Shown here: positions 1 to 64,000 of the stretch, piece by piece
How positions within the stretch are numbered: position 1 is the first letter of the stretch
Layout: each line of letters starts with the position of its first letter
Virus record (IMG/VR): IMGVR_UViG_3300045999_010033
Coordinates: 62,001 to 126,000 of that record
DNA length: 64,000 nucleotides
Reading direction: 5' to 3' (one strand)
Made by a program: the position numbers and the translations under genes
The notes under the pieces: generated by a model
Told to the model about the DNA's origin: nothing
The model's input: only the letters and a program-made list of their open reading frames with translations
The model's database searches: none

Positions 1-41
1 TAATAGTTCTTCCGGATGAATAATGATTTTCATACCAATAG

Positions 42-152
42 TTATTTTTTACTATCATTCTCGTTTTTAGTATGGATATAATCCATTCCACCATATTTCA
101 ACCACAATACCGATAGGGCCATTGCGGAGATTAGTATTACAATTCCTAACAT
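42..152 (-). CDS. small membrane protein (36 aa, not in ORF track)
   Basis: Hand translation MLGIVILISAMALSVLWLKYGGMDYIHTKNENDSKK*; hydrophobic N-terminus; fills the gap after clpP. Confidence 0.55.
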   Translation of the reverse strand: MLGIVILISAMALSVLWLKYGGMDYIHTKNENDSKK

Positions 153-169
153 AGTTATTAATATTTTAT

Positions 170-739
170 CTATTTTATAATTTCATCAATGATACCAAGT
201 TTCAAAGCTTCATCTGAACTAATAAACCAGTCCTTTTTATCTTTGTAGTTTTTATCCAACATTTCTCTTGTCATCTTTGTGTATTCCAATGTATGCTCCT
301 CAATCATTGATTGTAGCCTCTTTGCTTCCTCCACATCTTCTTCTATATCTTTCAACTTTCCCCATACGGCGCTGCTTACTTGATGATACATATGGGTTGC
401 TTTTTCATATGAATAACGTCTATGTCCAGTTATTGCTATCATAAATCCGCAACTCATAGCTGCACCGGTTACGACCGTATGTACTGGAACTTTTGATTTA
501 TCCATAACACTTAATAGTCCAAAGCACTGATATACTGCACCGCCATATGAATCTATATAAAGCATAATCGGTTTGGGTTTGTAAGTCATACCATATAATT
601 CTGCTAACTTAGCCAAGTCAGCATCTTCATCATTAATATCAATAATTGCCTTTGTGATTTCGTTAATCGAATCTTGGTCTACTTGTTTGGCCAAGTATAA
701 GTTTCTTTCTTTTGGGATTGGTAATTGTGGTAATGCCAT
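170..739 (-). CDS. clpP: ClpP-like ATP-dependent protease proteolytic subunit
   Basis: LYIDSYGG, AAMSCG (catalytic Ser), YHQ (His), KDWF (Asp) and EALKLGIIDEI match the ClpP family. Confidence 0.9.
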   Translation of the reverse strand: MALPQLPIPKERNLYLAKQVDQDSINEITKAIIDINDEDADLAKLAELYGMTYKPKPIMLYIDSYGGAVYQCFGLLSVMDKSKVPVHTVVTGAAMSCGFMIAITGHRRYSYEKATHMYHQVSSAVWGKLKDIEEDVEEAKRLQSMIEEHTLEYTKMTREMLDKNYKDKKDWFISSDEALKLGIIDEIIK

Positions 740-749
740 AACTTTTGTT

Positions 750-908
750 TTAATTTATTTCGTAAGCTTTTGGTGAAGGTAATCCGCTATATTCACAGAA
801 TAGTTCTTCTCTTTGTTTTTCCAGCTCAGTTTTGATGTGTTCAGGAAAATACACACCATCGCTTTCCATATCTGATAATGCTAGGTTGTTCGTATTTTGA
901 TTTTTCAT
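750..908 (-). CDS. hypothetical protein (52 aa, not in ORF track)
   Basis: Hand translation MKNQNTNNLALSDMESDGVYFPEHIKTELEKQREELFCEYSGLPSPKAYEIN*; tightly packed with neighbours. Confidence 0.6.
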   Translation of the reverse strand: MKNQNTNNLALSDMESDGVYFPEHIKTELEKQREELFCEYSGLPSPKAYEIN

Positions 909-909
909 T

Positions 910-1083
910 TTAGTTTTTATTTATTAGCGAATCCGTAAATACCCATCCGAAAAATAAAATTCCGATGGGCAGATTTACCGAATAACCTAATGCTACGGAT
1001 AATCCCAGCCCAATGACAAGTTTACAAGATTTTAATCCATCTTTAATAATTCGTTTGTACCAATACTCGTAATGGTTTTGCAT
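910..1083 (-). CDS. small membrane protein (57 aa, not in ORF track)
   Basis: Hand translation MQNHYEYWYKRIIKDGLKSCKLVIGLGLSVALGYSVNLPIGIFIFGWVFTDSLINKN*; two hydrophobic segments; same leader as clpP. Confidence 0.6.
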   Translation of the reverse strand: MQNHYEYWYKRIIKDGLKSCKLVIGLGLSVALGYSVNLPIGILFFGWVFTDSLINKN

Positions 1084-1095
1084 AACTTTTGTTTT

Positions 1096-2211
1096 TTAAT
1101 TTGAAAGGGGAAGTTTAATTGCCGGATGTGATTGGTAATTTAATATCTTAATATCGTTTGGTTTATAACACTCCCAATTATCTTTCTTGCAAAGGTAATC
1201 AGGTAATTTATCCAATTTAGGCAAATCATACGGCGTTCTTGTCAATTGCTCTTTCAATCCATCTATGTGATTGAGATAGATGTGACAATCTCCCAAATTA
1301 CCAATCACTTCTTCGGGAATCATATTGACTTCTTTGGCGATAATTTCTAATAGAAGTGCGTAGGATGCGATGTTGAATGGGAGCCCCAATCCCACGTCCA
1401 CTGACCTCTGTGACCAAATTAAAGAGATTGCTCTGGTTGGTATATTATGTTCTGATAATTGTTTTTCTGTGTAATAGAACCTGTAATCTTGAGGTAGCTT
1501 ATCTTTATCAATTACTCCTAAATGCTTATCCATCAACTTCACTCTCTCTGTCTCGTCTAACTCTCTCGTATAAAATTGAAACGAGTAGTGACACGGTGGC
1601 AAGACCATCTGGTCGAGTTCTCCAACATTCCAAGCACTCACAAGTATCCTCCTACTATCAGGGTCTGTCTTCAGTAGGTGAATCGCGTTTGCGATTTGGT
1701 CTGTATATTCGCCCGAACCATTATAATAATCTGCCCAGCTTCTCCATTGGTTACCGTAGATTGGTCCTAATTCTCCCCACATCTTTGCAAACTCATCATC
1801 GGTTTTGATTTTGTTGATGAATTGTTCTTTTGTAAAATGGACATAATTAGGATACCCACTATTAAACTCTAATCCATCAACTTTAAAGTGTTTCTCTCTA
1901 TCATAGAAGGTAATTGATGATATTTGAGTATTTTTATACCGTTTATAAGCATCCCCATCCCAAATATGGCATCCATTATCCACAAGATACTTAATGTTTG
2001 TGGAGCCGCGTAAGAACCACAGAAGTTCGGTCACCATTGTTTTCCATGCCATCTTCTTTGTAGTGAGAAGTGGAAATCCATCCTTCATAGAATGACGTAT
2101 GGTTCTACCAAATACTGATTTAGTTCCAGTACCGGTACGATCTCCTTTAGTGTATCCGTTTTGTAATATGTCTTTGACTAGATCTAAGTATTGTTGCTCT
2201 ATGTTACTCAT
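1096..2211 (-). CDS. thyA: thymidylate synthase with two large insertions
   Basis: DRTGTGT, ELLWFL, LPPCH, QRSVDVGLGLPFNIASY (Asn = dUMP-specific), DCHIY. Confidence 0.97.
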   Translation of the reverse strand: MSNIEQQYLDLVKDILQNGYTKGDRTGTGTKSVFGRTIRHSMKDGFPLLTTKKMAWKTMVTELLWFLRGSTNIKYLVDNGCHIWDGDAYKRYKNTQISSITFYDREKHFKVDGLEFNSGYPNYVHFTKEQFINKIKTDDEFAKMWGELGPIYGNQWRSWADYYNGSGEYTDQIANAIHLLKTDPDSRRILVSAWNVGELDQMVLPPCHYSFQFYTRELDETERVKLMDKHLGVIDKDKLPQDYRFYYTEKQLSEHNIPTRAISLIWSQRSVDVGLGLPFNIASYALLLEIIAKEVNMIPEEVIGNLGDCHIYLNHIDGLKEQLTRTPYDLPKLDKLPDYLCKKDNWECYKPNDIKILNYQSHPAIKLPLSN

Positions 2212-2224
2212 TTCATTTTGTTTA

Positions 2225-2452
2225 TTAATCTAATACTTCTATTTGTGTTTTACCGCATTTCAAACAGATCCTTTCTTGAACTTCTTCCACATAATCAATA
2301 CTTTGTCCTGTTTTAAAGTTAAATTGTCTGCGTTCTCTATCATATCTTTTCCATTTGGTCCATTTATGAAAAAGGAAACAAGAACTCTTTTTCTCATTGT
2401 TAAATGTTTGTGCGGTTGTAAACCCAGTCATCATATATTCTGTGTTAGACAT
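2225..2452 (-). CDS. hypothetical protein, possible Zn-binding
   Basis: CFLFHKW ... CLKCG metal-ligand pattern. Confidence 0.6.
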   Translation of the reverse strand: MSNTEYMMTGFTTAQTFNNEKKSSCFLFHKWTKWKRYDRERRQFNFKTGQSIDYVEEVQERICLKCGKTQIEVLD

Positions 2453-2651
2453 TTTCGTTTTGTTTTATTGACTTATAGTTGATATCAGCATCTTTGTCTA
2501 CATAGGTTGTCGCTACACCATCGTTTTCATAAAGGTTATTGTTTTGTTGAGCCTTTAATATATCTTTGTAGTTTGTAAGTTTAGTAAACGTACCATACGA
2601 ATCTTTTTCGTAAAATCCTTCTTCTAAGTAGTTACCAAATAGTAGTCCCAT
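2445..2651 (-). CDS. hypothetical protein
   Basis: ORF track; packed in operon. Confidence 0.6.
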   Translation of the reverse strand: MGLLFGNYLEEGFYEKDSYGTFTKLTNYKDILKAQQNNNLYENDGVATTYVDKDADINYKSIKQNENV

Positions 2652-2676
2652 ATGTTATTCATTTTCGTTTTGTTTT
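2450..2676. repeat. 17-bp direct repeat at gene junctions (2450-2466 and 2660-2676)
   Basis: cattttcgttttgtttt occurs twice (AAAACAAAACGAAAATG on coding strand); both upstream ORFs end KQNEN(V/E)*. Confidence 0.8.
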
Positions 2677-2807
2677 GACATTTGATTTACAACATCATCA
2701 ATACTTTTTATCCATGCACCAATGATATCACGGAAATTAAATATTGACATATGAGCATCCCATATTTCTTTTGGTATTTCTACTTTAATGATCCTTTTGT
2801 TATTCAT
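2655..2807 (-). CDS. hypothetical protein (50 aa, not in ORF track)
   Basis: Hand translation MNNKRIIKVEIPKEIWDAHMSIFNFRDIIGAWIKSIDDVVNQMSKQNENE*; overlaps the upstream stop. Confidence 0.55.
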   Translation of the reverse strand: MNNKRIIKVEIPKEIWDAHMSIFNFRDIIGAWIKSIDDVVNQMSKQNENE

Positions 2808-3246
2808 AAACCTTTATAGTTTCTCCGTTATAGATTACAGTGATTTCTTTTGTTGGTGTTGGTTGATAGTATGGGTTATCATAGTCTGGTAATTGTTCAG
2901 GATTGAAAAATCTTTCCATACCAGTTTCATAGTTATTGTTGAACCAAATGTTATATCTTCTTTCTTCAGTTAACATTTGTTCTTCAATCTTTAAACCCCA
3001 CTTTTCGGAGAACTCTTGGTCGGTTTTACATTTGTTGATGAACTCATCTTTTGTATAAGCTCTAAGATCATAAGCAAATGACGGATTAGTAGAAAAGTGT
3101 TCATAGAATCCATCAAATTCAACTAAGCATCCATCCATATAACCCGTAATTCTATCTAAGCCTGCTTGTACTCCTATAACTACATGACTCAAATATCCTC
3201 TATGATAAACCTCATCAATGATTTGGTTGTATCTTTCTTTACTCAT
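2800..3246 (-). CDS. hypothetical protein resembling the ThyA insertion loops
   Basis: TKDEFINKCKTDQEFSEKWG vs ThyA TKEQFINKIKTDDEFAKMWG; PTKEITVIY vs PTRAISLIW. Confidence 0.75.
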   Translation of the reverse strand: MSKERYNQIIDEVYHRGYLSHVVIGVQAGLDRITGYMDGCLVEFDGFYEHFSTNPSFAYDLRAYTKDEFINKCKTDQEFSEKWGLKIEEQMLTEERRYNIWFNNNYETGMERFFNPEQLPDYDNPYYQPTPTKEITVIYNGETIKVYE

Positions 3247-3249
3247 AAC

Positions 3250-3795
3250 TTAATATCTTTCATAGTAATCAAATACTTCCTCTAATTGAGAAGGATCTTT
3301 AACCCACATAATCCAATCATCTTTCTCTATTTCTTCCTCTATTACATCAACATAGAATGTTTTTGGAGTAAATGGAAATCCTTTAATCCTTACTCTTATT
3401 TGATTCGTACTATTGATTGCATCCTCTCTTGTTAGATATAGCGGGCCTGTCCAAGTTGTACCATTTGGGCATCTCTTTACTATTGCGGTATTATAGGTGC
3501 ACGTTCCATCCGCGTATTTGAATACCGCACTATATCTTTTATTTTGAAGTACATCATCAAATACGTTTGCCCATTCATCATCCGTTCCTTGTACAGGAGA
3601 TAGTGGTTCAAATTTAGCAAGTTTACTAAAAATATGAATAACTCCAGCTGCCGACATCCCGGAGTGCCCTTGTTTGGAAAATACTTCGATTAATTCCATA
3701 ACGGCGTTTCCCGTCATTCCTTCATAGAAATCTCCTTCCTTCGAGAATAGTCCTGCTAATTCTAATTCTGATTTTGCGTGTTCTATTAGTGACAT
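3250..3795 (-). CDS. phage hypothetical protein
   Basis: 181-aa ORF with FSKQGHSGMSA segment; no assignable function. Confidence 0.75.
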   Translation of the reverse strand: MSLIEHAKSELELAGLFSKEGDFYEGMTGNAVMELIEVFSKQGHSGMSAAGVIHIFSKLAKFEPLSPVQGTDDEWANVFDDVLQNKRYSAVFKYADGTCTYNTAIVKRCPNGTTWTGPLYLTREDAINSTNQIRVRIKGFPFTPKTFYVDVIEEEIEKDDWIMWVKDPSQLEEVFDYYERY

Positions 3796-3798
3796 ATA

Positions 3799-4284
3799 TT
3801 ATTTTATTTGTTTTGCTACGTTTTCAAGTGATGCCCAATGTCCAGAAGATTTTGATGATAGTACACCTGCCGCTATACCTTTTCCTCGTGATTGAGTAGT
3901 TCCAACATATATGTTTGTTTTGGGGATATCCGAACCTTCAATGGCTGCTGATAGTTTTGGATTTGGTGCGTATGGTTCTATTATCCATATACGATTTGGA
4001 TCTATTGATTTTCTTTTTAGTATTTGTACCGCGTGTCTACAACCTGCACTAAACAATACCACTTTGGCACTTTTGTTTTTAGTTATTGCGTTTATTATTT
4101 CATTTGAGTTATCATTGTATCTGAACGCCATAACGGATTTATCTTTGCCGAATCCACTTTTGAATATGGTAACTTGCTCATTTAAAGATTTATACCCTGC
4201 TCCATCTAATCCGCCAACGAATATGACATCTATTGGTTGAAAAATGGTTTTGAAAAATAACGTTATAATTAATAGTATTTTCAT
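3799..4284 (-). CDS. putative secreted small alpha/beta-hydrolase-like protein
   Basis: Signal-like N-terminus; FVGGL, LFSAG elbow-like Ser, late His (SGHW). Confidence 0.45.
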   Translation of the reverse strand: MKILLIITLFFKTIFQPIDVIFVGGLDGAGYKSLNEQVTIFKSGFGKDKSVMAFRYNDNSNEIINAITKNKSAKVVLFSAGCRHAVQILKRKSIDPNRIWIIEPYAPNPKLSAAIEGSDIPKTNIYVGTTQSRGKGIAAGVLSSKSSGHWASLENVAKQIK

Positions 4285-4297
4285 CTGCTTTTATTAA

Positions 4298-4492
4298 TCA
4301 TATGGGTTCATCACTTTTATTAAGCGAACTGCTGATTGTGTGATGTAGTGGCATATATAAAGCATAAATCCCAACCGCTTCGAAGAAGTTTAGGTCGGGA
4401 ATTATATCTATAATCTTTGTAAAATAAGAAATAGCGAGTCCGATAATGGATGTAACGAAGATTACTTGTAGTGCAATTGATATTCCTTTCAT
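4298..4492 (-). CDS. small two-helix membrane protein
   Basis: Two hydrophobic stretches; directly downstream of a promoter motif. Confidence 0.6.
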   Translation of the reverse strand: MKGISIALQVIFVTSIIGLAISYFTKIIDIIPDLNFFEAVGIYALYMPLHHTISSSLNKSDEPI

Positions 4493-4515
4493 TTTATATT
4501 GTTTTGTTATTGCAA

Positions 4516-4546
4516 CAATATACGAAAGATTTAGGAATATTCCAAA
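4516..4546 (-). promoter_or_regulatory. Bacteroidota sigma-type promoter
   Basis: TTTG-N20-TATATTG on minus strand. Confidence 0.7.
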
Positions 4547-4548
4547 TT

Positions 4549-5559
4549 TTATTTTGTAATTGGTTGCGGGCCTCCTGCTGCACCGGTATCTGCTGCTTTT
4601 GCACGGATACCCATATCCTCTGCGAATTTGTTTGAACGTTTAACCAATGGAACAATAGGTTCATCAATTACCCTAACGTTCATAGAAATAGGTTTATCTG
4701 GATGTGCCGCGTTATGTGCAACAACCGCTGCCCAACGATGGTGTCCATCCAATACATACCCATCATTCGATATGTAAATAGGTGCAGTTATCTTAGCGTA
4801 TGCAGGATGGTCTGGGTTGTCAAGTACTTTACTCATTCCTGCCACTTTCACTCCAACCAATTCAGATTGTGTTGCTTTCAATCTGTCAGGTGGAACCGCC
4901 ATAGGTTTAGATACTTTGATACCTTTTTTGTTCAACATTTCTTTGAAAAACTCTTCGGTATCTGCTTCACCCGATTCATCCTTTGGAAGTTTATCAGCGG
5001 GCGAACCTGCTACCGGTGTTCCTTTAAATTGGGGCATATCTGCTCTTGGAATACCTTTGTTATCATCACAATAAAGGTTTGTTCCGGGAATACTCACCTG
5101 ACATAGATTGAAGTTTGGTGCTTTTTCTCCTTTCTCTTTTGCTTGCTTACCTAGCTCTGCAAGTTTATCTATGATGGTAGATATCTGCTGCCTTTCTATA
5201 TTAGAAACATCATCCAATCCTTTTTTAGATGTGTCTATTCCTGGTATCAATGATTTCAATTTTGTATCATCAATACCAGTTGTAGAAGTTTTTTCCGCAG
5301 AGCTCTTGAAATCAATATTTGAAGATTTTCCTGCAGGCGTTTGTGGAGTCGCAGTAGTATTTACTTTTGTAGTTTTATCTTTTTTGGAAGGTAATTTGCC
5401 GCCGTTTTTTTCTTTGGCAGTTTCTACTTCATCCGGAGTAGGTTTGTCATGAATATCTGGATTGAACGTTTTAACTTTATAAACGTTTCCTGTTTTCTTA
5501 TTTTTTACAATATCATCCTCATTGATGATATTGTAAAGCTTTCTTTCAATTTTATTCAT
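4549..5559 (-). CDS. ParB/sulfiredoxin-like domain protein with low-complexity N-terminus
   Basis: LKATQSEL ... PIYISNDGYVLDGHHRWAA (ParB-N DGHHR motif). Confidence 0.8.
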   Translation of the reverse strand: MNKIERKLYNIINEDDIVKNKKTGNVYKVKTFNPDIHDKPTPDEVETAKEKNGGKLPSKKDKTTKVNTTATPQTPAGKSSNIDFKSSAEKTSTTGIDDTKLKSLIPGIDTSKKGLDDVSNIERQQISTIIDKLAELGKQAKEKGEKAPNFNLCQVSIPGTNLYCDDNKGIPRADMPQFKGTPVAGSPADKLPKDESGEADTEEFFKEMLNKKGIKVSKPMAVPPDRLKATQSELVGVKVAGMSKVLDNPDHPAYAKITAPIYISNDGYVLDGHHRWAAVVAHNAAHPDKPISMNVRVIDEPIVPLVKRSNKFAEDMGIRAKAADTGAAGGPQPITK

Positions 5560-5678
5560 TACCCTTGCCCTCTGTAGTTTTTTTCTTTACGATTGTGCTT
5601 ATTAAAACTCTTTTGAGATTTTCCACGTTTTCTTTTACCGAATGAAATTTTCCTACTATCAGATGAAACTTTTGCCAT
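5559..5678 (-). CDS. small basic peptide (39 aa, not in ORF track)
   Basis: MAKVSSDSRKISFGKRKRGKSQKSFNKHNRKEKNYRGQG*; TAATG overlaps at both ends. Confidence 0.7.
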   Translation of the reverse strand: MAKVSSDSRKISFGKRKRGKSQKSFNKHNRKEKNYRGQG

Positions 5679-5890
5679 TATTTTGTTACTTTTTTAGTTG
5701 AACGTTTTTTAGGCACTTCCGTTGTAACTGCATCCGTTATTTGTGTTTCTACTACTTCTTTTTTAGGAGCCTTTACAATCTTTAGTGGCGTTTCTTTAGC
5801 CGCTTCAAGCACTGCTTTATCAATAGTAATTGGTAACTCTTTGTGTTGCTGCTTTTTGAATAAATTTTTAATAAACGAAAATAGTCCCAT
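5678..5890 (-). CDS. Lys-rich hypothetical protein
   Basis: MGLFSFIKNLF amphipathic start; downstream of TATATTTATAT motif. Confidence 0.65.
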   Translation of the reverse strand: MGLFSFIKNLFKKQQHKELPITIDKAVLEAAKETPLKIVKAPKKEVVETQITDAVTTEVPKKRSTKKVTK

Positions 5891-5904
5891 TTTGTTTTAG
5901 TTTA

Positions 5905-5915
5905 ATATAAATATA
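5905..5915 (-). promoter_or_regulatory. putative phage late-promoter motif
   Basis: TATATTTATAT, recurring in several intergenic gaps. Confidence 0.5.
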
Positions 5916-5924
5916 TAAAAGTTG

Positions 5925-7127
5925 TTAAAATCCTTTATTTGGAAAGCGAGTCCATCCATTTATCCAAATAGGTTTTGAAAATATTTCCATTTCGGATTTT
6001 GTATAAACGACCTCTTTACTTCCTTGTGAAATTGATTTGGTCTTCATTTCAGATGCCGTAAATAAGGCCGAAGTTGACCTGAAATTCAATAGTGGATCGT
6101 ATGCTTGAACTTCATTGTTTTCAAATTTAGAAACACCATCCTTATAAGATTGTGCCGTTTCATTTGATTCAATACTAAAACCACCTTTTTGGTATCCCAA
6201 AATTTTTGAATTGGTTATAGTGAATCGAGTTGCTCTTCTCCATCTTAATCCTAAATTATGGTTTGGTAGGGCGGTTGCATCAAATGGACCGACTAATATC
6301 ATACCTATTAATTTAGGATGTGTAAATGGTTGTGCGGATGAACCCGTTCCATCGTTATCACATTCCACACCATTTCCGGCATCACCATTATCTACAAATT
6401 TTGGGTCTCTTTTTGCTACACCACTTTCAATTGTACCACAATATCCGAAATCAAAATCAAAATCATCATCGGCGGTTGCATATGCATATAGGTTTTTACA
6501 ATTAACAGTACCACCGAAAAATTCAAAAGCATCATCGTTTGCGTAAACCGTTTGCACATTTTCGATGATAGTCCCACTACCTACACCGCCGAGAGTCAAT
6601 CCATTTATTTCCGAATTGGGCATTGCTGCAATACCGGCGTATTCAATTCGGACATACTTTAGAATCCCACTATTGTCTGCATCATTCGTTCCACCATACG
6701 GTCTTCCGATTCCGCCTTCGATTGTAGGTTCAGTAGAGCGGTTTGTTGTTGCTTTACCTAAAATTACAACGCCACCCCAATCGCCGGGTGCTCTTTCTCC
6801 TACGGGTTTGCCCGAAGTGAATACAATCGGTTTTTGGGCCGTTCCTTCTGCTATGATTTGTGCGCCCCTTTCAACAATCAATGCACCTTTTTCTGCTATA
6901 TCGGATACTATGGTAGTACCTGGTTGAATAACCAGTTTTGCTCCATCGGTCACATACACATATCCTTTTAGAGTCCAAGTTTTGTCGGATGTCAATGTAA
7001 TCGTGGTATTGATATTTCCATTCAATGTGGTCGATGTAGGAACATTTGGGGGTGGGTCTCCTCCTCCCAATTCTTTTTTACATCCAAATAATACGATAAT
7101 ACAAATACCTAAAAGTAAATTTTTCAT
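5925..7127 (-). CDS. surface lipoprotein, probable beta-helix, partner of TonB-dependent receptor
   Basis: Lipobox LFGC at Cys16; GDWGG, YVRIEYAG, EINGLTLGGVG, DDAFEFFGG, DDDFDFDFGY acidic repeats. Confidence 0.75.
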   Translation of the reverse strand: MKNLLLGICIIVLFGCKKELGGGDPPPNVPTSTTLNGNINTTITLTSDKTWTLKGYVYVTDGAKLVIQPGTTIVSDIAEKGALIVERGAQIIAEGTAQKPIVFTSGKPVGERAPGDWGGVVILGKATTNRSTEPTIEGGIGRPYGGTNDADNSGILKYVRIEYAGIAAMPNSEINGLTLGGVGSGTIIENVQTVYANDDAFEFFGGTVNCKNLYAYATADDDFDFDFGYCGTIESGVAKRDPKFVDNGDAGNGVECDNDGTGSSAQPFTHPKLIGMILVGPFDATALPNHNLGLRWRRATRFTITNSKILGYQKGGFSIESNETAQSYKDGVSKFENNEVQAYDPLLNFRSTSALFTASEMKTKSISQGSKEVVYTKSEMEIFSKPIWINGWTRFPNKGF

Positions 7128-9376
7128 AATTTCAAATTTAATGTCAATGAAACGGTTTGTTCGTTGTTTGTTTTTATTAGATTCCTTTTTGTTTGTAACT
7201 TTTGATAATAAACCGATGGTTGTGCTAATATATCACCTATTGCCAATTTAATATCACCTCGTTTGATTTTGCGAAGAAACACTACATCAATAACATCCCT
7301 AGCGTTTTCAAAAATATCTGCGTATCCCTGAAATCCTACTGCTGATATTCTATCTCCAACTCGATTGTAAGATATGTTAAGTGTGTTTTGTTTTCTTTTA
7401 ATGTTTACGCCTGAGTTTATTACATAGTTTGATTGTCCCTGCAATTGTCTTTTTATTTTATTCACATTTACTTCCGAGTTCATAAGAGATGCATTTGTGT
7501 ACACATCTAACCAATCTTTTATTTTCTTCCGAACCTCAACCTCTACTCCAAAAAGTGTAGCCCGATTAGGGTTGGTGTATGTAAGTAAAAGATTAGAAGG
7601 AACTGAACCATCTGCTACAATTTGTTCAATTGGTTTTAGAAAATATTTACCAAATGCCGAAACGGATACACTTTGATTATCTGATATGTAATTCTCCCAT
7701 TTAAGGTCAATGTTATAGATGTCCGATTTTTCTAAATTTGAATTACCCAATATTTGTGCATTCCTTACAAAATCATAATAAGCAAAATTGGCTACCTCTC
7801 TAAATTCAGGCCTGGCTAATGTTTTACTTACCGAAAACCTATACTTTGTTTTCTCTAAATTGTAAGAAAGGTTTACCGATGGGAGTAGGTCTAAATAGTT
7901 TCTATCTACAGTTATCGGTGTACCACTAAAATCGGATGTATTTACTTTGAATGTATTATATTCGGTTCTTAGACCGGTATTGAGTTTCCATTTACCCCAA
8001 GTATTATCATACATCGCATATCCACTTGCTAAGTCAAAATCGGAATTGTATTTATCGGTATTGTTTGTAATTTCATCCAACATATCGGAAGCAGTATATC
8101 TAAATACTCTGGCTTTAAATTCTCTAAACTTTTTAGTATATCCTGCTCCTACTTTAACCCTACCAAAATCTTTATTAAGATTTCCATTAAACGCGTTTTC
8201 ATCCATTATAGACCAAAACCGATATGTATCTCTCCAAGCGATAGTGTATGGTGTATTTACTCCTAATGATTTAGTTATAGGATTTACTCTATAATCCGGT
8301 TGCTCTCTGAATGTAAAATTATACCCTAAATTAAAGTCCCAATCTTTTACCTTTCCATCTAATTGAGAATTGATGATGAATGAGTTAATATGATTTGAAG
8401 CATTACTCAATACATTTTGTACATTATCATAATTATTGCCCACACGCGTAAGATATGAATCATCTTTTTGATAATTCAAAAGGGTCTTCCAACTATAACG
8501 ATTTTTTCCCAAATAAGTTAAATTCAGCAATCCATTGGCTTGAAGCCTTTTTGTGTATAAGGTATCTTTATAATCATATGCCAACTCCGTTGATGATTGG
8601 TAATCCGTTCTTTCAATATAGTTTAACCCATAGGAGTTTCTAATCGTTGAACTCAATATACCATTCCACTTACCTCGCTTATATCCGGCCGAAAAAGAAC
8701 CATTTAAGTTAGAAGGTGAAGTGAATCCTTTTGCAACTGGTGATTCTATCAACTTTGTGAATGCCCTTCTATCTCCATTTGAGCTAGTTCTGAATGCATA
8801 CGTGGATGGAAACCTTTGTGGGAACTCCGTTTCTCTTACTAAAGAGAATGATTTGAATGATGAAACCATTCCCAATCCACTACCTAATGATAGGTTAATG
8901 CTATTATCAAATACATCCTTTGTTGTAATTTGCACCAATCCTCCGGTCCAATCTCCAGGCAAATTAGCCGCAGCCGATTTGGCTATGATAATATTATCAA
9001 CCAACGACGTTGGAATAATATCAAACGAAAACGCCCTTCTATCGGGTTCGGTAGATGGCAGTAATGTTTTATTTAACATTGCGGAATTATATCTGTCTGC
9101 CAATCCCCTTACTAAAACAAACTTATCATTTTGTACCGTTACACCTGAAATTCTTTTTAATGCATCACTAACCGTCCTATCGGGTGTTTTCTTAATAAAT
9201 TCAATTGATAATCCATCTGATACTACATTTGAATTACGAATTGTTTTTATAACGGATATTTCTGTCGTTTTTTGTCCGGTAGTTTTAACTGATATTTCGG
9301 ATAGTGTTTTGTTGAAAACGGTATCCTGACATATTACTCCAATTGGTAGTAGTAGAAATAAAATTATGGATTTCAT
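7124..9376 (-). CDS. TonB-dependent receptor (compact, 750 aa)
   Basis: Signal peptide; plug motif DALKRISGVTVQ...VRGLADRYN; KTLARPEFRE; GNSNL; amphipathic beta-strand C-terminus. Confidence 0.9.
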   Translation of the reverse strand: MKSIILFLLLPIGVICQDTVFNKTLSEISVKTTGQKTTEISVIKTIRNSNVVSDGLSIEFIKKTPDRTVSDALKRISGVTVQNDKFVLVRGLADRYNSAMLNKTLLPSTEPDRRAFSFDIIPTSLVDNIIIAKSAAANLPGDWTGGLVQITTKDVFDNSINLSLGSGLGMVSSFKSFSLVRETEFPQRFPSTYAFRTSSNGDRRAFTKLIESPVAKGFTSPSNLNGSFSAGYKRGKWNGILSSTIRNSYGLNYIERTDYQSSTELAYDYKDTLYTKRLQANGLLNLTYLGKNRYSWKTLLNYQKDDSYLTRVGNNYDNVQNVLSNASNHINSFIINSQLDGKVKDWDFNLGYNFTFREQPDYRVNPITKSLGVNTPYTIAWRDTYRFWSIMDENAFNGNLNKDFGRVKVGAGYTKKFREFKARVFRYTASDMLDEITNNTDKYNSDFDLASGYAMYDNTWGKWKLNTGLRTEYNTFKVNTSDFSGTPITVDRNYLDLLPSVNLSYNLEKTKYRFSVSKTLARPEFREVANFAYYDFVRNAQILGNSNLEKSDIYNIDLKWENYISDNQSVSVSAFGKYFLKPIEQIVADGSVPSNLLLTYTNPNRATLFGVEVEVRKKIKDWLDVYTNASLMNSEVNVNKIKRQLQGQSNYVINSGVNIKRKQNTLNISYNRVGDRISAVGFQGYADIFENARDVIDVVFLRKIKRGDIKLAIGDILAQPSVYYQKLQTKRNLIKTNNEQTVSLTLNLKL

Positions 9377-9389
9377 AAATTGTTTTTGA

Positions 9390-9641
9390 TTAATCCTCTC
9401 CGTATAGTGAAAATCTTTTTACCGGTTTTTCAACTTCTTGCTCCATTACAACTTCAACTGTTCCTTTACGAGCATCCATATAAAAACGTGTTTCACCAGT
9501 TTGTTGATAGTGTCCTTCCAATGCATCTGTTAATGTTGGATAAACGGAAGAAGATTGGGCAGCATTTACTGCTACCCAACGGTCACCCGGCGGAACTCTT
9601 TTAAGGACAACTCGTTTTTCTTCTTTGATTTCTTTTTCCAT
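9390..9641 (-). CDS. hypothetical protein
   Basis: ORF track; packed in operon. Confidence 0.65.
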   Translation of the reverse strand: MEKEIKEEKRVVLKRVPPGDRWVAVNAAQSSSVYPTLTDALEGHYQQTGETRFYMDARKGTVEVVMEQEVEKPVKRFSLYGED

Positions 9642-9642
9642 A

Positions 9643-9849
9643 TCAGATTACTTCAAGTATTTTAGTGTCCGTTACTTTGGTTACTTCAAACTCATTTCTC
9701 ACACCCTCATCTCTGAACTTCTTTACAAGCTTTGCTTCTGCTTCCGTACAAGACATTGCATCAACGAGGTAAAGTTCTTTTACTTTTTTAATCTTTCCTT
9801 TTGCATCTTCGGTTTCCATTGCTACCGTAACTTGATAAAATTTTGTCAT
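9643..9849 (-). CDS. DUF4494-like protein (short)
   Basis: KKVKELYLVDAMSCTEAEAK resembles the Bacteroidota DUF4494 signature. Confidence 0.7.
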   Translation of the reverse strand: MTKFYQVTVAMETEDAKGKIKKVKELYLVDAMSCTEAEAKLVKKFRDEGVRNEFEVTKVTDTKILEVI

Positions 9850-9869
9850 AACTTTTAATTTTGTTTACA

Positions 9870-9900
9870 CAATATACGAAATTTATTTAAGTAATCCAAT
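9870..9900 (-). promoter_or_regulatory. Bacteroidota sigma-type promoter
   Basis: ATTG-N20-TATATTG. Confidence 0.6.
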
Positions 9901-10425
9901 TATTTTTTTAATGGAATCCGCATCAACCTTTACTGTATGATATGGTATTGAGTTAGCCTGCAGCATTGTTAGTATCTCTTTATCAATACGCAAAGAATCT
10001 TCCATACTTTGAAACCTTCCATTTGGGTCATAAAATTCAGCATTACGTTCTAAGTATATGTTTATAGAATCATAATGCATATGAAGGTCTACAATAAATT
10101 CATCAAACTTGTTGGAGTAAAATATGGCAGGATATTCAGGCACCGCATCATATCTTCCTTTATAAATGAGTCCAAATAGTATTGGAGAGTCTACAATTAC
10201 ATAATCAACTTGTCCGTAAAGTCTTGCTATGTTTCGATGTTGATTTGCGGTAATATATAATTGGTCTTTGATTGCATGAGTATTGTGTTCCCATGCTACA
10301 AGCTTTGGATATTCGTATGGCATTTCAACGTTATATCCCAATCGTTTCATTTCATAAAAAAGACCAGCCGCTTGGGTTGATTTTCCTGCACCTGGTCCTG
10401 AAAATAGATTTATTATCTTTGTCAT
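9883..10425 (-). CDS. P-loop kinase/ATPase (AAA_28/NadR-like)
   Basis: INLFSGPGAGKST Walker A; VIVDSP Walker B; GRFQ lid. Confidence 0.75.
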   Translation of the reverse strand: MTKIINLFSGPGAGKSTQAAGLFYEMKRLGYNVEMPYEYPKLVAWEHNTHAIKDQLYITANQHRNIARLYGQVDYVIVDSPILFGLIYKGRYDAVPEYPAIFYSNKFDEFIVDLHMHYDSINIYLERNAEFYDPNGRFQSMEDSLRIDKEILTMLQANSIPYHTVKVDADSIKKIIGLLK

Positions 10426-10430
10426 AAAAT

Positions 10431-10462
10431 AAAAAAAGGGAGAGAGTGTTTAACTCCCTCCC
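10431..10462 (-). terminator. intrinsic terminator after the large TonB-dependent receptor
   Basis: GGGAGGGAGT-TAAAC-ACTCTCTCCC stem-loop followed by a T7 run. Confidence 0.85.
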
Positions 10463-10473
10463 ATTTTATTAGG

Positions 10474-13400
10474 TTATTTACCAAAAATGTATCGTACACC
10501 CAATTGTGCTGTCCACACATCAAATACGGATGAGTTTCTTTGATAAGTATCACGTGCGAGAATTGTTGAACCATCAGGGTTTCTTTGAGTAGAAAGCCTA
10601 TATGTTGGTTCTCCAGCTGCGTTATAACTTACAAAGTTCAATAGAGCCGGTGCGGTTGCTCTTTGAGAAACACCCCATTTATCATTCATTAGATTTCCTG
10701 CGTTAAGAATATCAAACCTAACTTGGAATGTATTCTTTTGGTCTTTTACTTTTACATAAAAGTCCTGCATCACAGAGAAATCGAACCTATGAAGGAATGG
10801 AAGTACAAATCCGTTTCTTTCAGCGTATTGTCCACGACGACCACTAAGATATGGGTCTTGCAAAATGAATGCATCAAATGCTGTCTGTTGTTCTACTTCG
10901 GTGTAAGTCTTACTACCAACGGTGAGTGGTGCGAACTTAACTTCTGCTGCTGCTTTTGGTACATATACCAATTCATTATCACGAACCCTGTCACCATTAA
11001 GGTCACCGGCTACAAAGTAAGAGAATGGATTAGATTTTGCACCTACATAACCCAATGTTACGGTCGTTGCTCCACCAAACTTTCCACCATACTCTTTACG
11101 ATATCCGATAAGACCTACGATTCTATGTGGAAGGTTATTATCTGAAAGAGATAGTCCGAGGTTGTTATTACCATTTACGGAACGAGCACTTTGCCAGCTA
11201 CCACTTGCGATAGAACCTGCACTCATGTAATCTCTTGCTTCAGAAAGAGTATATGCTACTGAACCCCAAAGACCTTTAGCGTAAGGCTTTTCCAACTTAA
11301 CAATCATTGCTTTATGGTAAGGGCCATCCTTTGATGTCAATACCGCTGCCATTGATACGTTATCGTTGATACGAGTACCAGGGTCATTGTTGGCAAACTT
11401 TGCTCTATTATCAGAGCCACTCAAAGTTCCAACGGGTGATTCCAAATTAGCGTTGTAGTAATGAACTGCGTTAAGTGATTTATTATAAAATACTTCTGCA
11501 GATGCTACGAGTCCGAACCAAGGCAATTTTTGATCAACTGCCAAGTTACTACGCCATACTTGCGGAAACTTATAGTTCGGGTCGGTGAATGCCAAGTCAA
11601 ATGTAGTAGGAAGCGTTGGTGTTATCGGAGTGAAATACTGCGCCGGGTTGGCGGTGAATCCATAACCTGCAGCTGCTGCTCCACTTACATCAATAAATCC
11701 AGTGAGTACACCATTGTTTCCAACCTGATTAGAGATGAATACATACGGAGGGCGACCGGTGAAGATACCAGTACCACCACGAACTTGTGTGGCTTTCTTT
11801 CCTTCAACATCCCAGTTGAAACCGAACCGAGGCTCCCATAGGATTTGAGTTTCAGGCATTACCCCGGTATTGAATTTTTCACCATTAGCGAATGCCATAG
11901 CAGATACTGCTTTGTTTTCAAGTGCCGTATTTCCGATACCGATAACTGCTGCACGAAGACCAAAAGTTAATTTAAGATCTTTGCGGATATCCCACGCATC
12001 TTGTCCATATACATCAAATCGTGTGGTTTCCAAAACTTGCATTGGTTCTGCTCCACCCGATAGAGCGGAATATCTCATTTGAAAACGAGCAGGTGCAAGT
12101 GTTGAAGGTTTGCCACCATTTGCCAACGATTGATTTGCTGCGTTGTAAAAATCTGCCAAGCTATTAAAGATGTAAACACCATTAGAAGCGGGATAGAATA
12201 GATTATTAGATTTATATGCTTCGAAATTTACACCACCAGTAAAGGTATGTTTGTCAGCATATTTCGTAAGGTTGTTCGTAATGTGGAATGTACCATAGTT
12301 CAATTTGTTACCCGGAGTGAATGGGTCGAATCCTACGGAAGTGTAGGTTGCTGAACCTTCACGAATATCGATTGTGGGGAACATTTGAGAAAGATATGCA
12401 CGGTCTTCAATTTGCCTATCATATCCTACGATGAAATTGTTATGGAGTGTATTTGTGAACTTTGAGTTAAGTTCAACCACTGCTGAACGAGTGTTATCCA
12501 TAATAATATAACCACTATTCTTAAACGACATTGCGTTGAATTGTGTGGTTCGGTTTCCTGCACCAGCTGATTGAGAGTTTGAAATGTTAATCTCTGCTGA
12601 TGAATTATGATGTACATAACGTGCAGTCAATTTGTGTTTTGGATTAATATTCCAGTCAACCCTTACAAGAAACTTATTAGATTCGTTTGTATTAGAGTAA
12701 CCTTCCCAGGCGCCGGTTTCGTAATTGAATTTAGATTTCATAAATTCCGAAAGGGTCTTCATATCGGAATACTTAACACGACTTACTTGCGAACCTGTGA
12801 GTGGTGATCCTTCGGAAATCCAAGTGGTGCCGGGTTCGGTTCTTTCAAGTGTTTCATAGTTACCAAAGATAAAAAGTTTGTTCTTAATGATTGGTGCTCC
12901 CATACGGAATCCCCAAACCTTTTCATCAAACTTTGCCGCCGTTACAGGTACTCCATATGCACTATTTCCAACAAATTTGGAAGAGTTGTCACGGGTGAAT
13001 CCATATACCGAACCTTCGATATTGTTAGTACCACTACGCGTTACTGCGTTAATACCTGCACCAGTGAATCCGCTTTGACGAACATCATAGGGTGCTACGT
13101 TTACTTGCAATTGCTCAATGGCATCCAATGAAATTGCAGATGCTCCAGTTCTACCACCCGCTTGTGCAGATGAACCCAAACCGAAGTTATTATTGAATTG
13201 TGAACCATCAATCGTAAAGTTATTCATACGAGAGTCTTGCGCTCCGAATGATGCTCCATTACCAAATGGTGTGTATTTTGTTACACCATCAATAGTCCTT
13301 GCACCCGTAATGGGTACGCTTTGCAATTCTCTCCTTCCAAATTGTTGGGAGGCACCGGTTCTATCTTTTGAAAAGATTGGATTTCTTGTTCCCGTCACAA

Positions 13401-13749
13401 CGATTTCATTGAGTGAAGATGCGACATCAATGAGAACAAAATCAACGTTTGTGGTAAGACCCAATTGTGTGTTTACATCCTTAATCTCACCTTTGTTAAA
13501 TCCAACAAATGAAGCATGAATTGTGTATGGTCCTCCGACTCTTGCAGCGGGAATTACATACACACCGGATTTGTTAGTGTTAGTAAAGTATTCAGTACCG
13601 GTAGGTGTGTGTGTTACATGGACACTTGCACCACTTAATACTTCACCTTTTGAGTTTTTTACAACACCGGAAATCGTTGATGTTGTAATTTGGCTAAAAC
13701 CCAACAAACTTGCTGCTACTAAAAGTAGCGTCATCATTGTTTTTTTCAT
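10474..13749 (-). CDS. Oar-like TonB-dependent receptor with N-terminal carboxypeptidase-regulatory-like domain
   Basis: Signal peptide; ISGVV...GGPYTI domain; NNFTIDG, GFTGAGINAVTRSGTN plug; PRFGFNWDV, RGGTGIFTGRPP, GDLNGD; ends QLGVRYIF. Confidence 0.92.
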   Translation of the reverse strand: MKKTMMTLLLVAASLLGFSQITTSTISGVVKNSKGEVLSGASVHVTHTPTGTEYFTNTNKSGVYVIPAARVGGPYTIHASFVGFNKGEIKDVNTQLGLTTNVDFVLIDVASSLNEIVVTGTRNPIFSKDRTGASQQFGRRELQSVPITGARTIDGVTKYTPFGNGASFGAQDSRMNNFTIDGSQFNNNFGLGSSAQAGGRTGASAISLDAIEQLQVNVAPYDVRQSGFTGAGINAVTRSGTNNIEGSVYGFTRDNSSKFVGNSAYGVPVTAAKFDEKVWGFRMGAPIIKNKLFIFGNYETLERTEPGTTWISEGSPLTGSQVSRVKYSDMKTLSEFMKSKFNYETGAWEGYSNTNESNKFLVRVDWNINPKHKLTARYVHHNSSAEINISNSQSAGAGNRTTQFNAMSFKNSGYIIMDNTRSAVVELNSKFTNTLHNNFIVGYDRQIEDRAYLSQMFPTIDIREGSATYTSVGFDPFTPGNKLNYGTFHITNNLTKYADKHTFTGGVNFEAYKSNNLFYPASNGVYIFNSLADFYNAANQSLANGGKPSTLAPARFQMRYSALSGGAEPMQVLETTRFDVYGQDAWDIRKDLKLTFGLRAAVIGIGNTALENKAVSAMAFANGEKFNTGVMPETQILWEPRFGFNWDVEGKKATQVRGGTGIFTGRPPYVFISNQVGNNGVLTGFIDVSGAAAAGYGFTANPAQYFTPITPTLPTTFDLAFTDPNYKFPQVWRSNLAVDQKLPWFGLVASAEVFYNKSLNAVHYYNANLESPVGTLSGSDNRAKFANNDPGTRINDNVSMAAVLTSKDGPYHKAMIVKLEKPYAKGLWGSVAYTLSEARDYMSAGSIASGSWQSARSVNGNNNLGLSLSDNNLPHRIVGLIGYRKEYGGKFGGATTVTLGYVGAKSNPFSYFVAGDLNGDRVRDNELVYVPKAAAEVKFAPLTVGSKTYTEVEQQTAFDAFILQDPYLSGRRGQYAERNGFVLPFLHRFDFSVMQDFYVKVKDQKNTFQVRFDILNAGNLMNDKWGVSQRATAPALLNFVSYNAAGEPTYRLSTQRNPDGSTILARDTYQRNSSVFDVWTAQLGVRYIFGK

Positions 13750-13798
13750 ACATTTTGTTTAGTTAAAAAATATGCATCTTTTTCTTTTTGATGCTATC

Positions 13799-13830
13799 TA
13801 AAGATAAGGAAAGTTTTTAACATTCCCAAT
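13799..13830 (-). promoter_or_regulatory. Bacteroidota sigma-type promoter for the Oar-like receptor
   Basis: ATTG-N20-TATCTTTA. Confidence 0.55.
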
Positions 13831-14370
13831 TTATAGTTCTTCATTGGATTTGGGCTCATAGTGCTTTTCGTTACGATTGCCTACTAATAGGAAAAAGCAA
13901 TTGAAGCATAGAGGTCTAATGTTGTCTAATATACGATTATTTAAATCACCATCCAAAAAATCTAATAACAATGGATATTTACCATCCGTTATTCGCGCTT
14001 CACTAAACCCGCAACAGCTGCAGACACGTGGTATGTATCCGCTATCAAACATTTTATTTTTGAATCGGTGTAGAGGATACTTTGGATGTTTTCCGTTAAT
14101 GAGGTCTTCAATGTGATATGAGCGATTCCGAATGTGTTTTTTTCTATCAATACCTATCCCTGCGGGGTTTTTTAGACGCTCCATGATTCCATACATTTTA
14201 GCATACTTTTTGTATGTATTGTATGATATTCCGAGTGTACGAGCTGCTTCTGCTGCCGATTTTGATTTTTCTTGGGCAGCGAGTATTTGTGATTCTAAAA
14301 TGGGCCTTGCGCCTAATCCCGGCTTTGTAATTCTAGTAATAACCGGCTTGTCTTGATTGGAATCCTCCAT
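13831..14370 (-). CDS. HTH + Zn-binding degenerate HNH-like protein
   Basis: SAAEAARTLGISYNTYKKY HTH; CSCCG ... LDFLDGDLNN...NIRPLCFNC with catalytic His replaced. Confidence 0.7.
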   Translation of the reverse strand: MEDSNQDKPVITRITKPGLGARPILESQILAAQEKSKSAAEAARTLGISYNTYKKYAKMYGIMERLKNPAGIGIDRKKHIRNRSYHIEDLINGKHPKYPLHRFKNKMFDSGYIPRVCSCCGFSEARITDGKYPLLLDFLDGDLNNRILDNIRPLCFNCFFLLVGNRNEKHYEPKSNEEL

Positions 14371-14377
14371 AGACGTG

Positions 14378-14794
14378 TTAAATAAGTAACCTTAATAATT
14401 TTTTAAATGTTGTATCCAAATCGGTAGTTGTATCTAAATCGGCGAAGTTTTCAATGGGGGGTTCGTATTCAGTATTAATCCCTCTACCCTGCCTTGCCTT
14501 TGTATGACAATAAACCTCAAGCATTTTACTTTCCGATTTAAATCGTTCACGCTCATCTCGTTTTGGAGATTGTATAGAAACAATTACATCATCACCTTTA
14601 TCGGATAAATATCTAGCTATGTAAAACGCTATATTTGCGTATGATTCTTCTGTAAACTTATCTTTTAAGTCCGATTCATCAATAACGTGAACCGACTTTC
14701 TCCAATTGCGTTTTTCCGCAGATAACCAAATTTTAAGTTTTTGAGCAATTGCAGTTTTGCCACTACCGCTCTGTCCAGTGAACCAGTATATCAT
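14378..14794 (-). CDS. adenylyl-sulfate kinase (CysC)-like protein, divergent
   Basis: IYWFTGQSGSGKT, EVYC, EYEPP; LDGD replaced by IDES. Confidence 0.65.
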   Translation of the reverse strand: MIYWFTGQSGSGKTAIAQKLKIWLSAEKRNWRKSVHVIDESDLKDKFTEESYANIAFYIARYLSDKGDDVIVSIQSPKRDERERFKSESKMLEVYCHTKARQGRGINTEYEPPIENFADLDTTTDLDTTFKKLLRLLI

Positions 14795-14810
14795 AACCTT
14801 TTAGTCTATT

Positions 14811-15047
14811 TTAAGAAAGTACATAAACAGAGCCCGCGGTAACGGATACACTAGTCATATAGCATGGAAAGGGTACACCTGGCGTAATATCTGCTATTTG
14901 AATAGTACCACCACCTTCTAAGTTTATGGAGCCAGATGCGACGGATGCTCGCATTACTCCCCACGCAGATATAGATCCGGATAAATTATAACTACCAGAT
15001 TGACCGGATGTGAGTGTTGTACTTTTATATGCTCTGTAATTTATCAT
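14811..15047 (-). CDS. small beta-rich hypothetical protein, possibly structural
   Basis: Gly/Ser/Thr-rich with alternating hydrophobic pattern. Confidence 0.55.
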   Translation of the reverse strand: MINYRAYKSTTLTSGQSGSYNLSGSISAWGVMRASVASGSINLEGGGTIQIADITPGVPFPCYMTSVSVTAGSVYVLS

Positions 15048-15075
15048 TTTACTATCTTTTATTATATATATAGTA

Positions 15076-15789
15076 TTATTTATTTTTTGGAATCAATGTT
15101 TTCAAAGATTTTATACTTTCGTTTCGATTAAATGTAGCGGGTGTTTTTGGAACTTCATGATTTACATGCTGAACTCTTAATTTGATATTTGGATATTTTT
15201 TCTTTAATGCATTTACTGCTTGTACATTTTTGTGAGAATCATCTATAAAAAATACATCGTTATATCCCGTCCGTATTTTATCTTCAATCCAGTCAGCTTT
15301 CTTTTGCGGATCACCGTCACCCAATGCTACGACATATATTCCTGGCAATCCAATTCCGGCTAAATAATCCTTTACGGGTTTATATGCACTTCTAGCGGTT
15401 AGGATAACTATCTTTCTTTCACCTTCAGATTTAGCAAAACGCCTTAGTAGTTTTGTTACACCTTTTATTTCTTGTGGTTCTATTACTTTACTAAATTCAG
15501 AGAAGTCAAATTTATCTCCCGGCTTTGGTTCGTATATTGCGTATTCCGCCGGAGTCAATGTTTTAATATCACCATCTTTGCTTTGCAAATATATCTTTGA
15601 ATTGGATTTGACAAGAGTATCGTCAAAGTCAAAGATCCTAAGCTTTTTACCAGATATATCTTCCCCTATTGGCGAGAATGCTCTATGAGAAAATCCGGTA
15701 TAAACTTTCCCAATTTCAATTTCCATACCATTCCACATTGCTTTGGTTGGTTTTGAAAATGATTCTTTAAGTAACGACCTTAAATTCAT
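15076..15789 (-). CDS. HAD-superfamily phosphatase
   Basis: IFDFDDTL (I), ILTAR (II), K (III), FIDDS (IV). Confidence 0.8.
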   Translation of the reverse strand: MNLRSLLKESFSKPTKAMWNGMEIEIGKVYTGFSHRAFSPIGEDISGKKLRIFDFDDTLVKSNSKIYLQSKDGDIKTLTPAEYAIYEPKPGDKFDFSEFSKVIEPQEIKGVTKLLRRFAKSEGERKIVILTARSAYKPVKDYLAGIGLPGIYVVALGDGDPQKKADWIEDKIRTGYNDVFFIDDSHKNVQAVNALKKKYPNIKLRVQHVNHEVPKTPATFNRNESIKSLKTLIPKNK

Positions 15790-15790
15790 T

Positions 15791-16090
15791 TTAACCGTTT
15801 AATTGTATTCTTTTTTCAAGTGTTTCACGCTCTTTAGTAAGAAATTCAACTTTAACCCTAAGTTCGGATACTTGTGCGGTAAGCTCTAATATGGTTTTTC
15901 TCATTTCATCTTTTTCGTGAGAACTCTCAAGCAGTAACTTTTCCAATTTGGCAATTCTGTCTCTGCAATCGTCTCTCATAAAATTTTCGTCATTACGTTT
16001 GGCTTCTAATTTTTTTTCATAAAATCTCCAAGCGCTCGCTGATCCTAATACGGTTACTGCTGTAATTAATACGGTATATACTGAATCCAT
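15791..16090 (-). CDS. single-TM coiled-coil protein (holin/anti-holin-like architecture)
   Basis: N-terminal hydrophobic helix followed by heptad-rich region. Confidence 0.55.
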   Translation of the reverse strand: MDSVYTVLITAVTVLGSASAWRFYEKKLEAKRNDENFMRDDCRDRIAKLEKLLLESSHEKDEMRKTILELTAQVSELRVKVEFLTKERETLEKRIQLNG

Positions 16091-16104
16091 CGTTTTTAAT
16101 AGGT

Positions 16105-16467
16105 TTAGTATTCGTGATAGTTAGTGTTGGCCTGTTCAATATTGTTTGATGCAACCGATATGTGATCTTGTATCCACGCCGGAACATTCTTTTCTGAATT
16201 TCCGAGCTTTTGTTTTAATTCTTGTGCGTTTTTTATAATATTATCGAGAGTGTTTTGGCCCATTGAAACTTCATGGTCTTCACCTTCGGCTTCATTTATT
16301 TTATATTTAAGAAGTTCGGTCATTTTATTAAATACCTGCTCTCCTTTGTTTTCTCCCAAACGATATGCGCCTCCAAGTTTTTCGTAAATTTTAATACGTT
16401 CTTGCATTCGCAATTTCCTTTCGGCAATTTTATTCCAAATTTTGGGATGGGTCAATTCAAACTTCAT
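16105..16467 (-). CDS. hypothetical protein
   Basis: ORF track; HEVSM ... PAWIQDHI segment; downstream of late-like motif. Confidence 0.65.
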   Translation of the reverse strand: MKFELTHPKIWNKIAERKLRMQERIKIYEKLGGAYRLGENKGEQVFNKMTELLKYKINEAEGEDHEVSMGQNTLDNIIKNAQELKQKLGNSEKNVPAWIQDHISVASNNIEQANTNYHEY

Positions 16468-16487
16468 AGATAAATATTTTTATACAA

Positions 16488-16498
16488 ATATAAATATC
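16488..16498 (-). promoter_or_regulatory. putative phage late-promoter motif
   Basis: GATATTTATAT; second copy AATATTTATCT at 16468-16478. Confidence 0.45.
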
Positions 16499-16526
16499 AA
16501 ACCCTATAAGATATTTCAATTTTTTG

Positions 16527-17399
16527 TTAAAATATTTCGTATTCAATTTCGGTATCTTTGAACCCCCAATTTTCATCGTTTTGAGATTCCGAAAACAATT
16601 CCACCCAATACCAAGCATCATTATACATAGGTGCTTTTGTTTCGGCTATTTCATGTAAATCTTCCACATTTCCTCCTTGTGGTAAGTGATTTTTATGAGA
16701 CATATGATACATTGGAATATCGTATATCGCTTTTAAGTTGTATCCATTAATAGCTACTTTTTTTTGAATATTCGTATCTACAAAGCAATTATATATCATA
16801 CCTTCTTCTGCTCCTTTGATACTTATCCATATTTTTTTAGAAGCTAATTGAAAATCTCCACAACAATTTATTATACTATAATTATCGTTTGGAGTTACTT
16901 TTGCAGAAAAATACCTTGCAGTTGTCACATTTCTTAAATATTCTCTATACTCTGATAAATTATCTATATTTTTAACCACCTCACTATATTCTATATCCCT
17001 TCTACTAAACGTATAAAATACATTTTCATCACTTCTTTTTATAAGTTCATCTAATTCCTTTTTTGTTGGAGGTATGTTATCAGTTGTTGTAACCGCAATC
17101 CAATCGGCATTCGTTCTTCTTAACGCTAAATTGATTGATAAGTTCGCAGATACATTAGGAACATTCGAATAATCATTGAATATAGTATTATGCACATTTG
17201 ATGATATAACAAAATGCTTTATTTTACCTTCGTGTGGTAACTCATCTATTACTTCATATAACAAACTGTGTGATGGTGAGTTCCAATCAATGTAATTAAC
17301 TTCATCAAATGTATCCAACAAAGCTTTCATATGAATTAAAAACCTTTCTTTTTCTTTATATCCATCGTTTCTACTAAATGTTATAACCGAAGTTTTCAT
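16527..17399 (-). CDS. GT-A fold glycosyltransferase-like protein
   Basis: SRND, IDWNS, INLALRR, TTTDN, GDFQL, YHMSH. Confidence 0.65.
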   Translation of the reverse strand: MKTSVITFSRNDGYKEKERFLIHMKALLDTFDEVNYIDWNSPSHSLLYEVIDELPHEGKIKHFVISSNVHNTIFNDYSNVPNVSANLSINLALRRTNADWIAVTTTDNIPPTKKELDELIKRSDENVFYTFSRRDIEYSEVVKNIDNLSEYREYLRNVTTARYFSAKVTPNDNYSIINCCGDFQLASKKIWISIKGAEEGMIYNCFVDTNIQKKVAINGYNLKAIYDIPMYHMSHKNHLPQGGNVEDLHEIAETKAPMYNDAWYWVELFSESQNDENWGFKDTEIEYEIF

Positions 17400-17411
17400 T
17401 TTAATTTTTTA

Positions 17412-18194
17412 TTATATTGTTGATACACCTGGCTTTTGAACCACTATTGTTGCACATTCTTGCGCGAATTTAATTGCACTTTCTATATTAGAAGATAAAA
17501 TATATTCACAAACTAATCCAGATACAAAGGTATCACCTGCACCCGAAACATCTTTTATCTGAACTTTTTCAACTGGGTATATTTTTCCTTTATGCTGACA
17601 CCCCTTACTTGATAGTGTTATGATTAATTTATCTTCAATATCTAATTCTTTCAAAGAATATTCGGTGTGCTCATACTCCACATGATTTATCTTAATGTAT
17701 GTAGCACTTTTACACCAAGATCCTAATATTTTTTTTGTGTCTATAAACACATTTATATTGTTTTCACATATGAACCTAATATCTTCTTCTTCTAAAAACC
17801 CTTTATCATAATCACTAATAATAATTGCATCTATTTTAGTATCATTATAGATGTTGTTATTTATTTTTTTTAATGTTGAAGAATTTATCGGTGTGGCTTT
17901 ATCGTTAAAATCTACTCTAAGTAATATTTGTCCCGACCTTTCATCAACATATCTTTTTTTAATTATTTTGTTATCATTTTTAATAAAGATAACACTTACA
18001 CCCAGCGCTTCTAAATTGGAAACAACATTTCCTGCCATTCCATCATTCGAAGTTGTGTTGGTTGGATTGAATACTGGAACCGGCGCTTCGGGTGCCAATC
18101 TGATTGCAGTTCCATATACAAATTCATCTACTCCATAATCTCCTATAACCAATATACTGAAATCTTTAAATTTTTCCTTTTTCAAATTTTTCAT
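17412..18194 (-). CDS. HldE/RfaE-type heptose-7-phosphate kinase (PfkB family)
   Basis: RLAPEAPVPV, SDYDKG, DVSGAGDTF. Confidence 0.88.
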   Translation of the reverse strand: MKNLKKEKFKDFSILVIGDYGVDEFVYGTAIRLAPEAPVPVFNPTNTTSNDGMAGNVVSNLEALGVSVIFIKNDNKIIKKRYVDERSGQILLRVDFNDKATPINSSTLKKINNNIYNDTKIDAIIISDYDKGFLEEEDIRFICENNINVFIDTKKILGSWCKSATYIKINHVEYEHTEYSLKELDIEDKLIITLSSKGCQHKGKIYPVEKVQIKDVSGAGDTFVSGLVCEYILSSNIESAIKFAQECATIVVQKPGVSTI

Positions 18195-18744
18195 TTATTA
18201 TTTCCTTTGTTTTTTTGAATCCTATTTCACAATTCGTTTTCCAATGAGAGTGGTCGCCACCATCTGAAACCCATTTATACGCACTAAATTTAACACCATA
18301 TCTTTTACATACTTTTGCAATTGCAAAACACTCCATATCAATTATGGAACACCGCTTTATCATTTCCAAATAATATGGTGAATATTTTATTTTCTGATTT
18401 TCATCGTAAAAATAATCGGTTGTAAAACAACTAATATTAGATTTTGAATCTAAAACTATTTGTTTAGATATTGATTCAAATGGAGTTTTACCATACTCAT
18501 CTAATGGGGTAGTATCTATATCTTGATAAACCAATCCAACTTTGACCACGTCTCCAATGGGCAAAGATAACGATCCACATGAACCGATGTTTATTATTTC
18601 ATCATACCCCAAACTAAATGCCATAGTCGCGGTCATAGCGGCGTTTATTTTACCAACACCACTAAACATTACCGGATATCCTAAAATATTTCCTTGAATA
18701 CCTACTTCATCGGGAACTGCTACTATAAAAACCTTTTTATTCAT
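18166..18744 (-). CDS. mtnN: MTA/SAH nucleosidase-like protein
   Basis: SGVGKINAA, INIGSCG, DMECFA, KWVSD. Confidence 0.75.
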   Translation of the reverse strand: MNKKVFIVAVPDEVGIQGNILGYPVMFSGVGKINAAMTATMAFSLGYDEIINIGSCGSLSLPIGDVVKVGLVYQDIDTTPLDEYGKTPFESISKQIVLDSKSNISCFTTDYFYDENQKIKYSPYYLEMIKRCSIIDMECFAIAKVCKRYGVKFSAYKWVSDGGDHSHWKTNCEIGFKKTKEIINEKFEKGKI

Positions 18745-19213
18745 ATTTAATTAAACTCTTAACATTTGTTGGTTTGTGTAAAAATGTTAAATCAATTAAC
18801 ACTAATTTATCTACCACTTCGTAACCCGCCTTTTTACATAGTATTTCAACCGCCTCCATAGTTCCACCTGTCGCATACACATCATCAACTATAACTACCT
18901 TCCCACTTCCTGGTTGCATTTCTAATATATCCTCACCATATTCCAAAGTGTATGTTTGTTGAATTACCGGTGGTGGTAGTTTTCCTTTTTTTCTACACAT
19001 AATCAAACCACCATTTTTAGTAGATAACGCCGAAGCGAATATAAATCCTCTAGCATCAATACCTACCCAATAATCGGGTTGATTAACTAAATTTCTCATT
19101 TCTTCAATTACCTTTGGAAATAAAGATGATTTTAAAAGTGGAGAAACATCTTTGAACGATATTCCAGTTTTTGGAAAATCGGGTACTTCATTTACAAGTT
19201 CTTTCCAATTCAT
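18737..19213 (-). CDS. apt: adenine phosphoribosyltransferase
   Basis: PDFPKTGISFKD, GIDARGF, RKKGKLP, LEYG, IVDDVYATGGT. Confidence 0.93.
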   Translation of the reverse strand: MNWKELVNEVPDFPKTGISFKDVSPLLKSSLFPKVIEEMRNLVNQPDYWVGIDARGFIFASALSTKNGGLIMCRKKGKLPPPVIQQTYTLEYGEDILEMQPGSGKVVIVDDVYATGGTMEAVEILCKKAGYEVVDKLVLIDLTFLHKPTNVKSLIKYE

Positions 19214-19218
19214 TTTTT

Positions 19219-19698
19219 TTAATTTTTATCTCTTTGTGAAAGTATAGGAGTTTCGGTTGGCCAATTTATATTAATTTTTGAATCTTTCCAATTTAAACTG
19301 AATTGGTTTTCAACATCAGGGTATTCCCCTTCGTATGCCCATTTATAAAAAAATACAGCGTTATCACTTAACACTAAATGTCCATTTCCAAATCCAGGTG
19401 GGATTAATATTTGTTTTTTGTTTGCACCACTTAAAATTATACTATCCCATTTTAAATAAGTTGGGGATGTGGGTCTATTATCTACAACTACAAAATATAT
19501 TTCACCATGTAGACAACTTATTAATTTAGTAGCTTTGAAATCTCCATGAATTCCTCTTAACACATTTTTCTTTGAAACCGCAACTTTATCGTGATTAAAA
19601 AATAATTCGTGTTCACTTTGATTAAATACGGTGTACAATTCGCCCCTATAATCTTCAAACGAATCGGGCTGAAATATTTTAATTTCAGAAAATATCAT
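19219..19698 (-). CDS. rmlC: dTDP-4-dehydrorhamnose 3,5-epimerase family protein
   Basis: FEDYRG, VLRGIH, IPPGFGNGH, WP...LSQRD. Confidence 0.85.
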   Translation of the reverse strand: MIFSEIKIFQPDSFEDYRGELYTVFNQSEHELFFNHDKVAVSKKNVLRGIHGDFKATKLISCLHGEIYFVVVDNRPTSPTYLKWDSIILSGANKKQILIPPGFGNGHLVLSDNAVFFYKWAYEGEYPDVENQFSLNWKDSKININWPTETPILSQRDKN

Positions 19699-20860
19699 TG
19701 TTAAGTATGTTTATTAATTTATCAATTTTTTCTTCCTCCAACGTGGGATAGTTCCCAATGTACCAACCAAAATGATGGACGTGGTCTACATTTTTAAATT
19801 CATCATAATTAAACTTTCCTTTGAAAAACGGTTGTCTAATTTGATTTCCTCCACCTGATAATCCTCTCCTAAATTCGATTTTGTTATCGCTAAGAACTTT
19901 TTCAAGTTTATTTCTAATTTCGTATGAAGGTTCTTTTAAAATTACTATAAAAGCATAATTACATTGTCCCTCTACTTCTAAATTAGTTATATATTTTGTA
20001 GAATCTAATCTTTCTATAAAGTGATTGAAATTTCTAATTCTATTTATATTATTGTTATCGAGTTTTTTAAGTTGAGATAATCCGATAACTGCATTTAATT
20101 CGGTACTTCTGAAATTATGAGAAGGTCTAATGAATATGAAATCTTTATTTAAATCGGGATTTTCATTAATTATTTTTTGTTTAAATTCTTCATTACTCAT
20201 TTCTCGCATCATACCATGAGAACGTAGTGCTCTACATATTTGATAAAAATGCTCATCGTTAGTACATATCATTCCACCTTCTATTGTACTCATATGGTGC
20301 GCAAAGTAAAAACTAAAATTAGAAGCAAATCCAATTGAACCTACCTTTTGTCCTTTGAAAGTTGTACCATGTGATTCACAAACATCTTCAATTAATAATA
20401 TATTTCTTTCTTTACACAATTCAATTATGTCATCTGTCAATGCGTTTATTCCAAGCACGTGTGTAAGAAATATTGCTTTTGTTTTGGGATTTATTGCTGC
20501 TTTTAATTTATCCAAATCAAATGATAGATTTTTTAAATTAATATCAACAAACACCGGTTGAAATCCTGCAAACATTACCGATGCTACATCCGAAATCCAA
20601 GTTAATGGTGGAACTATAATTTCACCTTCACCATGAATGTAATTTAAAGCTAACATAGTTAATTCATTTGCCGATGCCCCTGAATTAACCATTAGATTGT
20701 ATTTTGTCCCTAACCAATCTCCCCATTTATTTTCAAACTCAATAACTTTTGGACCATTGGTTAATTTAGGAATTGGAGTTTGATTTAAAAAAGAAATCAG
20801 AGATTCAATATCCTCTTTATCTATATTATCACTCATTAATGGTAAGTAAAACTGATTCAT
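19685..20860 (-). CDS. DegT/DnrJ-family PLP enzyme, ColD/RfbH-like 3-dehydratase type
   Basis: VNSGASAN, EDVCESHG, SFYFAHHMSTIEGG (His in place of Schiff-base Lys); start moved to MNQFYLPLM. Confidence 0.85.
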   Translation of the reverse strand: MNQFYLPLMSDNIDKEDIESLISFLNQTPIPKLTNGPKVIEFENKWGDWLGTKYNLMVNSGASANELTMLALNYIHGEGEIIVPPLTWISDVASVMFAGFQPVFVDINLKNLSFDLDKLKAAINPKTKAIFLTHVLGINALTDDIIELCKERNILLIEDVCESHGTTFKGQKVGSIGFASNFSFYFAHHMSTIEGGMICTNDEHFYQICRALRSHGMMREMSNEEFKQKIINENPDLNKDFIFIRPSHNFRSTELNAVIGLSQLKKLDNNNINRIRNFNHFIERLDSTKYITNLEVEGQCNYAFIVILKEPSYEIRNKLEKVLSDNKIEFRRGLSGGGNQIRQPFFKGKFNYDEFKNVDHVHHFGWYIGNYPTLEEEKIDKLINILNNDIF

Positions 20861-20867
20861 ATTTATT

Positions 20868-21404
20868 TTATTTTTCTCCATAATAATCACCCCATTCAAC
20901 TAAAATGGTAGGGCGGTTGTCCGTTCTTTCATACGCGTACTGAAATGATTCAAATATCTGATGTGGTTCATCTAATCGTATTATATCAACCCAATCACAC
21001 ATTGCCTTAAATCCACCAGTAAAATCTGCTATGTGCTGATGTTGTGGGTGCAATGGTCTCTGAGACCCAATAGAAGTTCTAATGATTATTTTTGGTGTGT
21101 ATCCACCATCGGACATTATTTTAATTTTATCTAAATGATTAACCAACTGATTTGCTGCTAATAATAAAAAATTCCAACGTGGATAAATTGAAATGGGTAC
21201 AGTGCCATTCAGAGCCATACCTATGCTCATACCCATTTGCATATCTTCGTTAACCGGCATTTCTAACATTTTGTGAGGAGAAACATCTTTAAGAGTGTTT
21301 GTCATAGCAGTACCCGCGTATGTTACTGCTTGTCCTATAAAATATGTGTTTGGTTTTTCATTTAACCAATCCATTGATCTCTTTAGTTCATCAAAGTATT
21401 TCAT
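20868..21404 (-). CDS. TPP enzyme beta-like subunit (pyrimidine-binding domain only)
   Basis: EMPVNE, GMSIGMAL, NQLVN, PQH; no C-terminal domain. Confidence 0.8.
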   Translation of the reverse strand: MKYFDELKRSMDWLNEKPNTYFIGQAVTYAGTAMTNTLKDVSPHKMLEMPVNEDMQMGMSIGMALNGTVPISIYPRWNFLLLAANQLVNHLDKIKIMSDGGYTPKIIIRTSIGSQRPLHPQHQHIADFTGGFKAMCDWVDIIRLDEPHQIFESFQYAYERTDNRPTILVEWGDYYGEK

Positions 21405-21406
21405 AA

Positions 21407-22012
21407 TTAAAATTGTATTCTTTTACCTGCACCGGCGTGTGGATATTTTGTTTCGTATTGATAATATATTATTTTTCTAGTTTCATTTTTGAAGTATAAT
21501 TCACTATTCCATACTTCTTTTGTAAGAGTACACACCGATTTGCCATTATCTTCTATAACATAAGTTATTGGTAAATCGTGATTAACCGCATACTTCCAAT
21601 TTTCAAAGAATGTGCCGGTTTCGGATGTCATATCTCCTACAAAGCACCAAACATGATTTGCTTGTCCTTTACGTTTGATATCCAACGCCATACCGGTTGC
21701 GATAGGAATGTTGCCGGTTACAATGGCGGAGGAATAAATATTGTATTGTGGATAGCAAAGCGTAATAGATTTACCTTCTAAAATATCTTTCTTTACTTGT
21801 TCTTTAGGTACACCTTTGAGTAAACATTGATAATGAGAACGCCAAGTACAAAATACCCAATCGTCTGATTTTACATTTTGAAATATATTAATCATTTGAT
21901 CTTCATTTCCATAATATAAATGAATGGGAGATTTAATCATAGCATTGTTGAAACAATCCGCTATATCATCTTCAAAGGAAATTAATTCATCTTTAGTTAA
22001 AAGATTTCTCAT
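21407..22012 (-). CDS. TPP enzyme alpha-like subunit (E1-alpha/transketolase N-terminal type)
   Basis: PIHL, WRSH, SSAIV, FVGD...VIEDN TPP-binding motif. Confidence 0.85.
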   Translation of the reverse strand: MRNLLTKDELISFEDDIADCFNNAMIKSPIHLYYGNEDQMINIFQNVKSDDWVFCTWRSHYQCLLKGVPKEQVKKDILEGKSITLCYPQYNIYSSAIVTGNIPIATGMALDIKRKGQANHVWCFVGDMTSETGTFFENWKYAVNHDLPITYVIEDNGKSVCTLTKEVWNSELYFKNETRKIIYYQYETKYPHAGAGKRIQF

Positions 22013-23538
22013 TTTTGTATTATTTTTCTTTTCAATTTAACTTCTAGCATTTTATTAATATTATCAACTGCTACTTGTCCAAATTTAGATTTTATTTTTT
22101 GCAAAAAAGGTGGATAGGAATGATATTCTTCAAACGCTTTATCTCTAAATTCCAATATCTCTGCGGCATCTAATGTTTCGGTTGGTAGTGGTAATGTATC
22201 ATATCCGTGAAACGAATATCCTTCGTATGTATTTGGTAGGGGGATTCCATTCATAATTGCGTTTTTATATAGTTGACTTCCCGGTAATGCCATAGCTGCG
22301 TATGCATTCCATCCAAATGTACACAATTCTTTTGAAAAATCCAAAGTTTTTTGCATTGATTCTTTTGTATCTCCCGGTAATCCGAATATGTAGTTTGCCA
22401 TTACTTCAATATCGGCATCATGTACTTGCTGAATAACTTGTGATATATCTACATCTTCAAATTTTCCTTTAGATACTTCCAAACGAACCGTCTTATCTGC
22501 ACTTTCAATGCCGAGTGCCAACCACTTGATACCTGCTTCTCTTACCAATTTCAATAAATCAGGTCTTCTGACAGTATCAACTCTTGAATACGCCCACATT
22601 CTTAAAAATTTACCATATCCACGTTCCTTTAATAGTTCACACAATGGAACATAATATTTTCTATTCAATAAGAACATTTCATCTGTTATTTTAATAGTAT
22701 GAACTCCCAATTGAACGAGTTTATCAAACTCTTTAATAATAAATTCGGGGGACCAATATCGCATATTGCTGTAGTTGCCTGCGACACCTATCTCATCTTC
22801 ATCGTTTCTATTTAAAATGTTTATCATACAAAATTCACACGCAAATTGACAACCTAAAGATGTTTGAATGGCAGCGTATGGTGAACGTTTAGTTTGGTCG
22901 TATTCGGCGTGCCACATTGGAGCCCTATACAAATCAAGTGGGGTTTCTTTGTATGGGAGTAAATCCCACGCATATCCGGGTAAATCAGTATCCATTTTTT
23001 CATTGGGAACTATTTTTTCAGGTGGGTTTATTTTAATACCATCTTTACTTCTCCAAACTATACCTTTAATGTTCTCTAAATTATCTAAATCAATTTTCTC
23101 TTGAGATAAAACATTCAACAAAGCATAAACGCCTTCATTTGTAAATCCGAAATCTATCGAAGGTTCATCTTTTAAAGTTTTAACTGGAACTGCTTGTATA
23201 TAAGACCCTATGTATGAAATTGGAATTTGTAATTTTTTCTCTTTAAGAAAATTTGAAATATAAACTGCTCCACTCATGTTTACTGTCCCTGCATTCACAT
23301 TTTGACCATATACTACAAAGCATATTAACCTTGGATTTATGATTTTAATTCTATCAAAAATTTGTTCTCTATTTAATTTTTCAGCGTTTGCATCAATTAG
23401 TGATACGGTATATCCTTTGGCTCGGCACGCTTCTGCCAAAAGTAACGCCCAAGTTGGTGGCTCAATTGCCGCATAATCATTTGCCAAATCTTGGTATATA
23501 CCGGTTGCATTTCCCGGTGATATCAATAATACATCCAT
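22009..23538 (-). CDS. cobalamin-binding radical SAM enzyme
   Basis: N-terminal B12-type Rossmann domain; TSLGCQFACEFC; DEMF; LGIES; YIFGLPGDT. Confidence 0.9.
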   Translation of the reverse strand: MDVLLISPGNATGIYQDLANDYAAIEPPTWALLLAEACRAKGYTVSLIDANAEKLNREQIFDRIKIINPRLICFVVYGQNVNAGTVNMSGAVYISNFLKEKKLQIPISYIGSYIQAVPVKTLKDEPSIDFGFTNEGVYALLNVLSQEKIDLDNLENIKGIVWRSKDGIKINPPEKIVPNEKMDTDLPGYAWDLLPYKETPLDLYRAPMWHAEYDQTKRSPYAAIQTSLGCQFACEFCMINILNRNDEDEIGVAGNYSNMRYWSPEFIIKEFDKLVQLGVHTIKITDEMFLLNRKYYVPLCELLKERGYGKFLRMWAYSRVDTVRRPDLLKLVREAGIKWLALGIESADKTVRLEVSKGKFEDVDISQVIQQVHDADIEVMANYIFGLPGDTKESMQKTLDFSKELCTFGWNAYAAMALPGSQLYKNAIMNGIPLPNTYEGYSFHGYDTLPLPTETLDAAEILEFRDKAFEEYHSYPPFLQKIKSKFGQVAVDNINKMLEVKLKRKIIQK

Positions 23539-23545
23539 AATTTTT

Positions 23546-24487
23546 TTATAAATTTGTAAAATCTTTATTTTTAAATTTATTAATTAACTGATAACCTTTT
23601 ATTAGTTCCTGAATGCCATCTTCAAGTGTAAATGCAGGTTGCCATCCAAATGATTCTAGCTTAGAATTTGATACCATATAATTTCTTTGATCAAAATCTT
23701 GTTTAAAATTATTTTCAACTATTACTAAATCGGGAATAAATTTTTGAATTTTTTTAGCTAAATCTAATTTAGTACAATTAGCAGATGTCAAACCAACATT
23801 AAACGCATTATTGTTACATTTTTCATAGTTTTCAATCATAAACAAAAATGTATTTGCAATATCTCTGATATGAATGTAGTTGCGGATAAAGTGTGATTCA
23901 AAAAGAACCAAATATCCGTCGGTTAGTGCTTTATAAACAAAATCATTAACAAGTAAATCCATTCTCATTCTATAAGACATTCCAAACACGGTTGCCAATC
24001 TTAACGCAATACCATTACCCGAATCTAATACCGCCTTTTCTGCGTCACATTTTGTTTCTGCGTATAATGAAAGTGGTTTAAATGGAGATTCTTCAGTAAT
24101 AATTTCAGTTGAAGATCCATATTGAGAGTTAGTGTTTGGTATCAATACCATTTGATCATTGGTAATCCATTTAGTTATATTTTTTACTTGCTCATAATTA
24201 ACTTTAACTGTCAATTCGGGTTGTGCTTTACACGCAGGCATGCCCACTATGGCCGCCAATGGTATGATTATATCGTGGGAATTAACTAATGGTTTTAAAG
24301 TTGATACATCGGTTACATCCCCTAAAATAAAATTAAAATTTTGATGATACGCGAAGGGTGCGACCGATGTTTGTTTATAAATTAAATTATCAACAATTGT
24401 TACCACATATCCTTTATTCAATAAAACTTCTGTTAAAACAGACCCCAAATACCCCGCTCCTCCTGTAATTAATACTTTTTTCATCAT
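23546..24487 (-). CDS. NAD-dependent epimerase/dehydratase
   Basis: TGGAGYLG, LAAIVG, YAETK, RLATVFG. Confidence 0.92.
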   Translation of the reverse strand: MMKKVLITGGAGYLGSVLTEVLLNKGYVVTIVDNLIYKQTSVAPFAYHQNFNFILGDVTDVSTLKPLVNSHDIIIPLAAIVGMPACKAQPELTVKVNYEQVKNITKWITNDQMVLIPNTNSQYGSSTEIITEESPFKPLSLYAETKCDAEKAVLDSGNGIALRLATVFGMSYRMRMDLLVNDFVYKALTDGYLVLFESHFIRNYIHIRDIANTFLFMIENYEKCNNNAFNVGLTSANCTKLDLAKKIQKFIPDLVIVENNFKQDFDQRNYMVSNSKLESFGWQPAFTLEDGIQELIKGYQLINKFKNKDFTNL

Positions 24488-24490
24488 ATA

Positions 24491-25225
24491 TTATTTATAT
24501 AAAACTAACATTCTAAGATTTCCATTTAATCCGGTATATTTGTAATCGTGTTTAGCATCAACAAAAATTATATTTGAATAATGTTTACGAAACGGCTCTA
24601 TTGCCTCTGCAAACTCTTCTTCTGAGTAATCCCCGAATCCTCTATTATCTTTATTTTTTACAATTGGGTACACATCCTCTATTATTAGAATTCCACCGGG
24701 ATTAATATATGGATGTATCGTTTCTATAACATTTATTTGAGTTTGTAAAATATGACAACTATCCTCAATTACAATATCGAACCCATCTCCTGATTCATCC
24801 AATGCATTGATAATTGAACTTTTATCGTATACATTTATATAATGATAATAAACGTTAGAAAGAGTTTCCGATTTAGCACTATCTATAAATGGACGAACCC
24901 AGTCAAACCCATGAATTTCTGCATTAGGAAACCAATCCCTCCATCCTCTGATTGAATGATTTTCATGAACTCCAATTTCACCAAATTTTATTTTTTTATT
25001 TTTAAAAGGAGATAATAAAAAACTATAAACTCCGGTGTATGCGTGTGCGTATGCTCTTGGTGCATAGTGGTAACCATCTAATTTACTCACCGACCCATCG
25101 TTGTTAATACTTCCAAGGAGAGGACTTACTAATGGGGATTTATCGGTTGAATGAAATGCCATCGTGTGACATAAATCGGTAGTACATTGTGTAGTGTCAA
25201 TAACTAATTTGTTAATTGGTGTCAT
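24491..25225 (-). CDS. class I SAM-dependent methyltransferase-like protein
   Basis: GEIGV, IHGFD, FDIVIEDSCH, PGGILIIEDV. Confidence 0.75.
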   Translation of the reverse strand: MTPINKLVIDTTQCTTDLCHTMAFHSTDKSPLVSPLLGSINNDGSVSKLDGYHYAPRAYAHAYTGVYSFLLSPFKNKKIKFGEIGVHENHSIRGWRDWFPNAEIHGFDWVRPFIDSAKSETLSNVYYHYINVYDKSSIINALDESGDGFDIVIEDSCHILQTQINVIETIHPYINPGGILIIEDVYPIVKNKDNRGFGDYSEEEFAEAIEPFRKHYSNIIFVDAKHDYKYTGLNGNLRMLVLYK

Positions 25226-25245
25226 AATAACTGATTTAAGTGTGT

Positions 25246-25256
25246 ATATAAATATA
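25246..25256 (-). promoter_or_regulatory. putative phage late-promoter motif inside the glycan island
   Basis: TATATTTATAT. Confidence 0.5.
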
Positions 25257-25258
25257 TA

Positions 25259-26152
25259 TTATAGTTTGTTAATTTTCGTTACTTCTTCTAAAAACGAATC
25301 CAATTTATTTTGAAAAGAATCTTGCATTGCGATTTCATAATTATAATCCACATATGGTTTCATATCATAGTATTTTTGTGGTGTTAAAGAGTTTAGTATT
25401 TCTAATAAGTTTTCAATAGAATCAAACGTAATTATTCCTCTTTCATCATAAAAATCGCCAATATTTGGACACCCCCAATATATAGGAATTGTTTTAGTAC
25501 AAAGCGCTTCTCCTATTTTTTCGGTATACCAATTATTATGTTTTACATTTTCTACACATACATGAAACATTGATTCATCATAACAAATTCTTTTTCCAAA
25601 AACTTGTGGATTAAGTTTTAAATGATCTGGAATGTGAGAAAGATTTTTTGTATAATTTCCATATCCTGGTCTAACTCCTGCGTGTGTATCAAAATCATCT
25701 AAAACGTGAAACCATTTTTTAGGAATAGTAATATCATCTTTAATTGAATAAATATTATTTCGTAAAATGTGTCCTTGTGTTATAGTTTTTATTCCACTTA
25801 AAAACGATACTTCAAATTTTTTATTTTTTTCTTTAAAAGAAGAATAATATTCCAAAGAATCTTGTTGATAGTTACAAGTAAATGGATACGCGTTATGGCA
25901 TGTATTTAAAATATCATCATTCCATGTCAATATCACATCAAATAAATCATGATTATTTTTAACCCAATTATGTATTCCAAAAAACTCATTTGGTTCGTGG
26001 ACCATTATAAAGTTATATGGATTTAATTGTAATTCTTGTATATTAGTGGGTACATAATCATAAAAAAAAGTGATGGGTTTATTTTGATATTTTCGCAGCA
26101 CATCAAAATACGCATCATTTTCTAATCTAAAATTAGTAAATATCTTTAACAT
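25259..26152 (-). CDS. GT10-like (fucosyltransferase family) glycosyltransferase
   Basis: FHVCVEN...WYTEKI...TIPIYWG GT10 motif. Confidence 0.8.
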   Translation of the reverse strand: MLKIFTNFRLENDAYFDVLRKYQNKPITFFYDYVPTNIQELQLNPYNFIMVHEPNEFFGIHNWVKNNHDLFDVILTWNDDILNTCHNAYPFTCNYQQDSLEYYSSFKEKNKKFEVSFLSGIKTITQGHILRNNIYSIKDDITIPKKWFHVLDDFDTHAGVRPGYGNYTKNLSHIPDHLKLNPQVFGKRICYDESMFHVCVENVKHNNWYTEKIGEALCTKTIPIYWGCPNIGDFYDERGIITFDSIENLLEILNSLTPQKYYDMKPYVDYNYEIAMQDSFQNKLDSFLEEVTKINKL

Positions 26153-27027
26153 TATATCTTTATTAAGAAATCATTGACAGATGTTACAAAATTACTTTTA
26201 GCTATGTGTATGAAGTCATCTTTCCTGTCTATATTGATTAGATAATTTTTATATGGATTATATCTAAATAAATTATTTTCTATAATGACTTCATTATTTA
26301 TTAGATATTGATTTGCGTTAAATCCTCTCATCTTTCCAAGTCTACAGCATTCCATTATAAAAGTATCGTCCATATAATATGCACCCATCTTATTTGGGAT
26401 ATCTACTTTTTTTACCAATTCAGTAGATAAAAGTGTAAACCAACCACTGGCAAATTTAAATTGGTCTATTTTTGTAATTGAAGGGTCTCCCACCAAACCG
26501 GTACTCATATATGGGTCTCTTGAAAAATAATTATTATGAGATGCATCTTCGATTAATGCGTTTTCATTTGTAATAACATCCCATGTCGTATCCCATAATC
26601 TAGTTGTTTCAGGTGTTATTATAAAGTACTTTTCTTTATCTTTTATTATTTTATGAGCTTCCACAATATTGTATAATAAAGTATCGCTGAAAATTATATC
26701 TACATCTAACCATATAAACGCATCAGGTGAATACATCCTTCCTGACCTTCTATGTAAATCGGTACATCCAAGAATTTCTTCATTTTGCGAAACCCAAAAG
26801 TTTGGAGTTGCCCAACTTTGAGTTAAGTGTTCGTAGTTTTTAAGTTTATTAATAAAAAATTGTTTATCAATTTTGCTGTTCTCCCAATCAGTTAAATTAC
26901 AATTTAATACAACTTCAACTGAAAATTGTTCATCGGAAATATATTTACTACTTTTTTTCAATTGAATCAACGTTTGCTCCAATTGATCAATTTCTTGTGG
27001 TAATATATGAATTAATATGTTTATCAT
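26152..27027 (-). CDS. putative GT-A glycosyltransferase
   Basis: FIWLDVD DxD motif; GWFTLLS; DDTF. Confidence 0.55.
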   Translation of the reverse strand: MINILIHILPQEIDQLEQTLIQLKKSSKYISDEQFSVEVVLNCNLTDWENSKIDKQFFINKLKNYEHLTQSWATPNFWVSQNEEILGCTDLHRRSGRMYSPDAFIWLDVDIIFSDTLLYNIVEAHKIIKDKEKYFIITPETTRLWDTTWDVITNENALIEDASHNNYFSRDPYMSTGLVGDPSITKIDQFKFASGWFTLLSTELVKKVDIPNKMGAYYMDDTFIMECCRLGKMRGFNANQYLINNEVIIENNLFRYNPYKNYLINIDRKDDFIHIAKSNFVTSVNDFLIKI

Positions 27028-27728
27028 AAAAAAAATTCAAATAGTTTAGATGCTAATAATGTAATTTTATGATTTTGTTTTAAGTTAAATTGATTATTCA
27101 AAAACATATCAATAGAATCTTTTAGAGCATCATTACATGGAGTAGATAGTTCTAGTAAAATGTCATCATCTATTTTAATTTTTTTACATTTTGGCCCAGA
27201 CCAGTTTCTATCATAGAAAACATGAACATCTACATTTCCATATTTAAAGATTAAAGATAATGAATTTTTTGTTTTATTCAAAATTTTTATATCACTAATA
27301 TCACAATCTCCCAACAAATGTATTAAGATGTATAAATCGTGATACAATAAATCATTAATTAAATTATCTTTAAATGGACCATTTTTTAACCAAATAAATT
27401 CAATAGTTTGTTTGGGTACTGAATTGATATTTTTAATTTCATTTCTTTCTAAGAAGATATTATCTATATATAACGCCACGTTTTGTTGATACGATAGCTG
27501 TATTAATTCTTTTGAAGAAGAATAATTTAATGTTAAAGGTTTTTCACAAAATACATTTGTTTTTTTTAATAAAGCAGATTTGACAATATGATAGTGTTGT
27601 GGTGGTGGTGTCGTCACAAATAAGAAATCAATATCATCGTATGAATTTGGATTTATTATAGGTTTAACGTTGAGTTTTGATTCAATTATTTTTCCCCAAT
27701 AGCCGTACCCTACTATACCGATTTTCAT
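27024..27728 (-). CDS. Gfo/Idh/MocA oxidoreductase (short)
   Basis: IGIVGYGYWG, H, VFCEKP, YHD. Confidence 0.85.
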   Translation of the reverse strand: MKIGIVGYGYWGKIIESKLNVKPIINPNSYDDIDFLFVTTPPPQHYHIVKSALLKKTNVFCEKPLTLNYSSSKELIQLSYQQNVALYIDNIFLERNEIKNINSVPKQTIEFIWLKNGPFKDNLINDLLYHDLYILIHLLGDCDISDIKILNKTKNSLSLIFKYGNVDVHVFYDRNWSGPKCKKIKIDDDILLELSTPCNDALKDSIDMFLNNQFNLKQNHKITLLASKLFEFFL

Positions 27729-28741
27729 GTGGAAATTAATTTTTCTTTTACTTCTCTTGCCACATCAACGCAAGTTGTAATTTTTCCAGAAAAAATAGTT
27801 ATGAGTTTCGGATATGATTTTGATATCATAACTTTTGATAATCGCTCATCGTTTGTAGTTATCGGCAACGCTCTTATAGTTTGCCAATAATCAACAAAAC
27901 TTACATTATTTAAAAACGGAAAATAATTAATAGAATCATTTATTAAATGCTGTAGATTATCTTTTACATCTTTAGCACAACTTAATTCATTTTCATAAGT
28001 TTCTTTTAAAATAGAATATTTGGCATGATACAATAAAAATGTATTAGATGTATTTCCTTTTGGCATTATACTACAAAATGGGCCATCCATCACTGTAATT
28101 CCTATTTTAGGAGAATTATATGTAAATATGGGAACAATAACATCTTGCAATTTAAATTCAATACATTCTGCTCCTAAAAATTTATTAATTACATTTATAT
28201 TTGCGTATGAACAATTTATAATATAATCATAATCAGTATGATTAACAGAAAAAAAAGATGTATTTAATTTTAATTTAATGTTTGTTTTACTTATTTTTTT
28301 CTCTATTAACTCTTTAAATATTTCCCAATCAAAAATTGGTTCATTTACTTTAAACGAAGTATCTATTAAATTATTGTTTAAATAAAGTGAATTAGGAAAT
28401 TCAGATTTATATTCTATATTTGCATTGTTACAAAATTGTATGTAATCATACGACGATACATGACTACCATGTTTAGCTATTGCATAATAATTTGGAAAAT
28501 TTTTAACAATACACTCGGAATAATTTTCTAAAAAAGAATTTAATCCATCTAAACTTTGTAGAGCAGTTTCTAAACTTCTGGGATAATGATATCCATAATG
28601 GATTCTATTATGATTGTTTTTGGATGCTCCCATCATTATTGATGAATTAGTTTCAATTAGCGTTACATCAAAATTACAATTAAATAGTTCCAAAGCAATA
28701 GAGCACCCAAACGCACCTGCACCAACAACTAAAACTTTCAT
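27725..28741 (-). CDS. FAD-dependent oxidoreductase
   Basis: VVGAGAFG, ASKNNHNRIHYGYHYPRS, MDGPF, SGKI. Confidence 0.85.
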   Translation of the reverse strand: MKVLVVGAGAFGCSIALELFNCNFDVTLIETNSSIMMGASKNNHNRIHYGYHYPRSLETALQSLDGLNSFLENYSECIVKNFPNYYAIAKHGSHVSSYDYIQFCNNANIEYKSEFPNSLYLNNNLIDTSFKVNEPIFDWEIFKELIEKKISKTNIKLKLNTSFFSVNHTDYDYIINCSYANINVINKFLGAECIEFKLQDVIVPIFTYNSPKIGITVMDGPFCSIMPKGNTSNTFLLYHAKYSILKETYENELSCAKDVKDNLQHLINDSINYFPFLNNVSFVDYWQTIRALPITTNDERLSKVMISKSYPKLITIFSGKITTCVDVAREVKEKLIST

Positions 28742-28804
28742 TATTTTTAACTTTACAATTAATTGTTTTTGATAGTTAACTCTTCTTGCAATCCTTTCGT
28801 AATT

Positions 28805-29218
28805 TTAAATTCCCGATAGATGTTTTGTTTTATCATAATTTAAAATTTGACTAGTTGATTTGTTTGGTACTCTGGAAAAATAAAATATATTAGGAATATA
28901 ATATCGCCCTATTATATTTTTATTTTTATAATCATCTCCTATAACCATTATATCCGGTGTGTATTCTTTTATTCTATCTATAAGTTCATTATCGGATGAA
29001 AATGTTACAATAGAATCTACATATTTAATTGAAGATAAGAATTTTATTCTATCTTTCAAAATATTATATGGACGATTTTCTCCTTTTTTTTCTTTAATTC
29101 TTTCATCGGTATCTAATCCAACTCTTACGTTTCCCAACGAATTAGCGTATTCAAGTAAGTTAATGTGTCCAATATGAAGAACATCAAACGAACCATTTAC
29201 CCAAACACGTTTTACCAT
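28805..29218 (-). CDS. HldE/RfaE domain II-type nucleotidyltransferase
   Basis: NGSFDVLHIGH, KGENRP, GDDY, STS. Confidence 0.85.
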   Translation of the reverse strand: MVKRVWVNGSFDVLHIGHINLLEYANSLGNVRVGLDTDERIKEKKGENRPYNILKDRIKFLSSIKYVDSIVTFSSDNELIDRIKEYTPDIMVIGDDYKNKNIIGRYYIPNIFYFSRVPNKSTSQILNYDKTKHLSGI

Positions 29219-29610
29219 GATATTTCCCAATCTTTAAAATCTGCAGCCAAACAATCAATCTTATAATCCTTTCTGCCTCCCATAACTTCTTGAATTTTGT
29301 TTTTAGCAGTATTACGAATGCCATTCAATCCATGTGTTAGTTCAAGATTATTACCATCTTTAATTCCTTTACGATAGTTGGATTCGTTGTGCCAAATATG
29401 AAGATTCATTTGTGATAAAACCACTATTGCTCGGATTGTTTCGGCTGTAATTGGTTCTTTTGTTTCATTCAAATATAATTGAATATCGTGCACAATATCT
29501 GCAATTTCTTTTGCATACTCATCTTTGTGTTCGGCAATAAACACTTCTTTCAATTGAATAATAGATAATCTATCTATTAGTTCACTTAATGTTGGTAAAT
29601 ACTTTCTCAT
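29212..29610 (-). CDS. helical protein of glycan clusters (DUF4254/DUF6165-like)
   Basis: ELIDRLSI..LK, NLHIWHNE, NGIRNTAKNKI. Confidence 0.55.
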   Translation of the reverse strand: MRKYLPTLSELIDRLSIIQLKEVFIAEHKDEYAKEIADIVHDIQLYLNETKEPITAETIRAIVVLSQMNLHIWHNESNYRKGIKDGNNLELTHGLNGIRNTAKNKIQEVMGGRKDYKIDCLAADFKDWEISW

Positions 29611-30233
29611 AATGTTTCGTAATAAGAGTTTTGTTTTTCTTGTCTTTTTATATCCTTATCGTGCTTTATGCAGAATAATGGTTCTGCGGGGAAGTTGCTG
29701 TATTTTTGATAACCGTATACCCTTTCATGTACTTTGTTTTTCCAAAGTATTTCATCCTTTCTTTTATATAATCGGGTTTGATAATCTGGAAAATTGACCC
29801 ACCCACGTTCGTTTACATTCCATCCCCATTTTTTTATATGGTAATCGGTAAGACCGGTTACCGTATTAATACGTGGAATAAAAAATAGGTCAACATCATC
29901 ATTATCATTTAGGATATCCTCTAAATTAACCATCAATTCGGCATCAATCATTTCATCTGCATCTATTTGATAAATCCAATCACCCTTACAATGTGAATTG
30001 AGAAAGTTTTTCCAAGATGAAAAATCTCCATTAAATTCAGAAATGATAAGAGTAAAATCGTCTTTACCATCTGCGCATATCATCAAAAATTCCTCTAACT
30101 CTTTTGGTGCTTTTGGTGAATCCAATAGAACAACTATTTCCGCGTTATCTCCCTTATAGTTTTTAAGGTGATTGATTAATCTAATCGTTTCATCAAATTC
30201 ATTTGAAACTGTGATAGCGTAACTTATTTTCAT
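29607..30233 (-). CDS. family 2 glycosyltransferase
   Basis: ISYAITVSNE, QIDADE, PDYQTRL, VHE. Confidence 0.85.
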   Translation of the reverse strand: MKISYAITVSNEFDETIRLINHLKNYKGDNAEIVVLLDSPKAPKELEEFLMICADGKDDFTLIISEFNGDFSSWKNFLNSHCKGDWIYQIDADEMIDAELMVNLEDILNDNDDVDLFFIPRINTVTGLTDYHIKKWGWNVNERGWVNFPDYQTRLYKRKDEILWKNKVHERVYGYQKYSNFPAEPLFCIKHDKDIKRQEKQNSYYETL

Positions 30234-30239
30234 TAAAAC

Positions 30240-30722
30240 TTATTTTTTACTTTTAGGTTCTACTTTTGGCTTTGGTTTTGCCTTTTGAATTAATTTTGAT
30301 TTAGGCACTATTTTTTCTACTTCCATTTTTAATTCTAAAATACGTGTAATTCCACTCAATTTATAAGTTCTATATGCATTATTATTAATTGATGGTACTT
30401 TTTTTACAGAATCATTATACGTGTTTCTCGCACTTCCTTTTATTTCTAATTTTTCAGTTTGTTCGTTATATAATTTGCCAAACATTCTTTTAACTATATT
30501 GGGACTAACATTGGATACTTTTACACAATGGACTATATCTTTTGTTTTTGATACAAACAATGTGTAAACAATTGGTGCTTCCATATCCCGATATTTTACT
30601 CTATCTCCATCGGTGTATTTATATTCTTTAATAAGATAAAATTTATTTCGTTCCATTTTTTGTGGAAGAATGATGTTTTTATCATTTATAAATGGTTTAT
30701 ATTTTAGATTATATTCCGACAT
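30240..30722 (-). CDS. hypothetical protein, weak resemblance to T4 gp2-like DNA end protector
   Basis: FYLIKEYKY ... PIVY ... AYRTY pattern; function uncertain. Confidence 0.4.
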   Translation of the reverse strand: MSEYNLKYKPFINDKNIILPQKMERNKFYLIKEYKYTDGDRVKYRDMEAPIVYTLFVSKTKDIVHCVKVSNVSPNIVKRMFGKLYNEQTEKLEIKGSARNTYNDSVKKVPSINNNAYRTYKLSGITRILELKMEVEKIVPKSKLIQKAKPKPKVEPKSKK

Positions 30723-30724
30723 TT

Positions 30725-32038
30725 TTAAGAATCAATTTTTGGCAATTCTAATTTTTTAAGTTTTGGTAGTTCTATTTTTTTGAGATTAGGTAGTTGTAGC
30801 TTTACAGCTTTCGGCTCTACACTCCTGTCATAAATAGAATATTTTTTGAATATTCCGTCCAATTCTTGTGTCATTTTTGAAAGGGTAAAATTTGCTCTAT
30901 TGTATTCTCCCAACTTTTCAGAATCCTTTTTATACTTTTCGTAATTCTTATATACATCTTTTAGTTTGATAGTCGCGTTAGAAACATTTACATTAAACCA
31001 GCTTGATTCTTTTAAAAGAAAATCATCTGCGGCAGATTCGTGCACGTTTTTCAATTCCCCTTCAAGTAAAACTGCTCCTTCTTTTAAGAAATCTAAATGC
31101 CCACTCCAATTTGATGCAATTACGGGTTTGCCAGTTAAAGAAAACTCTAAAAGTGGGCGACCAAATCCTTCACCTTTTGTGAAAGATACCATTGCTTTTA
31201 TTTTTTTATGATTATAAAGTCCGTTCATTTGTTTTGCCGAAAGGTCACCATGTAACAAATACACTGGAACTTTACCATAATCAGAACCTAACGCGTTTTT
31301 AATACTACGAACAATGTGCTCCCTATCCCGCACACTAAATGATGCGGTTGATGTTTTCAAAATTAACGCAGGTTTTACCTTTTCATTTTTAAATGCTAAA
31401 GAAAAAGTTTTAAGTAGTATTCCTACATTTTTACGATCTTCACCCACATTACCTTTCAACCAATGTCCTACGAATAAAAAAGCAAAATCTTCTTTTATTT
31501 CATCCAATTCAGAAACTTTTTGTATATCTTTTGTGGCAAAATCATTTTCATCGTAACCTTCAAAAAGAATTTCAACTGGCTTTTCTATTTGATGATTTCT
31601 TATAAATTGTTGTGTATCACGATTATGTTCGGAGTATATACTTTCGATTAGTGAACGCTTTGAATGTTCCGAAACTGTGATTATCAAATCCATTCGATTA
31701 CATCCTTGTATCCAACTTAGTGGGGATATAGTGGTTTCTATTGCCGCAGTTACACCAATATTATAATGACCTATTGGTTGAAATTCATTTGGAACTGTCA
31801 TTTGTATGAAGATATCCGGTTTTCTTTCTGGTGCAGGTACTACATTATCTATAATCCATTTGTGAAAGGCATTTTCATATGAAAGTGCATCCATTGGGGT
31901 TTGTCCCCACCTAGTAGAAATAATCTTTACTTCAAATTTATCCAATTTCCAAATGGAATGTAATAAATCTCGTGCATGGTCTCCATACCCGCTGCGTGTC
32001 GCTATTGGTGCTTGATATAACAATGTTGGTTTACTCAT
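30725..32038 (-). CDS. family 4 (GT-B) glycosyltransferase
   Basis: RSGYG, DRKN, GEGFGRPLLE, PVIASNWSG. Confidence 0.88.
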   Translation of the reverse strand: MSKPTLLYQAPIATRSGYGDHARDLLHSIWKLDKFEVKIISTRWGQTPMDALSYENAFHKWIIDNVVPAPERKPDIFIQMTVPNEFQPIGHYNIGVTAAIETTISPLSWIQGCNRMDLIITVSEHSKRSLIESIYSEHNRDTQQFIRNHQIEKPVEILFEGYDENDFATKDIQKVSELDEIKEDFAFLFVGHWLKGNVGEDRKNVGILLKTFSLAFKNEKVKPALILKTSTASFSVRDREHIVRSIKNALGSDYGKVPVYLLHGDLSAKQMNGLYNHKKIKAMVSFTKGEGFGRPLLEFSLTGKPVIASNWSGHLDFLKEGAVLLEGELKNVHESAADDFLLKESSWFNVNVSNATIKLKDVYKNYEKYKKDSEKLGEYNRANFTLSKMTQELDGIFKKYSIYDRSVEPKAVKLQLPNLKKIELPKLKKLELPKIDS

Positions 32039-33417
32039 ATACTATACAATTCAAATTTTTTCTTTGGTTTCCAATTTTCAAATGTAGATTCGATTCCATC
32101 AATAAGTGTTTGGCACATATTTTGTGTGCTCAATCCACCATCACCCATCATCCATTCTCTGCCATTCAATCCCCATGCTTTCCTTTGCCATTTGGGCATT
32201 AAATACCAATAACGAATAAGTGGTGCCACATCATCAAAATCTACTTTATCATCAAAAATATATGGTGTTGGTACGGATCCATTTACAGAACGAGTTGGCC
32301 ATACCGGTGTTACCCATTCTCCCCAAGTTACTGCTGATTCATAATTCTTTTTATCATGCAAAGACCCAATCTTTACATAGTCTTCTGCCGTTAGATACTT
32401 ATCGGTCCCTTTTAATTTAAAACCACATTGGTCTTGCAATCCACCAGTAACGTTTACAATGATAGGAGTTCCGGCCATTACCGATTCTGCGGTTGCTAAT
32501 CCAAATCCTTCATTAGATGCTAAATTGATTGTTACATCCGCAATATTGTATAGATAATTGAGCTCGGTTTCTGTCCATCTCCCATCATCAAAGATTACAT
32601 GGGCATCCGGCATACAATGTTGTACCATTGTTGGTAAATCAGTTCCATTTTCATCAACTGGCTGAGTGTGCATCAACATACATACTCTATCTCTTTTTTC
32701 TTCAGGTAATCCTAATCTGAATTGTTCGAATGCAAGTAACGCATCCATTGGTTGCTTTCTTCTAATGTTTCTATTATTCCAATACAATATAAAATCGTAT
32801 TCTTTATCTCCTAAAATCTTTTTTCTAAATTCTTCAGGAACATCAATCGGCTTGTATAAATCGGGATTAATACCATGCGGCACATAACTAACTTGCCAAT
32901 CTTTTGGTTGCTTCCATTGTGATTGTGCATCCCATCCCCACACACGACGTGTTATACCATATGTTTGCTTTGAAATACATCCAATCCAATCACAACTTTC
33001 ATAGTAATCACGATTATATTTTGGATCTGGCAAATCATCCCAAATATGATAAAACAACAATGGAACTGATTGGCGAATTTCATGTTCAATATCATACAAC
33101 CATATCCAATATCGTGGGTCAGTAAAGTGTAGAATGGCATCTGGCTTTTCTCGCATCAATAACGCACGAATTATATCCGCGTTACCGTAACCATCACACG
33201 GATACAACTTTACATTAGCATCCTGTACCCCAGTTACATCACGTACACTTTGGGTTAAATCCATTATTTGACCTTGCTCTGGGTGTTGTATCGCTGCTCC
33301 CAATTGAACCCAATCATATTTATCGACCGTACCTAAAACCAATTGTTTTGAAATGTTAGCAATGCCAGATGGCATTCTTAAATCATCGGAAAGTAACAAA
33401 ATTTTCTTTTTAGCCAT
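32035..33417 (-). CDS. family 4 (GT-B) glycosyltransferase
   Basis: VPHG, NRNIRRK, NEGFGLATAES, GTPII. Confidence 0.88.
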   Translation of the reverse strand: MAKKKILLLSDDLRMPSGIANISKQLVLGTVDKYDWVQLGAAIQHPEQGQIMDLTQSVRDVTGVQDANVKLYPCDGYGNADIIRALLMREKPDAILHFTDPRYWIWLYDIEHEIRQSVPLLFYHIWDDLPDPKYNRDYYESCDWIGCISKQTYGITRRVWGWDAQSQWKQPKDWQVSYVPHGINPDLYKPIDVPEEFRKKILGDKEYDFILYWNNRNIRRKQPMDALLAFEQFRLGLPEEKRDRVCMLMHTQPVDENGTDLPTMVQHCMPDAHVIFDDGRWTETELNYLYNIADVTINLASNEGFGLATAESVMAGTPIIVNVTGGLQDQCGFKLKGTDKYLTAEDYVKIGSLHDKKNYESAVTWGEWVTPVWPTRSVNGSVPTPYIFDDKVDFDDVAPLIRYWYLMPKWQRKAWGLNGREWMMGDGGLSTQNMCQTLIDGIESTFENWKPKKKFELYSI

Positions 33418-33421
33418 AATT

Positions 33422-33619
33422 TTACAATTGTGAACCGCTTATTTGTAATCCAGTGTAAGTGTTAATTTGTTTTCTAAAATCATCATTTTTTGTGTAAAGA
33501 TCCATTGACCTATTGACAAGTTTTTGAAAGTTTATGCCGTCACGAATGATGAACATTTTAAACTCTTTATCATATAAGTCTTCCAAAACCTTTACTGTTG
33601 TCAGTTTTAATTTTGCCAT
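33422..33619 (-). CDS. putative ribbon-helix-helix DNA-binding protein
   Basis: LTTVKV strand followed by two helices; start moved to MAKLKL. Confidence 0.55.
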   Translation of the reverse strand: MAKLKLTTVKVLEDLYDKEFKMFIIRDGINFQKLVNRSMDLYTKNDDFRKQINTYTGLQISGSQL

Positions 33620-33633
33620 ATACTTTTGTTTAT

Positions 33634-33644
33634 ATATAAGTATA
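33634..33644 (-). promoter_or_regulatory. putative phage late-promoter motif variant
   Basis: TATACTTATAT upstream of the glycosyltransferase run. Confidence 0.4.
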
Positions 33645-33652
33645 TACAAAAT

Positions 33653-34513
33653 TTATTTTCCATCACAATGCTTACCAAAAAATTCACACCATTCACATAA
33701 TTTAGATGGTTTCTTTGGATACGTAATATCGGTTCTTCTATTTCCATTTTCATCAAAGACGGTATTTACAAAATCCATAAACCCGGCCCAAGCTCTATTA
33801 ACACTTGGCTTACCATTGGCAGGAACATGCTTTGATACTCTTGGAATTGGATATTCAGTATCCGCCGGTATTTTTCTTTTTAAGATAATAAATTCAACAT
33901 CTATCATATCTTGCGATACGCTAAATAACTCCGAGTAGAATTTTTTGTAAATTAATATTTGTGAATTTTTAACTTCATCTTTTTTGTGGTAAGAAGACCA
34001 TCCTTTTGTAGATGTTTTGAAATCTATTATACGATACTTACCATTAAATGAATCCTTAATAACCAAATCAATAAACCCGATAAAATTTACATTATCTTTT
34101 ACCTTTGTATTTAGGGGTTGCTCTATGGCTATTACTTCATCATATTTTAAATCAAAAAATTTGTTGAAGTGTTTTGATTTTTGAAATTGTTCTAAAATAA
34201 GAATACCATCGTTTAGATGCTCAACCAATTCATCTTTTGTGCAAATATCTTCTTTACACTTTTCAGATTCTTTCTGATATCCATCTCGCATCTTTTCTGT
34301 AAGTAATTGTTTCAAATTCATAGAACGGTCTGCCTGCGATTTCGATAATCGCAAGCAGACGTCTATGTAAGATTGAAGCACTTCGTGCATTGCCGTTCCG
34401 AATATTAGGCTTACATTGGATTTAGATTCCGAAAGTTCATCTATGTAATTTAACTTATACTGATTCGGACAATTTTTCCAAGTTGAATATTGGGAAAACG
34501 AAACTCGTGCCAC
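33653..34513 (-). CDS. Cas4/AddB-like PD-(D/E)XK exonuclease
   Basis: WKNCP, FGTAMHE, GFIDLV, IIDFKT, QILIY, CEWC...C (four-Cys Fe-S pattern). Confidence 0.88.
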   Translation of the reverse strand: MARVSFSQYSTWKNCPNQYKLNYIDELSESKSNVSLIFGTAMHEVLQSYIDVCLRLSKSQADRSMNLKQLLTEKMRDGYQKESEKCKEDICTKDELVEHLNDGILILEQFQKSKHFNKFFDLKYDEVIAIEQPLNTKVKDNVNFIGFIDLVIKDSFNGKYRIIDFKTSTKGWSSYHKKDEVKNSQILIYKKFYSELFSVSQDMIDVEFIILKRKIPADTEYPIPRVSKHVPANGKPSVNRAWAGFMDFVNTVFDENGNRRTDITYPKKPSKLCEWCEFFGKHCDGK

Positions 34514-34962
34514 TATACTTTAAGTTTTAATTTAGTTATTAATTTTTTCTCTATACCATATCTCTCACAAATGTACTTGATGTTTTCACGTCCTTCTTTG
34601 GTAGAATATAAAATATCCAAATAGTCATTTGCTTGGTTTATTGAACATTGATATTCACGTACAATCAACTCAACTATAAAATCTTCGTAGCTTGATTCTT
34701 TTTTACCTTTAACATAATTCAAAAAGTATTTTCCTTTTGGAATTACATTAATATAAACTTTATACATATCCTGCGGACGAAGTGTTTGAGTTAAAGGTAA
34801 AAGCGTTGCTACCAATTCTACCCAATCGGGGTTCATTGAAAGGAACCTGTTAATCATAAAGTTCGACCAACTCTTTAAGTCCTCATCAGCCAGCTTATCA
34901 AAGTAATTTGGGTCTTGCTCTGAAGTTATGGCTTTGATATGTTCAAACAAAGATTTCGCCAT
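34513..34962 (-). CDS. gp62: clamp loader small subunit (T4 gp62-like)
   Basis: LFEHIKAI, FMINRFLS, YQCS...A.DY; next to gp44. Confidence 0.75.
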   Translation of the reverse strand: MAKSLFEHIKAITSEQDPNYFDKLADEDLKSWSNFMINRFLSMNPDWVELVATLLPLTQTLRPQDMYKVYINVIPKGKYFLNYVKGKKESSYEDFIVELIVREYQCSINQANDYLDILYSTKEGRENIKYICERYGIEKKLITKLKLKV

Positions 34963-35219
34963 TATTGTAATTGTATTTTAGGAGATTGCCCTTCTTCTTT
35001 TAGTTCAGCTGGGAGTAGTTCATTGAGAGGTTTTCCACACGCCGTGCATAGGAACAATTCAATCGGAAGGATAGAATCGTTTGGCTGTCCAGTCAATAAT
35101 CTACTAAATTTTTTAAATCTGAATCCTGGCATAAAGATTCGGTTTCCACATTCACATGGTACATCTCTACCATCATTTAGGGACATATTAGCCTGTACTG
35201 GTTGCGGTTGTTGCTGCAT
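34962..35219 (-). CDS. Zn-ribbon hypothetical protein
   Basis: CECG ... CTACG. Confidence 0.7.
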   Translation of the reverse strand: MQQQPQPVQANMSLNDGRDVPCECGNRIFMPGFRFKKFSRLLTGQPNDSILPIELFLCTACGKPLNELLPAELKEEGQSPKIQLQ

Positions 35220-35230
35220 TTTTATTTATT

Positions 35231-35455
35231 TTATAATGTTAAGTATTTGTATGATTTTATTTTTTCTATTTCTTTTGTCAATTCACTACATATTTCATAT
35301 TCTTCTATGTTAGAGAAATATGGAAGAATATGCTGTATCATCTCAATCTTTTGAATTGCTCTGTAACCTTCAAATGTAAAATTATCATTTTTCATTACAC
35401 TATACATATTCCACATAGATTTATGTAAAATTTCCGTTTTTAAGGTTTCTTGCAT
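35231..35455 (-). CDS. hypothetical protein with UVR-like EEYExC motif
   Basis: YFSNIEEYEICSEL. Confidence 0.6.
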   Translation of the reverse strand: MQETLKTEILHKSMWNMYSVMKNDNFTFEGYRAIQKIEMIQHILPYFSNIEEYEICSELTKEIEKIKSYKYLTL

Positions 35456-35459
35456 AATT

Positions 35460-36407
35460 TTATTTTATAATATTAAGTATTTGAATCATAGTAGATGCAA
35501 ATACAATTTCTTTGTCCACTACCAAAGCATCTTTCGACATCCCATCTGCTATGGTTAGAATAACATTAGCCGTATTGCCTGCAGCATATTCATCAACTTT
35601 ATCATAAAGCATAGTATAGATTTCCGAATAATCATTTAGTTTATTATCTGCAACTGCTTGTCTTATTGACATGAACATATTACGTTTGTCCAAATCTGAT
35701 TTAAGAATCTCTACTAATTTTGTCTGAAAGTTTGATTCCACCATTATTTGGTGGTCTACTTTCAATTCACCTCTTGCCGATTGAAGTTGGCATGTATTAG
35801 TTATCTTACGAATATCGGGATAGTATGAATTGATAATATCAACCAAATTCTTTGGGTCAAATTTAATACCTTCTGCATTTAGAATATTAGACATTTGTAC
35901 TGCCACATCCTTTTTAGTCGGAGGAGTTATTGCGAAAGATTGACACCGGCTTTGAATCGGGTCAATAATTTTCTCAATGTAATTACACGTCAAAATGAAT
36001 CGGCAATGCTTACTGAATGTTTCCATTAGGTTACGAAGGATTGCCTGCGCGTTTGGAGTCATATAATCAAACTCATCAAGTATAATCACTTTGAATCCTG
36101 CGAATCCAACGGACGATGCAAAATTCTTTACTTTTGTTCTTACCGTCTCCACATTGTTTTCATCCGAAGCGTTTATAATCATACTATCACATTTAATAGT
36201 ATTAACAATCAGCTTTGCCAATGTGGTCTTACCGGTGCCCGGTTTTCCATAGAAAAGCAGATGTGGAATATCATTGGCAGTAAGATAATGCTGTATTGTT
36301 TCTTTTACCATTTGATTACCTACGTACTCCGAAAGGTTTGTAGGACGGTATTTTTCACACCAAAGACTGTGTTCTCTTTTATTTATATCATTTGCGAAAA
36401 AACTCAT
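35460..36407 (-). CDS. gp44: clamp loader AAA+ subunit (T4 gp44/RFC-like)
   Basis: EKYRP, GKPGTGKTT, INASD, LDEFD, SRC. Confidence 0.95.
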   Translation of the reverse strand: MSFFANDINKREHSLWCEKYRPTNLSEYVGNQMVKETIQHYLTANDIPHLLFYGKPGTGKTTLAKLIVNTIKCDSMIINASDENNVETVRTKVKNFASSVGFAGFKVIILDEFDYMTPNAQAILRNLMETFSKHCRFILTCNYIEKIIDPIQSRCQSFAITPPTKKDVAVQMSNILNAEGIKFDPKNLVDIINSYYPDIRKITNTCQLQSARGELKVDHQIMVESNFQTKLVEILKSDLDKRNMFMSIRQAVADNKLNDYSEIYTMLYDKVDEYAAGNTANVILTIADGMSKDALVVDKEIVFASTMIQILNIIK

Positions 36408-36415
36408 ATATTTTT

Positions 36416-36841
36416 TTATTTTCCAGTTGAACCAAATCCACCTTCACCACGTTCTGTATCTGATAATTCTGTAACTTCTTTAACTATAAATTGTGGACAA
36501 GCTACTATCACAAGTTGCGCAATTTTATCACCAACATTGTATGATGATAACATTGGGTTATTTACTTTATTAAACACACACATAATCTGTCCACGATATC
36601 CACTATCTATAACTCCAACCGAATTCGCCAAACTCAAATTTGTTTTAGAAACCGATGAACGTGGAAACAATAGCCCCACATAACCTTCGGGTATTTCTAC
36701 TGCGATTCCAGTCCCATATTTTATTTGTTGCATGGATTCTTCCAATACTTCCGTCGCAACCAAATCCAAACCGGCGTCACCCGGTTTGGCGTATGATGGT
36801 ATAATTGCAGTATCGTTTAGCTTTTTAAACTTTAAAACCAT
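36416..36841 (-). CDS. dut: trimeric dUTPase
   Basis: AGLDL, PRSS, GVIDSGYRG, KIAQLV, RGEGGFGSTG. Confidence 0.96.
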   Translation of the reverse strand: MVLKFKKLNDTAIIPSYAKPGDAGLDLVATEVLEESMQQIKYGTGIAVEIPEGYVGLLFPRSSVSKTNLSLANSVGVIDSGYRGQIMCVFNKVNNPMLSSYNVGDKIAQLVIVACPQFIVKEVTELSDTERGEGGFGSTGK

Positions 36842-36851
36842 ATTGTTTATT

Positions 36852-37136
36852 TTAATTTTCAAGTCGTTTCTTCTCCCTTTCTAATCGAGTGGTTTCACTC
36901 ATTGGTCTAGCGAACAATTTAAATATCATACCTTTATCCGAAAATGATACGCTAGAATTGGATGTAGGTTCAATTCTTAAAATCAATTCGCCGGCATCTT
37001 CATCAGTATCAGACCATGCAAAAACCACCGGCTCGTTATCAAAAAATTGAAAACACCATTCTGCTTGCTGAAATTGTTCAGTTTGTTGTACTTGTTGTTC
37101 TTCTATTGGAAAAAGTTCTAATTGTGTAGATTCCAT
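36852..37136 (-). CDS. hypothetical protein with N-terminal QLELF motif
   Basis: MESTQLELFP; start moved to avoid overlap with the clamp gene. Confidence 0.6.
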   Translation of the reverse strand: MESTQLELFPIEEQQVQQTEQFQQAEWCFQFFDNEPVVFAWSDTDEDAGELILRIEPTSNSSVSFSDKGMIFKLFARPMSETTRLEREKKRLEN

Positions 37137-37147
37137 AATTTTATTTT

Positions 37148-37861
37148 TTAGTTTGAAATTTCGACAAGATAATAACGACAATCAAATTCATCAATTTTGA
37201 ATTGAATATGCGCGAGTCCATTGGCAGATACCATAAGTTTTGCTGCAGATGCTTCTTTATTTGCTGTCAAAATTTCTTTCAAATATTTTGCCGAAAATGA
37301 AATTGGTTGCACTTCGGTTGCATATGATTTTTCACATACAAAAGTAACGCGATTTGTAGAAATTGAACTATAACCAATCGCCATCTTTAAATCTCCATCT
37401 TCAGTAAATACTGTAAAGGTATCAACATCACTCAGAGCACCTTTTGCTTTGATAAATTTATCAATCATCATTGGTGTCATTTCAATTGTGATATCAAAAT
37501 CGGGAAGTGTTTTCAAATCAGGAACCGTAGGAATTACCCCCAAATCTGCAAGTTGATAGCTAGTTTCAGTATTATCTGAACTCAATTTGAGTGATACGGC
37601 TTTATCGTTTTGTGTATCAACTTTTAGTGCAACATCGTTATCCAAAATGCCTAAAAGGTTTTTTAGAAGTGATGTTGTGTAAATTCCAATGTTAAATTCG
37701 GGTTCAGTAAATTTACCCAAATCCACTTCACCTAACATTGTTTTATCATCCGAAATAAAACGTACTGAAAGTTTTTGTTCTTCTGATTTCCATGCAACCG
37801 ATTCAATCAATCCACCCAATGCATACTTTTGAATGAAACGTGTCAAATTTTGTTTGTTCAT
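37148..37861 (-). CDS. gp45: sliding clamp (gp45/PCNA-like)
   Basis: Size, FSAKYLKEI and final YYLV strand; between PolB and clamp loader. Confidence 0.8.
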   Translation of the reverse strand: MNKQNLTRFIQKYALGGLIESVAWKSEEQKLSVRFISDDKTMLGEVDLGKFTEPEFNIGIYTTSLLKNLLGILDNDVALKVDTQNDKAVSLKLSSDNTETSYQLADLGVIPTVPDLKTLPDFDITIEMTPMMIDKFIKAKGALSDVDTFTVFTEDGDLKMAIGYSSISTNRVTFVCEKSYATEVQPISFSAKYLKEILTANKEASAAKLMVSANGLAHIQFKIDEFDCRYYLVEISN

Positions 37862-37890
37862 AATTTTTTTTTTTAAGATTTATGTTTTTA

Positions 37891-37920
37891 CAATATAAGG
37901 AAAATTTATCAAAATTCAAA
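37891..37920 (-). promoter_or_regulatory. Bacteroidota sigma-type promoter
   Basis: TTTG-N19-TATATTG. Confidence 0.65.
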
Positions 37921-40461
37921 AAATTTCTTAGCCTTTTGCGTTTCAGGAGTTGGTTTCGTCCATTTTAGTGCGTTATAGAAATCATCAATTTTATTATCCA
38001 ATTCTGCTTTATAAATACCCTCTCTATCAATATAGTTGGTTATAAAATCCATTATCTCCTGCGGGTCATTATAATCTCTAAAAGCCACTGCTTCGAGCCC
38101 TAATGGGTTTGTTTTAAGGTACACCCACTTAACTTTATCACCATCACGTATTGGTTCGTGTTTGAATGGGCAGTTGAAAAATTTAAGAAGTCTATTGTAG
38201 GATATTCCTGCTTTTACGTGAGCAGGTGTTCCTTTTTCAAAGTTTGCTACCGTATCTCCTTTTTTCCATCCGGCATCATATTTACTCAATTCTTTAACTG
38301 CTCCACCTTTTGCTATTTTATTTACAGGAACATTGATTAGGTTTTTTTTAAACTCCATAAGTTCACCATCAATATGTTCTTTGGACTTACCCATTAGGAT
38401 TTCTTTTAACATCTTTGCCATAAAATCCTGAAACGCTTTCGGAAACGATGAACGAACCACATCCAATCCTTTAACATCAAGTTTATCACATTTGATTCCA
38501 TTTTTTAGAACCATCCATTGAGCGTAACGTTTCTTTGCTACCCAAAATCCAGCCTTACTAATATATTCCTTTTTAATTTCGAAGCGATGCTTTTCTTTTG
38601 GAATGAAAAAGAATTTCTCTGCAAATATATCGTAAAACTTATTTAGGAATGCCTGCGTTTCTTCTGCAACGGTATTGACTTCTTGTGCCATCCTTTGTTC
38701 ATCAAACTCTTTGTATTCTGGATATCTATGTTTAATCAATGGCTCTGCCATCATATAGATAGAGTCGGTATCAATATAAACATTGTAATCATCTTTTGTT
38801 CCGAGTTCTTTCCAATATTTGATGTTTGCCATTTCCGCCGTTTTCTTAATAACAGTTTGGCCCGTAACAGTAACTGCCTCCGCATTATCAATATCGTAAA
38901 ACCGAAAGGCAGGAAGACCAAGAACACCATACATAGAATTAAGAAGGATTTTCTGAACCAGCTGCCTTTTAGCATAAAATTCATATTTTTCCGTATCGCC
39001 CGCATCACCATACTGCTTTTCTAATTTTCTAAATTCAACACGTTTTTCAAACCAGTCATTTAGAATATCTGCAATAAGGCCCGGTGAATCTTGAGAGTAT
39101 AGAACTCCATTTGCAGCAACACCTAAATTACCATCTATAATTACTTCATTTAATTCTTTTCTATTGTATTCATATTGGCTACCATCTTTTCCAACTAATT
39201 TATAAATCTGGTCTTCACCTTTAATCCATTTCTCTGGATTCCAATTTTGAATTTTACCAACCTTTGTTTCGGGGCTGATATTTAGTGTCATAATGATTGA
39301 TGGGTACAGAGATGTCAAATCCAAGTCATAAATCCAGTCATACTTACCAACGATGGGTTCTTTAACATATGCTCCAATGAACTTTTCCTCATTATTATCT
39401 CGTAGTGCTTGCATCCTTTCTTTTCGGTCCTTTGGTTTGTTGGATGCAACCAGCCCTTTCTTTTTAAGATAAGCAAGACAAGCACCTTCCAACCACTTTG
39501 ATGAAAATATGTAATCTTCATATGGGACAAATCCTGCATGACATACTGCCCTACACAATTCAATGAACTGAAGTTTTTCATCCATTGCTACAATCAATTC
39601 TACATCCACAATGTTATACTCAATAAACTTTTCCAAATCCTTTTCAAAAAGCTCATCAAGATTGCCACCATATTCTACCTTACCTCTGCCAATTTCTTTT
39701 TTAGCTATATAATCCAAAGTGTAACTCGGTTCAAGTGTGTATGTGTAGGTTTTATATAGATTAAGATAATCTAATATATTCACCCCACCGAATGAATACT
39801 TTTGTCTATAAGGTGACCAAAAACATTGACCGATATGTGATAATCTATCTGCGTTTTGTTTACCACAAACGTTTTTAATTCGATTGTAAAGATATGGTAC
39901 ATCAAAAAAATCTATGTTCCAACCAGTTATGATCGTTGGACAAACTTCCTCGTAATAATTAAGGAAAGCAAGTAGGAGATTTTTCTCGTTATCAAAAACG
40001 TGGACGTTAGCCGCCTTATCATTTCTAACAAATTTTTTATTATCATTTTTTATAATTCGGTTTTTATCTAACACAAAAACATCATATTCACCTGCCATTG
40101 AATCGTGTGCGGCAATTGATGTTATTTCATTCATCGCTTGTTCGGTAGAAGGTAATCCCGTATTCATTTCAACTTCAATATCAAACGCCATTATCCGATG
40201 GCCGGTAGAAGGTAAATCCGAATCGTAAATATCTACAAGCACTCTAGTGGTTTCGGGAATATCCGCCTCAAAAAGTTCATCGGTATCATCTTTATCCCAA
40301 CTATGGATACGCGTTAATCTATCACCATACATTGAAAGGTGTTGCCCACGTGGGTCTTTTCTGTATGCATATTTTCTATATGGCATAGTAAAATACCCTT
40401 TTTGGTCATCCCAAATATGCATTGTATTTTTATGACGTTCGTAATATATATTTTGATACAT
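37909..40461 (-). CDS. gp43: family B DNA polymerase with 3'-5' exonuclease
   Basis: FDIE, GWNIDFFD, YNIVD; DLTSLYPS, KILLNSMYG, YIDTDS; C-terminal KKFFEF. Confidence 0.97.
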   Translation of the reverse strand: MYQNIYYERHKNTMHIWDDQKGYFTMPYRKYAYRKDPRGQHLSMYGDRLTRIHSWDKDDTDELFEADIPETTRVLVDIYDSDLPSTGHRIMAFDIEVEMNTGLPSTEQAMNEITSIAAHDSMAGEYDVFVLDKNRIIKNDNKKFVRNDKAANVHVFDNEKNLLLAFLNYYEEVCPTIITGWNIDFFDVPYLYNRIKNVCGKQNADRLSHIGQCFWSPYRQKYSFGGVNILDYLNLYKTYTYTLEPSYTLDYIAKKEIGRGKVEYGGNLDELFEKDLEKFIEYNIVDVELIVAMDEKLQFIELCRAVCHAGFVPYEDYIFSSKWLEGACLAYLKKKGLVASNKPKDRKERMQALRDNNEEKFIGAYVKEPIVGKYDWIYDLDLTSLYPSIIMTLNISPETKVGKIQNWNPEKWIKGEDQIYKLVGKDGSQYEYNRKELNEVIIDGNLGVAANGVLYSQDSPGLIADILNDWFEKRVEFRKLEKQYGDAGDTEKYEFYAKRQLVQKILLNSMYGVLGLPAFRFYDIDNAEAVTVTGQTVIKKTAEMANIKYWKELGTKDDYNVYIDTDSIYMMAEPLIKHRYPEYKEFDEQRMAQEVNTVAEETQAFLNKFYDIFAEKFFFIPKEKHRFEIKKEYISKAGFWVAKKRYAQWMVLKNGIKCDKLDVKGLDVVRSSFPKAFQDFMAKMLKEILMGKSKEHIDGELMEFKKNLINVPVNKIAKGGAVKELSKYDAGWKKGDTVANFEKGTPAHVKAGISYNRLLKFFNCPFKHEPIRDGDKVKWVYLKTNPLGLEAVAFRDYNDPQEIMDFITNYIDREGIYKAELDNKIDDFYNALKWTKPTPETQKAKKFFEF

Positions 40462-40465
40462 TTAA

Positions 40466-42106
40466 TTAAATTAAGTTTTGGTTTGTATAAACAATTGTTG
40501 CGTTCATCCAACCATTTGGTATAAACAAGTCTGCTTTGTGAATTACTTGTATTTTTTCAATTTCATTTAAATTCAATTTACCACTTTTTAAAATACTTTC
40601 CAATTTTTTTGCAAGATTATCACTATTTCCACCATGAACCCAAGTTATAGTTTTAAACTTATGTGGCATAATAATTCTTGCACACAATTCGGTAAGGTGT
40701 TCATCATCCATTTGATTGGATTGCCATTCTTGTAAATGTTTATCGGAAAATGTTAAATCCAATTTGAATAGATACGTGCTATCATCATTTTGAGTTATCT
40801 TATACGAATCAAGATTATTATCGTTTAATAGTTTGTGTGTGTTTAGTATAGTAACCGCGTGTGATACGTGTGATGTATCTTTTAGAATGTTTTTATAATT
40901 TTCAATTTCCGCATCTTCATTCTTTTTGAGTCTAACATTGGATGTATCGGCTAATAAATTATGAAATTTGGCAATCTTTTTAACCAAATCTCTTAACGCG
41001 ATTGGAAACGTCGTATTTCTAAATTTAACTTTTAATCTAGCAAAAGGTATCATCGATTCTGGAGTTAAAACAAATATCCATTTTCTGTTATTATATTCCG
41101 CCGGCCATTGACTAGAATTCGGCCACAAATAAATGGTTGCAATATAAGTACCATCGGGTGATACTACATCTACTGTTGGTTTATCTAACTCTGACAAGTG
41201 TAATGGATGAATGTTTTGTTGCCCATTTGACATTCTATATAGAGTTTGTAATTTGTCAGTTTGAGATTTTCTAATAGTTTCATATGTGAATAAGTTTCCC
41301 ATATATTTTTCACCATCTAAATCAATTATATGCAACATATCACCATCATCAGCCGAGACCTGCTTCATATCAATATAATGCCTTATCAAATTTCCACAAT
41401 TTGATGGAAAATAATAATGTGAAAGTTTATTACTTTGTACAATTTCATCATTTTCAATCAGTTCATATTTCAATTGTTTCCCTATTCTATATTGATATCT
41501 AACTCTAGAAAACTCAATTAGCCCATAATAATCTATTTTAAATGGTAATCCTTTAAATAATTTAGATTTACTATACCAACCATTATAACTTTTCCCTAAC
41601 CCATGCTTTTCAATAAATTCATCAAATTCAACTTCATAAACATCCACAATTATTTTAACCAACGATTTTGTAAATTGTGTGGGTGTTAATGCCTCAATTG
41701 GATCTGTTGTTTCATAATTATATTTAGCAATACGATACTTGTTATCCGGAGTGACGTAGCCTATTTCTTCAAAATAGGAAAAATTATGTGGTGCGATTGA
41801 ACCACCTAATTGCGCCTGACCTACTGATTCACTTGTATTTCTTTTAATTTTACCTAAAGTTTTACCTATAAACTTTGTTTTGAAATCCTCATCGCTGCAC
41901 CTACTACTATTATTTGCTCGTAGTATATAGTAATCACCATCTTTATTTTTTACAATTTGGTTAATAACCATATTACCACCATAGCCTATGGAATTATCAT
42001 CCCATTCACTTAAAAAATTTTGACCGTTTATACCATGCTCATTTGGTTGATTTGCGATAAGAAAAGTTAAATCTTTTGAAAAGGTTTCAGAATACAATTT
42101 TTGCAT
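40466..42106 (-). CDS. putative degenerate GHKL/MORC-like domain + NucS/DUF91-like PD-(D/E)XK nuclease
   Basis: FLSEWDDNSI and VGQAQLGG resemble Bergerat motifs; D...EWQ....DDEHL..L...ITWV resembles ExQ-type restriction-fold nucleases. Confidence 0.5.
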   Translation of the reverse strand: MQKLYSETFSKDLTFLIANQPNEHGINGQNFLSEWDDNSIGYGGNMVINQIVKNKDGDYYILRANNSSRCSDEDFKTKFIGKTLGKIKRNTSESVGQAQLGGSIAPHNFSYFEEIGYVTPDNKYRIAKYNYETTDPIEALTPTQFTKSLVKIIVDVYEVEFDEFIEKHGLGKSYNGWYSKSKLFKGLPFKIDYYGLIEFSRVRYQYRIGKQLKYELIENDEIVQSNKLSHYYFPSNCGNLIRHYIDMKQVSADDGDMLHIIDLDGEKYMGNLFTYETIRKSQTDKLQTLYRMSNGQQNIHPLHLSELDKPTVDVVSPDGTYIATIYLWPNSSQWPAEYNNRKWIFVLTPESMIPFARLKVKFRNTTFPIALRDLVKKIAKFHNLLADTSNVRLKKNEDAEIENYKNILKDTSHVSHAVTILNTHKLLNDNNLDSYKITQNDDSTYLFKLDLTFSDKHLQEWQSNQMDDEHLTELCARIIMPHKFKTITWVHGGNSDNLAKKLESILKSGKLNLNEIEKIQVIHKADLFIPNGWMNATIVYTNQNLI

Positions 42107-42132
42107 ATTTTATGTTTTAAACTTTGATAAGT

Positions 42133-42164
42133 CTAATATACACAAATTATTTCATATTTCCAAA
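42133..42164 (-). promoter_or_regulatory. Bacteroidota sigma-type promoter
   Basis: TTTG-N20-TATATTAG. Confidence 0.65.
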
Positions 42165-42169
42165 AGGCG

Positions 42170-43009
42170 TTAGAACTTGTAAAGTCCCCCAATATTCCAA
42201 AATAATATAGTACCCTCCAAAGTATCAATGTTTTCTTCTAACCATTTCCATTGCTTAATATCCCAAAATTGATTACATGGAAATGGTGCGGAGTACCCAT
42301 TTAGTCTATTTTCAAAAGGATATTCGGATTTTCGAACATTTATGGGTATGTGTATTCCACTTTTTTTAAGTGTTTTATTAATTGAATGAACCGATGATAC
42401 ACACGTTGACCAAACCTTCTTATTAGTTTTTGGAAAAAAATCTTTTAGTTCTTCTCTATAAAATCCCCTCACTAATCCCGATAGTGTTACGCCACTACCA
42501 CTTGAAACTACTAAATTATCAAAATGTGAAAATGGTAATATCCTATCTGCTAAATAATCCTTATAGTAATCGTGATCAAATGCGTATGGTAACATTTGCC
42601 ATTCGTTTTTATTGGCATCCCTTTTTAAGGAATTATACATTACCTGCATCATGTTTGGTTTAATAGGATTTAAGTGCGTTTTAGGATATGAATTTTTAAT
42701 AAAATCAATATACTCTTTTGATATTTTTTTAGAATCAGGATATGATGCATAAAATTCAATATCCAATTCCTCACATATTGCCGCCAATACCCACGCCGTC
42801 CAACTGCCATCTACTGAAAGATGTGTCAGTGGTCTATCTTTCTTTATATATTTTTTAACCAATTCATACACCGCGGCAGTTTTGCCCCAAGGTGGTAAAA
42901 TTGTACCATCTCCCATTAAATCATCTCTTTTTACCCAAACATCTCTTCCTTTTACTTTATACAATTCCAAAGGTGTGTTCTCATTAAGACCGTTTAATTT
43001 TATGTCCAT
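42170..43009 (-). CDS. fold-type II PLP-dependent enzyme (ACC deaminase/D-cysteine desulfhydrase-like)
   Basis: TPL, VWVKRDDL, PPWGK (PLP Lys), VSSGSGVT, YWD-like FWDIK, LFWNIG. Confidence 0.82.
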   Translation of the reverse strand: MDIKLNGLNENTPLELYKVKGRDVWVKRDDLMGDGTILPPWGKTAAVYELVKKYIKKDRPLTHLSVDGSWTAWVLAAICEELDIEFYASYPDSKKISKEYIDFIKNSYPKTHLNPIKPNMMQVMYNSLKRDANKNEWQMLPYAFDHDYYKDYLADRILPFSHFDNLVVSSGSGVTLSGLVRGFYREELKDFFPKTNKKVWSTCVSSVHSINKTLKKSGIHIPINVRKSEYPFENRLNGYSAPFPCNQFWDIKQWKWLEENIDTLEGTILFWNIGGLYKF

Positions 43010-44505
43010 TTGTAGATTCCTTTATCGTTATTAAATAATTCATCACGCATATGTTTGGGTGAGAATCCATATATTTTCTCAAAATTATCCGATATGACAT
43101 ATGTCAAGTTTTTACGATTTTTAAAATTAATTATAGGGTCGTTGATAATAATATCTTCAATATATGTTTTAAAGTTTGTACCTTTTTGAAAGGCCCGCTT
43201 TTCTTGATCTAATATTTCGTCAGGTAGTTTTCCTCTAAACGCGTTTGCCAGAGGTAATTTCCATTGATTTCCTACCGAAAGAAATTCATTTGGTAAGTTT
43301 GTAGTATAATTTAAAAAATCTACATCAAAAAATGGACAACGCAATTCAATTGTACCGTAATTCATAAAGATTGTATTTCCTCTCAATAAGTTACCGTAGT
43401 ATTGTTTTTCAAACAACTTTTTTCGAATATCACTCCAATCGGGTTTTTTGCTAAACATTCTGAACATACCATATGATCCGTACGCCTCATCTGAGCCTTC
43501 ACCACTAAACGCAACTTTGATGCCATCCTTTGCCATTTGTTCGGCAATAAATGATTGTAAAACTCCCACTTCCATCTGAACCGTTGATGGGTATTCAATA
43601 ACTTTTATAGATTCAAGAAACCTTTGCTTTATTATAGCATCATCTTTCGGTACAAAAACTTCAACAAGTTCTATCCCCAAATATTTGGCACAAACTCTTG
43701 CTTTTTGCAAATCTTTTGATGATTGGTCAAACGCAATCGTATATGCTTTAAGATTTGGTATCCGCTTAGATAATAGGTAAGTAATTACTGCAGAATCGAT
43801 TCCACCACTCAGAGAAGTTGCAATCGGGACATCCGATAATAATCTCTTATCTACTGCAGTTTCCAATAACTTAAATGTTGTTTCCGAAACGTCTTCGTGT
43901 GATGTTGCTTCGGTTGGTGTTTCTGAAAAAGAAAAATAGTAATCACTGCATACTTTTAATTTATTTGTATCAAGATTAATTTCTACAAGAGAATTTTTTG
44001 GTACAAATTTAATTTCAGAACTTCTATATTTTGTTGCGATTGCCTTTATTTCACTTGCAATTATATATTCGTTTTTGTTCAGGATATATAATGGTAGTTT
44101 CCCAACCCAATCTCTAGATAAAATCAATTTATTTTTATCGTAAATAACAAAAGAAAACATACCAGTTAACCTGCGTAGTTCGTTTTCTTTATATAAAAAC
44201 AATATTATTTCCGAATCTGAATTTGATTTAAACGTATATCCTCTCTTTTCATATTCTAATCTGAGTTCCGGATAATTCCATATTTCTCCATTTACTATTA
44301 ACCAAGTATTTTCATATTGCATTGGTTGGTTACCCGATTCGGATATATCATTTATAGACAATCGATTGTGTCCTAATATTATTTTTTTATCTTTGTATGT
44401 AAATTCTTGAATACCTCTATTATCTTTGCCACGATGCTCAATCTCGTTAAGCATTGTGTTTACATCATCTTTACTACAACCAATTGTTGCAACAATTCCA
44501 CACAT
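43000..44505 (-). CDS. asnB: asparagine synthetase B-like glutamine amidotransferase/ATP-dependent amide ligase
   Basis: MCGI, HRG, HNRLSI, GNQPM, NGEIWN, SDSE, SLSGGIDS, SGEGSDE, ELRCPF. Confidence 0.92.
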   Translation of the reverse strand: MCGIVATIGCSKDDVNTMLNEIEHRGKDNRGIQEFTYKDKKIILGHNRLSINDISESGNQPMQYENTWLIVNGEIWNYPELRLEYEKRGYTFKSNSDSEIILFLYKENELRRLTGMFSFVIYDKNKLILSRDWVGKLPLYILNKNEYIIASEIKAIATKYRSSEIKFVPKNSLVEINLDTNKLKVCSDYYFSFSETPTEATSHEDVSETTFKLLETAVDKRLLSDVPIATSLSGGIDSAVITYLLSKRIPNLKAYTIAFDQSSKDLQKARVCAKYLGIELVEVFVPKDDAIIKQRFLESIKVIEYPSTVQMEVGVLQSFIAEQMAKDGIKVAFSGEGSDEAYGSYGMFRMFSKKPDWSDIRKKLFEKQYYGNLLRGNTIFMNYGTIELRCPFFDVDFLNYTTNLPNEFLSVGNQWKLPLANAFRGKLPDEILDQEKRAFQKGTNFKTYIEDIIINDPIINFKNRKNLTYVISDNFEKIYGFSPKHMRDELFNNDKGIYKWT

Positions 44506-44506
44506 A

Positions 44507-45205
44507 TTATTTATTTAATATTTTTAGTAACTCTATGGTTTTTTTCTTTTCGTCGTTCATAGTTCCTATGTGGCAGGAACATGCCAATACTGATACTTTT
44601 TCTAAAGTCAATCCACTTTCTCTAGCTAAGAATTTTCCCATACTTACTAATGCAGAATAATCTGCGTATCCACTTTTAGATACTCGGTTTGAACGTAATA
44701 TTGATGTCAAATATAACTTTCCATTTCTTGGTTTAAGATCAATTGCAATCATACATGGTTGTGAATATTGATTTTTTGCATCACGAAGTGGTTCGTAAAT
44801 GATTAATTCACACCTTTTTACTGCCTTGCCAGTTTTTAATATTTTGATTACATTTTCTACTTGATTAAAAGCACCATTCCAAGATACCATTCTTCCCCAA
44901 TAGCTATCGTACCATTTATCTTTTATAAAAGAATATTCAAGTCCTTCTTCTTCACTGAAGAACTGATTATCGGATTTTTTCATTTGTGGTTCTACAAATG
45001 TTACTGATGAGGCAAAATCAATTCTATCATCTCCCATTATTTGCCTGAAGTGTGGGTCAAACCAATCATCGTTTTGAAATGTGGTTATCTCTGTCATAAC
45101 ATTTAGCTCTTCGGTCAAATCACCTACTTTAATTCCATTTTCTAAAAGATGCTTGGATACTTTTACCCATGCATCGCCAGGAGAAACTGCTTGAATAACT
45201 GTCAT
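44507..45205 (-). CDS. divergent thymidylate-synthase-fold enzyme, predicted cytosine-directed
   Basis: SYWGR, NQ, PC catalytic Cys, RSNRVSKSGYAD (Asp at TS Asn177 position), SCHIG. Confidence 0.8.
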   Translation of the reverse strand: MTVIQAVSPGDAWVKVSKHLLENGIKVGDLTEELNVMTEITTFQNDDWFDPHFRQIMGDDRIDFASSVTFVEPQMKKSDNQFFSEEEGLEYSFIKDKWYDSYWGRMVSWNGAFNQVENVIKILKTGKAVKRCELIIYEPLRDAKNQYSQPCMIAIDLKPRNGKLYLTSILRSNRVSKSGYADYSALVSMGKFLARESGLTLEKVSVLACSCHIGTMNDEKKKTIELLKILNK

Positions 45206-45210
45206 TTTGT

Positions 45211-46782
45211 TTATGGTTTATAAAATACAAAAATAGGTTCGTATTTGTATGATTGTCCTTCTATTTGCATACTATTTTTTGCTTTAGATAAATCCATACC
45301 TGTCATAGGACTCATTGTCATTTTTATTTTACCCCGATATTCACACCCCAATTCGGTAAGAATGTTAATACTATCTTGTTCAAGTGGATACCATTTATCG
45401 GGTCCTACTTTTATATCTGCAATGTTCCAACAAATATATCTATCATTTCTCAAATATTCAAAAGCGGTAGTTAACGTGGGTTTCAAAAATCCATCTCTCC
45501 AACTTTCATAGTTGTTAAATTTCTTAAATGATTGGGTATCATCATCGGAATATCTTTCTCTATCAAAATATGGTGGAGATGTAAAAACAAAATCCAATTT
45601 GCCTTTATATTTTTGAAATCTTACTTCATTGTGAATTATTTCAGACCCGGTTGTAAAAATATCATAGGTATTCGCGTGACCCCAAAATGAGTTAGCTGCT
45701 CCAGGTACTTTGTTATTAAAAAACTCCGCAAGGTATTCATATCTTGTTTTTCCTATTTCAGGAATCCAATTTTCGGTATTAGGGTCGTTTCCAATATAGT
45801 GGATATTTCTATCATCAATAGAAAGAGCACCCAATATTCTTCCACCCCATCCTGCCGACGGGTCGTAGATGTTAATAACTTTTTGATTTTTTATATGGGT
45901 TGTGAATCTTTGATATAAATATTTTGCAGTAAGTGGTGGAAAGTTTACCACCGCTTGTGTTCCCATTCCAATACGAAATGCGGCAGTGGCTTCAGGAAAT
46001 ATTCTTTGCCCTAATGGATAGATTTTTATTTGAATTGGTTGCTTTGGTAAATCAACCAAATTATCTATATTTTCACCCCAGTCGGCGGTTCTAAGTGATG
46101 AAATATTTTCATATTTTAAGATACCCTCCTTATAAAGTTCTTTTACCTCTTGCGCGGTGATTGGTGCAGATGGCACTTTACTATCTGCTTGTGAAAGGCA
46201 AAACCCATAACCTTCTTTTTTATCCCCATTCGCCCATTTTATTATCCATTCTTTGCCACTTTGAATATGAGAGTTATGGAATTCGGGATTATTAATATGT
46301 AGTGTTTTTGAAAACCTATACATACCATCTTGGCGGGTCAACCTTCTCATTTGTTTAATGAATTCTGGCAAGTAAGTATCATCTGAAAATACATCGTATA
46401 TCGATGGTTTTGGCTTTTCGTAAGTAGAACCACCAATTCCAGTTTTATACATTGCTGGAAAAAATTGATTTACCGGTGTAGCAAATTTATTAAAGTTAAA
46501 AATTACTTCATCGCCATTATCATCTTTTTCTTCAAACTCATTTACTTTGTAAGTTTGTAGTTTTGAAAATTGTTCAATCATTTCTGATTCATCTACCCCA
46601 ATCCGAGGAGGTGCACCGGTTTCATTCCATTTTCTTACTGCCAATTCTCTGAAAAATGCTACCCATTCTTCAAATTGTTTGAATGGCATTTTAAGAACAT
46701 CTTCATAAAGTAAGTTTACTTCAGGTTCGTACAACCAATCATTTTTTTCGTAAAAATATTTTTTTGAATAATTGAAGCCCAT
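45211..46782 (-). CDS. amino-group DNA methyltransferase-like protein (SPPY)
   Basis: NFPP, YDPSAGWGGR (motif I), FTSPPYF..E.YS (motif IV), WNIAD, EPIF. Confidence 0.85.
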   Translation of the reverse strand: MGFNYSKKYFYEKNDWLYEPEVNLLYEDVLKMPFKQFEEWVAFFRELAVRKWNETGAPPRIGVDESEMIEQFSKLQTYKVNEFEEKDDNGDEVIFNFNKFATPVNQFFPAMYKTGIGGSTYEKPKPSIYDVFSDDTYLPEFIKQMRRLTRQDGMYRFSKTLHINNPEFHNSHIQSGKEWIIKWANGDKKEGYGFCLSQADSKVPSAPITAQEVKELYKEGILKYENISSLRTADWGENIDNLVDLPKQPIQIKIYPLGQRIFPEATAAFRIGMGTQAVVNFPPLTAKYLYQRFTTHIKNQKVINIYDPSAGWGGRILGALSIDDRNIHYIGNDPNTENWIPEIGKTRYEYLAEFFNNKVPGAANSFWGHANTYDIFTTGSEIIHNEVRFQKYKGKLDFVFTSPPYFDRERYSDDDTQSFKKFNNYESWRDGFLKPTLTTAFEYLRNDRYICWNIADIKVGPDKWYPLEQDSINILTELGCEYRGKIKMTMSPMTGMDLSKAKNSMQIEGQSYKYEPIFVFYKP

Positions 46783-46798
46783 GTTGATTAATTATAAT

Positions 46799-46830
46799 TA
46801 AATATATGATTTATTATTGTATTTTACAAA
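46799..46830 (-). promoter_or_regulatory. Bacteroidota sigma-type promoter for the MTase-TS-AsnB-PLP operon
   Basis: TTTG-N20-TATATTTA. Confidence 0.65.
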
Positions 46831-48063
46831 TCATTTTTGCCAAATCCATATGGGTTCACCAAAGGCATGATTTTTTGTTTGTTCTGCTTTTTCTTTAAAT
46901 TCATCTGAAAAATAATCAGAAGCGGCTGTGCCTGCTCCACCACTATTTGGTCGTTTTGTCATTTCCATGCCTATACATCCCCTATAAGTAAGCCCTTTTG
47001 ATTCCAAAAAATCATTCATGGGGTTTACGATGGGAACATATCCTTTATCAGGAGATGAATATACATCGGATATGTTTATTGCCAAAATTCCATTTGTTTT
47101 TATTGTTGGTATGATTTTGTCAAGTGTTTTGTGTAAAAAATTTTTATTCCAATCATCAACTGATTTATATCTAACCCAGCTTTGGGTATCATCGTATGAA
47201 TATTTTTCAGTATTGAAATATGGTGGTGAAGTAAAAACTGTATCAAAAAAGTTTTCAAATCTAGAATAGTCTAAGTCTTCCGCAGGAGATTCTATCATTT
47301 CTGCAGTTTTTTCATTTTCAAAAAAAGTTTTATTCTTTTTATAAAATTCAATTTGTTTTTTATAACCTTCGGTGTTTGTCTTATTTGGATCTATTCCAAC
47401 ATAATTCTTTCCATATTCACTTGCAAAAAATCCACAAAGTCTATCTCCCCATCCTGCCGAAAAATCTAATATATTTTCAGATTTAAAGTAATCATAAAAC
47501 GCCTTTGCAATAGCCGGTTTAAATTGAGCAGGTACATACTTTCTCATCTGAATGGCTAATATGATATTTTTTTTATTTACCATATCTAAACTTTGTTCAA
47601 GTGTAAAGAACGCCCGAACAACAGTTCGTATACCTTTTGGTGTTTGCCATGTTTTCCACGGAGAGGGCATTCTAATCCAATCAACTTTGTGTCTGGTTTG
47701 AATATGAAATATATTAGATGCCTTATTACCGGTAATTGTTTTTTTAAAAAACATTGGTTTACCACCGAATGTTAAATCATATGCTGAATTATTTTCGTTT
47801 CTTGGAAACCATTCACCTTCTACAAGGATGTCTGGCCACCATGTCCCTTTTAATTTTCTAAAATCCTCCAATACTTCATCGGCGGTTAGTTCAGGAAATG
47901 GATATGGATATGTAAACAACACTTCTGAAATCTCTTCTACTATTTCTTCTTTTTCCCAAGTTTTTTTTATCCAATCCCATTCTTCCTTTTCAATGGTAAG
48001 ATATGGGTGCATCCCATAAAACTTTTTGAAATAATCTTTTATTGTAACTTTTTGAGAAGACAT
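46831..48063 (-). CDS. amino-group DNA methyltransferase-like protein (SPPY)
   Basis: QFKP, LDFSAGWGDR, FTSPPYF..E.YS, INISD, EPIW. Confidence 0.85.
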   Translation of the reverse strand: MSSQKVTIKDYFKKFYGMHPYLTIEKEEWDWIKKTWEKEEIVEEISEVLFTYPYPFPELTADEVLEDFRKLKGTWWPDILVEGEWFPRNENNSAYDLTFGGKPMFFKKTITGNKASNIFHIQTRHKVDWIRMPSPWKTWQTPKGIRTVVRAFFTLEQSLDMVNKKNIILAIQMRKYVPAQFKPAIAKAFYDYFKSENILDFSAGWGDRLCGFFASEYGKNYVGIDPNKTNTEGYKKQIEFYKKNKTFFENEKTAEMIESPAEDLDYSRFENFFDTVFTSPPYFNTEKYSYDDTQSWVRYKSVDDWNKNFLHKTLDKIIPTIKTNGILAINISDVYSSPDKGYVPIVNPMNDFLESKGLTYRGCIGMEMTKRPNSGGAGTAASDYFSDEFKEKAEQTKNHAFGEPIWIWQK

Positions 48064-48072
48064 ATGTAATTT

Positions 48073-48273
48073 TTATTTTTGAAAATCAGTAGGCCAAGAT
48101 AGAATATGAGTCCAAGTTTTGTTTGTAACTATTTTTTTAATGTTAGCAGGCGAAACCCTATGATTTCTAGCCAATACTTTTACATTTCTATGTCCAACTC
48201 TCCATAAAGCACGTATATTCTCTACCTCTTTTTCGGTAAGTTTGTGCATGGGATGTAATTCTCCTCTTAACAT
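48073..48273 (-). CDS. small HTH DNA-binding protein
   Basis: GELHPMHKLTE..V..IR ... LARNHRVS..NI..I....TW, like HNH-associated HTH domains; start moved to ATG 48273. Confidence 0.7.
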   Translation of the reverse strand: MLRGELHPMHKLTEKEVENIRALWRVGHRNVKVLARNHRVSPANIKKIVTNKTWTHILSWPTDFQK

Positions 48274-48276
48274 AAC

Positions 48277-48308
48277 CAAATATACAAATAATTTTTGAGA
48301 ATTACAAA
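48277..48308 (-). promoter_or_regulatory. Bacteroidota sigma-type promoter (consensus), probably leaderless transcript
   Basis: TTTG-N20-TATATTTG-GTT-ATG. Confidence 0.75.
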
Positions 48309-48575
48309 TTAACTTATCGCTTCGGTTATTGCGTTGGCGTATGCTAATTTACTTTGTACACCTGTAAATCTTTGCAATTCTACACCATCTTTAACAATAA
48401 TCACAGTAGGTACGGATGTTACTCCGTACTTTGTGGTTTCTGTTGGATTTGCATCTACATCAATATCTTCGAATTTAACTCCACTAAATTGTGGTTTTAC
48501 TTGCTCATTGAACATTGGCGCCAACATTCGGCACGGGCCACACCATGTTGCACTGAACTTCTTAACTGTTATCAT
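48309..48575 (-). CDS. trxA: thioredoxin
   Basis: FSATWCGPC, SVPT. Confidence 0.93.
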   Translation of the reverse strand: MITVKKFSATWCGPCRMLAPMFNEQVKPQFSGVKFEDIDVDANPTETTKYGVTSVPTVIIVKDGVELQRFTGVQSKLAYANAITEAIS

Positions 48576-48576
48576 A

Positions 48577-49459
<883 letters not shown>

Positions 49460-51322
49460 TTACATAGTTGTAACAACACACGCGCCACCTGCACATGCTG
49501 CTTCCCCATTTAAATCCGTATTATCATCTAATTCAATAATCTGACGTAAATCAATAGAGCTCAATGTTTGCAATAATCTTTCATATTCTTCTTTAGTACA
49601 ATCTTCAAAAGGAGCTTGAATATAGCTACCACCATCATATGGTAAAACTGATAAACCATTGTACGCATCTTTGTTTTCCCACATCCATTCTCCAACTGCT
49701 TTCCATTCATGCTCTCTGATTGATACCGTTGCAGATACATTGTGCGTGTTATTACCAGTTCGATGTCCTGGTTTAATCCATTCATTATGGACGCGTTTTA
49801 CTCTTTCCAATAGTTGAATTGGAGATTCGGTTCTAAATATTGCGGTTTCAGGTGCCTTTTGTGGAATTGAAATTACTGCAGTATCGTGTGGGCGGAAATA
49901 TTCATCTTCAATTAATTCGGGATGGTTCAATAGTAGGTATTGATAAATTGCTTCATTTTTACCCACTCTCACTCTACGAATATAATAATCATTGTGCCAA
50001 GCATGAATACCTGATGATGTTCCTAATGTCAATGATGTAGTTCCTGCAGGTTTAACTGTCGTGGTTCTTGCCGAGTGATTTATTCCTAACAAATCTGCTA
50101 TTCTAGCATTTTCATCTTTTACAACCTTTGCGGCCTCTTTCATATTAAATTTTAAAACAGCTCCGCTGCCAATTCCTGTCATAGATACACCAATAAGCGC
50201 ATCTTTTTCTGTCGTTCTTTGCCAAATTGGACGAAGGTAGTGGAAATCAGTGTAGCCGGCTTGTAGTGTTCCAATAAACGCGGCAGCCTTAACTCGTTCA
50301 TTTAACTCTTCTTGCGTTTGAACATCCGATACATTTACTTCACAAAGGTTACAAAATTGGAAAGGTCTAAGAGCGATTTCACAACAAGGGTTTGTCCCCC
50401 AATCCTTATCGTTACTTAAATAAATACCCGGCTCACCTGCTCCACTTGCTTCAATACGTTTCCACAAATCCATAAAGTATTCCTTTGTGATTTTGTGTCT
50501 CATTAAAACTGCTGAATTGTTTGCACGTCCACGTTGTGAATTTTGTTCCCACCATGCACCACTTTTACAACTAATCATTTCATCATCAGTCGCAGAAAAC
50601 AACGAAATCAATGCGGCTCTACGAATGCCACCTGCCAATACTGCATCTGCAATATGACAAACTATATCATGCACTTCTATGGGTCTGAGTTTATCTCCAT
50701 CATTTTTGGCATCGAGAATGCCTTCTAATTTAATTAAGCATTCTTTTAGTGGTTGAGGGCCGGGGGCTTTACCACCTGAAGTAATTAATCTTGCACCTTT
50801 TGGACGAATATCTCTAAAATCAAATAGAGGTTTACTACCACCGAAAAAGTATGCTTTAACTAATATAGATACTGCATCTGCCCATCCTTCAATGGAATCA
50901 CCGATAAGAAATCTTCTAGTCTTATCCGGATTTGGTTTTCTGATTTCTGGAAGTTGATCTACATGGTGTTTTTGAACTGAGTAACCTACTCCGGTCCCAC
51001 CTAATAGTAAGAACATGATTTCTGAAAATACTCGGTAATCATCAACCGGTGCATACGCACAATTATAAATGCGATTAGGACTTATTTCAATTGGCTTTCC
51101 TGCAAATTGCATAGAACGCATTGATGGTAAAACTTTTTTATCATACACAAATTTATAAGTAGAACGTATTTCAGATTCTAATTGTGGATATTTTTTAATG
51201 TGCATATCCATGTTGCGTGTAACCAATTCTTCCCAAGTTTCTCTGCGGGAAAATTCAGGAATGTATTTGGCGTATTTCATATACACCGTAATATCCGATA
51301 AAATTTGTGTTGAGATATCCAT
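49460..51322 (-). CDS. nrdJ: class II (adenosylcobalamin-dependent) ribonucleotide reductase, monomeric RTPR type
   Basis: YNC, AGGIRRAA, TNPCCEI, FCNL, VKPAGTTS, C-terminal ACAGGAC; no beta subunit nearby. Confidence 0.93.
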   Translation of the reverse strand: MDISTQILSDITVYMKYAKYIPEFSRRETWEELVTRNMDMHIKKYPQLESEIRSTYKFVYDKKVLPSMRSMQFAGKPIEISPNRIYNCAYAPVDDYRVFSEIMFLLLGGTGVGYSVQKHHVDQLPEIRKPNPDKTRRFLIGDSIEGWADAVSILVKAYFFGGSKPLFDFRDIRPKGARLITSGGKAPGPQPLKECLIKLEGILDAKNDGDKLRPIEVHDIVCHIADAVLAGGIRRAALISLFSATDDEMISCKSGAWWEQNSQRGRANNSAVLMRHKITKEYFMDLWKRIEASGAGEPGIYLSNDKDWGTNPCCEIALRPFQFCNLCEVNVSDVQTQEELNERVKAAAFIGTLQAGYTDFHYLRPIWQRTTEKDALIGVSMTGIGSGAVLKFNMKEAAKVVKDENARIADLLGINHSARTTTVKPAGTTSLTLGTSSGIHAWHNDYYIRRVRVGKNEAIYQYLLLNHPELIEDEYFRPHDTAVISIPQKAPETAIFRTESPIQLLERVKRVHNEWIKPGHRTGNNTHNVSATVSIREHEWKAVGEWMWENKDAYNGLSVLPYDGGSYIQAPFEDCTKEEYERLLQTLSSIDLRQIIELDDNTDLNGEAACAGGACVVTTM

Positions 51323-51475
51323 AATCTTTTTTTTTAGAATTGTTAATATAATAATTTTTTTTGAAAAAACCTCATTTTTTGATAAAAAAATAATGAAGTA
51401 TGAACATAGATATTAAATTTGAAGACTAAAAATAATGTTTTTCTAAAAAATTATTTTTTTGTTTTTTGATATTTA

Positions 51476-52534
51476 TTACACTTTCTTATCAAAAACAAAT
51501 ATGGGCTCCAATTTAATTCCATTACCCGAAACCGATGATAACACCAAATACAAAATATCAGTTTTAATAAATCCCACCGCTTCTGCCATGTTGATTGTTT
51601 CTGCTTCAATACCAACATATTTGGGTGTATTTGCAATATTTATCATCATTTTTCCGGTAGGTTTTAATCCTTTATGACAATTTATCATGGTTTGTTTTAA
51701 GAACCCATTCATCCAATCCCTTTGATTTGGAAATTTTTTATATGACTGTGTATCTTCATCCGAATACTTTTCAGTATCAAAATACGGTGGAGATGTGAAG
51801 CATAAATCTAAACTCTCGGTATCGGGTACAAATTCTTCAGATCCAATTTTATGCAGTAATATCTGCTTATTAAAGAGGTTTAATTCATCTCGTAGTGATA
51901 CTAACCCTTCGTATGTTTTAGTTGAAGGATCAGTTCCTATATAGGTTTTACATCTACTTGTAAGAAATCCTGTCAATCTGCCACCCCATCCACAACTCAT
52001 ATCCCAAACAATCTCACCACCATAGGTATTATATATCCATTTAGCCACCGATGGTCTGAAATTACTGACGGACTGGTTTCCTCCATATATCTTAAAATTT
52101 TGCCTCAATCGATTTAAGGTAAATTTTCCATTACCATGTTTCAATTGCCAAGTCCAAGTTTTTTTAATTATTTCTTTTAATTTATCATCATTGTTCCAAT
52201 ATTCAATCGGTTTCATTTTACTTGAACCACATATAACATCAACCCAATGTGGAAAATAAGACCAAGCAAGAGATAGACAGTGCATGGTTTGCTGTAATTG
52301 ATTCCCCTTACAAATAGTAGATTCATCAAACGAAATCAAAGATTTTAGTTGATTCAGTTTTTCATGCTTTGGTACATTGTAGTGTGGAAATCCTCTACGC
52401 CTATGATATCTAAATATCACATCTTCTGCGTAATCCCTATCGGTTATAGAAAATATATCCGATATGATTCGGTGATATTCCAATTCCAATTCATCAACAT
52501 CCACAAATTTTGAAAAAGCAGTGTAGTTTATCAT
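51476..52534 (-). CDS. amino-group DNA methyltransferase-like protein (SPPY)
   Basis: NFRP, WDMSCGWGGR, FTSPPYF..EKYS, INIAN, EPIF. Confidence 0.85.
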   Translation of the reverse strand: MINYTAFSKFVDVDELELEYHRIISDIFSITDRDYAEDVIFRYHRRRGFPHYNVPKHEKLNQLKSLISFDESTICKGNQLQQTMHCLSLAWSYFPHWVDVICGSSKMKPIEYWNNDDKLKEIIKKTWTWQLKHGNGKFTLNRLRQNFKIYGGNQSVSNFRPSVAKWIYNTYGGEIVWDMSCGWGGRLTGFLTSRCKTYIGTDPSTKTYEGLVSLRDELNLFNKQILLHKIGSEEFVPDTESLDLCFTSPPYFDTEKYSDEDTQSYKKFPNQRDWMNGFLKQTMINCHKGLKPTGKMMINIANTPKYVGIEAETINMAEAVGFIKTDILYLVLSSVSGNGIKLEPIFVFDKKV

Positions 52535-53892
52535 TAACCCATGTTTTCTACGTACTTCTTATGCAGTAGTTTTTTCTCTAACGCCTCTCCACTTTTACTT
52601 TCCTTTGTTGCGATGATACCATTTGGCGAGTTTTCGGCGTAAACTTCCATAAGACCGTGATATGTATCAATTTTCGCAGGGAATGTTATTCCATCTGGTC
52701 CAAATCGATTCTTAACAATATGGATACGACCTGTCTGCGATAGTTTATCTTTTGTCTTACGGCTTACACTCATAATGAAATCCGCAGTTTGCACTTTCTT
52801 ATATGAGTCACCTACACTATCCGCTTGAATTACTTCGTGGTCTATTGCCGACCTATTCGTTTGTGTAGCGGTCCAAATGGGACAACCTACCATGCCACTC
52901 AATCCACGAAGCTCCTCGTAAATACCTCCTAATTCGGCGTAGAGTCCATCCTTACTTCTATCTGCGGAATTAAGTAAATCAGCATAATCAATGATAATTA
53001 CATCGGGATTAAAACCGGTTGCTTTAACTTTATCAATATGAGCAGATAATGTTTTAGCGGAAGCAAATCGTGGTGGATAATATTTAATCCTAACCCGTCC
53101 TTTGACGGATTTAATCTTACGTATTATTTCTTCTCGCTTTTGTGAATGTTCAGATGTCTGAATTCCGGTAATAATTGTTGTATATCTTTGTCCTACATAA
53201 TTTTCGGATAATTCCAAGGTGTAATGTAATACATTTAATCCAATTTTAGCAGCTGAGCACGCTATCTTTGATAAAAACCAACTTTTACCGATACCGGATG
53301 GCGCCATTACCACCCCCAACTCGCCTGGTCCTAATCCACCATCCATAAGGTCATCGACAACTTCCCATCCAGTAGGAACTGAATTTCGTTTGACCTCCTC
53401 AATGATGGATTCAAATTCCTCAATGTAATCTATACCCAAATCATTTTCAATTCCAACTTTTGATGCAGCCGTCATTGTATCAATGATTTTTTCATATTGA
53501 CCGGTTTTAAGATAATCCACCGATTTTAAAAGTGCATCTTTTATTTTTTGGTTTTTAGCAAAAGTTATAAACTCTTTTTTAACATAGGGCAGGTCTTCTG
53601 CACCAATGTTTTGATAAATGTTTCGTAGTTGGTCTACAACTGTTTGTTTTAGGATGCGGTCTTCAATTGTATCCACTTTTATTTTGAATACTTCCAATGT
53701 GGGGCACGTTCTAAACTCATTAAAATAATTGAGTACTTCCGTTACAATCCACCGATTTGCATCCGATTCAAAAAAAGATGGGTTAGTTATTTCGGAAATC
53801 TGCTCTAAAAATTTACAATCAGTAACTAGCGAAGTAACCACTTTTGTTTGATACGATGTTCCGTATTTTACTAGCGTATCTACTGCTTCCAT
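52534..53892 (-). CDS. gp41: replicative helicase (DnaB/T4 gp41-like)
   Basis: APSGIGKS, YTLEL, IIDYADLL, TATQTNR, KNRFG. Confidence 0.95.
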   Translation of the reverse strand: MEAVDTLVKYGTSYQTKVVTSLVTDCKFLEQISEITNPSFFESDANRWIVTEVLNYFNEFRTCPTLEVFKIKVDTIEDRILKQTVVDQLRNIYQNIGAEDLPYVKKEFITFAKNQKIKDALLKSVDYLKTGQYEKIIDTMTAASKVGIENDLGIDYIEEFESIIEEVKRNSVPTGWEVVDDLMDGGLGPGELGVVMAPSGIGKSWFLSKIACSAAKIGLNVLHYTLELSENYVGQRYTTIITGIQTSEHSQKREEIIRKIKSVKGRVRIKYYPPRFASAKTLSAHIDKVKATGFNPDVIIIDYADLLNSADRSKDGLYAELGGIYEELRGLSGMVGCPIWTATQTNRSAIDHEVIQADSVGDSYKKVQTADFIMSVSRKTKDKLSQTGRIHIVKNRFGPDGITFPAKIDTYHGLMEVYAENSPNGIIATKESKSGEALEKKLLHKKYVENMG

Positions 53893-54098
53893 TACTTTTT
53901 GTTTTTCTTTCTACTAATCTGTTTTTCAGAGATTGTTTTTGGTTCTTCTACGATTACTTCTTCTTTTACTACCTTTCGTGTAGCAGATTTCCATTCTGCT
54001 TTTGATACATAGCTCCACGTTGAGCCAACCATTTGACGTGCTTGCACATCATCTACTCTAATAATGTTTCCTGTCTGAAAATTTTTAATACACTTCAT
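53892..54098 (-). CDS. hypothetical basic protein
   Basis: ORF track; TAATG-coupled to the helicase. Confidence 0.65.
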   Translation of the reverse strand: MKCIKNFQTGNIIRVDDVQARQMVGSTWSYVSKAEWKSATRKVVKEEVIVEEPKTISEKQISRKKNKK

Positions 54099-54115
54099 TG
54101 TGAACCTCCATGTTT

Positions 54116-55180
54116 TTAATTGTATCTGTTTAAATTACTAAATGTGCTGTTTAACCAATCGGTTACGTTACCGAAAGAATCAAGTATTTTGTATTTCATA
54201 CCGGTTTTCATAAACTCAAATCGGTCAAATCTTGGTGTTTCATCGTTCCATTGATCAACTATTTTAAGTTTTAGTTGTCCACTAAATTCCAATTCGGATA
54301 ATGACATCAATCTACGATTTCTTTCGCAAATATCCAAATTAGAAAGAAAGTTTGTATGTGCGGAAGTTTGTTTGGGCTGATTTTTTACCCAATCCGCCAA
54401 TTGTTCAATCGTAAAATGAATTTCTTCGGTAAGTGGTTTGAAGTTTTTAATGATGGTTTTTATACCTAATCCCTTAACGCCGGATATACTATCCGATGCA
54501 TCTCCATCCATTATTCTAAAATTGATAAAATTATGAGGGTGAATACCAAACTCATCAACTACTTCGGATATAGTGTAAATTTTTTTCTTCGTTGGTGAAT
54601 AAACCTGAATATTCTTTTTAACTAATTGAAGAAAATCTTTATCAGACGACATGATTTGTAGACTCATATCTTCTTTAATAATTTCAGTTGCTATATAACC
54701 AATAACATCATCTGCCTCAATACCATCGTACATCATTACGGTAACAGGTAAGGTTGTCAAGATATCTCCCAAAGCGGCGATTTGTCTACGTAAAGAAATT
54801 TGTTCATCTTCCCGATTCATCATATCAGTATACGCTCGGTTTAGACGTAGTTTATTTTTGGCTCTATCTTCTTTGTATGATGAATAAATTTTCTGTCGGT
54901 TTTTTGCACCACCTTTACCATCAAATACGACTATTACACGTGTTGGATTGAGAGTACGAATAGCATAGCCGATACTCTTTAGAGTACCGACTATACCACC
55001 AATATGGTCACCATCATCGTTTAAGTTAGGAGCAGTAGACCAAGAACGAATAAATGTGTTCAGCCCATCAATAATTAGAACCTTTGAGTTCCTATGATAG
55101 TTTCCTGATTCGGTATGTTCTCTATCTATTTCGTTGAGTATATCTAAATACTTTTTCTTAATCTGACTCATATGCTTCAT
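54116..55180 (-). CDS. rnh: 5'-3' exonuclease / RNase H (FEN family)
   Basis: IIDGLN, VFDG, YK..R, EADD, SSDKDFLQL, GDASD.I.GVKGLG.KT. Confidence 0.93.
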   Translation of the reverse strand: MKHMSQIKKKYLDILNEIDREHTESGNYHRNSKVLIIDGLNTFIRSWSTAPNLNDDGDHIGGIVGTLKSIGYAIRTLNPTRVIVVFDGKGGAKNRQKIYSSYKEDRAKNKLRLNRAYTDMMNREDEQISLRRQIAALGDILTTLPVTVMMYDGIEADDVIGYIATEIIKEDMSLQIMSSDKDFLQLVKKNIQVYSPTKKKIYTISEVVDEFGIHPHNFINFRIMDGDASDSISGVKGLGIKTIIKNFKPLTEEIHFTIEQLADWVKNQPKQTSAHTNFLSNLDICERNRRLMSLSELEFSGQLKLKIVDQWNDETPRFDRFEFMKTGMKYKILDSFGNVTDWLNSTFSNLNRYN

Positions 55181-56276
55181 CCGTTGTTATTTCAACTTCC
55201 TCTGATGCTGAACTTTTGTATTTTAAAATTGTTGCTTCGCAAATTCTGCGATATATTTGGTCTTTCAAATCTGAATTTCCATCTAATAATTCGGAAAAAT
55301 CTTTTGATTGAAACTTCATAACCTCACCACTATCGGTATCAATGTATTCGTACCACGCTCCACCCTGCTTTACTAATTTATTTTCTTTCATAGATTCTAA
55401 CCAACTACCATAGTTATCAATTCCTCTATCAAAATAGATAGTAAAGTCGGCGTGTCTAAGTGGTGGCCCTAATCGGTTTTTTATAACTTGTGCTCTTACT
55501 TTAATACCTACTATCTTTTCAGAACCTTTTGGCCCAGCTTTTACCTGCCCCATTGATTTTAATCTCAATCTAACAGATGAATGGAATGCAAGTGCCTTTC
55601 CACCCGAAGTGGTCCAAGGGTCTGAAAACGCCATTGCGTTCATCTTTTGACGTAATTGATTAGTGAATACTAAACAAATACTTTGTCTGCCAATCATATT
55701 AGTAATCTTTCTCATTGCTTTAGAGATAATGATTGCTTTGTCTGTAGCATATCCATCTTTGTCGTAATCTGCTTCAAGCTCTTTTTTGGTAGATGCCGCG
55801 GCAACTGAATCTACAACGATAGTTACTAATCTATTTTTATCCGATGTTCTAATTTTTTCAATGATTGTTTCACATGCTTCAAATATCGCTTCAACTGTAT
55901 CAACTGATACATAAAGTAATTTTGAAATATCAATACCAATCGCTTCTAAAAATTCCCTATTTACTGCCGTTTCCGTATCAATAAGAACAGCAACTCCACC
56001 TTTCTTTTGGGTCTCTGCTAGCAGATGGGCAGAGAGCAGAGATTTTCCACTCTGCTCTAAGCCAGTTAATTCTGCTATACGGCCGACAGGTAATCCACCA
56101 TACGGACGGTTTGAGATTGCAACATCTAACAGAGCATTTCCCGTAGATAACCAATCTTTAACATTTGTAGGAGCATCACCCCCATCATCTGTCAGAAAGT
56201 ATGCAATTCTACCGTCTTTATTGGATTTGTTGAGTGAATCGGCAAGTACGCTTGCCAAATCTTCTTGTCTAGCCAT
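55158..56276 (-). CDS. uvsX: RecA/UvsX recombinase
   Basis: GGLPVGR, GLEQSGKS, DTE, VDSVAA, FTNQLR, GGKALAFHSSVRL, GGAWY. Confidence 0.95.
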   Translation of the reverse strand: MARQEDLASVLADSLNKSNKDGRIAYFLTDDGGDAPTNVKDWLSTGNALLDVAISNRPYGGLPVGRIAELTGLEQSGKSLLSAHLLAETQKKGGVAVLIDTETAVNREFLEAIGIDISKLLYVSVDTVEAIFEACETIIEKIRTSDKNRLVTIVVDSVAAASTKKELEADYDKDGYATDKAIIISKAMRKITNMIGRQSICLVFTNQLRQKMNAMAFSDPWTTSGGKALAFHSSVRLRLKSMGQVKAGPKGSEKIVGIKVRAQVIKNRLGPPLRHADFTIYFDRGIDNYGSWLESMKENKLVKQGGAWYEYIDTDSGEVMKFQSKDFSELLDGNSDLKDQIYRRICEATILKYKSSASEEVEITTDEAYESD

Positions 56277-56291
56277 AAATGTAACCAATTA

Positions 56292-57122
56292 TTAATTAAA
56301 TAAATCATCAAATGCCGATGCTACTTCATCCTTTACGGATTGTGTCTTTTGTGCGGGCTTTTCCCAAGGGAGGTCACCTGGTCCTTCATCTTCTTCATCT
56401 GAAGTTTTCTGATTTCTTTTAGAAGATGGACTTGCCAATTCACCTACTACATTAGATGCCACTGCAGATTGCTTTTCGGAAGATGGATTCAACCAATTCT
56501 CAAGAACGGATTTAAGTTCCGTATAAGACATTTCCTCATAAAGTTCAGTAATATCTTTTTGTTCTTGTAGAGCCTTTTTTACAATATCGACATCTTCTGA
56601 AATTTTTGATTGCTTTGGTTTAATACGAATAGTAGTGGTTGGGTAAGTTTTACCTACTTCTTGCGAAACTTCAAGCACAATATCACGACCATTCAATGGG
56701 TCAGTAATATCACCATAATCGGGGTCAGCGATGTATGCCAAAATGTCCTGATAAACAGTCTTACCAAATCCCCAAAACTTTACTCCTTCGTGCTCTTTAC
56801 CACGAACGATAACCGGCGCAAATGTACGAAGCTTTGGCTCCATATTCTTACCTGCTTTCCAATCATCCTTGTCGCCAGTACGTTTAAGTTTATCTGCAAA
56901 CTCAACGATTGGGTCAGGTCTACCGAAAGATACTGGACTCAGATAACTCTTGTTGTTAATGTTGTAGTGGAAAAAGAGTTCAATAAAAGGATTGTCTTTG
57001 TTGAACTTGTAAGGAACGATACGAATGATTGATTGTCCTTTTTCGGGTTTCCAAATGAAATCTGATTTTTTTGTGTTGTTTTGAAGCGATTGAAAACGCT
57101 TGAGGGCCAATGAAATGTCCAT
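56292..57122 (-). CDS. gp32: single-stranded DNA-binding protein (T4 gp32-like)
   Basis: WKP..G...IRIVP, DITDP..GRD, acidic tail ending FDDLFN. Confidence 0.88.
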   Translation of the reverse strand: MDISLALKRFQSLQNNTKKSDFIWKPEKGQSIIRIVPYKFNKDNPFIELFFHYNINNKSYLSPVSFGRPDPIVEFADKLKRTGDKDDWKAGKNMEPKLRTFAPVIVRGKEHEGVKFWGFGKTVYQDILAYIADPDYGDITDPLNGRDIVLEVSQEVGKTYPTTTIRIKPKQSKISEDVDIVKKALQEQKDITELYEEMSYTELKSVLENWLNPSSEKQSAVASNVVGELASPSSKRNQKTSDEEDEGPGDLPWEKPAQKTQSVKDEVASAFDDLFN

Positions 57123-57180
57123 TTTGTTTTAATTTTTAAGGTTTAAAAAAGTGTTTAAAATTTAAGGTTTTATCGCGATA
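57123..57180 (-). promoter_or_regulatory. G-free TTAAA-repeat leader, candidate gp32 autoregulatory operator
   Basis: Five TTAAA units in ~50 G-free nt before the ATG, preceded by palindrome TATCGCGATA. Confidence 0.5.
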
Positions 57181-57220
57181 TCCTATATATCTAAATATAA
57201 CCTTTTTTCGTTTTGTATAT

Positions 57221-57252
57221 CAAATATAGGAAAAATTTCCGAATATTCCAAA
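57221..57252 (-). promoter_or_regulatory. Bacteroidota sigma-type promoter (consensus)
   Basis: TTTG-N20-TATATTTG. Confidence 0.75.
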
Positions 57253-57253
57253 T

Positions 57254-57481
57254 CTATTTTTGGAGATTTTCTATCTTTCTGTTGAGATAGAATTGGGCCT
57301 TTTTAAGGTCTTCCAATTCTTTTTGGGGGTCTTTTTTTCCTGCTCTTGCAACGTATTTTACCACATTAAAGAGGTATGCATCTTTATCTAATTCCCATGC
57401 CTCACATACTTTTATTACTTCGTAAGGATTATCTTTTCCTCCATAATGTTGAGGACCATTAACCATTTCTTTTAATTCCAT
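57254..57481 (-). CDS. DUF3310 family protein
   Basis: VNGPQHY, NVVKYVARAGKK, EDLKKAQFYL. Confidence 0.85.
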   Translation of the reverse strand: MELKEMVNGPQHYGGKDNPYEVIKVCEAWELDKDAYLFNVVKYVARAGKKDPQKELEDLKKAQFYLNRKIENLQK

Positions 57482-57783
57482 AACTTATTTAGTATATTTT
57501 TCCAAAATAACCACCATTTGTTTTTTTCAACTTTTACGTTTTTTGAAAACATATTATCTTTAATAGAAACCGTATCTAAATATTTTGCTGTAAAAAAGTT
57601 CAAAAAAACTTCGTGATATTCTTCGGGAATTTGTTCAAAATCTGCTTCAATTTTTACATCGAGATTAAAACTCTCTTTTTCAGTTTTTAATATCAATAAA
57701 TTTCTTGTAAAAACCAATTTTTTAGTTTTTACATAAGTTGTAGACCCTGCCCCGAACGATATTTCAGTTTTTTCATCTTTCAT
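57472..57783 (-). CDS. hypothetical protein
   Basis: ORF track; C-terminal KWWLFWK amphipathic motif. Confidence 0.6.
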   Translation of the reverse strand: MKDEKTEISFGAGSTTYVKTKKLVFTRNLLILKTEKESFNLDVKIEADFEQIPEEYHEVFLNFFTAKYLDTVSIKDNMFSKNVKVEKNKWWLFWKNILNKLWN

Positions 57784-58100
57784 GTTGTAGATATTTCTAC
57801 TTGTTCACCTACGAGTTCTTTTTTTAGTTTAACTCCAAGCGCACAAGTTTCATACTCTTCAAATTCTATTAAATTTTCAATATTTTGATCTAAAACATCT
57901 ACGTATTCTTTATGATTTACAGATAAAGATACACACACAATTCCATTAATAAAAACTTTAGCAAAAAGAACTTGCTTTTTTTTATTTTTTACACCATAAT
58001 CTACTGCTTCAATTATTTTTTTGGATATTTCCTTTTTATATTCATCAAAAACGTTTTGTGGATTTGATGTTTCTAATTCTATTGGTTTAAATCTTTTCAT
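57780..58100 (-). CDS. hypothetical protein with UVR-like EEYExC motif
   Basis: LIEFEEYETCA; start moved to ATG 58100. Confidence 0.65.
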   Translation of the reverse strand: MKRFKPIELETSNPQNVFDEYKKEISKKIIEAVDYGVKNKKKQVLFAKVFINGIVCVSLSVNHKEYVDVLDQNIENLIEFEEYETCALGVKLKKELVGEQVEISTT

Positions 58101-58104
58101 AACA

Positions 58105-58135
58105 CAATTATACAAAAAATATTTTACAATTCAAA
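58105..58135 (-). promoter_or_regulatory. Bacteroidota sigma-type promoter, probably leaderless transcript
   Basis: TTTG-N19-TATAATTG-TGTT-ATG. Confidence 0.6.
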
Positions 58136-58531
58136 ATTATCAATCCTAATATTTTTAAATACCTTTGTTGGTATCTTTTTGTATCCACTTTGTGATGTTG
58201 TAAGTATACAGTTTTTAAACTCATCCCAATCTATTATGAATGTGGTATCCAATTGCCCTCCAGTTTTGGATTTAACTACCTCGTTGAGTGCATTTATAGT
58301 GTATATAGTATTAGATTGCTTCTTTCTATGCACCAATATAGTTTTCCATTCTGAATCAATTGCACCTGATCCACGTTCTACATTAAATGTAATAAATAAA
58401 TCTGAAGGTTTTATACGACTTTCTAATATAAAAATATTTGGGTTTGTTAGTTTATAGTTTCCTATAATGAAATTATAAGAACTTTCTAATACCTCCTTTG
58501 TCGTAAATAGGCAAAGTAATTGTGTGTTCAT
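58124..58531 (-). CDS. phage hypothetical protein
   Basis: 135-aa ORF; LLCLFT, VHRKKQSNTIYTINALN. Confidence 0.7.
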   Translation of the reverse strand: MNTQLLCLFTTKEVLESSYNFIIGNYKLTNPNIFILESRIKPSDLFITFNVERGSGAIDSEWKTILVHRKKQSNTIYTINALNEVVKSKTGGQLDTTFIIDWDEFKNCILTTSQSGYKKIPTKVFKNIRIDNFEL

Positions 58532-61044
58532 GTATTATTTTTTGAATCAAAACATTCTTGCATTTCTTCTGACCACGCTAATGTATTTGCAGTTTTTGCT
58601 TGTGGTCCTTGTTTGGGTCTGAATACTTTTGGTGATATTTCTCTACGTTTACCTTCTTTATCAACTAAATAGATAGCAATCGTTTTACCTGTTATAAAAC
58701 CTTGTTCGTTTTTAATAAATTTATCAGTACTAAAATCAACAACGAAGTTTTTTTCTAAATCTTTAAGATTTGTTACACCTAAACATTCTCGTATTGTTTT
58801 TGGAGATACACGTATACCTTCCATTGTAAGATTTGTACTTCTCTTTAAAATTTGATGAAAATCTCCATCATCTTTTGGTAACTCTATTTTATCCAAATGT
58901 AAAGCAGATACTACATCTCTAAATCCTAATGCAGCGGCGGCGGTTGTTGTATCACCTGACATAGTTCTAGCAGGTATTTTACTTAATTTTTCAAAAATAC
59001 CTCTTTGGGCATCAAACGCTTGCTTTCTCATACTTTCTAAAGCGGCTTGAGTATCCAACGTTTTAGGCATTTTTTGTCCAGATGATTTTAATCTTTCTCT
59101 CTCCGATACCGCTACTCTATCTATAATTTTTCGTTCATTATCACTAACAACACTTGGCATTTTTATTTGAACATTGTTTAATATTCTAAATGAACTTAGA
59201 GATTTAATAGATGCTTTATTTTTTTTATCTACTAACCATTCATTATTAAACCATTTCATGTATTCATCTCTACCTTTTTTTCCGGCATCTATTGCTTTTA
59301 ATATTTGTTTTTTTGTGTTACCATCTAAATCCGGATTTTTTAATAAAGTTGCTACATCATCTTCTTCGTATTTGTCAAGTACATCTTCTATAAATTGATC
59401 AGCAGCTAACTCATCTTTTGATTTTTTTCTTTTTACACCACATATTTCTTCAGCTATGGTAACATTTTTTGCAGTTGATTTTCCTTGTCCTGCCGCAACT
59501 GCATCTACATTTTCTTTCCATTTTTTATAGTGTTTTTTGGTATCGGAATTATTAGCCGCAGTTTCCTCTAATTTTTTGAAATCGTTTTCCGGTAGACTTA
59601 AATGATATTTGGAATGATTACTTGATATCGTACTATATCCTTTCTCAATTAATTTAATTTCATTTGCTCCATCATCTATAATTTGTCTTGATTTTGTTGC
59701 ATCTGCATCTTTGATTTGCCCACCTTTTATCATTTCATCTACTCTTAACCCGGATTGTACCATATCATTATATAATGTTCCGTTTGCTTGTAAATCTGCT
59801 AACGTTTTTTTATCACTCCATCCATCATATAATAAATTACCATTTATATCTTTTGTAAGAACGACGGTATCTGCGGCGTTTTCTCCACCACCTGAACTTT
59901 TTATCCAAGTTGTTAAATAATCTTTAGGTACTTTGTATACCTTACCAGTTTCATCATCGTAAATATAACAATTGTTTGCGCTATTTACTTCTGATATCAT
60001 ATTATCTCTATCGGTTTCAACTTCTTTCGGTGTACTTTCTTTTTTAGAAGTTCCACCATATCCGGTCACACTACTAACTTCTCCAAATCCAACTTGTTGT
60101 TTACAAGCAGCCGCACCTGTAGCTGCCCTATCGTATTTTGCTTTTCCACTTCTGGCAGCGATAACACAATTTTTATATAAGATTTGATCTTCTTTTGAAA
60201 AATCTGGTGGTACTTGTATTTTATTTTTAGATTTTATTACAGGATTAGCTTGTTGACTTGCCAATACGGTTCCTTTTGTTTTATTAAAAATGACTCTTGC
60301 CAAAGTTTCTTCATCTAAATTTGGATTAACTTTAAGAATAGAAGTTGCTTCATTAGACATATTTTCGTTAAAATTAGAACCAGCATTGCCGGGCGCTACC
60401 CACCATTCACCTTCAGTATATCCATTTTGTAATGCAGCATCTGATGTTGTTGAATTTTGCAAAAGACGACCTTTGTTATTTTTTCCATATAATTTTTCAG
60501 ATTCTACTCTTGCATCAGATTCTACTTTTGTCCAATTTATTTCTTTTTTTGATTTTTGATTTTTTTCTTTCTTTTTTTCCGGTTCAGAAAATACCGACGC
60601 TCCTTTTCCGGTTTTTCCAAAGACATTCGTAGTCTTAGGTTTAGGTTTTTCTTCATCCTCCGGCTCGGCATCTACAATTTCAATATCTTTTGAGGAAAAA
60701 TTCTTTGACGTTAATCTAGCCATAGCCGGCTTATATGCAGGGTGTGTTTTTCCATATCCTAACGCAGTGGAAATTTGTATATCTTCACCTGTTTTTGGAT
60801 TTTTAATTTTTTGTTTCAATAAATTTTCAAGTTCTTTTTGCCTTTTTGCATCATATTCTTGCTTTTCTTGCAATTGTAAGAAGTACACTGCTACTTTTTC
60901 TGATATTTCTTTTGAATTACTTACTCCACTACGTTTGAGTAATTCTTGTAATTTATCAACTTGATCCTTTTTAGTTAAATCAACAATTCCATTTTTTGAA
61001 TGGTATTCCAATTCGGAAAGTATTTTATCAATATTTTTAACCAT
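58528..61044 (-). CDS. large hypothetical protein, possibly head-packaged
   Basis: 838 aa; KIKNPKTG motif; possible nuclease-like E...ADTV...SDKK pattern; downstream of late-like motif. Confidence 0.7.
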   Translation of the reverse strand: MVKNIDKILSELEYHSKNGIVDLTKKDQVDKLQELLKRSGVSNSKEISEKVAVYFLQLQEKQEYDAKRQKELENLLKQKIKNPKTGEDIQISTALGYGKTHPAYKPAMARLTSKNFSSKDIEIVDAEPEDEEKPKPKTTNVFGKTGKGASVFSEPEKKKEKNQKSKKEINWTKVESDARVESEKLYGKNNKGRLLQNSTTSDAALQNGYTEGEWWVAPGNAGSNFNENMSNEATSILKVNPNLDEETLARVIFNKTKGTVLASQQANPVIKSKNKIQVPPDFSKEDQILYKNCVIAARSGKAKYDRAATGAAACKQQVGFGEVSSVTGYGGTSKKESTPKEVETDRDNMISEVNSANNCYIYDDETGKVYKVPKDYLTTWIKSSGGGENAADTVVLTKDINGNLLYDGWSDKKTLADLQANGTLYNDMVQSGLRVDEMIKGGQIKDADATKSRQIIDDGANEIKLIEKGYSTISSNHSKYHLSLPENDFKKLEETAANNSDTKKHYKKWKENVDAVAAGQGKSTAKNVTIAEEICGVKRKKSKDELAADQFIEDVLDKYEEDDVATLLKNPDLDGNTKKQILKAIDAGKKGRDEYMKWFNNEWLVDKKNKASIKSLSSFRILNNVQIKMPSVVSDNERKIIDRVAVSERERLKSSGQKMPKTLDTQAALESMRKQAFDAQRGIFEKLSKIPARTMSGDTTTAAAALGFRDVVSALHLDKIELPKDDGDFHQILKRSTNLTMEGIRVSPKTIRECLGVTNLKDLEKNFVVDFSTDKFIKNEQGFITGKTIAIYLVDKEGKRREISPKVFRPKQGPQAKTANTLAWSEEMQECFDSKNNT

Positions 61045-61071
61045 TTTTTTATCTTTGAGTTTATAATATAG

Positions 61072-61082
61072 ATATAAATATA
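61072..61082 (-). promoter_or_regulatory. putative phage late-promoter motif
   Basis: TATATTTATAT. Confidence 0.5.
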
Positions 61083-61086
61083 ATTA

Positions 61087-62328
61087 TTATCCGATTAAAT
61101 CCATTTTATCATAATTAATACCCTCATATATTCTGACAGGGAATCCACCACGATTGAGAGTGCTTGAAATCGTATTAATCAATTTACGTTCATCGAAATG
61201 CAAATCTATTAGAACTGCATCATAAGTATATAATATCAGTTTAGATTTTTTTGTAGAAAGAATATCCATAACATCCTTCAACTTCTTATAGTTCACTTCG
61301 GTTTCCAACGCCTGAAGTAAATAATTGAATACTTTTTGTTGCGATGGTTCTTCTATACGTTTGAAACCGATTCGGCGTTTGAATATTGGTGTTTCAATAT
61401 ATCCTCGTATAACAAAGTCATTCCACATTTTTTCCATCCATTCATTTACTTTCCTAAAGAATGGTATTTCCAACGCTACCGCATCCATACCACCATATAG
61501 GTAACGAAATGTAATACGTTTTGCTTCTTCGTACTCCACATCATAAAGTTCAGCAAAGTATTGGTGTGCGGTTTTATCGGTAGGCAATTCGTAACCTATA
61601 AGTTTTGCAATAAGTCGTATGTGATATGATTCAAAATCCATACTGATTAGTGTACCTCCTTCCCATCTAGAAACGATTCCCGAACGTGTCCCATCCGATT
61701 TGTTCAACGCACCCCAATTAGTTCCTGCGTGTCGATTTGATGGACGACCAGTAATTGTGTATGGATTATACTTTGAATACACTATCCCATTTTCATGTTT
61801 AGTATTAAACTTAATAGGGTCAATATGGATACCGGACATTTCAATTGCACCGAGTGTATTTATGGCTTTTGAATATGGTAAATACCATTCTTGCATTCTA
61901 ACTGGCACCGGTAATGTAGATAATTTTTCCATCCATTTTGTGAGTGGAATACAATCATTTATGTGCGAGTACCCTCTATTTTGATTGTGATATAGAGATT
62001 CACTAAAATCGTTAAACCTGAAGGGAAGTCCCCATTCTTCAAAATATGCCCATTCGTAATCTATTCCACACGTTTGTAAGTAACGATTTCCATATACGAA
62101 TGTATCTAACTTTACCCAATCTGAAATTTCAATCGAAAGACACGTATTGGCATCTATATGATTTTGGTTAATAATATATTCGTTACATTCAGTTCTAACG
62201 TAGTAAAATGATATAGTTGTATTAAGTTCATGTTCAGTAGATGAAGACCATACTGGTACTATTAACTTTATTTTTTCTTTACTATCTGCTAACTGCTGCA
62301 GCTGTGTATTTGATTCAATTAAAAACAT
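61087..62328 (-). CDS. divergent, compact family A DNA polymerase
   Basis: TITGRPS, MDFESYHIR (A), AKRITFRYLYG (B), FNYLLQ, LYTYDAVL (C); start moved to ATG 62328. Confidence 0.85.
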   Translation of the reverse strand: MFLIESNTQLQQLADSKEKIKLIVPVWSSSTEHELNTTISFYYVRTECNEYIINQNHIDANTCLSIEISDWVKLDTFVYGNRYLQTCGIDYEWAYFEEWGLPFRFNDFSESLYHNQNRGYSHINDCIPLTKWMEKLSTLPVPVRMQEWYLPYSKAINTLGAIEMSGIHIDPIKFNTKHENGIVYSKYNPYTITGRPSNRHAGTNWGALNKSDGTRSGIVSRWEGGTLISMDFESYHIRLIAKLIGYELPTDKTAHQYFAELYDVEYEEAKRITFRYLYGGMDAVALEIPFFRKVNEWMEKMWNDFVIRGYIETPIFKRRIGFKRIEEPSQQKVFNYLLQALETEVNYKKLKDVMDILSTKKSKLILYTYDAVLIDLHFDERKLINTISSTLNRGGFPVRIYEGINYDKMDLIG

Positions 62329-62331
62329 AAC

Positions 62332-62363
62332 CAATTCTACAAAAAATTTTCGAATTTTCCAAA
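62332..62363 (-). promoter_or_regulatory. Bacteroidota sigma-type promoter, probably leaderless transcript
   Basis: TTTG-N20-TAGAATTG-GTT-ATG. Confidence 0.6.
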
Positions 62364-62738
62364 TTACCCTTTGTGAAACTGTAAAAGGTTTGGCAAATAT
62401 AAGGAAATATTTTTTAATTGAGAACTCGCTATCGATATTGATGATTTGTTTGATGCAATCACACCTCTATCCGATAATTCCCCATCTTTGTATATGGATT
62501 CAGTTGGTCCGGATATTCTCCATTGTATTTGCAATACTTTCCAAAATGGATTTGTTTCATAAATTGTAAATTCATTTTCTGAAACTTCGAATATAAATGA
62601 GTTTTCATCGTTTGCTTTTTGAATGAAAAAACGATTTATAAACCCAATAGAGTAATCATCATCGGTTGGATTTGGTACAATGGTTTTTGGTACTTTTAAA
62701 GTAAAATTTTCAATATTTTTTGCTATATTTTTGTACAT
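62364..62738 (-). CDS. phage hypothetical protein
   Basis: PTDDDY..G...RFF, W.ISGP segments. Confidence 0.7.
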   Translation of the reverse strand: MYKNIAKNIENFTLKVPKTIVPNPTDDDYSIGFINRFFIQKANDENSFIFEVSENEFTIYETNPFWKVLQIQWRISGPTESIYKDGELSDRGVIASNKSSISIASSQLKNISLYLPNLLQFHKG

Positions 62739-62739
62739 A

Positions 62740-63999
62740 TTAATTTGTAATTAACCATTGTGCAGTTAGTTCTGTCGACCATCCATCCGATGATATATTG
62801 TGCTTTATATTCGTTATTTGAAATACCCCATCTCTATTATATGTTTCGGGGACACCATCTATTTTAAAATACTCACCCGCCGTAAATCCACTAATTCCAT
62901 CAATCGTAACCGTTACTTCTATCGGTGTTAAAAAACTTTTAGTACCGGTAATTTCGGTTTTTTGACTAATTAATCCTTCAATTTTAGATTTGTATAAATA
63001 AATTAATGATGCTAAATTTTTATCGGAAGGTTTTAATTTAAAATTAATTTGTTTTGATTTTATCAATTTTACAAATGGTGTTTGTTCTTCTTCTGATGAT
63101 TCTGTATTTTTGTTTTTGTTCGCTTCATTTCTCGCAATGCCTTCATTATAATCGCGAATTAGTTTTTCTTTATTTGCTTTTAATTTTTCAACATCTATAT
63201 GGTTTATAGAATACCATCCATCCGCAGTTGTGTATTGAGAAAAATCAACAGACAAGTATGTATTTTTTTCTAATTGATTAAACCACTCATTTGCTGTGGG
63301 TTGTTGTGGTTGATTGTTTGCGGTTGCTTTTGATGATTTACTATTTTTAGAATTAGTGGAAATAATGGCGTTTTTTATTAAAACATAATTATTAAATACG
63401 GATTGTCCCGCAACCAAATCATCAAGTTCTTGAGTAAACTTAAACTCCTTTACAATCGAAGCAACGCTAAATGGTTTGAATCTATAATCTTTTGCATTAC
63501 AATTTTCTTGTAATCTTTTTTCTTCTTTACTTCTAATTTTAAAATCTAATAATCCAATTGGCTTTCCTTCTTTTGAAGATGCATTATGCAATTCAAACAA
63601 ACCCAATGAATTATCGTTCAATAATGATTTAATTTGATTTATAAAATCCAATCTTGAAAATGTTCTATTCCAAATTTTTACAACTTCTTCATATAGAATA
63701 AATATATTTAATGCATTCCCTAATTTATAACCTTTATCTGTATCTTTTAATATAATTTCTACTTTTTCATTTTTCTCATTATATCTGTATACTTGTTTTG
63801 AATCATAAAAACTATATCCATTTATTGGATAATTTTCTATTTTTTTAAATATAATTTCATTCTTATCTTTATCAGAAACATCAAATGTAGGAACACTTCC
63901 GGGAAATATAACGGATTTGCTAGTAGAAATTAAATATTCGTGAGAACGTACCGGTATATATTCGATATCTTTACCATCAACATTGTATTTATCAACATT
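62740..63999 (-). CDS. C-terminal part of a probable baseplate hub/tail protein (truncated by window edge)
   Basis: Frame is open to the window end; TIDGISG...FQITNIKH.I...GWSTEL is a hub-like C-terminal barrel pattern. Confidence 0.6.
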   Translation of the reverse strand, partial: NVDKYNVDGKDIEYIPVRSHEYLISTSKSVIFPGSVPTFDVSDKDKNEIIFKKIENYPINGYSFYDSKQVYRYNEKNEKVEIILKDTDKGYKLGNALNIFILYEEVVKIWNRTFSRLDFINQIKSLLNDNSLGLFELHNASSKEGKPIGLLDFKIRSKEEKRLQENCNAKDYRFKPFSVASIVKEFKFTQELDDLVAGQSVFNNYVLIKNAIISTNSKNSKSSKATANNQPQQPTANEWFNQLEKNTYLSVDFSQYTTADGWYSINHIDVEKLKANKEKLIRDYNEGIARNEANKNKNTESSEEEQTPFVKLIKSKQINFKLKPSDKNLASLIYLYKSKIEGLISQKTEITGTKSFLTPIEVTVTIDGISGFTAGEYFKIDGVPETYNRDGVFQITNIKHNISSDGWSTELTAQWLITN

Positions 64000-64000
64000 A

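Follow-up and report, generated by a model that had tools for sequence, protein, structure and literature searches.

A small phage protein composed of the non-catalytic insertion regions of the neighboring thymidylate synthase

A 148-residue phage protein (ORF148) is composed only of the non-catalytic insertion regions, with their anchors, of the thymidylate synthase (ThyA) encoded beside it, and belongs to a large, selected, and previously undescribed phage-only family whose function is so far a matter of inference. The gene lies within a 64,000-nucleotide stretch (hereafter, the window) corresponding to bases 62001–126000 of a 221,095-bp IMG/VR virus record (IMGVR_UViG_3300045999_010033) that is rated as complete by CheckV. 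The sequence occurs in many lake-water metagenomes and has a GC content of 33%. The presence of genes encoding two TonB-dependent/SusC-like outer-membrane β-barrel proteins (7124–9376 and 10474–13749, minus strand; Plug + OMP_b-brl_3 and CarboxypepD_reg + OMP_b-brl_4), which are unusual auxiliary genes for a phage and lie next to a 400-aa protein with a lipoprotein-like signal sequence (5925–7127), suggests a Bacteroidota host, as does the closest cultured ThyA, which is found in Flavobacterium phage vB_FspM_immuto (59% identity). A megablast search of 20 kb against GenBank phages found no match. ORF148 is located on the minus strand in a tight run of genes in which a Tad3-like gene, ORF148, three small ORFs, and thyA are separated by a few bases or overlap. 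The features of this region are as follows.

3250–3795, minus strand: 181-aa protein whose first 114 residues match the Pfam family Tad3 (type I Thoeris inhibitor; PF25185, E 2e-36), directly upstream of ORF148.
2800–3246, minus strand: ORF148, an intact ATG-started ORF encoding a 148-aa ThyA-derived insert-only protein (stop codon at 2800–2802).
3193–3228, minus strand: anchor 1, aa 7–18 (NQIIDEVYHRGY), homologous to ThyA aa about 79–92 (IWDGDAYKRY region) and part of the predicted N-terminal helix 2–34.
3055–3192, minus strand: site-1 variable cassette, aa 19–64 (GLDRI..CLVEFDG..YEHF type), absent or replaced in many family members and present at the small-domain site of ThyA in relatives.
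2995–3054, minus strand: anchor 2, aa 65–84 (TKDEFINKCKTDQEFSEKWG), two short predicted helices, homologous to the last helix of the ThyA small domain.
2974–2994, minus strand: predicted β-strand, aa 85–91 (LKIEEQM), taking the place of the ThyA strand FQFYTRE that follows the catalytic Cys.
2848–2973, minus strand: portable insertion module, aa 92–133 (LTEERRYNIWFNNNYETGME ... PTPTK), modeled as a helix plus a confident long loop.
2803–2847, minus strand: predicted C-terminal β-hairpin, aa 134–148 (EITVIYNGETIKVYE), the first strand of which is homologous to the ThyA strand AISLIWSQ, while the second strand and the YE end are specific to the family.
2225–2807, minus strand: three small, tightly packed or overlapping ORFs (75, 68, and 50 aa) between ORF148 and thyA.
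1096–2211, minus strand: ThyA, 371 aa, a bona fide thymidylate synthase carrying both insertions (PF00303, E 3e-95; NCBIfam equivalog NF002496, 340.5 bits against a cutoff of 325).
1774–1935, minus strand: ThyA site 1, a variable small-domain insert (aa 93–126) plus the anchor helix (aa 127–146).
1417–1560, minus strand: ThyA site 2, a 48-residue stretch (aa 218–265) with the same grammar as the ORF148 module (ELxxxER helix ... IPTR) but a diverged middle.

The initial annotation reported that four segments of ORF148 match ThyA in order, that these segments bound two non-catalytic ThyA insertions, and that the catalytic core is absent, and this observation is confirmed. The segments fall at ORF148 aa 11–18, 65–84, 88–101, and 131–139, and at ThyA aa 86–92, 127–146, 215–227, and 258–266. 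A pairwise BLASTP comparison finds only the 21-residue block to be significant (13/21 identical, E 6e-7 for this one comparison), while the other three segments are not significant in pairwise comparison. These segments become significant when profiles are used, as an hhalign comparison of the ORF148 family (107 sequences) with the insert-bearing ThyA family (74 sequences) gives one colinear alignment (probability 98.9%, E 3e-17) that pairs all four segments in order and places the region from ELGPIYG to PPCH in a single gap. The DNA match described in the initial annotation is off by one base. In frame, the block is 2995–3054 against 1774–1833 with 44/60 identical (45/60 at the coordinates first given, 2996–3055 against 1775–1834). 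Identity by codon position is 15, 18, and 11 of 20, indicating that the conservation is at the protein level and that this is not a recent DNA copy.

Comparison with a solved Lactobacillus-type thymidylate synthase (3UWL) indicates that anchor 2 and ThyA aa 127–146 align to the last helix of the known small domain, a roughly 50-residue variable insertion that precedes the conserved GxLGxxYG motif in the Lactobacillus casei-type enzymes (e.g., 3UWL, 1LCA). ThyA residues 218–265 are a net insertion of about 42 residues in the β-hairpin that follows the catalytic Cys, as 3UWL has 6 residues where the phage ThyA has 48, and solved enzymes lack this insertion. To the extent of the literature searches carried out here, no free-standing version of the small domain has been described. 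ORF148 has no counterpart to the N-terminal 80 and C-terminal 100 residues of ThyA, and the catalytic Cys in the PCH motif, the dUMP-binding Arg residues (DRTGTGT, DSRR, QRS), and the FNIASY Asn are missing. ORF148 matches no thymidylate synthase model (PF00303/TIGR03284), while the neighboring ThyA passes both, even though ORF148 is homologous to part of the ThyA fold. Since ORF148 lacks every catalytic ThyA element, it cannot bind dUMP or make dTMP.

Intermediate sequences provide further support for this relationship, as every part of ORF148 occurs at 55–85% identity as an insertion inside ThyA proteins of related phages. An exhaustive phmmer search returned 399 clusters at E 1e-3 or better, and a word-indexed search returned 523 intact proteins, the closest of which is 92% identical to ORF148. 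Among these are true ThyA proteins that carry ORF148-like sequence (P and L numbers denote individual proteins and phage loci, respectively). P0116, L019, L247, and L248 contain the ORF148 site-1 cassette and anchor in the small-domain position; P0358, P0259, and L019–L041 contain the ORF148 module (55–85% identity) in the site-2 hairpin; and P0263, P0265, and P0267 contain the module at a third site, before the conserved TREPxPLP segment. P0329 joins the ThyA N-terminus directly to an ORF148-type C-terminal half. In the 222-aa ThyA fragment P0266, a site-3 module runs straight into the sequence that normally follows site 2, giving an internal duplication, while P0298 (219 aa) joins an unrelated N-terminus to a ThyA C-terminus; these are either recombination at the module or assembly chimeras.

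The ORF148 family of about 400 clusters is found only in uncultured, mostly freshwater phages. Members share an N-terminal helix motif (M-x-K-E-x-Y-N-Q-I-I-D-E-x-Y), the EEFINKCKTDxEFSEKWG-LKIEE anchor, an ELSxEER ... PTK frame, and a C-terminal strand pair ending in YE, and ORF148 possesses these features. Residues F69, F79, G84, I87, E89, L92, R97, P131, Y139, and Y147 are nearly invariant in the family alignment. Between the anchors lie two cassettes that vary in length and sequence and assort independently. The family has no Pfam, NCBIfam, or PADLOC match, and a search of PHROGs gave nothing below E 0.05. Furthermore, no relative was found in a scan of 185,579 cellular genomes or in a tblastn search of 50,697 GenBank phage records, and literature searches found no description of this family or of the ThyA inserts in phages. 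The size of the family, its tandem arrays, and the portability of the second insert described below were not recognized in the initial annotation.

The initial annotation named pseudogene-like decay as a result that would count against its proposal, and none was found. Comparison of ORF148 with its orthologue in L001 gives a dN/dS of 0.19, evenly across both halves, while the value for ThyA is 0.26. The possibility that ORF148 is a decaying fragment of a second thyA copy, or a chance similarity limited to the 20-residue block, could be entertained from the single significant BLASTP block and from the split and rearranged thyA genes in relatives; however, this is already refuted by the profile alignment, the number of homologues, the purifying selection, and the confident, compact predicted fold. 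The AF2 model of ORF148 has a pLDDT of 80 (above 85 for residues 60–148) and a pTM of 0.65. The predicted elements are a helix (2–34), a poorly modeled cassette (34–59), helices 66–75 and 77–82, a strand (85–91), a helix (94–105), a confident long loop, and strands 133–139 and 142–147. The ThyA model shows the same order of elements at the homologous places (helices 128–137 and 139–145, strand 208–217, helix 220–230, and strand 260–272). Foldseek searches of the PDB and AFDB clusters and a wide VIA-align search found nothing for the ORF148 model (best E 0.3–2, best Z 3.5), and an ESM Atlas feature search gave only unnamed clusters with scores of 0.65 or less. In contrast, the ESM Atlas shape search places a viral 364-aa insert-bearing ThyA cluster first, with 113 aligned residues over ORF148 residues 8–148, spanning both halves (TM by query 0.47), and BFVD returned three uncharacterized phage proteins that are likely relatives. 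These results are consistent with the two inserts forming one lobe but do not prove it, as the claim that the inserts touch rests on a TM of 0.47 between predicted models. It may be inferred from established thymidylate synthase structures that the deletion joins points that are close in space, since the residues flanking the deleted core (the Tyr of GPxYG and the catalytic Cys) both line the dUMP site.

The direction of descent is indicated by several observations. Anchors 1, 2, and 4 correspond to parts of the ordinary ThyA sequence: anchor 2 aligns to the small-domain helix of a solved cellular enzyme, and the rest of that alignment runs through the ThyA stretch that anchor 1 matches and resumes in the core at residue 266, the end of the stretch that anchor 4 matches. 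The site-2 insertion is a hallmark of the phage clade, as 64 phage ThyAs have 44–65 residues between PCH and QRS, compared to 17 residues in 49 of 55 cellular ThyAs, and the best cellular relatives are 43% identical or less. On 95 shared columns, 71 family members and 59 core-deleted ThyAs fall on opposite sides of one branch with an SH-aLRT support of 100. This is compatible with a single origin, although the separation is driven in part by systematic differences in the strand residues.

Family members are linked to thyA. In 12 of 13 distinct loci that hold family members, a ThyA-family gene follows on the same strand within a few kb. Tandem paralogues are frequent (2–4 copies in L003 and L052). 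In L163 (1047–8016), two ThyA-family genes (332 and 364 aa) flank an array of at least six family paralogues with overlapping starts and stops, which suggests translational coupling, and the methyltransferase and glycosyltransferase genes that follow hint at DNA base modification. In the window, no minus-strand terminator-like site lies between 4300 and 1000, so an operon-like arrangement is likely; of the three intervening small ORFs, only the 50-aa ORF is conserved in L001. Conversely, only 5 of 80 phage loci centered on closely related insert-bearing ThyA genes have a family member within 8 kb, always upstream on the same strand, indicating that the family is accessory and dispensable for this ThyA clade. 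There is no direct evidence of expression, as only two RNA runs each contain 4% of the sampled words, and their short partial contigs may come from relatives or from DNA.

ORF148 residues 89–133 constitute a hyperconserved 45-residue module that is also found at ThyA sites 2 and 3 and in an unrelated enzyme. The module recurs at 76–88% identity in roughly 400-aa proteins of loci L039–L080 (e.g., L039:10004–10138), which are T4 Rnl1-type RNA ligases (PF09511). In these ligases, it is inserted right after the KxDGSL adenylation motif and replaces the 5-residue turn of a β-hairpin between T4 Rnl1 residues 109 and 115. Between copies in different hosts, pS is 0.5–0.75 and pN is 0.05–0.17 (dN/dS of 0.06–0.12), with synonymous sites near saturation, indicating that the peptide itself is under strong constraint and ruling out recent transposition of the DNA. 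Rickettsia palindromic elements are selfish 100–150 bp elements inserted in frame into protein-coding genes (PMC2996958), and the module is similarly a roughly 135-bp in-frame insert at surface positions of unrelated proteins. However, five copies of the module show no palindromic or RNA-structure signal (fold z-scores from −1.63 to +0.34), and conservation is at the protein level. The module is also not an intein or mini-intein: inteins have a Cys/Ser/Thr nucleophile at the first residue, His-Asn plus a nucleophile at the C-terminal junction, and a size of about 130 aa or more, whereas the module is 45 aa, starts with E-L-[ST], ends with P-T-P-K, and has no HN motif.

Taken together, the analysis shows that ORF148 is homologous to the ThyA insertion regions, lacks the catalytic core, and has evolved under purifying selection, while its fold is predicted and its expression, binding, and mode of action are inferred. 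Its identity and origin are held with high confidence: it is a member of a family that arose from a phage thyA gene by loss of the N-terminal 80 residues, the roughly 60 residues between the small-domain helix and the strand after the catalytic Cys, and the C-terminal 100 residues. What remains is the accessory part of this phage ThyA clade, namely the helix before the small domain, a variable cassette, the small-domain helices, and the β-hairpin carrying the 45-residue module, which is predicted to fold on its own into a small α/β domain. That it is an expressed and selected protein is likely. In the favored view, ORF148 is probably co-transcribed with thyA and most likely acts as a free copy of the ThyA accessory lobe that works through the surface it shares with the inserts and engages whatever partner the lobe engages, either as an adaptor or regulatory subunit working alongside ThyA-family enzymes or as a competitor for the same partner, with the 45-residue module as the likeliest business end. 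This shared-partner mechanism is tentative, as nothing shows that the lobe has a partner; the explanation as a whole is held with moderate confidence. A complex prediction for two copies of ThyA with ORF148 scored 0.00 and gave no answer, providing no support for binding and no evidence against it.

The interpretation offered in the initial annotation is partly supported: the structural and evolutionary half is borne out, while the functional half, in which the free protein is a decoy or mimic of ThyA for a host sensor, is neither supported nor refuted. A decoy would titrate a host sensor, inhibitor, or protease that recognizes the surface of phage ThyA, or of any enzyme tagged with the module, and so protect the enzymes or blunt an immune trigger. 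Hypervariable cassettes between conserved anchors and common tandem arrays are typical of conflict interfaces, the family is found only in phages, and in this window the gene directly follows the Tad3-like gene, Tad3 being a ThsB-binding inhibitor (PMC13728456). However, the Tad3-like gene is not a neighbor in any of 160 related loci, no known anti-defense or PADLOC family matches ORF148, and a literature search turned up no defense system reported to sense ThyA. The extreme conservation of the canonical module is also the opposite of an arms-race surface. The decoy reading is considered unlikely.

A second possibility is that ORF148 is a trans-acting accessory subunit, in which the lobe is either inserted in the enzyme or encoded beside it and binds the enzyme. 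Family members overlap or abut genes for ThyA-family enzymes that lack the inserts (a 275-aa PF00303 protein in L008 and L052), and the canonical module is found either inside ThyA or in a family member upstream of it. This either/or pattern comes from loci selected on the module and is not statistically supported, given that only 5 of 80 loci chosen by ThyA similarity alone have any family member. Furthermore, the window contains both an insert-bearing ThyA and ORF148, and the subunit reading remains doubtful. MicroProteins and other truncated paralogues that keep only an interaction domain of a larger protein offer a comparison, since ORF148 is small, derives from a larger enzyme gene, lacks the catalytic part, and is encoded beside the parent gene. 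ORF148 differs in that the retained part is made of two segments that lie about 60 residues apart in the parent and that the copies occur in tandem arrays with shuffled cassettes; binding to the parent would be by analogy only.

The thyA region is a hot spot of gene remodeling. In L006 (12279–14267), thyA is split at the small-domain site by a 242-aa ORF with a NUMOD1 domain, probably a homing endonuclease, and in L247 and L248 (around 2700–5060) it is split after the YGKQWR motif, suggesting that the insertion sites are permissive loops in a recombination hot spot with homing-endonuclease activity. Phage genes split by free-standing homing endonucleases include nrdA of phage Aeh1, and the T4 mob genes are a related case (PMC2790892); in contrast to these, ORF148 is not one half of a split enzyme, as the window has a complete thyA and ORF148 lacks the core on both sides. 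Lake metagenomes contain relatives that lack the ORF148 site-1 cassette (a joint from 3051 to 3205 at a depth of 42–49, compared to about 7–10 for the window's own genome), so that presence and absence variants coexist in the same lakes. Metagenome contigs also pile up hundreds to thousands of times deeper on the conserved anchors of thyA and ORF148 (1777–1887 and 2887–3108) than on their flanks, and many related phages in the same lakes share these short stretches. These observations, together with the occurrence of the same cassettes in family members and in ThyA of different phages and the position of the arrays directly upstream in the same orientation, raise the possibility that the partial copies serve mainly as donors for gene conversion that diversifies the ThyA inserts, like the silent cassettes of pilS/pilE and vls, which lack their own start, stop, and expression signals and are not selected as proteins. 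This reading is very unlikely, as family members have their own conserved ATG, a C-terminal strand and stop that ThyA lacks, and family-specific anchor residues, form one group apart from ThyA, and are under purifying selection along their whole length. The shared block in this window, with 11/20 identical third positions, indicates there has been no recent conversion.

A more speculative and unlikely reading, which the evidence leaves possible, is that the module (ERRYNIWFNNNYETGME ... PTPK) is a portable peptide tag that freshwater Bacteroidota phages graft into β-hairpin turns of unrelated enzymes (ThyA at two sites, Rnl1 RNA ligase) and also express free on ThyA-derived scaffolds such as ORF148. 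All carriers would then dock to one common partner, either a phage factor that organizes or localizes these enzymes or a host factor that the free copies titrate. This would be a new kind of modular, protein-level address-label system in phages, with ORF148-type arrays acting as its soluble competitors or adaptors.

Variable surface insertions of conserved enzymes are usually treated as meaningless decoration. In this case, two insertions of a phage thymidylate synthase have been kept, without the enzyme, as a protein that has been selected, multiplied in tandem, and diversified in hundreds of phage lineages, and one of them has been grafted, almost unchanged, into an unrelated RNA ligase. This argues that the inserts carry a function of their own, such as an interaction or a localization signal, and a 148-residue soluble protein and a 45-residue peptide offer a simple handle for finding it. 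The findings also define a large uncharacterized family in jumbo and other phages from lake metagenomes, for which the cultured phage vB_FspM_immuto, with its 423-aa, three-insert ThyA, could serve as an experimental entry point. Two other genes of this region have features of possible interest. The 75-aa ORF between ORF148 and thyA (2225–2452, minus strand) contains one CxxC motif (CLKCGK) and has a weak PHROG hit to an HNH endonuclease family (E 0.015), suggesting that it may be a small zinc-binding protein or an endonuclease remnant. A 336-aa protein (4549–5559, minus strand) with no Pfam match carries a DGHHRW motif reminiscent of ParB/sulfiredoxin-type nucleases and has close homologues in three related phage loci (L095, L135, and L142).

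What the first reader, a model, noticed from the sequence alone, without database searches (positions are those of the whole stretch)
5925..13749. Phage-encoded outer-membrane uptake module: two TonB-dependent receptors and a surface lipoprotein
About 7 kb of intact Bacteroidota-type transport genes interleaved with phage genes. The Oar-like receptor has its own promoter and strong terminator and looks more GC-rich than its flanks. The second receptor is compact, lacks an N-terminal extension, and overlaps its lipoprotein gene. Possible roles: nutrient scavenging in infected cells (phosphorus compounds, given PhoH), or surface remodelling/superinfection exclusion.
Basis: partly seen in the sequence, partly recalled or inferred. 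Interest (0 to 1): 0.7.

Follow-up and report, generated by a model that had tools for sequence, protein, structure and literature searches.

The report
Lake jumbo phage carries outer-membrane transporters
A 221-kb lake-water phage of Bacteroidota really does carry three intact, conserved outer-membrane genes: an Oar-like TonB-dependent transporter shared by a large phage clade, and a transporter-plus-lipoprotein pair related to a bacterial phosphate-starvation uptake system, so it probably boosts phosphorus scavenging in infected cells, which is untested.

Summary
The window lies in a 221,095-bp IMG/VR phage record rated 100% complete by CheckV. It has three intact minus-strand genes:
- an Oar-like TonB-dependent transporter (10474-13749);
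- a compact TonB-dependent transporter (7124-9376);
- a beta-helix lipoprotein (5925-7127) that overlaps the transporter by 4 nt.

This is not an assembly chimera. Contigs from independent lake metagenomes bridge every junction. GC3 matches the phage. dN/dS is 0.05-0.19.

The genes are two separate units, not one module:
- The Oar-like gene is on at least 80 related viral contigs, which form one clade next to Bacteroidota homologues. It is in 3 of 4 complete relatives picked by DNA polymerase alone. A freshwater metatranscriptome holds contigs 97-99% identical to it.
- The transporter-lipoprotein pair is a sporadic insertion, found on at least 11 viral contigs. Close relatives seem phage-restricted; cellular homologues reach only 24-45% identity for the transporter.

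Those cellular pairs sit beside phoBR in 32 of 60 loci, or among OprP, PlcP-like, PhoU and Pit genes. The Flavobacterium johnsoniae pair of this type, Fjoh_0545/0546, is induced by phosphate depletion.

Best reading: outer-membrane nutrient-uptake genes, probably for phosphorus. Superinfection exclusion remains possible. Phage-encoded TonB-dependent receptors have already been reported, so this is a new variant of a known kind.

The parts
10474..13749 (-). Oar-like TonB-dependent transporter gene (1091 aa). It has a signal peptide, a CarboxypepD_reg N-terminal domain, a TonB-box-like NEIVVTG motif, a plug and a large OMP_b-brl_4 barrel.
   Evidence: Pfam hits. Present on at least 80 related viral contigs. 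These copies form one phage clade sister to Bacteroidota homologues. dN/dS is 0.05-0.13 in close pairs. The plug region is 92% conserved. Metatranscriptome contigs are 97-99% identical.
10438..10462 (-). Intrinsic-terminator-like hairpin plus T-run, 12 nt after the Oar stop codon.
13750..13830 (-). 81-nt AT-rich intergenic region upstream of the Oar gene. It is a candidate promoter region, not demonstrated.
   Evidence: Sequence. The sigma-70 scan is at chance level.
7124..9376 (-). Compact TonB-dependent transporter gene (750 aa): signal peptide, TonB-box-like LSEISVK motif, plug and barrel. It has no N-terminal CarboxypepD_reg domain.
   Evidence: Pfam and NCBIfam hits. AlphaFold2 model and Foldseek matches. 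Close relatives are all phage-borne where context was checked. Cellular homologues reach at most 36-45% identity. The plug is 95% conserved among 128 copies. dN/dS is 0.08-0.19.
5925..7127 (-). Parallel beta-helix lipoprotein gene (400 aa, PF28492), translationally coupled to the transporter by a 4-nt overlap. It is a homologue of the low-phosphate-inducible 'FII' / BT4056-type lipoproteins.
   Evidence: Lipobox. AlphaFold2 model with pLDDT 90 and beta-helix matches. Family assignment. It always follows the transporter in phages and in bacteria. dN/dS is 0.06-0.13. The complex prediction gives weak support.
5678..5890 (-). 70-aa ORF between the cassette and the conserved backbone gene 4549-5559. 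It lies within the stretch that relatives lacking the cassette do not have.
9883..10425 (-). AAA_28 / thymidylate-kinase-like phage gene between the Oar gene and the backbone. It is not part of the transport genes and is absent at this position in several relatives.
9390..9849 (-). Two small conserved phage backbone ORFs: a 68-aa DUF4494 N-terminal part and an 83-aa ORF. They separate the two transport units.

Best explanation
Shown:
- This lake-water jumbo phage of a Bacteroidota host carries two independent, long-resident sets of outer-membrane genes under purifying selection.
- Unit 1 is an Oar-like TonB-dependent transporter with its own terminator. It is inherited across a large clade of related phages.
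- Unit 2 is a two-gene insertion: a plug-and-barrel TonB-dependent transporter translationally coupled to a parallel beta-helix lipoprotein. It is a divergent, apparently phage-restricted branch of a two-gene system found across Bacteroidota.
- In bacteria that system sits next to phoBR or among OprP, PlcP-like, PhoU and Pit genes. In Flavobacterium johnsoniae it is strongly induced by phosphate depletion.

Inferred mechanism:
- During the long infection the phage genes are expressed from phage transcription units.
- The proteins are exported by the host Sec, BAM and lipoprotein-export machinery.
- The lipoprotein sits on the outer face of its transporter as a substrate-capturing partner.
- Both transporters are energised by the host TonB-ExbBD, because the phage encodes no TonB.
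- The infected cell therefore imports more of a scarce nutrient than the host programme would allow. For the pair this is most likely a phosphorus-containing compound, which would feed synthesis of a 221-kb DNA genome in phosphorus-poor lake water.
- This would be an outer-membrane counterpart of cyanophage pstS and phoA (own knowledge).

The substrate of the Oar-like transporter is unknown.
For: Phage identity and assembly:
- The record is 221 kb and rated 100% complete by CheckV. 263 of 289 ORFs lie on one strand.
- It encodes DNA polymerase, ribonucleotide reductase, DnaB, primase and tail fibres.
- Independent lake metagenome contigs bridge all junctions.

Conservation:
- The Oar-like gene is on at least 80 viral contigs, flanked by homologues of this phage's genes.
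- It is in 3 of 4 complete relatives chosen by DNA polymerase alone.
- The pair is on at least 11 viral contigs and on two 238-287 kb phage contigs.

Selection:
- dN/dS is 0.05-0.19.
- Plug domains are 92-95% conserved and TonB-box-like motifs are kept.
- GC3 is phage-like.

Transporter fold.

Lipoprotein:
- Beta-helix fold and PF28492 family.
- The pairing is conserved in 60 or more bacterial loci.
- Complex prediction gives weak support. The score is 0.52 against a best control of 0.00. That mark was reached by 58 of 80 solved complexes and 2 of 110 mismatched pairs. At 0.60 or under it was reached by only 7 of those 80 solved complexes and by both mismatched pairs that passed. The runs agree in at least 64% of contacts, and partner pLDDT is at least 90.

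Phosphate link:
- A PhoB/PhoR-like pair lies about 220 bp upstream, divergently oriented, in 32 of 60 bacterial loci.
- It is the best PhoB candidate in the two genomes checked.
- The closest cellular cassette found lies among Porin_O_P, Metallophos, GT1, PhoU_div and PHO4 genes.
- PMC8115612 Table 1 lists Fjoh_0545 (a transporter with PF07715, PF13715 and PF14905) and Fjoh_0546 (an 'FII' lipoprotein with the pectin-lyase fold) in the phoBR operon. They are induced with log2 fold changes of 8.0 and 9.9 under phosphate depletion.
- The BT4055-BT4056 'lid' prediction points the same way.

Transcription: freshwater metatranscriptome contigs are 97-99% identical across 10814-13774, while the neighbouring gene 13831-14370 has none.
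Against: - No expression evidence exists for the transporter-lipoprotein cassette. The one RNA run has no contigs over 5582-9324. Its strain may simply lack the cassette, and contigs cannot show absence.
- The phage transporter is only 24-45% identical to the Pho-linked bacterial ones and sits on a very long branch, so substrate and role may have changed.
- The substrate of the bacterial system is itself unknown.
- The phage copy is not next to phoBR and has no intergenic region of its own.
- The phage carries no PstS, OprP, TonB or obvious phosphatase to complete a pathway.
- One of the two closest cellular cassettes (G022) has no Pho neighbours.
- The closest bacterial Oar homologues have no Pho context.
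- This copy lacks the N-terminal domain and ends in Leu, where 51 of 60 bacterial homologues end in Phe.
- The complex prediction gives only weak support.
- The RNA run may contain DNA.
Confidence: 0.5

Rival explanations
1. Superinfection exclusion or receptor remodelling. TonB-dependent transporters are common phage receptors. The phage-made variants, or the lipoprotein acting as a cap, would replace, mask or dilute the host receptor used by this or competing phages, or would act as decoys on released vesicles and debris. Transport would be irrelevant.
For: - The authors of the 2026 huge-phage outer-membrane-protein survey favour this idea, by analogy with lambda Lom-LamB.
- The phage copies are strongly diverged from cellular ones.
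- The N-terminal domain is dispensable in many copies.
- The cassette is sporadic and mobile among relatives, as expected of a conflict gene.
- T5 Llp, a lipoprotein that blocks FhuA, is a precedent (own knowledge).
Against: - The most conserved parts are the periplasm-facing plug and the region around the TonB box (95% and 92% majority identity). The barrel and loops are not more conserved.
- That pattern fits a working, TonB-gated transporter better than a surface mask.
- The whole two-gene architecture of a cellular uptake system is kept, including translational coupling.
- No receptor is known for these phages.
Confidence: 0.22
2. General, non-phosphorus nutrient or cofactor import: carbohydrate, iron, or cobalamin for the phage's class II-like ribonucleotide reductase. 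Alternatively an Oar-like export role, as in Myxococcus where Oar is needed to secrete the protease PopC.
For: - The beta-helix fold resembles polysaccharide lyases and binders.
- The ribonucleotide reductase at 49460-51322 scores best with the adenosylcobalamin-dependent RTPR family.
- Oar is required for PopC secretion (PMC6434023).
- The marine megaphage transporter was read as SusC-like carbohydrate uptake.
Against: - No cobalamin or other riboswitch lies near eight bacterial homologue loci.
- There is no SusC or SusD family match.
- Fold matches to lyases are weak, with TM 0.3-0.37.
- No candidate secreted substrate gene is linked to the Oar gene.
- The genomic context of the pair's homologues is specifically phosphate-related.
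Confidence: 0.15
3. Artefact: host DNA mis-assembled or mis-binned into a viral contig, or dead cargo picked up recently and not used.
For: - Total GC of the Oar gene is above the genome mean.
- IMG/VR contains some contaminated records (own knowledge).
Against: - Junction-spanning contigs come from at least three independent samples and studies.
- The same genes sit between phage genes on dozens of contigs of up to 323 kb, including one with direct terminal repeats.
- Orientation is the same as the rest of the genome and GC3 is phage-like.
- dN/dS is 0.05-0.19.
Confidence: 0.02

Closest known systems
Flavobacterium johnsoniae phoBR-operon transporter Fjoh_0545 with 'FII' lipoprotein Fjoh_0546 (Lidbury et al. 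2021, PMC8115612); the same type as Bacteroides BT4055-BT4056 (bioRxiv 10.1101/2023.03.17.533168); the lipoprotein is distantly related to Caulobacter ElpS.
   Same: - A two-gene unit: a Plug + OMP_b-brl_3 transporter directly followed by a pectin-lyase-fold (beta-helix) lipoprotein.
- Sister phage copies also carry the PF13715 N-terminal domain.
- Homology was shown through Flavobacterium, Chryseobacterium and other loci with the same phoBR linkage.
   Different: - The phage transporter is only 24-45% identical, and the lipoprotein 33-55% identical.
- There is no phoBR, Pho gene or own regulatory region.
- This copy lacks the N-terminal domain.
- Close relatives were found only on phage contigs.
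- Fjoh_0545 and Fjoh_0546 themselves were not aligned here, because no sequence was available.
Oar of Myxococcus xanthus and the Oar-like (CarboxypepD_reg + OMP_b-brl_4) transporters of Bacteroidota.
   Same: - Same domain architecture and length.
- Bacteroidota homologues reach 50-71% identity, and 294 of 401 sampled genomes have a match.
   Different: - It is encoded by a phage clade and forms its own branch.
- Function in Bacteroidota is unknown. Only the Myxococcus protein has a shown role, in PopC secretion.
Phage-encoded beta-barrel outer-membrane proteins of huge phages, including 22-stranded TonB-dependent receptors (bioRxiv 10.64898/2026.10.24.761521), and the 'SusC' receptor of marine megaphage Mar_Mega_1 (PMC9723777).
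   Same: - Large-genome phages carry TonB-dependent receptors.
- Freshwater phages are the largest source.
- Phosphate-acquisition genes were noted near some aquatic phage outer-membrane proteins.
- A Lak-phage receptor is transcribed.
   Different: - Those reports are surveys. In the text read, they do not describe an Oar-like gene conserved across a phage clade.
- They also do not describe a transporter-plus-surface-lipoprotein pair homologous to the Pho-regulon system.
Cyanophage phosphate auxiliary genes pstS and phoA (own knowledge).
   Same: A phage carries host-derived phosphorus-acquisition genes in phosphorus-poor water.
   Different: - Those are periplasmic or inner-membrane-linked proteins regulated by the host PhoBR.
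- These are outer-membrane proteins with no sign of Pho regulation.
Bacteroidota transporter / surface-lipoprotein complexes: SusCD, BtuB-BtuG, XusA-XusB.
   Same: - The architecture is a TonB-dependent barrel plus a surface-exposed lipoprotein partner.
- XusA is among the structural matches.
   Different: - The lipoprotein here is a beta-helix, not a SusD TPR fold or a beta-propeller.
- There is no SusC family match.

Membership tests
TonB-dependent transporter (gene 7124-9376) | Plug domain inside a 22-stranded beta-barrel | tested here: met
   Pfam Plug scores 30.2 bits (cut-off 23.9) and OMP_b-brl_3 scores 98.7 bits. The AlphaFold2 model (pLDDT 80.6) matches PhuR, FecA and PfeA at E about 1e-23 to 1e-21, TM 0.6-0.7.
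TonB-dependent transporter (gene 7124-9376) | N-terminal TonB box that engages TonB | tested here: inconclusive
   An LSE(I/V)x(V/I)(K/R) motif lies in the expected place and is kept across 128 copies, but it is moderately variable. Binding was not tested. The phage has no TonB of its own.
TonB-dependent transporter (gene 7124-9376) | C-terminal aromatic residue of the beta-signal | tested here: not met
   Phage copies end in ...NL, whereas 51 of 60 bacterial homologues end in F. Eight bacterial homologues also end in L, so this does not exclude function.
Oar-like transporter (gene 10474-13749) | CarboxypepD_reg N-terminal domain plus the OMP_b-brl_4 (PF25183) barrel | tested here: met
   63.2 bits (cut-off 32.3) and 181.8 bits (cut-off 30). 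Bacteroidota homologues reach 50-71% identity.
Oar-like transporter (gene 10474-13749) | Role in protein secretion, as for M. xanthus Oar and PopC | not testable with these tools
   Known only from PMC6434023. No linked substrate gene was seen.
Pho-regulon transporter + 'FII' beta-helix lipoprotein system (Fjoh_0545/0546 type) | Transporter with Plug + OMP_b-brl_3 (with or without CarbopepD_reg_2), immediately followed by a pectin-lyase-fold lipoprotein | tested here: met
   The architecture matches Table 1 of PMC8115612. The N-terminal domain is absent here but present in sister phage copies.
Pho-regulon transporter + 'FII' beta-helix lipoprotein system (Fjoh_0545/0546 type) | Genomic linkage to phoBR or other Pho genes | tested here: not met
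   This holds for the cellular homologues: 32 of 60 loci, plus the L188 cluster. It does not hold for the phage copy, whose neighbours are phage genes.
Pho-regulon transporter + 'FII' beta-helix lipoprotein system (Fjoh_0545/0546 type) | Induction by phosphate depletion and a role in phosphorus acquisition | not testable with these tools
   Shown only for F. johnsoniae, by transcriptome and proteome (PMC8115612).
SusC/SusD | SusC/RagA family barrel with a SusD-family lipoprotein | tested here: not met
   The phage proteins have no TIGR04056 or SusD hit. The lipoprotein is a beta-helix.
Phage auxiliary metabolic gene (moron) | Host-type gene inside a bona fide phage genome, conserved among relatives and under purifying selection | tested here: met

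The most novel reading that the evidence does not exclude
A large clade of freshwater Bacteroidota jumbo phages equips infected cells with its own TonB-dependent import machinery at the outer membrane. One part is a near-core Oar-like transporter. The other is a mobile transporter-lipoprotein pair derived from the host phosphate-starvation regulon but freed from PhoBR control. Viral phosphorus acquisition in lakes would then begin at the outer membrane. The phage-specific branch of the pair would have evolved its own properties, such as loss of the N-terminal domain and an altered C-terminus.
Probability: 0.35. Interest if true: 0.75.

Novelty: new variant of a known kind. Interest (0 to 1): 0.6.

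Why it matters
Lakes are often phosphorus-limited, and a 221-kb DNA phage needs a great deal of phosphorus.

- Known viral phosphorus genes (pstS, phoA, phoH) act in the periplasm or cytoplasm. An outer-membrane, TonB-powered uptake system carried by phages would add a new step at which viruses rewire nutrient flow.
- It would also give a natural, compact variant of a bacterial phosphate-starvation system whose substrate is still unknown.
- The clade is large: 537 IMG/VR stretches encode a related DNA polymerase. The Oar-like gene is kept in most complete relatives examined, so any effect would be ecologically widespread.
- If the genes instead block superinfection, they would be a new class of receptor-level exclusion factor in Bacteroidota phages.

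Tried and rejected
- Megablast of 5000-15000 against 50,697 GenBank phage records found no match.
- Sequence searches of the three proteins against PDB chains found nothing usable.
- A sigma-70 promoter scan gave chance-level hits, so the 'own promoter' claim stays unverified.
- The idea that the 750-aa form is the phage form and the 825-aa form the host form was rejected. Both forms sit in syntenic jumbo-phage contigs. They interleave on the tree, yet all short forms share one in-frame deletion junction.
- Cobalamin uptake for the class II-like ribonucleotide reductase was considered. No riboswitch was found at eight bacterial homologue loci, so it is not supported.
- A Pho context for the Oar-like gene was sought. 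The neighbours of the two closest bacterial homologues are unrelated: a fasciclin protein, another transporter, DivIVA and LigB. The low-phosphate-inducible 'pf13620' transporter Fjoh_3841 could not be compared because no sequence was available.
- Other phosphorus or energising genes were sought in the phage. No PstS, OprP or TonB_C was found. The Metallophos hits are uninformative.
- The pattern-based genome scan finds only what shares its peptide words. It was therefore complemented by a full protein search of 401 sampled Bacteroidota genomes. Closer cellular relatives outside that sample cannot be excluded.
- Names of the closest bacterial genomes (G176 and others) are not available, so the host genus was not determined.

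Full report
**What is there**

The window is bases 62001-126000 of a 221,095-bp IMG/VR virus record that CheckV rates 100% complete. 263 of 289 ORFs are on the minus strand. The record encodes these phage-typical proteins:
- replication: a family B-type DNA polymerase, a ribonucleotide reductase, a DnaB-like helicase and a primase;
- PhoH, ClpP and ThyA;
- a Tad3 anti-Thoeris homologue;
- collagen-like tail fibres.

- **10474-13749** encodes a 1091-aa protein with a CarboxypepD_reg domain and the OMP_b-brl_4 barrel. This is the Oar-type architecture.
- **7124-9376** encodes a 750-aa protein with Plug and OMP_b-brl_3. Its AlphaFold2 model (pLDDT 80.6) is a plug inside a barrel. It matches the 22-stranded transporters PhuR, FecA and PfeA, and also XusA of the Bacteroides XusAB complex.
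- **5925-7127** encodes a 400-aa lipoprotein with lipobox LFGC. Its model (pLDDT 90) is a right-handed parallel beta-helix with weak likeness to pectate lyases, alginate epimerases and tailspikes. It belongs to PF28492 Beta_helix_4.

- The 4-nt overlap, the missing N-terminal domain, the hairpin terminator at 10462-10438 and the raised GC of the Oar gene are all correct.
- The promoter claim cannot be checked with a sigma-70 scan, which is at chance level.

**Not a chimera, not dead cargo**

- The stretch is held by many lake and freshwater metagenomes from different studies.
- In three of them, contigs cross every junction between transport genes and phage genes. Those from X3 are identical to the window, and those from X6 and X7 are mostly about 95-99% identical.
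- GC3 of the three genes is 0.26-0.30, inside the genome's 0.264 +/- 0.073. The higher total GC of the Oar gene therefore reflects its amino-acid make-up.
- dN/dS between unsaturated pairs of phage copies is 0.05-0.19 for all three genes.

**Two units, not one module**

*The Oar-like gene*
- It was found on at least 80 IMG/VR contigs of up to 323 kb. In nearly all of them it is surrounded by homologues of this phage's own genes, though in several different neighbourhoods.
- On a tree, about 50 distinct phage copies form one supported clade, sister to a group of Bacteroidota genes.
- One bacterial copy (G176, 70% identical, in a 44% GC chromosomal context with no other phage-like genes) nests inside that clade with moderate support.
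- A second set of phage contigs carries a very different Oar-like gene (37-38% identity) on a separate deep branch.
- 537 IMG/VR stretches encode a related DNA polymerase. Among the best 80, four complete relatives were identified by polymerase similarity alone. Three of these have the Oar-like gene, and one of those three has direct terminal repeats.

*The transporter-lipoprotein pair*
- It is rarer. It was found on 11 other viral contigs and on two 238-287 kb metagenome contigs, always as a pair and often with the same 4-nt overlap. Only one of the four complete relatives has it, at another position.
- Relatives that keep the local backbone run Oar gene, small ORFs, then gene 4549-5559, without the pair and without the AAA_28 gene. 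Both are therefore insertions.
- One X7 contig joins 5920 to 9390, exactly skipping the pair. Only 26 nt lie on the shorter side of that joint, so this is a weak hint of a strain without it.

**Where the pair comes from**

- The top 120 database hits to the transporter are 72-99% identical.
- Every hit whose context I could read is on a phage contig, for both the 750-aa and the 825-aa forms.
- The best match in 401 sampled Bacteroidota genomes is 36% identical over the full length, with segments up to 45%. The pattern scan of species genomes gave 24-36%.
- On the tree, a very long branch separates the phage group from the cellular genes.
- Short and long forms interleave on that tree, yet all short forms share one in-frame deletion junction just after the signal peptide. 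This suggests a single deletion spread by recombination.
- In spite of the distance, almost every cellular homologue is followed by a homologue of the beta-helix lipoprotein at 33-55% identity, sometimes two in tandem. All of these carry lipoboxes.

**The functional lead**

- In 32 of 60 bacterial loci, an OmpR-type regulator and a histidine kinase lie divergently about 220 bp upstream of the transporter. They are orthologous across loci, at 56-100% identity for the regulator.
- Their best NCBIfam matches are PhoB and PhoR/PnpS, below the curated cut-offs.
- In both genomes checked, this regulator is the best PhoB candidate in the genome.
- The closest cellular cassette found (L188) lies in a cluster made of a phosphate-selective porin, the transporter, the lipoprotein, a calcineurin-like phosphoesterase and a glycosyltransferase. 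A divergent PhoU-like gene and a PHO4 (Pit) phosphate transporter sit beside it. A second close cassette (L187) has no such neighbours.
- This arrangement matches the phoBR operon of Flavobacterium johnsoniae described by Lidbury et al. In that operon, the transporter Fjoh_0545 (PF07715, PF13715, PF14905) and the pectin-lyase-fold lipoprotein 'FII' Fjoh_0546 are among the most strongly induced genes and exoproteins under phosphate depletion. FII is distantly related to the phosphate-starvation lipoprotein of Caulobacter (PMC8115612).
- A separate study predicted that the Bacteroides homologue BT4056 sits on the outer face of its transporter BT4055.
- My own complex prediction for the phage barrel and lipoprotein gives weak support:
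  - The score is 0.52 against a best control of 0.00.
  - That mark was reached by 58 of 80 solved complexes and 2 of 110 mismatched pairs.
  - At 0.60 or under it was reached by only 7 of those 80 solved complexes and by both mismatched pairs that passed.
  - The runs agree in at least 64% of contacts, and partner pLDDT is at least 90.

**How it most likely works**

*Shown*
- The genes are intact, phage-resident and conserved.
- They have transporter and beta-helix folds.
- They are homologous to a Pho-linked cellular pair.
- Their plug domains are the most conserved parts, at 95% and 92% majority identity, and TonB-box-like motifs are retained.
- The phage has no TonB.

*Inferred*
- The proteins are made during infection and inserted by host machinery.
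- They are energised by the host TonB and raise the import of a scarce nutrient.
- For the pair, that nutrient is most likely a phosphorus compound.

*Transcription*
- The only direct hint concerns the Oar-like gene. A freshwater metatranscriptome holds contigs 97-99% identical across 10814-13774.
- The adjacent gene 13831-14370 and the pair have none.
- Contigs show presence, not absence, and RNA libraries can contain DNA.

*Open points*
- The substrate of the Oar-like transporter is unknown. Its nearest bacterial homologues have no informative neighbours.
- Superinfection exclusion by receptor replacement or masking, as proposed for huge-phage outer-membrane proteins in general, remains a serious rival. 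It is less consistent with the conservation pattern.

**Comparison with what is known**

- Phage-encoded TonB-dependent receptors have been noted in a marine megaphage and related freshwater genomes (PMC9723777).
[quoted passage not shown] It mentions phosphate-acquisition genes near some of them and shows transcription of a Lak-phage receptor.
- The general phenomenon is therefore known. This case appears to add three things:
  - a clade-wide, vertically retained Oar-like transporter;
  - a transporter-plus-surface-lipoprotein pair in phages that is homologous to the Pho-regulon TBDT-FII system;
  - an apparently phage-restricted branch of that family, with a recurrent form lacking the N-terminal domain.

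I rate it a new variant of a known kind, of moderate to good interest. The function is still inferential.

Noticed in passing
window 3250-3795 (-): A 181-aa protein matches Pfam Tad3, the type I Thoeris inhibitor, at 124.7 bits. It is a probable anti-defence gene just downstream of the transport region.
   Followed up: no
window 49460-51322 (-): The phage ribonucleotide reductase scores best with the adenosylcobalamin-dependent RTPR family, TIGR02505, at 269 bits. That is below the 340 cut-off. The phage may therefore depend on B12.
   Followed up: partly
window 1096-2211 (-), 17412-20899, 30725-33417; G000 141461-147999: ThyA is about 100 aa longer than the Pfam model. Also present are a DegT aminotransferase, a PfkB kinase, several glycosyltransferases and a 1220-aa methyltransferase-containing protein. 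This gene set could serve DNA hypermodification or sugar synthesis.
   Followed up: no
window 9390-9849 (-): A 68-aa ORF matches only the first half of DUF4494. It is followed, in another frame, by an 83-aa ORF. The same split arrangement is kept in relatives L015 and L024. These could be two genes or a programmed frameshift.
   Followed up: partly
window 5920 / 9390 (run X7): One metagenome contig joins 5920 to 9390, skipping exactly the transporter-lipoprotein pair. The shorter side of the joint is only 26 nt. This may be a co-occurring strain without the cassette.
   Followed up: partly
L080-L091 (IMG/VR contigs): A second, very different Oar-like gene (37-38% identity) occurs in another set of related phage contigs. 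It often lies next to a homologue of the AAA_28 gene 9883-10425. This suggests an independent acquisition.
   Followed up: partly
L164 / L177 (G176:C5:49591-52860): A bacterial chromosomal Oar-like gene, 70% identical and in a 44% GC context, nests inside the phage Oar clade with SH-aLRT support of 90. This may be a phage-to-bacterium transfer.
   Followed up: partly
L093 versus L094 (two contigs of one JGI sample): Two syntenic jumbo-phage contigs from the same sample carry the short and the long form of the transporter. Their dN is 0.025 and dS is 0.13. Both forms therefore co-circulate.
   Followed up: partly
window 4549-5559 (-): A 336-aa protein of unknown function (phrog_2859) is conserved in relatives. 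It is represented in the metatranscriptome run at about 95% identity.
   Followed up: no
G000 137219-141403 and 149540-152218: Very long collagen-like tail-fibre proteins of 1394 and 892 aa.
   Followed up: no

What the first reader, a model, noticed from the sequence alone, without database searches (positions are those of the whole stretch)
16527..33417. 17 kb glycan-biosynthesis island, apparently under a late-type motif
About six glycosyltransferases (GT2, two GT4, GT10-like, two GT-A-like), nucleotide-sugar enzymes, oxidoreductases and a methyltransferase. The inner part looks more AT-rich. TAT(A/T)(T/C)TTATAT-type motifs lie at its head (33634) and inside (25246), and I found no host-type promoter within it. 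Inference: late glycosylation of virion proteins or the host surface with an unusual sugar. DNA glycosylation is an alternative.
Basis: partly seen in the sequence, partly recalled or inferred. Interest (0 to 1): 0.65.

Follow-up and report, generated by a model that had tools for sequence, protein, structure and literature searches.

The report
Late-promoter glycan island in a lake phage
A 17-kb block in a 221-kb T4-like lake phage, probably of Flavobacteria, encodes six glycosyltransferases and a route to a rare branched deoxy-sugar behind the promoter motif used by the virion genes; the glycan most likely goes onto phage particles, but its target is unproven.

Summary
Window 16527-33417 is 21 co-directional genes. 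They include six glycosyltransferases: two GT4, one GT2, one marginal GT10-like and two GT-A folds shown by modelling. There is also a sugar-nucleotide pathway: an HldA-like kinase, an HldC-like nucleotidyltransferase, a C4-dehydrogenase-type SDR, a ColD-type 3-dehydratase with the diagnostic His, an RmlC-like epimerase, a ThDP E1 alpha/beta pair, a B12 radical-SAM enzyme and a methyltransferase. An MTA/SAH nucleosidase and an adenine phosphoribosyltransferase sit with them.

It occurs 25 times in 12 kb of intergenic DNA, against about 1 expected and 0 antisense. It precedes the tail sheath, fibre, baseplate-like and capsid operons, and no replication gene. It heads the island in many relatives, including cultured Flavobacterium phage immuto.

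The island is mosaic. A conserved glycosyltransferase head is followed by exchangeable sugar modules, and the five-gene core occurs in bacterial O-polysaccharide loci.

DNA glycosylation is disfavoured. Immuto DNA has canonical dA, dC and dT, and a complete island-bearing relative has no thymidylate-synthase-family gene.

Best reading, confidence about 0.4: late cytoplasmic glycosylation of virion proteins. Host envelope glycan is the main rival. This is a new variant of a known kind.

The parts
33635..33643 (-). Head copy of the phage-specific promoter-like motif (variant ATACTTATA), 15 nt before the small ORF that opens the island.
   Evidence: The perfect ATATTTATA sits at the same place, between the PD-(D/E)XK nuclease gene and the first GT4, in L024, L026, L028, L029, L031, L032, L043 and L046 and in Flavobacterium phage immuto.
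33422..33619 (-). Small ORF (65 aa) of unknown function; it ends 4 nt before GT4a.
   Evidence: Read; no Pfam hit. A 60-aa ORF holds the same position in phage immuto.
32035..33417 (-). GT4a, GT-B glycosyltransferase (460 aa); first gene of the conserved head.
   Evidence: Glycos_transf_1 8.8e-9; PHROG glycosyltransferase 1.5e-21. It is 72-75% identical in near relatives and 34-45% in distant ones, 43% in Flavobacterium phage immuto and 52% in Microcystis phage Mel-JY01.
30725..32038 (-). GT4b, GT-B glycosyltransferase (437 aa).
   Evidence: Glycos_transf_1 3.4e-6; PHROG glycosyltransferase 3.2e-21; kept next to GT4a in relatives.
30240..30722 (-). Unknown 160-aa protein with a Lys/Pro-rich tail. 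An ORF holds this place between GT4b and GT2 in relatives.
   Evidence: No family hit. There is a weak structural resemblance (TM 0.54, on a poor model) to viral clusters that partly carry Phage_T4_gp2; this is a lead only.
29607..30233 (-). GT2, small GT-A glycosyltransferase (208 aa); last gene of the conserved head.
   Evidence: Glycos_transf_2 4.1e-10; conserved in relatives and in immuto.
29212..29610 (-). Unknown 132-aa protein, the most conserved ORF of the island (83-95% identity in relatives).
   Evidence: It falls in virus-only clusters, with a distant link to DUF6165.
28805..29230 (-). Sugar-phosphate nucleotidyltransferase, HldC/RfaE-domain-II-like (also TagD-like).
   Evidence: CTP_transf_like 1.4e-13; rfaE_dom_II 5.7e-27, below that model's cut-off.
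27725..28741 (-). FAD-dependent oxidoreductase (DAO family).
27024..27728 (-). Short GFO/IDH/MocA-type NAD(P) oxidoreductase; the family includes sugar 3-dehydrogenases.
26152..27027 (-). GT-A fold glycosyltransferase (291 aa), no sequence-family hit.
   Evidence: Model pLDDT 88.2, pTM 0.89. All top PDB matches are GT-A enzymes (ppGalNAc-T2, TarP/TarS, SpsA, K4CP, WrtF), with probability 1.0 and TM about 0.43-0.50.
25259..26152 (-). GT10-like (fucosyltransferase-like) protein.
   Evidence: Glyco_transf_10 3.2e-5, 24.1 bits against a cut-off of 23.9; 48-72% identical in relatives.
25247..25255 (-). Inner perfect ATATTTATA copy in the 33-nt spacer, 21 nt before the ATG of the methyltransferase gene.
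   Evidence: The same placement before the methyltransferase or SDR gene is seen in L027, L030, L034 and L043.
24491..25225 (-). SAM-dependent methyltransferase.
   Evidence: Methyltransf_24/31.
23546..24487 (-). SDR predicted to be an NDP-heptose C4-dehydrogenase.
   Evidence: Full-length match to PDB 6VO6/6VO8, E 2.5e-102. Those entries being C. jejuni Cj1427 is from my memory and was not confirmed. Cj1427's function is taken from PMC10680097.
22009..23538 (-). B12-binding radical SAM enzyme; predicted C-methylation or rearrangement of the sugar.
   Evidence: Radical_SAM + B12-binding; CX3CX2C is invariant (C230, C234, C237); no equivalog match.
21407..22012 (-). ThDP enzyme, E1 alpha-like half (201 aa).
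   Evidence: E1_dh 6.5e-15; the GD...N cofactor motif aligns with PDH E1 alpha.
20868..21404 (-). ThDP enzyme, E1 beta-like / transketolase pyrimidine-binding half (178 aa).
   Evidence: Transket_pyr 2.3e-8; PDH E1 beta 5.6e-12.
19685..20899 (-). ColD-type PMP-dependent NDP-4-keto-sugar 3-dehydratase.
   Evidence: Best PDB match is ColD (2GMS), E 7.9e-53. His is aligned at ColD His188 ('AHH' against 'SHH') where aminotransferases carry Lys. RfbH is the best NCBIfam hit.
19219..19698 (-). RmlC-family cupin epimerase (C5 or C3/C5).
   Evidence: dTDP_sugar_isom 6.5e-41.
18737..19213 (-). Adenine phosphoribosyltransferase.
   Evidence: NF002636 1.9e-48, 164 bits, above the cut-off of 125.
18166..18744 (-). 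MTA/SAH (5'-deoxyadenosine) nucleosidase-like protein.
   Evidence: PNP_UDP_1 2.2e-16; nucleosidase models 1e-16 to 1e-17, below their cut-offs.
17412..18194 (-). pfkB kinase, HldA/RfaE-domain-I-like (heptose-7-phosphate-kinase-like).
   Evidence: rfaE_dom_I 1.5e-40, below the cut-off.
16527..17399 (-). GT-A fold glycosyltransferase (290 aa); last gene of the island.
   Evidence: Model pLDDT 70, C-terminal 50 residues poor. Top PDB matches are K4CP, SpsA, Chlorella virus hyaluronan synthase and WrtF, E down to 3e-10. In relatives it is often the C-terminal half of a 560-575-aa protein.
16489..16497 (-). Next ATATTTATA copy; marks the downstream boundary and the start of the next transcription unit.
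15076..15789 (-). Its membership in the island is an inference.
   Evidence: DUF2608 9.9e-7; sequence; absent from the relatives' loci. No GmhA (SIS_2) is found in the genome.

Best explanation
The island is a self-contained, soluble (cytoplasmic) glycosylation system. It belongs to the phage's own late-type regulon.

Shown. There are two probable transcription units. The first runs from the head motif at 33635 and contains the small ORF, GT4a, GT4b, a 160-aa protein, GT2, a 132-aa protein, a nucleotidyltransferase, two oxidoreductases, a GT-A and a GT10-like protein. The second runs from the perfect motif at 25247 and contains a methyltransferase, the sugar cassette and a last GT-A.

Inferred chemistry. 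An HldA-like kinase and an HldC-like nucleotidyltransferase activate a heptose (or another sugar phosphate). The SDR oxidises C4. The ColD-type enzyme removes the 3-OH. The RmlC-like cupin epimerises. Instead of a C4 reductase, a ThDP E1 alpha/beta pair adds a carbon branch to the 4-keto group, in the manner of yersiniose biosynthesis. The B12 radical-SAM enzyme and the methyltransferase alkylate further. The nucleosidase and APRT clear the SAH and 5'-deoxyadenosine that these SAM enzymes produce and salvage the adenine.

Inferred target. Six soluble glycosyltransferases build an oligosaccharide on an acceptor that is conserved across the phage clade, most likely virion protein(s). The outer sugars are swapped between phages by module exchange.
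For: Regulon. ATATTTATA occurs 25 times on the sense strand and 0 times antisense in intergenic DNA, against about 1 expected. It lies 15-35 nt before the starts of the tail sheath, collagen-like fibre and baseplate-like genes and at the head of the capsid operon. No copy precedes a replication gene; the only copy in window 34.5-57 kb lies inside a coding region. Those genes instead have Bacteroidota-type promoters at 48277 and 57221. The same 9-mer behaves alike in the complete relative G001 (24 of 25 sense, 21 intergenic). In cultured Flavobacterium phage immuto it sits before the baseplate operon and a tail-spike gene. It heads the island in eight or more relatives and in immuto.

Chemistry. 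A Cj1427-type dehydrogenase plus a PLP C3-dehydratase make a 3-deoxy-4-keto-heptose in vitro (PMC10680097).

Soluble system. No island protein has a membrane-spanning segment beyond the hydrophobic FAD-binding N-terminus of DAO. No protein in the whole genome has the many transmembrane helices of a Wzx, Wzy, WaaL or WecA.

Conserved acceptor. The GT4a-GT4b-x-GT2 head keeps its place after the clamp loader and nuclease in phages whose clamp loader is only 40-46% identical. The sugar genes behind it differ.

Not DNA.

A possible acceptor. Three structural proteins carry 144-741 residues of Gly-Ser/Thr triplets.
Against: No glycan has been observed on any virion of this clade. No transcript data exist, since no RNA run holds the phage. 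'Late' therefore rests on motif association alone, and read-through from the co-directional replication genes is possible.

The head copy in this phage is a one-base variant. The nearest relatives (L015-L023) have no motif between the nuclease gene and GT4a.

The same motif also starts a unit that encodes two outer-membrane-barrel proteins. The regulon is therefore not purely structural.

The Gly-Ser/Thr fibre proteins are absent from G001, which has the island. They cannot be the general acceptor.

In bacteria the core cassette serves a surface polysaccharide.

The kinase, nucleotidyltransferase and nucleosidase score below their models' curated cut-offs. The heptose assignment leans on my unverified memory of what PDB 6VO6 is.
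Confidence: 0.42

Rival explanations
1. Host envelope remodelling. The phage supplies a rare NDP-sugar and peripheral glycosyltransferases that act on the host's lipid-linked O-polysaccharide, capsule or LPS core. The host's own carrier, transporter and ligase export the product. The cell surface or its debris changes, giving superinfection exclusion or protecting progeny from adsorbing to debris.
For: The nearest cellular copy of the five-gene cassette (Bacteroidales MAG contig L051, sister to the phage clade) lies between Wzm/Wzt ABC O-polysaccharide exporter genes and glycosyltransferases. The cassette is common in the genomes of SAR11, Verrucomicrobiota and Burkholderiales. O-antigen glycosyltransferases are normally peripheral proteins without transmembrane segments (general knowledge). 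Similar clusters in pelagimyophages were read this way (PMC7029224). This phage also encodes two outer-membrane barrels just downstream.
Against: Neither the island nor the genome encodes an initiating phosphoglycosyltransferase, flippase, ABC exporter, polymerase or ligase. The locus shares its motif with virion genes and not with early genes, which is late for exclusion. The glycosyltransferase head is conserved across divergent phages whose hosts' surface glycans would be expected to differ.
Confidence: 0.27
2. DNA hypermodification. The glycosyltransferases put the sugar(s) on a hydroxylated or hydroxymethylated pyrimidine in phage DNA before packaging.
For: The island directly follows the clamp-loader and nuclease genes. 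A kinase, a cytidylyltransferase-like enzyme and a GT-B are known to heptosylate 5hmC in a metaviromic cluster (bioRxiv 10.1101/2023.12.21.572611). This genome has a divergent thymidylate-synthase-family gene (44507-45205) with Asp at the ThyA-N177 place, which is cytosine-type. Known DNA glycosyltransferases resemble ordinary GT4 enzymes.
Against: Flavobacterium phage immuto has the same head (nuclease, small ORF, GT, GT, hypothetical, GT2, then sugar genes). Its virion DNA gives canonical dA, dC and dT, with only dG replaced by formyl-preQ1 (bioRxiv 10.1101/2023.04.13.536721). The complete relative G001 carries the head and core but has no thymidylate-synthase-family gene. The Tet/JBP search there found nothing but had no positive control. 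Relatives use different DNA chemistries: QueC in G001 and immuto, none in this genome. Six glycosyltransferases exceed any known DNA glycan.
Confidence: 0.06
3. Another soluble acceptor. The glycan is built on a non-virion target: a host or phage cytoplasmic protein, a lipid or small-molecule product, or a nucleotide signal of a defence system.
For: All enzymes are soluble. GT4a gives a marginal hit to 'GT4 in conflict systems' (27.8 against 26 bits). The phage carries a Thoeris inhibitor (Tad3) elsewhere. Two conserved island proteins, of 132 aa and 160 aa, have no known function.
Against: Nothing points to a specific target. A six-glycosyltransferase, roughly ten-enzyme sugar route is large for a signalling or counter-defence modification. 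The shared motif with virion genes fits an assembly-stage role better.
Confidence: 0.15

Closest known systems
[quoted passage not shown] LMO8
   Same: The order is the same: PD-(D/E)XK nuclease, small ORF, GT of about 460-480 aa (43% identical to GT4a), second GT, small hypothetical, GT2, then sugar-modifying genes. ATATTTATA lies in the spacer before the small ORF.
   Different: The sugar module differs. Immuto has two WecE-type aminotransferases, a methyltransferase, a mannosyltransferase, a PglB-like 'pilin glycosylation protein', an epimerase and a WcaA-type GT. It has no radical-SAM/ThDP/ColD cassette; the B12 radical-SAM protein has no close match in 50,697 phage records. Neither locus has a tested function.
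LPS-like gene clusters of pelagimyophages and cyanomyophages (Zaragoza-Solas et al. 2020, PMC7029224)
   Same: These are T4-like aquatic myophages with hypervariable clusters of glycosyltransferases, rfaE-type genes and radical-SAM cassettes. Their function has been inferred only.
   Different: Those clusters lie mainly in the tail-fibre 'host recognition cluster', and GT8 dominates. That study could not find late promoters. Here the locus follows the clamp loader, has a conserved GT4-GT4-GT2 head and carries a defined promoter-like motif.
Heptose-modification pathways of Campylobacter jejuni capsules (Cj1427 C4-dehydrogenase, PLP C3-dehydratase, C5 or C3/C5 epimerases, C4 reductases; PMC10680097)
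   Same: Three enzymes match: an SDR close to PDB 6VO6 (E 2.5e-102), a ColD-type 3-dehydratase with the catalytic His, and a cupin epimerase.
   Different: No C4 reductase is present. A ThDP E1 alpha/beta pair and a B12 radical-SAM enzyme take its place. Activation is by HldA/HldC-like (ADP-heptose-type) enzymes, not HddA/HddC. The product is predicted to be C-branched and is not a known capsule heptose.
Yersiniose-type branched 3,6-dideoxyhexose biosynthesis (3-dehydrase, then ThDP-dependent YerE adds a two-carbon branch at C4); cited from my own knowledge
   Same: The logic is the same: a 4-keto-3-deoxy NDP-sugar is followed by a ThDP-dependent C-C bond at C4 in place of reduction.
   Different: The ThDP enzyme here is a split E1 alpha/beta type and not a YerE (acetolactate-synthase-like) homologue. 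There is an extra B12 radical-SAM step. The chemistry has not been tested.
Virus-encoded protein glycosylation: chlorovirus and mimivirus glycan clusters (PMC9614988) and mycobacteriophage virion O-glycosylation (Freeman et al. 2023, from memory)
   Same: The virus carries its own glycosyltransferases and rare-sugar pathways, acts in the cytoplasm, and is independent of host export machinery.
   Different: No glycan has been demonstrated here. No homology to those viral glycosyltransferases was tested beyond generic fold.
Phage DNA-glycosylation gene clusters (thymidylate-synthase homologue or 5mYOX plus glycosyltransferases; bioRxiv 10.1101/2023.12.21.572611 and 10.1101/2025.06.16.659550)
   Same: GT-B and GT-A enzymes sit next to replication genes, with kinase and nucleotidyltransferase partners.
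   Different: The base-hydroxylating partner does not co-occur with the island. The cultured relative's DNA is not glycosylated.

Membership tests
T4-type late promoter (TATAAATA, gp55/gp33-dependent) | Sense-strand consensus TATAAATA at about -10 | tested here: not met
   The intergenic motif on the sense strand is ATATTTATA. TATAAATA occurs on the sense strand in intergenic DNA only twice.
T4-type late promoter (TATAAATA, gp55/gp33-dependent) | Precedes virion structural genes and is absent before replication genes | tested here: met
   The same holds in G001 and in phage immuto.
T4-type late promoter (TATAAATA, gp55/gp33-dependent) | Recognised by a phage late sigma factor; transcripts start a few bases downstream late in infection | not testable with these tools
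   No RNA run holds the phage. A gp55/gp33 homologue was not searched for.
Phage DNA-glycosylation cluster | Co-occurrence with an enzyme that makes 5-hydroxy- or 5-hydroxymethyl-pyrimidine (thymidylate-synthase homologue or TET/JBP) | tested here: not met
   G000 has a divergent cytosine-type homologue 11 kb away. The complete island-bearing G001 has no PF00303 member, and immuto has only ThyA. The Tet_JBP search had no positive control.
Phage DNA-glycosylation cluster | Glycosylated nucleosides in virion DNA | tested here: not met
   This rests on the literature for the cultured relative only: immuto DNA gives dA, dC, dT and formyl-preQ1. It was not tested for this phage.
Bacterial O-antigen / capsule biosynthesis locus | NDP-sugar synthesis genes together with several glycosyltransferases | tested here: met
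Bacterial O-antigen / capsule biosynthesis locus | Initiating phosphoglycosyltransferase plus Wzx/Wzy or Wzm/Wzt export and a ligase | tested here: not met
   The island has no transmembrane proteins. No polytopic protein of that kind exists in the 221-kb genome. The cellular homologue locus L051 does have Wzm/Wzt.
C. jejuni-type NDP-heptose modification pathway | C4-dehydrogenase (Cj1427-type) or 4,6-dehydratase | tested here: met
   E 2.5e-102 over the full length to PDB 6VO6/6VO8. The identity of that entry as Cj1427 is from memory.
C. jejuni-type NDP-heptose modification pathway | PLP/PMP C3-dehydratase with His in place of the Schiff-base Lys | tested here: met
   Alignment to ColD: 'AHH' against 'SHH' at His188.
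C. jejuni-type NDP-heptose modification pathway | Terminal NADPH C4-reductase | tested here: not met
   The island has only one SDR. A ThDP pair and a radical-SAM enzyme occupy that place.
C. jejuni-type NDP-heptose modification pathway | Heptose substrate supply (GmhA isomerase, kinase, GmhB phosphatase, nucleotidyltransferase) | tested here: inconclusive
   The kinase and nucleotidyltransferase are HldA/HldC-like but score below their curated cut-offs. No SIS_2/GmhA is found in the genome. A HAD phosphatase-like gene lies outside the island.
Cobalamin-dependent radical SAM methyltransferases | N-terminal B12-binding domain plus a CX3CX2C radical-SAM core | tested here: met
   The reaction (methylation or another type) is not assignable: best equivalog scores are far below their cut-offs.
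Virus-encoded virion protein glycosylation | Glycan covalently bound to a virion protein and dependent on viral glycosyltransferases | not testable with these tools
   It needs purified virions. Only indirect support exists: the shared motif, soluble enzymes and a conserved head.

The most novel reading that the evidence does not exclude
A widespread clade of T4-like phages of Bacteroidota, cultured phage immuto among them, autonomously glycosylates its own virion late in infection. A conserved GT4-GT4-GT2 'primer' set builds the base of the glycan. Interchangeable sugar cassettes then give each phage lineage a different outer glycan, a kind of phage 'serotype'. In this lineage the cassette makes a previously undescribed 3-deoxy-4-C-branched higher-carbon sugar through a natural Cj1427-type, ColD-type, ThDP E1 alpha/beta and B12 radical-SAM pathway. 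The same cassette is used by SAR11, Verrucomicrobiota and others for surface polysaccharides, so the phage would wear a bacterial-type sugar.
Probability: 0.3. Interest if true: 0.8.

Novelty: new variant of a known kind. Interest (0 to 1): 0.55.

Why it matters
If the glycan goes on the virion, tailed phages of abundant aquatic Bacteroidota would join giant viruses and a few mycobacteriophages in carrying their own protein-glycosylation machinery. Module swapping would be a visible evolutionary mechanism. It could affect adsorption, grazing or enzyme resistance, and how hosts recognise phages.

Three results stand whatever the target.

1. The five-gene cassette points to an uncharacterised branched deoxy-sugar made by many environmental bacteria, SAR11 included. 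It consists of a C4-dehydrogenase-type SDR, a B12 radical-SAM enzyme, a split ThDP E1 pair and a ColD-type dehydratase. It pairs two enzymes that have so far been combined only in vitro (PMC10680097).

2. The phage packages a nucleosidase and APRT with its SAM-consuming enzymes. This is a tidy example of by-product clearance carried by a virus.

3. ATATTTATA gives a usable late-type promoter consensus for this phage clade, for which T4 rules fail.

A cultured relative, phage immuto on Flavobacterium sp. LMO8, makes all of this directly testable.

Tried and rejected
- Megablast of the island against 50,697 phage records found nothing.
- Sigma-70 promoter and intrinsic-terminator scans were at or below chance and are not informative, since the host is probably Bacteroidota.
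- RNA evidence: no RNA run holds the stretch. Laying four lake-water DNA runs showed only near-identical, fragmented contigs at low depth and one 2-nt indel after 25239. This shows the island recurs in independent lakes but says nothing about expression.
- Tet_JBP and TGT searches found nothing, but their controls failed. Tet_JBP matched none of the control genomes, and the TGT model missed DpdA in immuto. Both are void.
- The thymidylate-synthase-like gene was first taken as support for DNA glycosylation. That was rejected as a link to the island after the co-occurrence test and the immuto nucleoside data.
- Gly-Ser/Thr collagen-like fibre proteins were considered as the general acceptor. The idea was weakened because G001 has the island but no such repeats. 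They stay a candidate for this phage only.
- Atlas searches for the 132-aa and 160-aa proteins gave only viral hypothetical clusters.
- The large protein search on the SDR returned more than 120 clusters at 87-92% identity, named only 'nucleoside-diphosphate-sugar epimerase'. It did not confirm the Cj1427 assignment. Paper searches for the PDB code also failed.
- A SAR11 host was considered because SAR11 holds the cassette at 60-67% identity. A Bacteroidota host is now preferred, for four reasons: the immuto locus, the sister Bacteroidales contig, two TonB-dependent-receptor-like genes, one with a CarboxypepD_reg domain, and A-rich leaders without Shine-Dalgarno sequences.

Full report
**Setting.** The window is bases 62001-126000 of a 221,095-bp IMG/VR virus record rated 100% complete. 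Of 299 ORF-called genes, 267 lie on the minus strand. The genome has T4-type replication genes (clamp loader gp44/gp62, family-B polymerase, DnaB-like helicase, RecA/UvsX-like), a Gp23-type capsid gene and a tail sheath gene. It is far from any sequenced phage: the best clamp-loader identity is 47%. The island stretch recurs almost unchanged in lake-water metagenomes of at least eight studies.

The host is probably a member of Bacteroidota. This is an inference from four observations:
- The same locus exists in cultured Flavobacterium phage vB_FspM_immuto.
- The nearest cellular copy of the island's core is on a Bacteroidales MAG contig.
- The phage carries two TonB-dependent-receptor-like genes, one with a CarboxypepD_reg domain.
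- Leaders are A-rich without Shine-Dalgarno sequences, and two spacers before replication genes carry TTTG...TAnnTTTG promoters.

**The observation.**
- Twenty-one tightly packed minus-strand ORFs fill 16527-33417.
- Family scans name two GT4, one GT2 and one GT10-like protein that only just passes its cut-off. They also name a nucleotidyltransferase, DAO and GFO/MocA oxidoreductases, a methyltransferase, an SDR, a B12 radical-SAM protein, a split E1 alpha/beta-like ThDP enzyme, a DegT/RfbH-family protein, an RmlC-like cupin, an adenine phosphoribosyltransferase, an MTA/SAH-nucleosidase-like protein and an HldA-like pfkB kinase.
Models built on alignments of relatives (pLDDT 88 and 70) match only GT-A glycosyltransferases. 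The count of six glycosyltransferases stands.
- The inner part (25259-30722) has GC 0.271 against 0.351 for the genome.

**The motif.**
- In this AT-rich DNA the plain count is unremarkable. Strand and position are not.
- Of 35 copies, 31 are on the sense strand.
- Twenty-five sense copies and no antisense copy lie in the 12 kb of intergenic DNA. A first-order Markov model of that DNA gives 1.08 +/- 1.10, with a maximum of 5 in 300 simulations.
- The copies sit 15-35 nt before start codons. They are concentrated before structural genes: the tail sheath, two collagen-like fibre proteins, a baseplate-like protein, a connector-like protein and the operon that contains the major capsid gene.
- No copy lies in a spacer of the replication block at window 34.5-57 kb; the one copy there (45914) is inside a gene.
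- The motif is not T4's TATAAATA.
- The same 9-mer behaves the same way in a complete 169-kb relative (24 of 25 sense, 21 intergenic). In cultured phage immuto it sits before the baseplate operon and a tail-spike gene.
- In the island there is a perfect copy 21 nt before the methyltransferase gene (25247-25255). A one-base variant lies before the small ORF that opens the island (33635-33643).
- In eight or more relatives and in immuto the perfect motif occupies that head position. In four relatives it also precedes the methyltransferase or SDR gene.

I take this as good evidence that the island belongs to the phage-specific, late-type regulon. It is not proof of timing. No RNA data exist, all genes are co-directional, and the nearest relatives lack the head copy.

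**What the enzymes say about the sugar.**
- The DegT-family protein is not an aminotransferase. Its best solved relative is ColD (E 7.9e-53), and it has His where ColD has catalytic His188 and aminotransferases have Lys.
- The SDR matches PDB 6VO6/6VO8 over its full length (E 2.5e-102). From memory these are C. jejuni Cj1427, the GDP-heptose C4-dehydrogenase. I could not confirm the PDB identity with the tools.
- Cj1427 plus a PLP C3-dehydratase give a 3-deoxy-4-keto-heptose in vitro (PMC10680097).
- The kinase and nucleotidyltransferase resemble the two halves of HldE, the ADP-heptose enzyme, though below the curated cut-offs.
- There is no C4-reductase. In its place are a split ThDP enzyme that keeps the cofactor motif and a B12 radical-SAM enzyme with an intact cluster motif.

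The most economical reading is an inference: a nucleotide-activated heptose (or hexose) is oxidised at C4, 3-deoxygenated, epimerised, C-branched at C4 as in yersiniose biosynthesis, and then alkylated. The nucleosidase and APRT fit as clearance of SAH and 5'-deoxyadenosine from the SAM-dependent steps and recovery of adenine.

**Evolution.**
- Homologues of the radical-SAM gene at 74-84% identity occur on 23 viral contigs.
- Across those contigs the core proteins (SDR, radical SAM, E1a, E1b, ColD-like) are 70-93% identical, while the clamp loader on the same contigs is only 40-46% identical. The cassette therefore moves between phage lineages.
- The phage radical-SAM proteins form one supported clade (SH-aLRT 95). 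An 8-kb 'MAG' contig nests inside it, and a Bacteroidales contig is its sister.
- The five-gene cassette without any of the phage-specific genes is found in SAR11, Verrucomicrobiota, Burkholderiales, Nitrospira, cyanobacteria and others.
- In the sister contig it lies in a Wzm/Wzt O-polysaccharide locus.
- Behind the conserved head (GT4a, GT4b, small protein, GT2), near relatives carry other sugar genes: Glyco_trans_1_2, a HAD-nucleotidyltransferase fusion, an FkbM methyltransferase and a DegT protein. Immuto carries a bacillosamine-like set.

**The target.** Three acceptors were weighed.

*DNA.* This looked attractive for three reasons. The island follows the clamp loader. A kinase, a cytidylyltransferase-like enzyme and a GT-B heptosylate 5hmC in another phage cluster. 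This genome has a cytosine-type thymidylate-synthase homologue. Three findings count against it:
- The complete relative G001 carries the island but has no thymidylate-synthase-family gene.
- Relatives use different DNA chemistries, with QueC in G001 and immuto and not here.
- Immuto virion DNA contains canonical dA, dC and dT, with only dG replaced by formyl-preQ1.

*Host envelope.* This is supported by the cellular context of the cassette and by earlier readings of similar clusters. Against it, the phage encodes no initiating transferase, flippase, exporter or ligase anywhere. The locus shares its signal with virion genes. The glycosyltransferase head is conserved across phages that must meet different host glycans.

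*Virion proteins.* These fit the late-type signal, the soluble enzymes and the conserved head with variable outer sugars. This phage offers striking candidates: three structural proteins with 144-741 residues of Gly-Ser/Thr triplets. They are not general, because G001 lacks them.

I therefore put virion glycosylation at about 0.4, host envelope at about 0.27, another soluble acceptor at about 0.15 and DNA at about 0.06. About 0.1 is left unassigned.

**Novelty.** Glycan gene clusters in aquatic T4-like phages are known as a phenomenon, and immuto's genes are annotated as glycosyltransferases. The new points are:
- the defined promoter-like motif that ties the locus to the structural regulon;
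- the architecture of a conserved head with exchangeable modules;
- the specific cassette and its predicted branched sugar;
- the by-product-clearance pair;
- the evidence against DNA as target.

This makes it a new variant of a known kind, with a cultured relative available for direct tests.

Noticed in passing
window 10474-13749 and 7124-9376 (minus strand): Two TonB-dependent-receptor-like outer-membrane barrels are encoded by the phage. One is 1091 aa with CarboxypepD_reg + OMP_b-brl_4. The other is 750 aa with Plug + OMP_b-brl_3 and an N-terminal hydrophobic segment. They lie in the unit that starts at the ATATTTATA copy at 16489. This is unusual cargo for a lytic phage.
   Followed up: partly
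window 44507-45205, with 43000-44505 and 45211-46782: A divergent thymidylate-synthase-family protein (232 aa) has its best PDB match in MilA, a CMP hydroxymethylase. The catalytic Cys is aligned. Asp sits at the ThyA-N177 place, Ser at L143 and Arg at D169 by my reading of the alignment. It is flanked by an asparagine-synthase-like amidotransferase and an N6_N4-methylase-like protein. This may be a separate cytosine-C5 DNA-modification module. A normal ThyA is at 1096-2211.
   Followed up: partly
G001:C1:109065-109697 (L143) and NC_055915 18622-19287 (L142): The complete relative G001 and phage immuto carry QueC (7-deazaguanine route). The window's genome does not. Related phages that share the glycan locus therefore use different DNA modifications.
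   Followed up: partly
window 3250-3795: A homologue of Tad3, a type I Thoeris inhibitor (PF25185, 2.2e-36).
   Followed up: no
window 49460-51322: A class II (B12-dependent) ribonucleotide-reductase-like protein. Together with the B12 radical-SAM enzyme, the phage has two cobalamin-dependent enzymes.
   Followed up: no
window 48277-48308 and 57221-57252 (minus strand): Two similar TTTG-N-TAnnTTTG (Bacteroidota sigma-A type) sites lie in spacers before replication-block genes. They are candidate host-type early or middle promoters. The only sense-strand match inside the island (22314-22345) is within the radical-SAM coding region.
   Followed up: partly
L004:1219-5403, L004:13540-16218 and genome 157020-163925 (outside the window): Three large structural proteins (1394, 892 and 2301 aa) contain 741, 144 and 525 residues of proline-free Gly-(Ser/Thr)-(Ser/Ala) 'collagen-like' triplets. 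PHROGs call the first two tail-fibre or collagen-like. G001 has none.
   Followed up: partly
L029:16090-17808, L024:16834-18555 and others: In many relatives the homologue of the last GT-A (16527-17399) is the C-terminal half of a 555-575-aa protein. The N-terminal domain of about 280 aa is missing in this phage.
   Followed up: no
L028 9933-15683; L043 13891-19264; L046 11494-19130: Several relatives have 4-8 kb of extra DNA inserted between radical SAM and E1a, or between E1b and the ColD-like gene, splitting the otherwise contiguous cassette. The content was not examined.
   Followed up: no
window 13831-14370: A 179-aa protein with an N-terminal helix-turn-helix-like stretch and a C-terminal Cys-rich motif. 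Homologues at 30-39% identity follow the island in most relatives. The four genes between it and the island in this phage (16105-14378) are lineage-specific insertions, including a HAD-like and an APS-kinase-like P-loop protein.
   Followed up: no
window 23546-24487: The phage-type SDR is very common in metagenomes. More than 120 distinct 90%-identity clusters are 87-92% identical to it, some on contigs of 120-170 kb.
   Followed up: no
PP395634.1 83441-84929: Microcystis phage Mel-JY01 (190 kb, host given as Microcystis elabens) has the closest cultured GT4a homologue (52%) and a 42%-identical clamp loader. This sits oddly with the Bacteroidota host inferred here.
   Followed up: no
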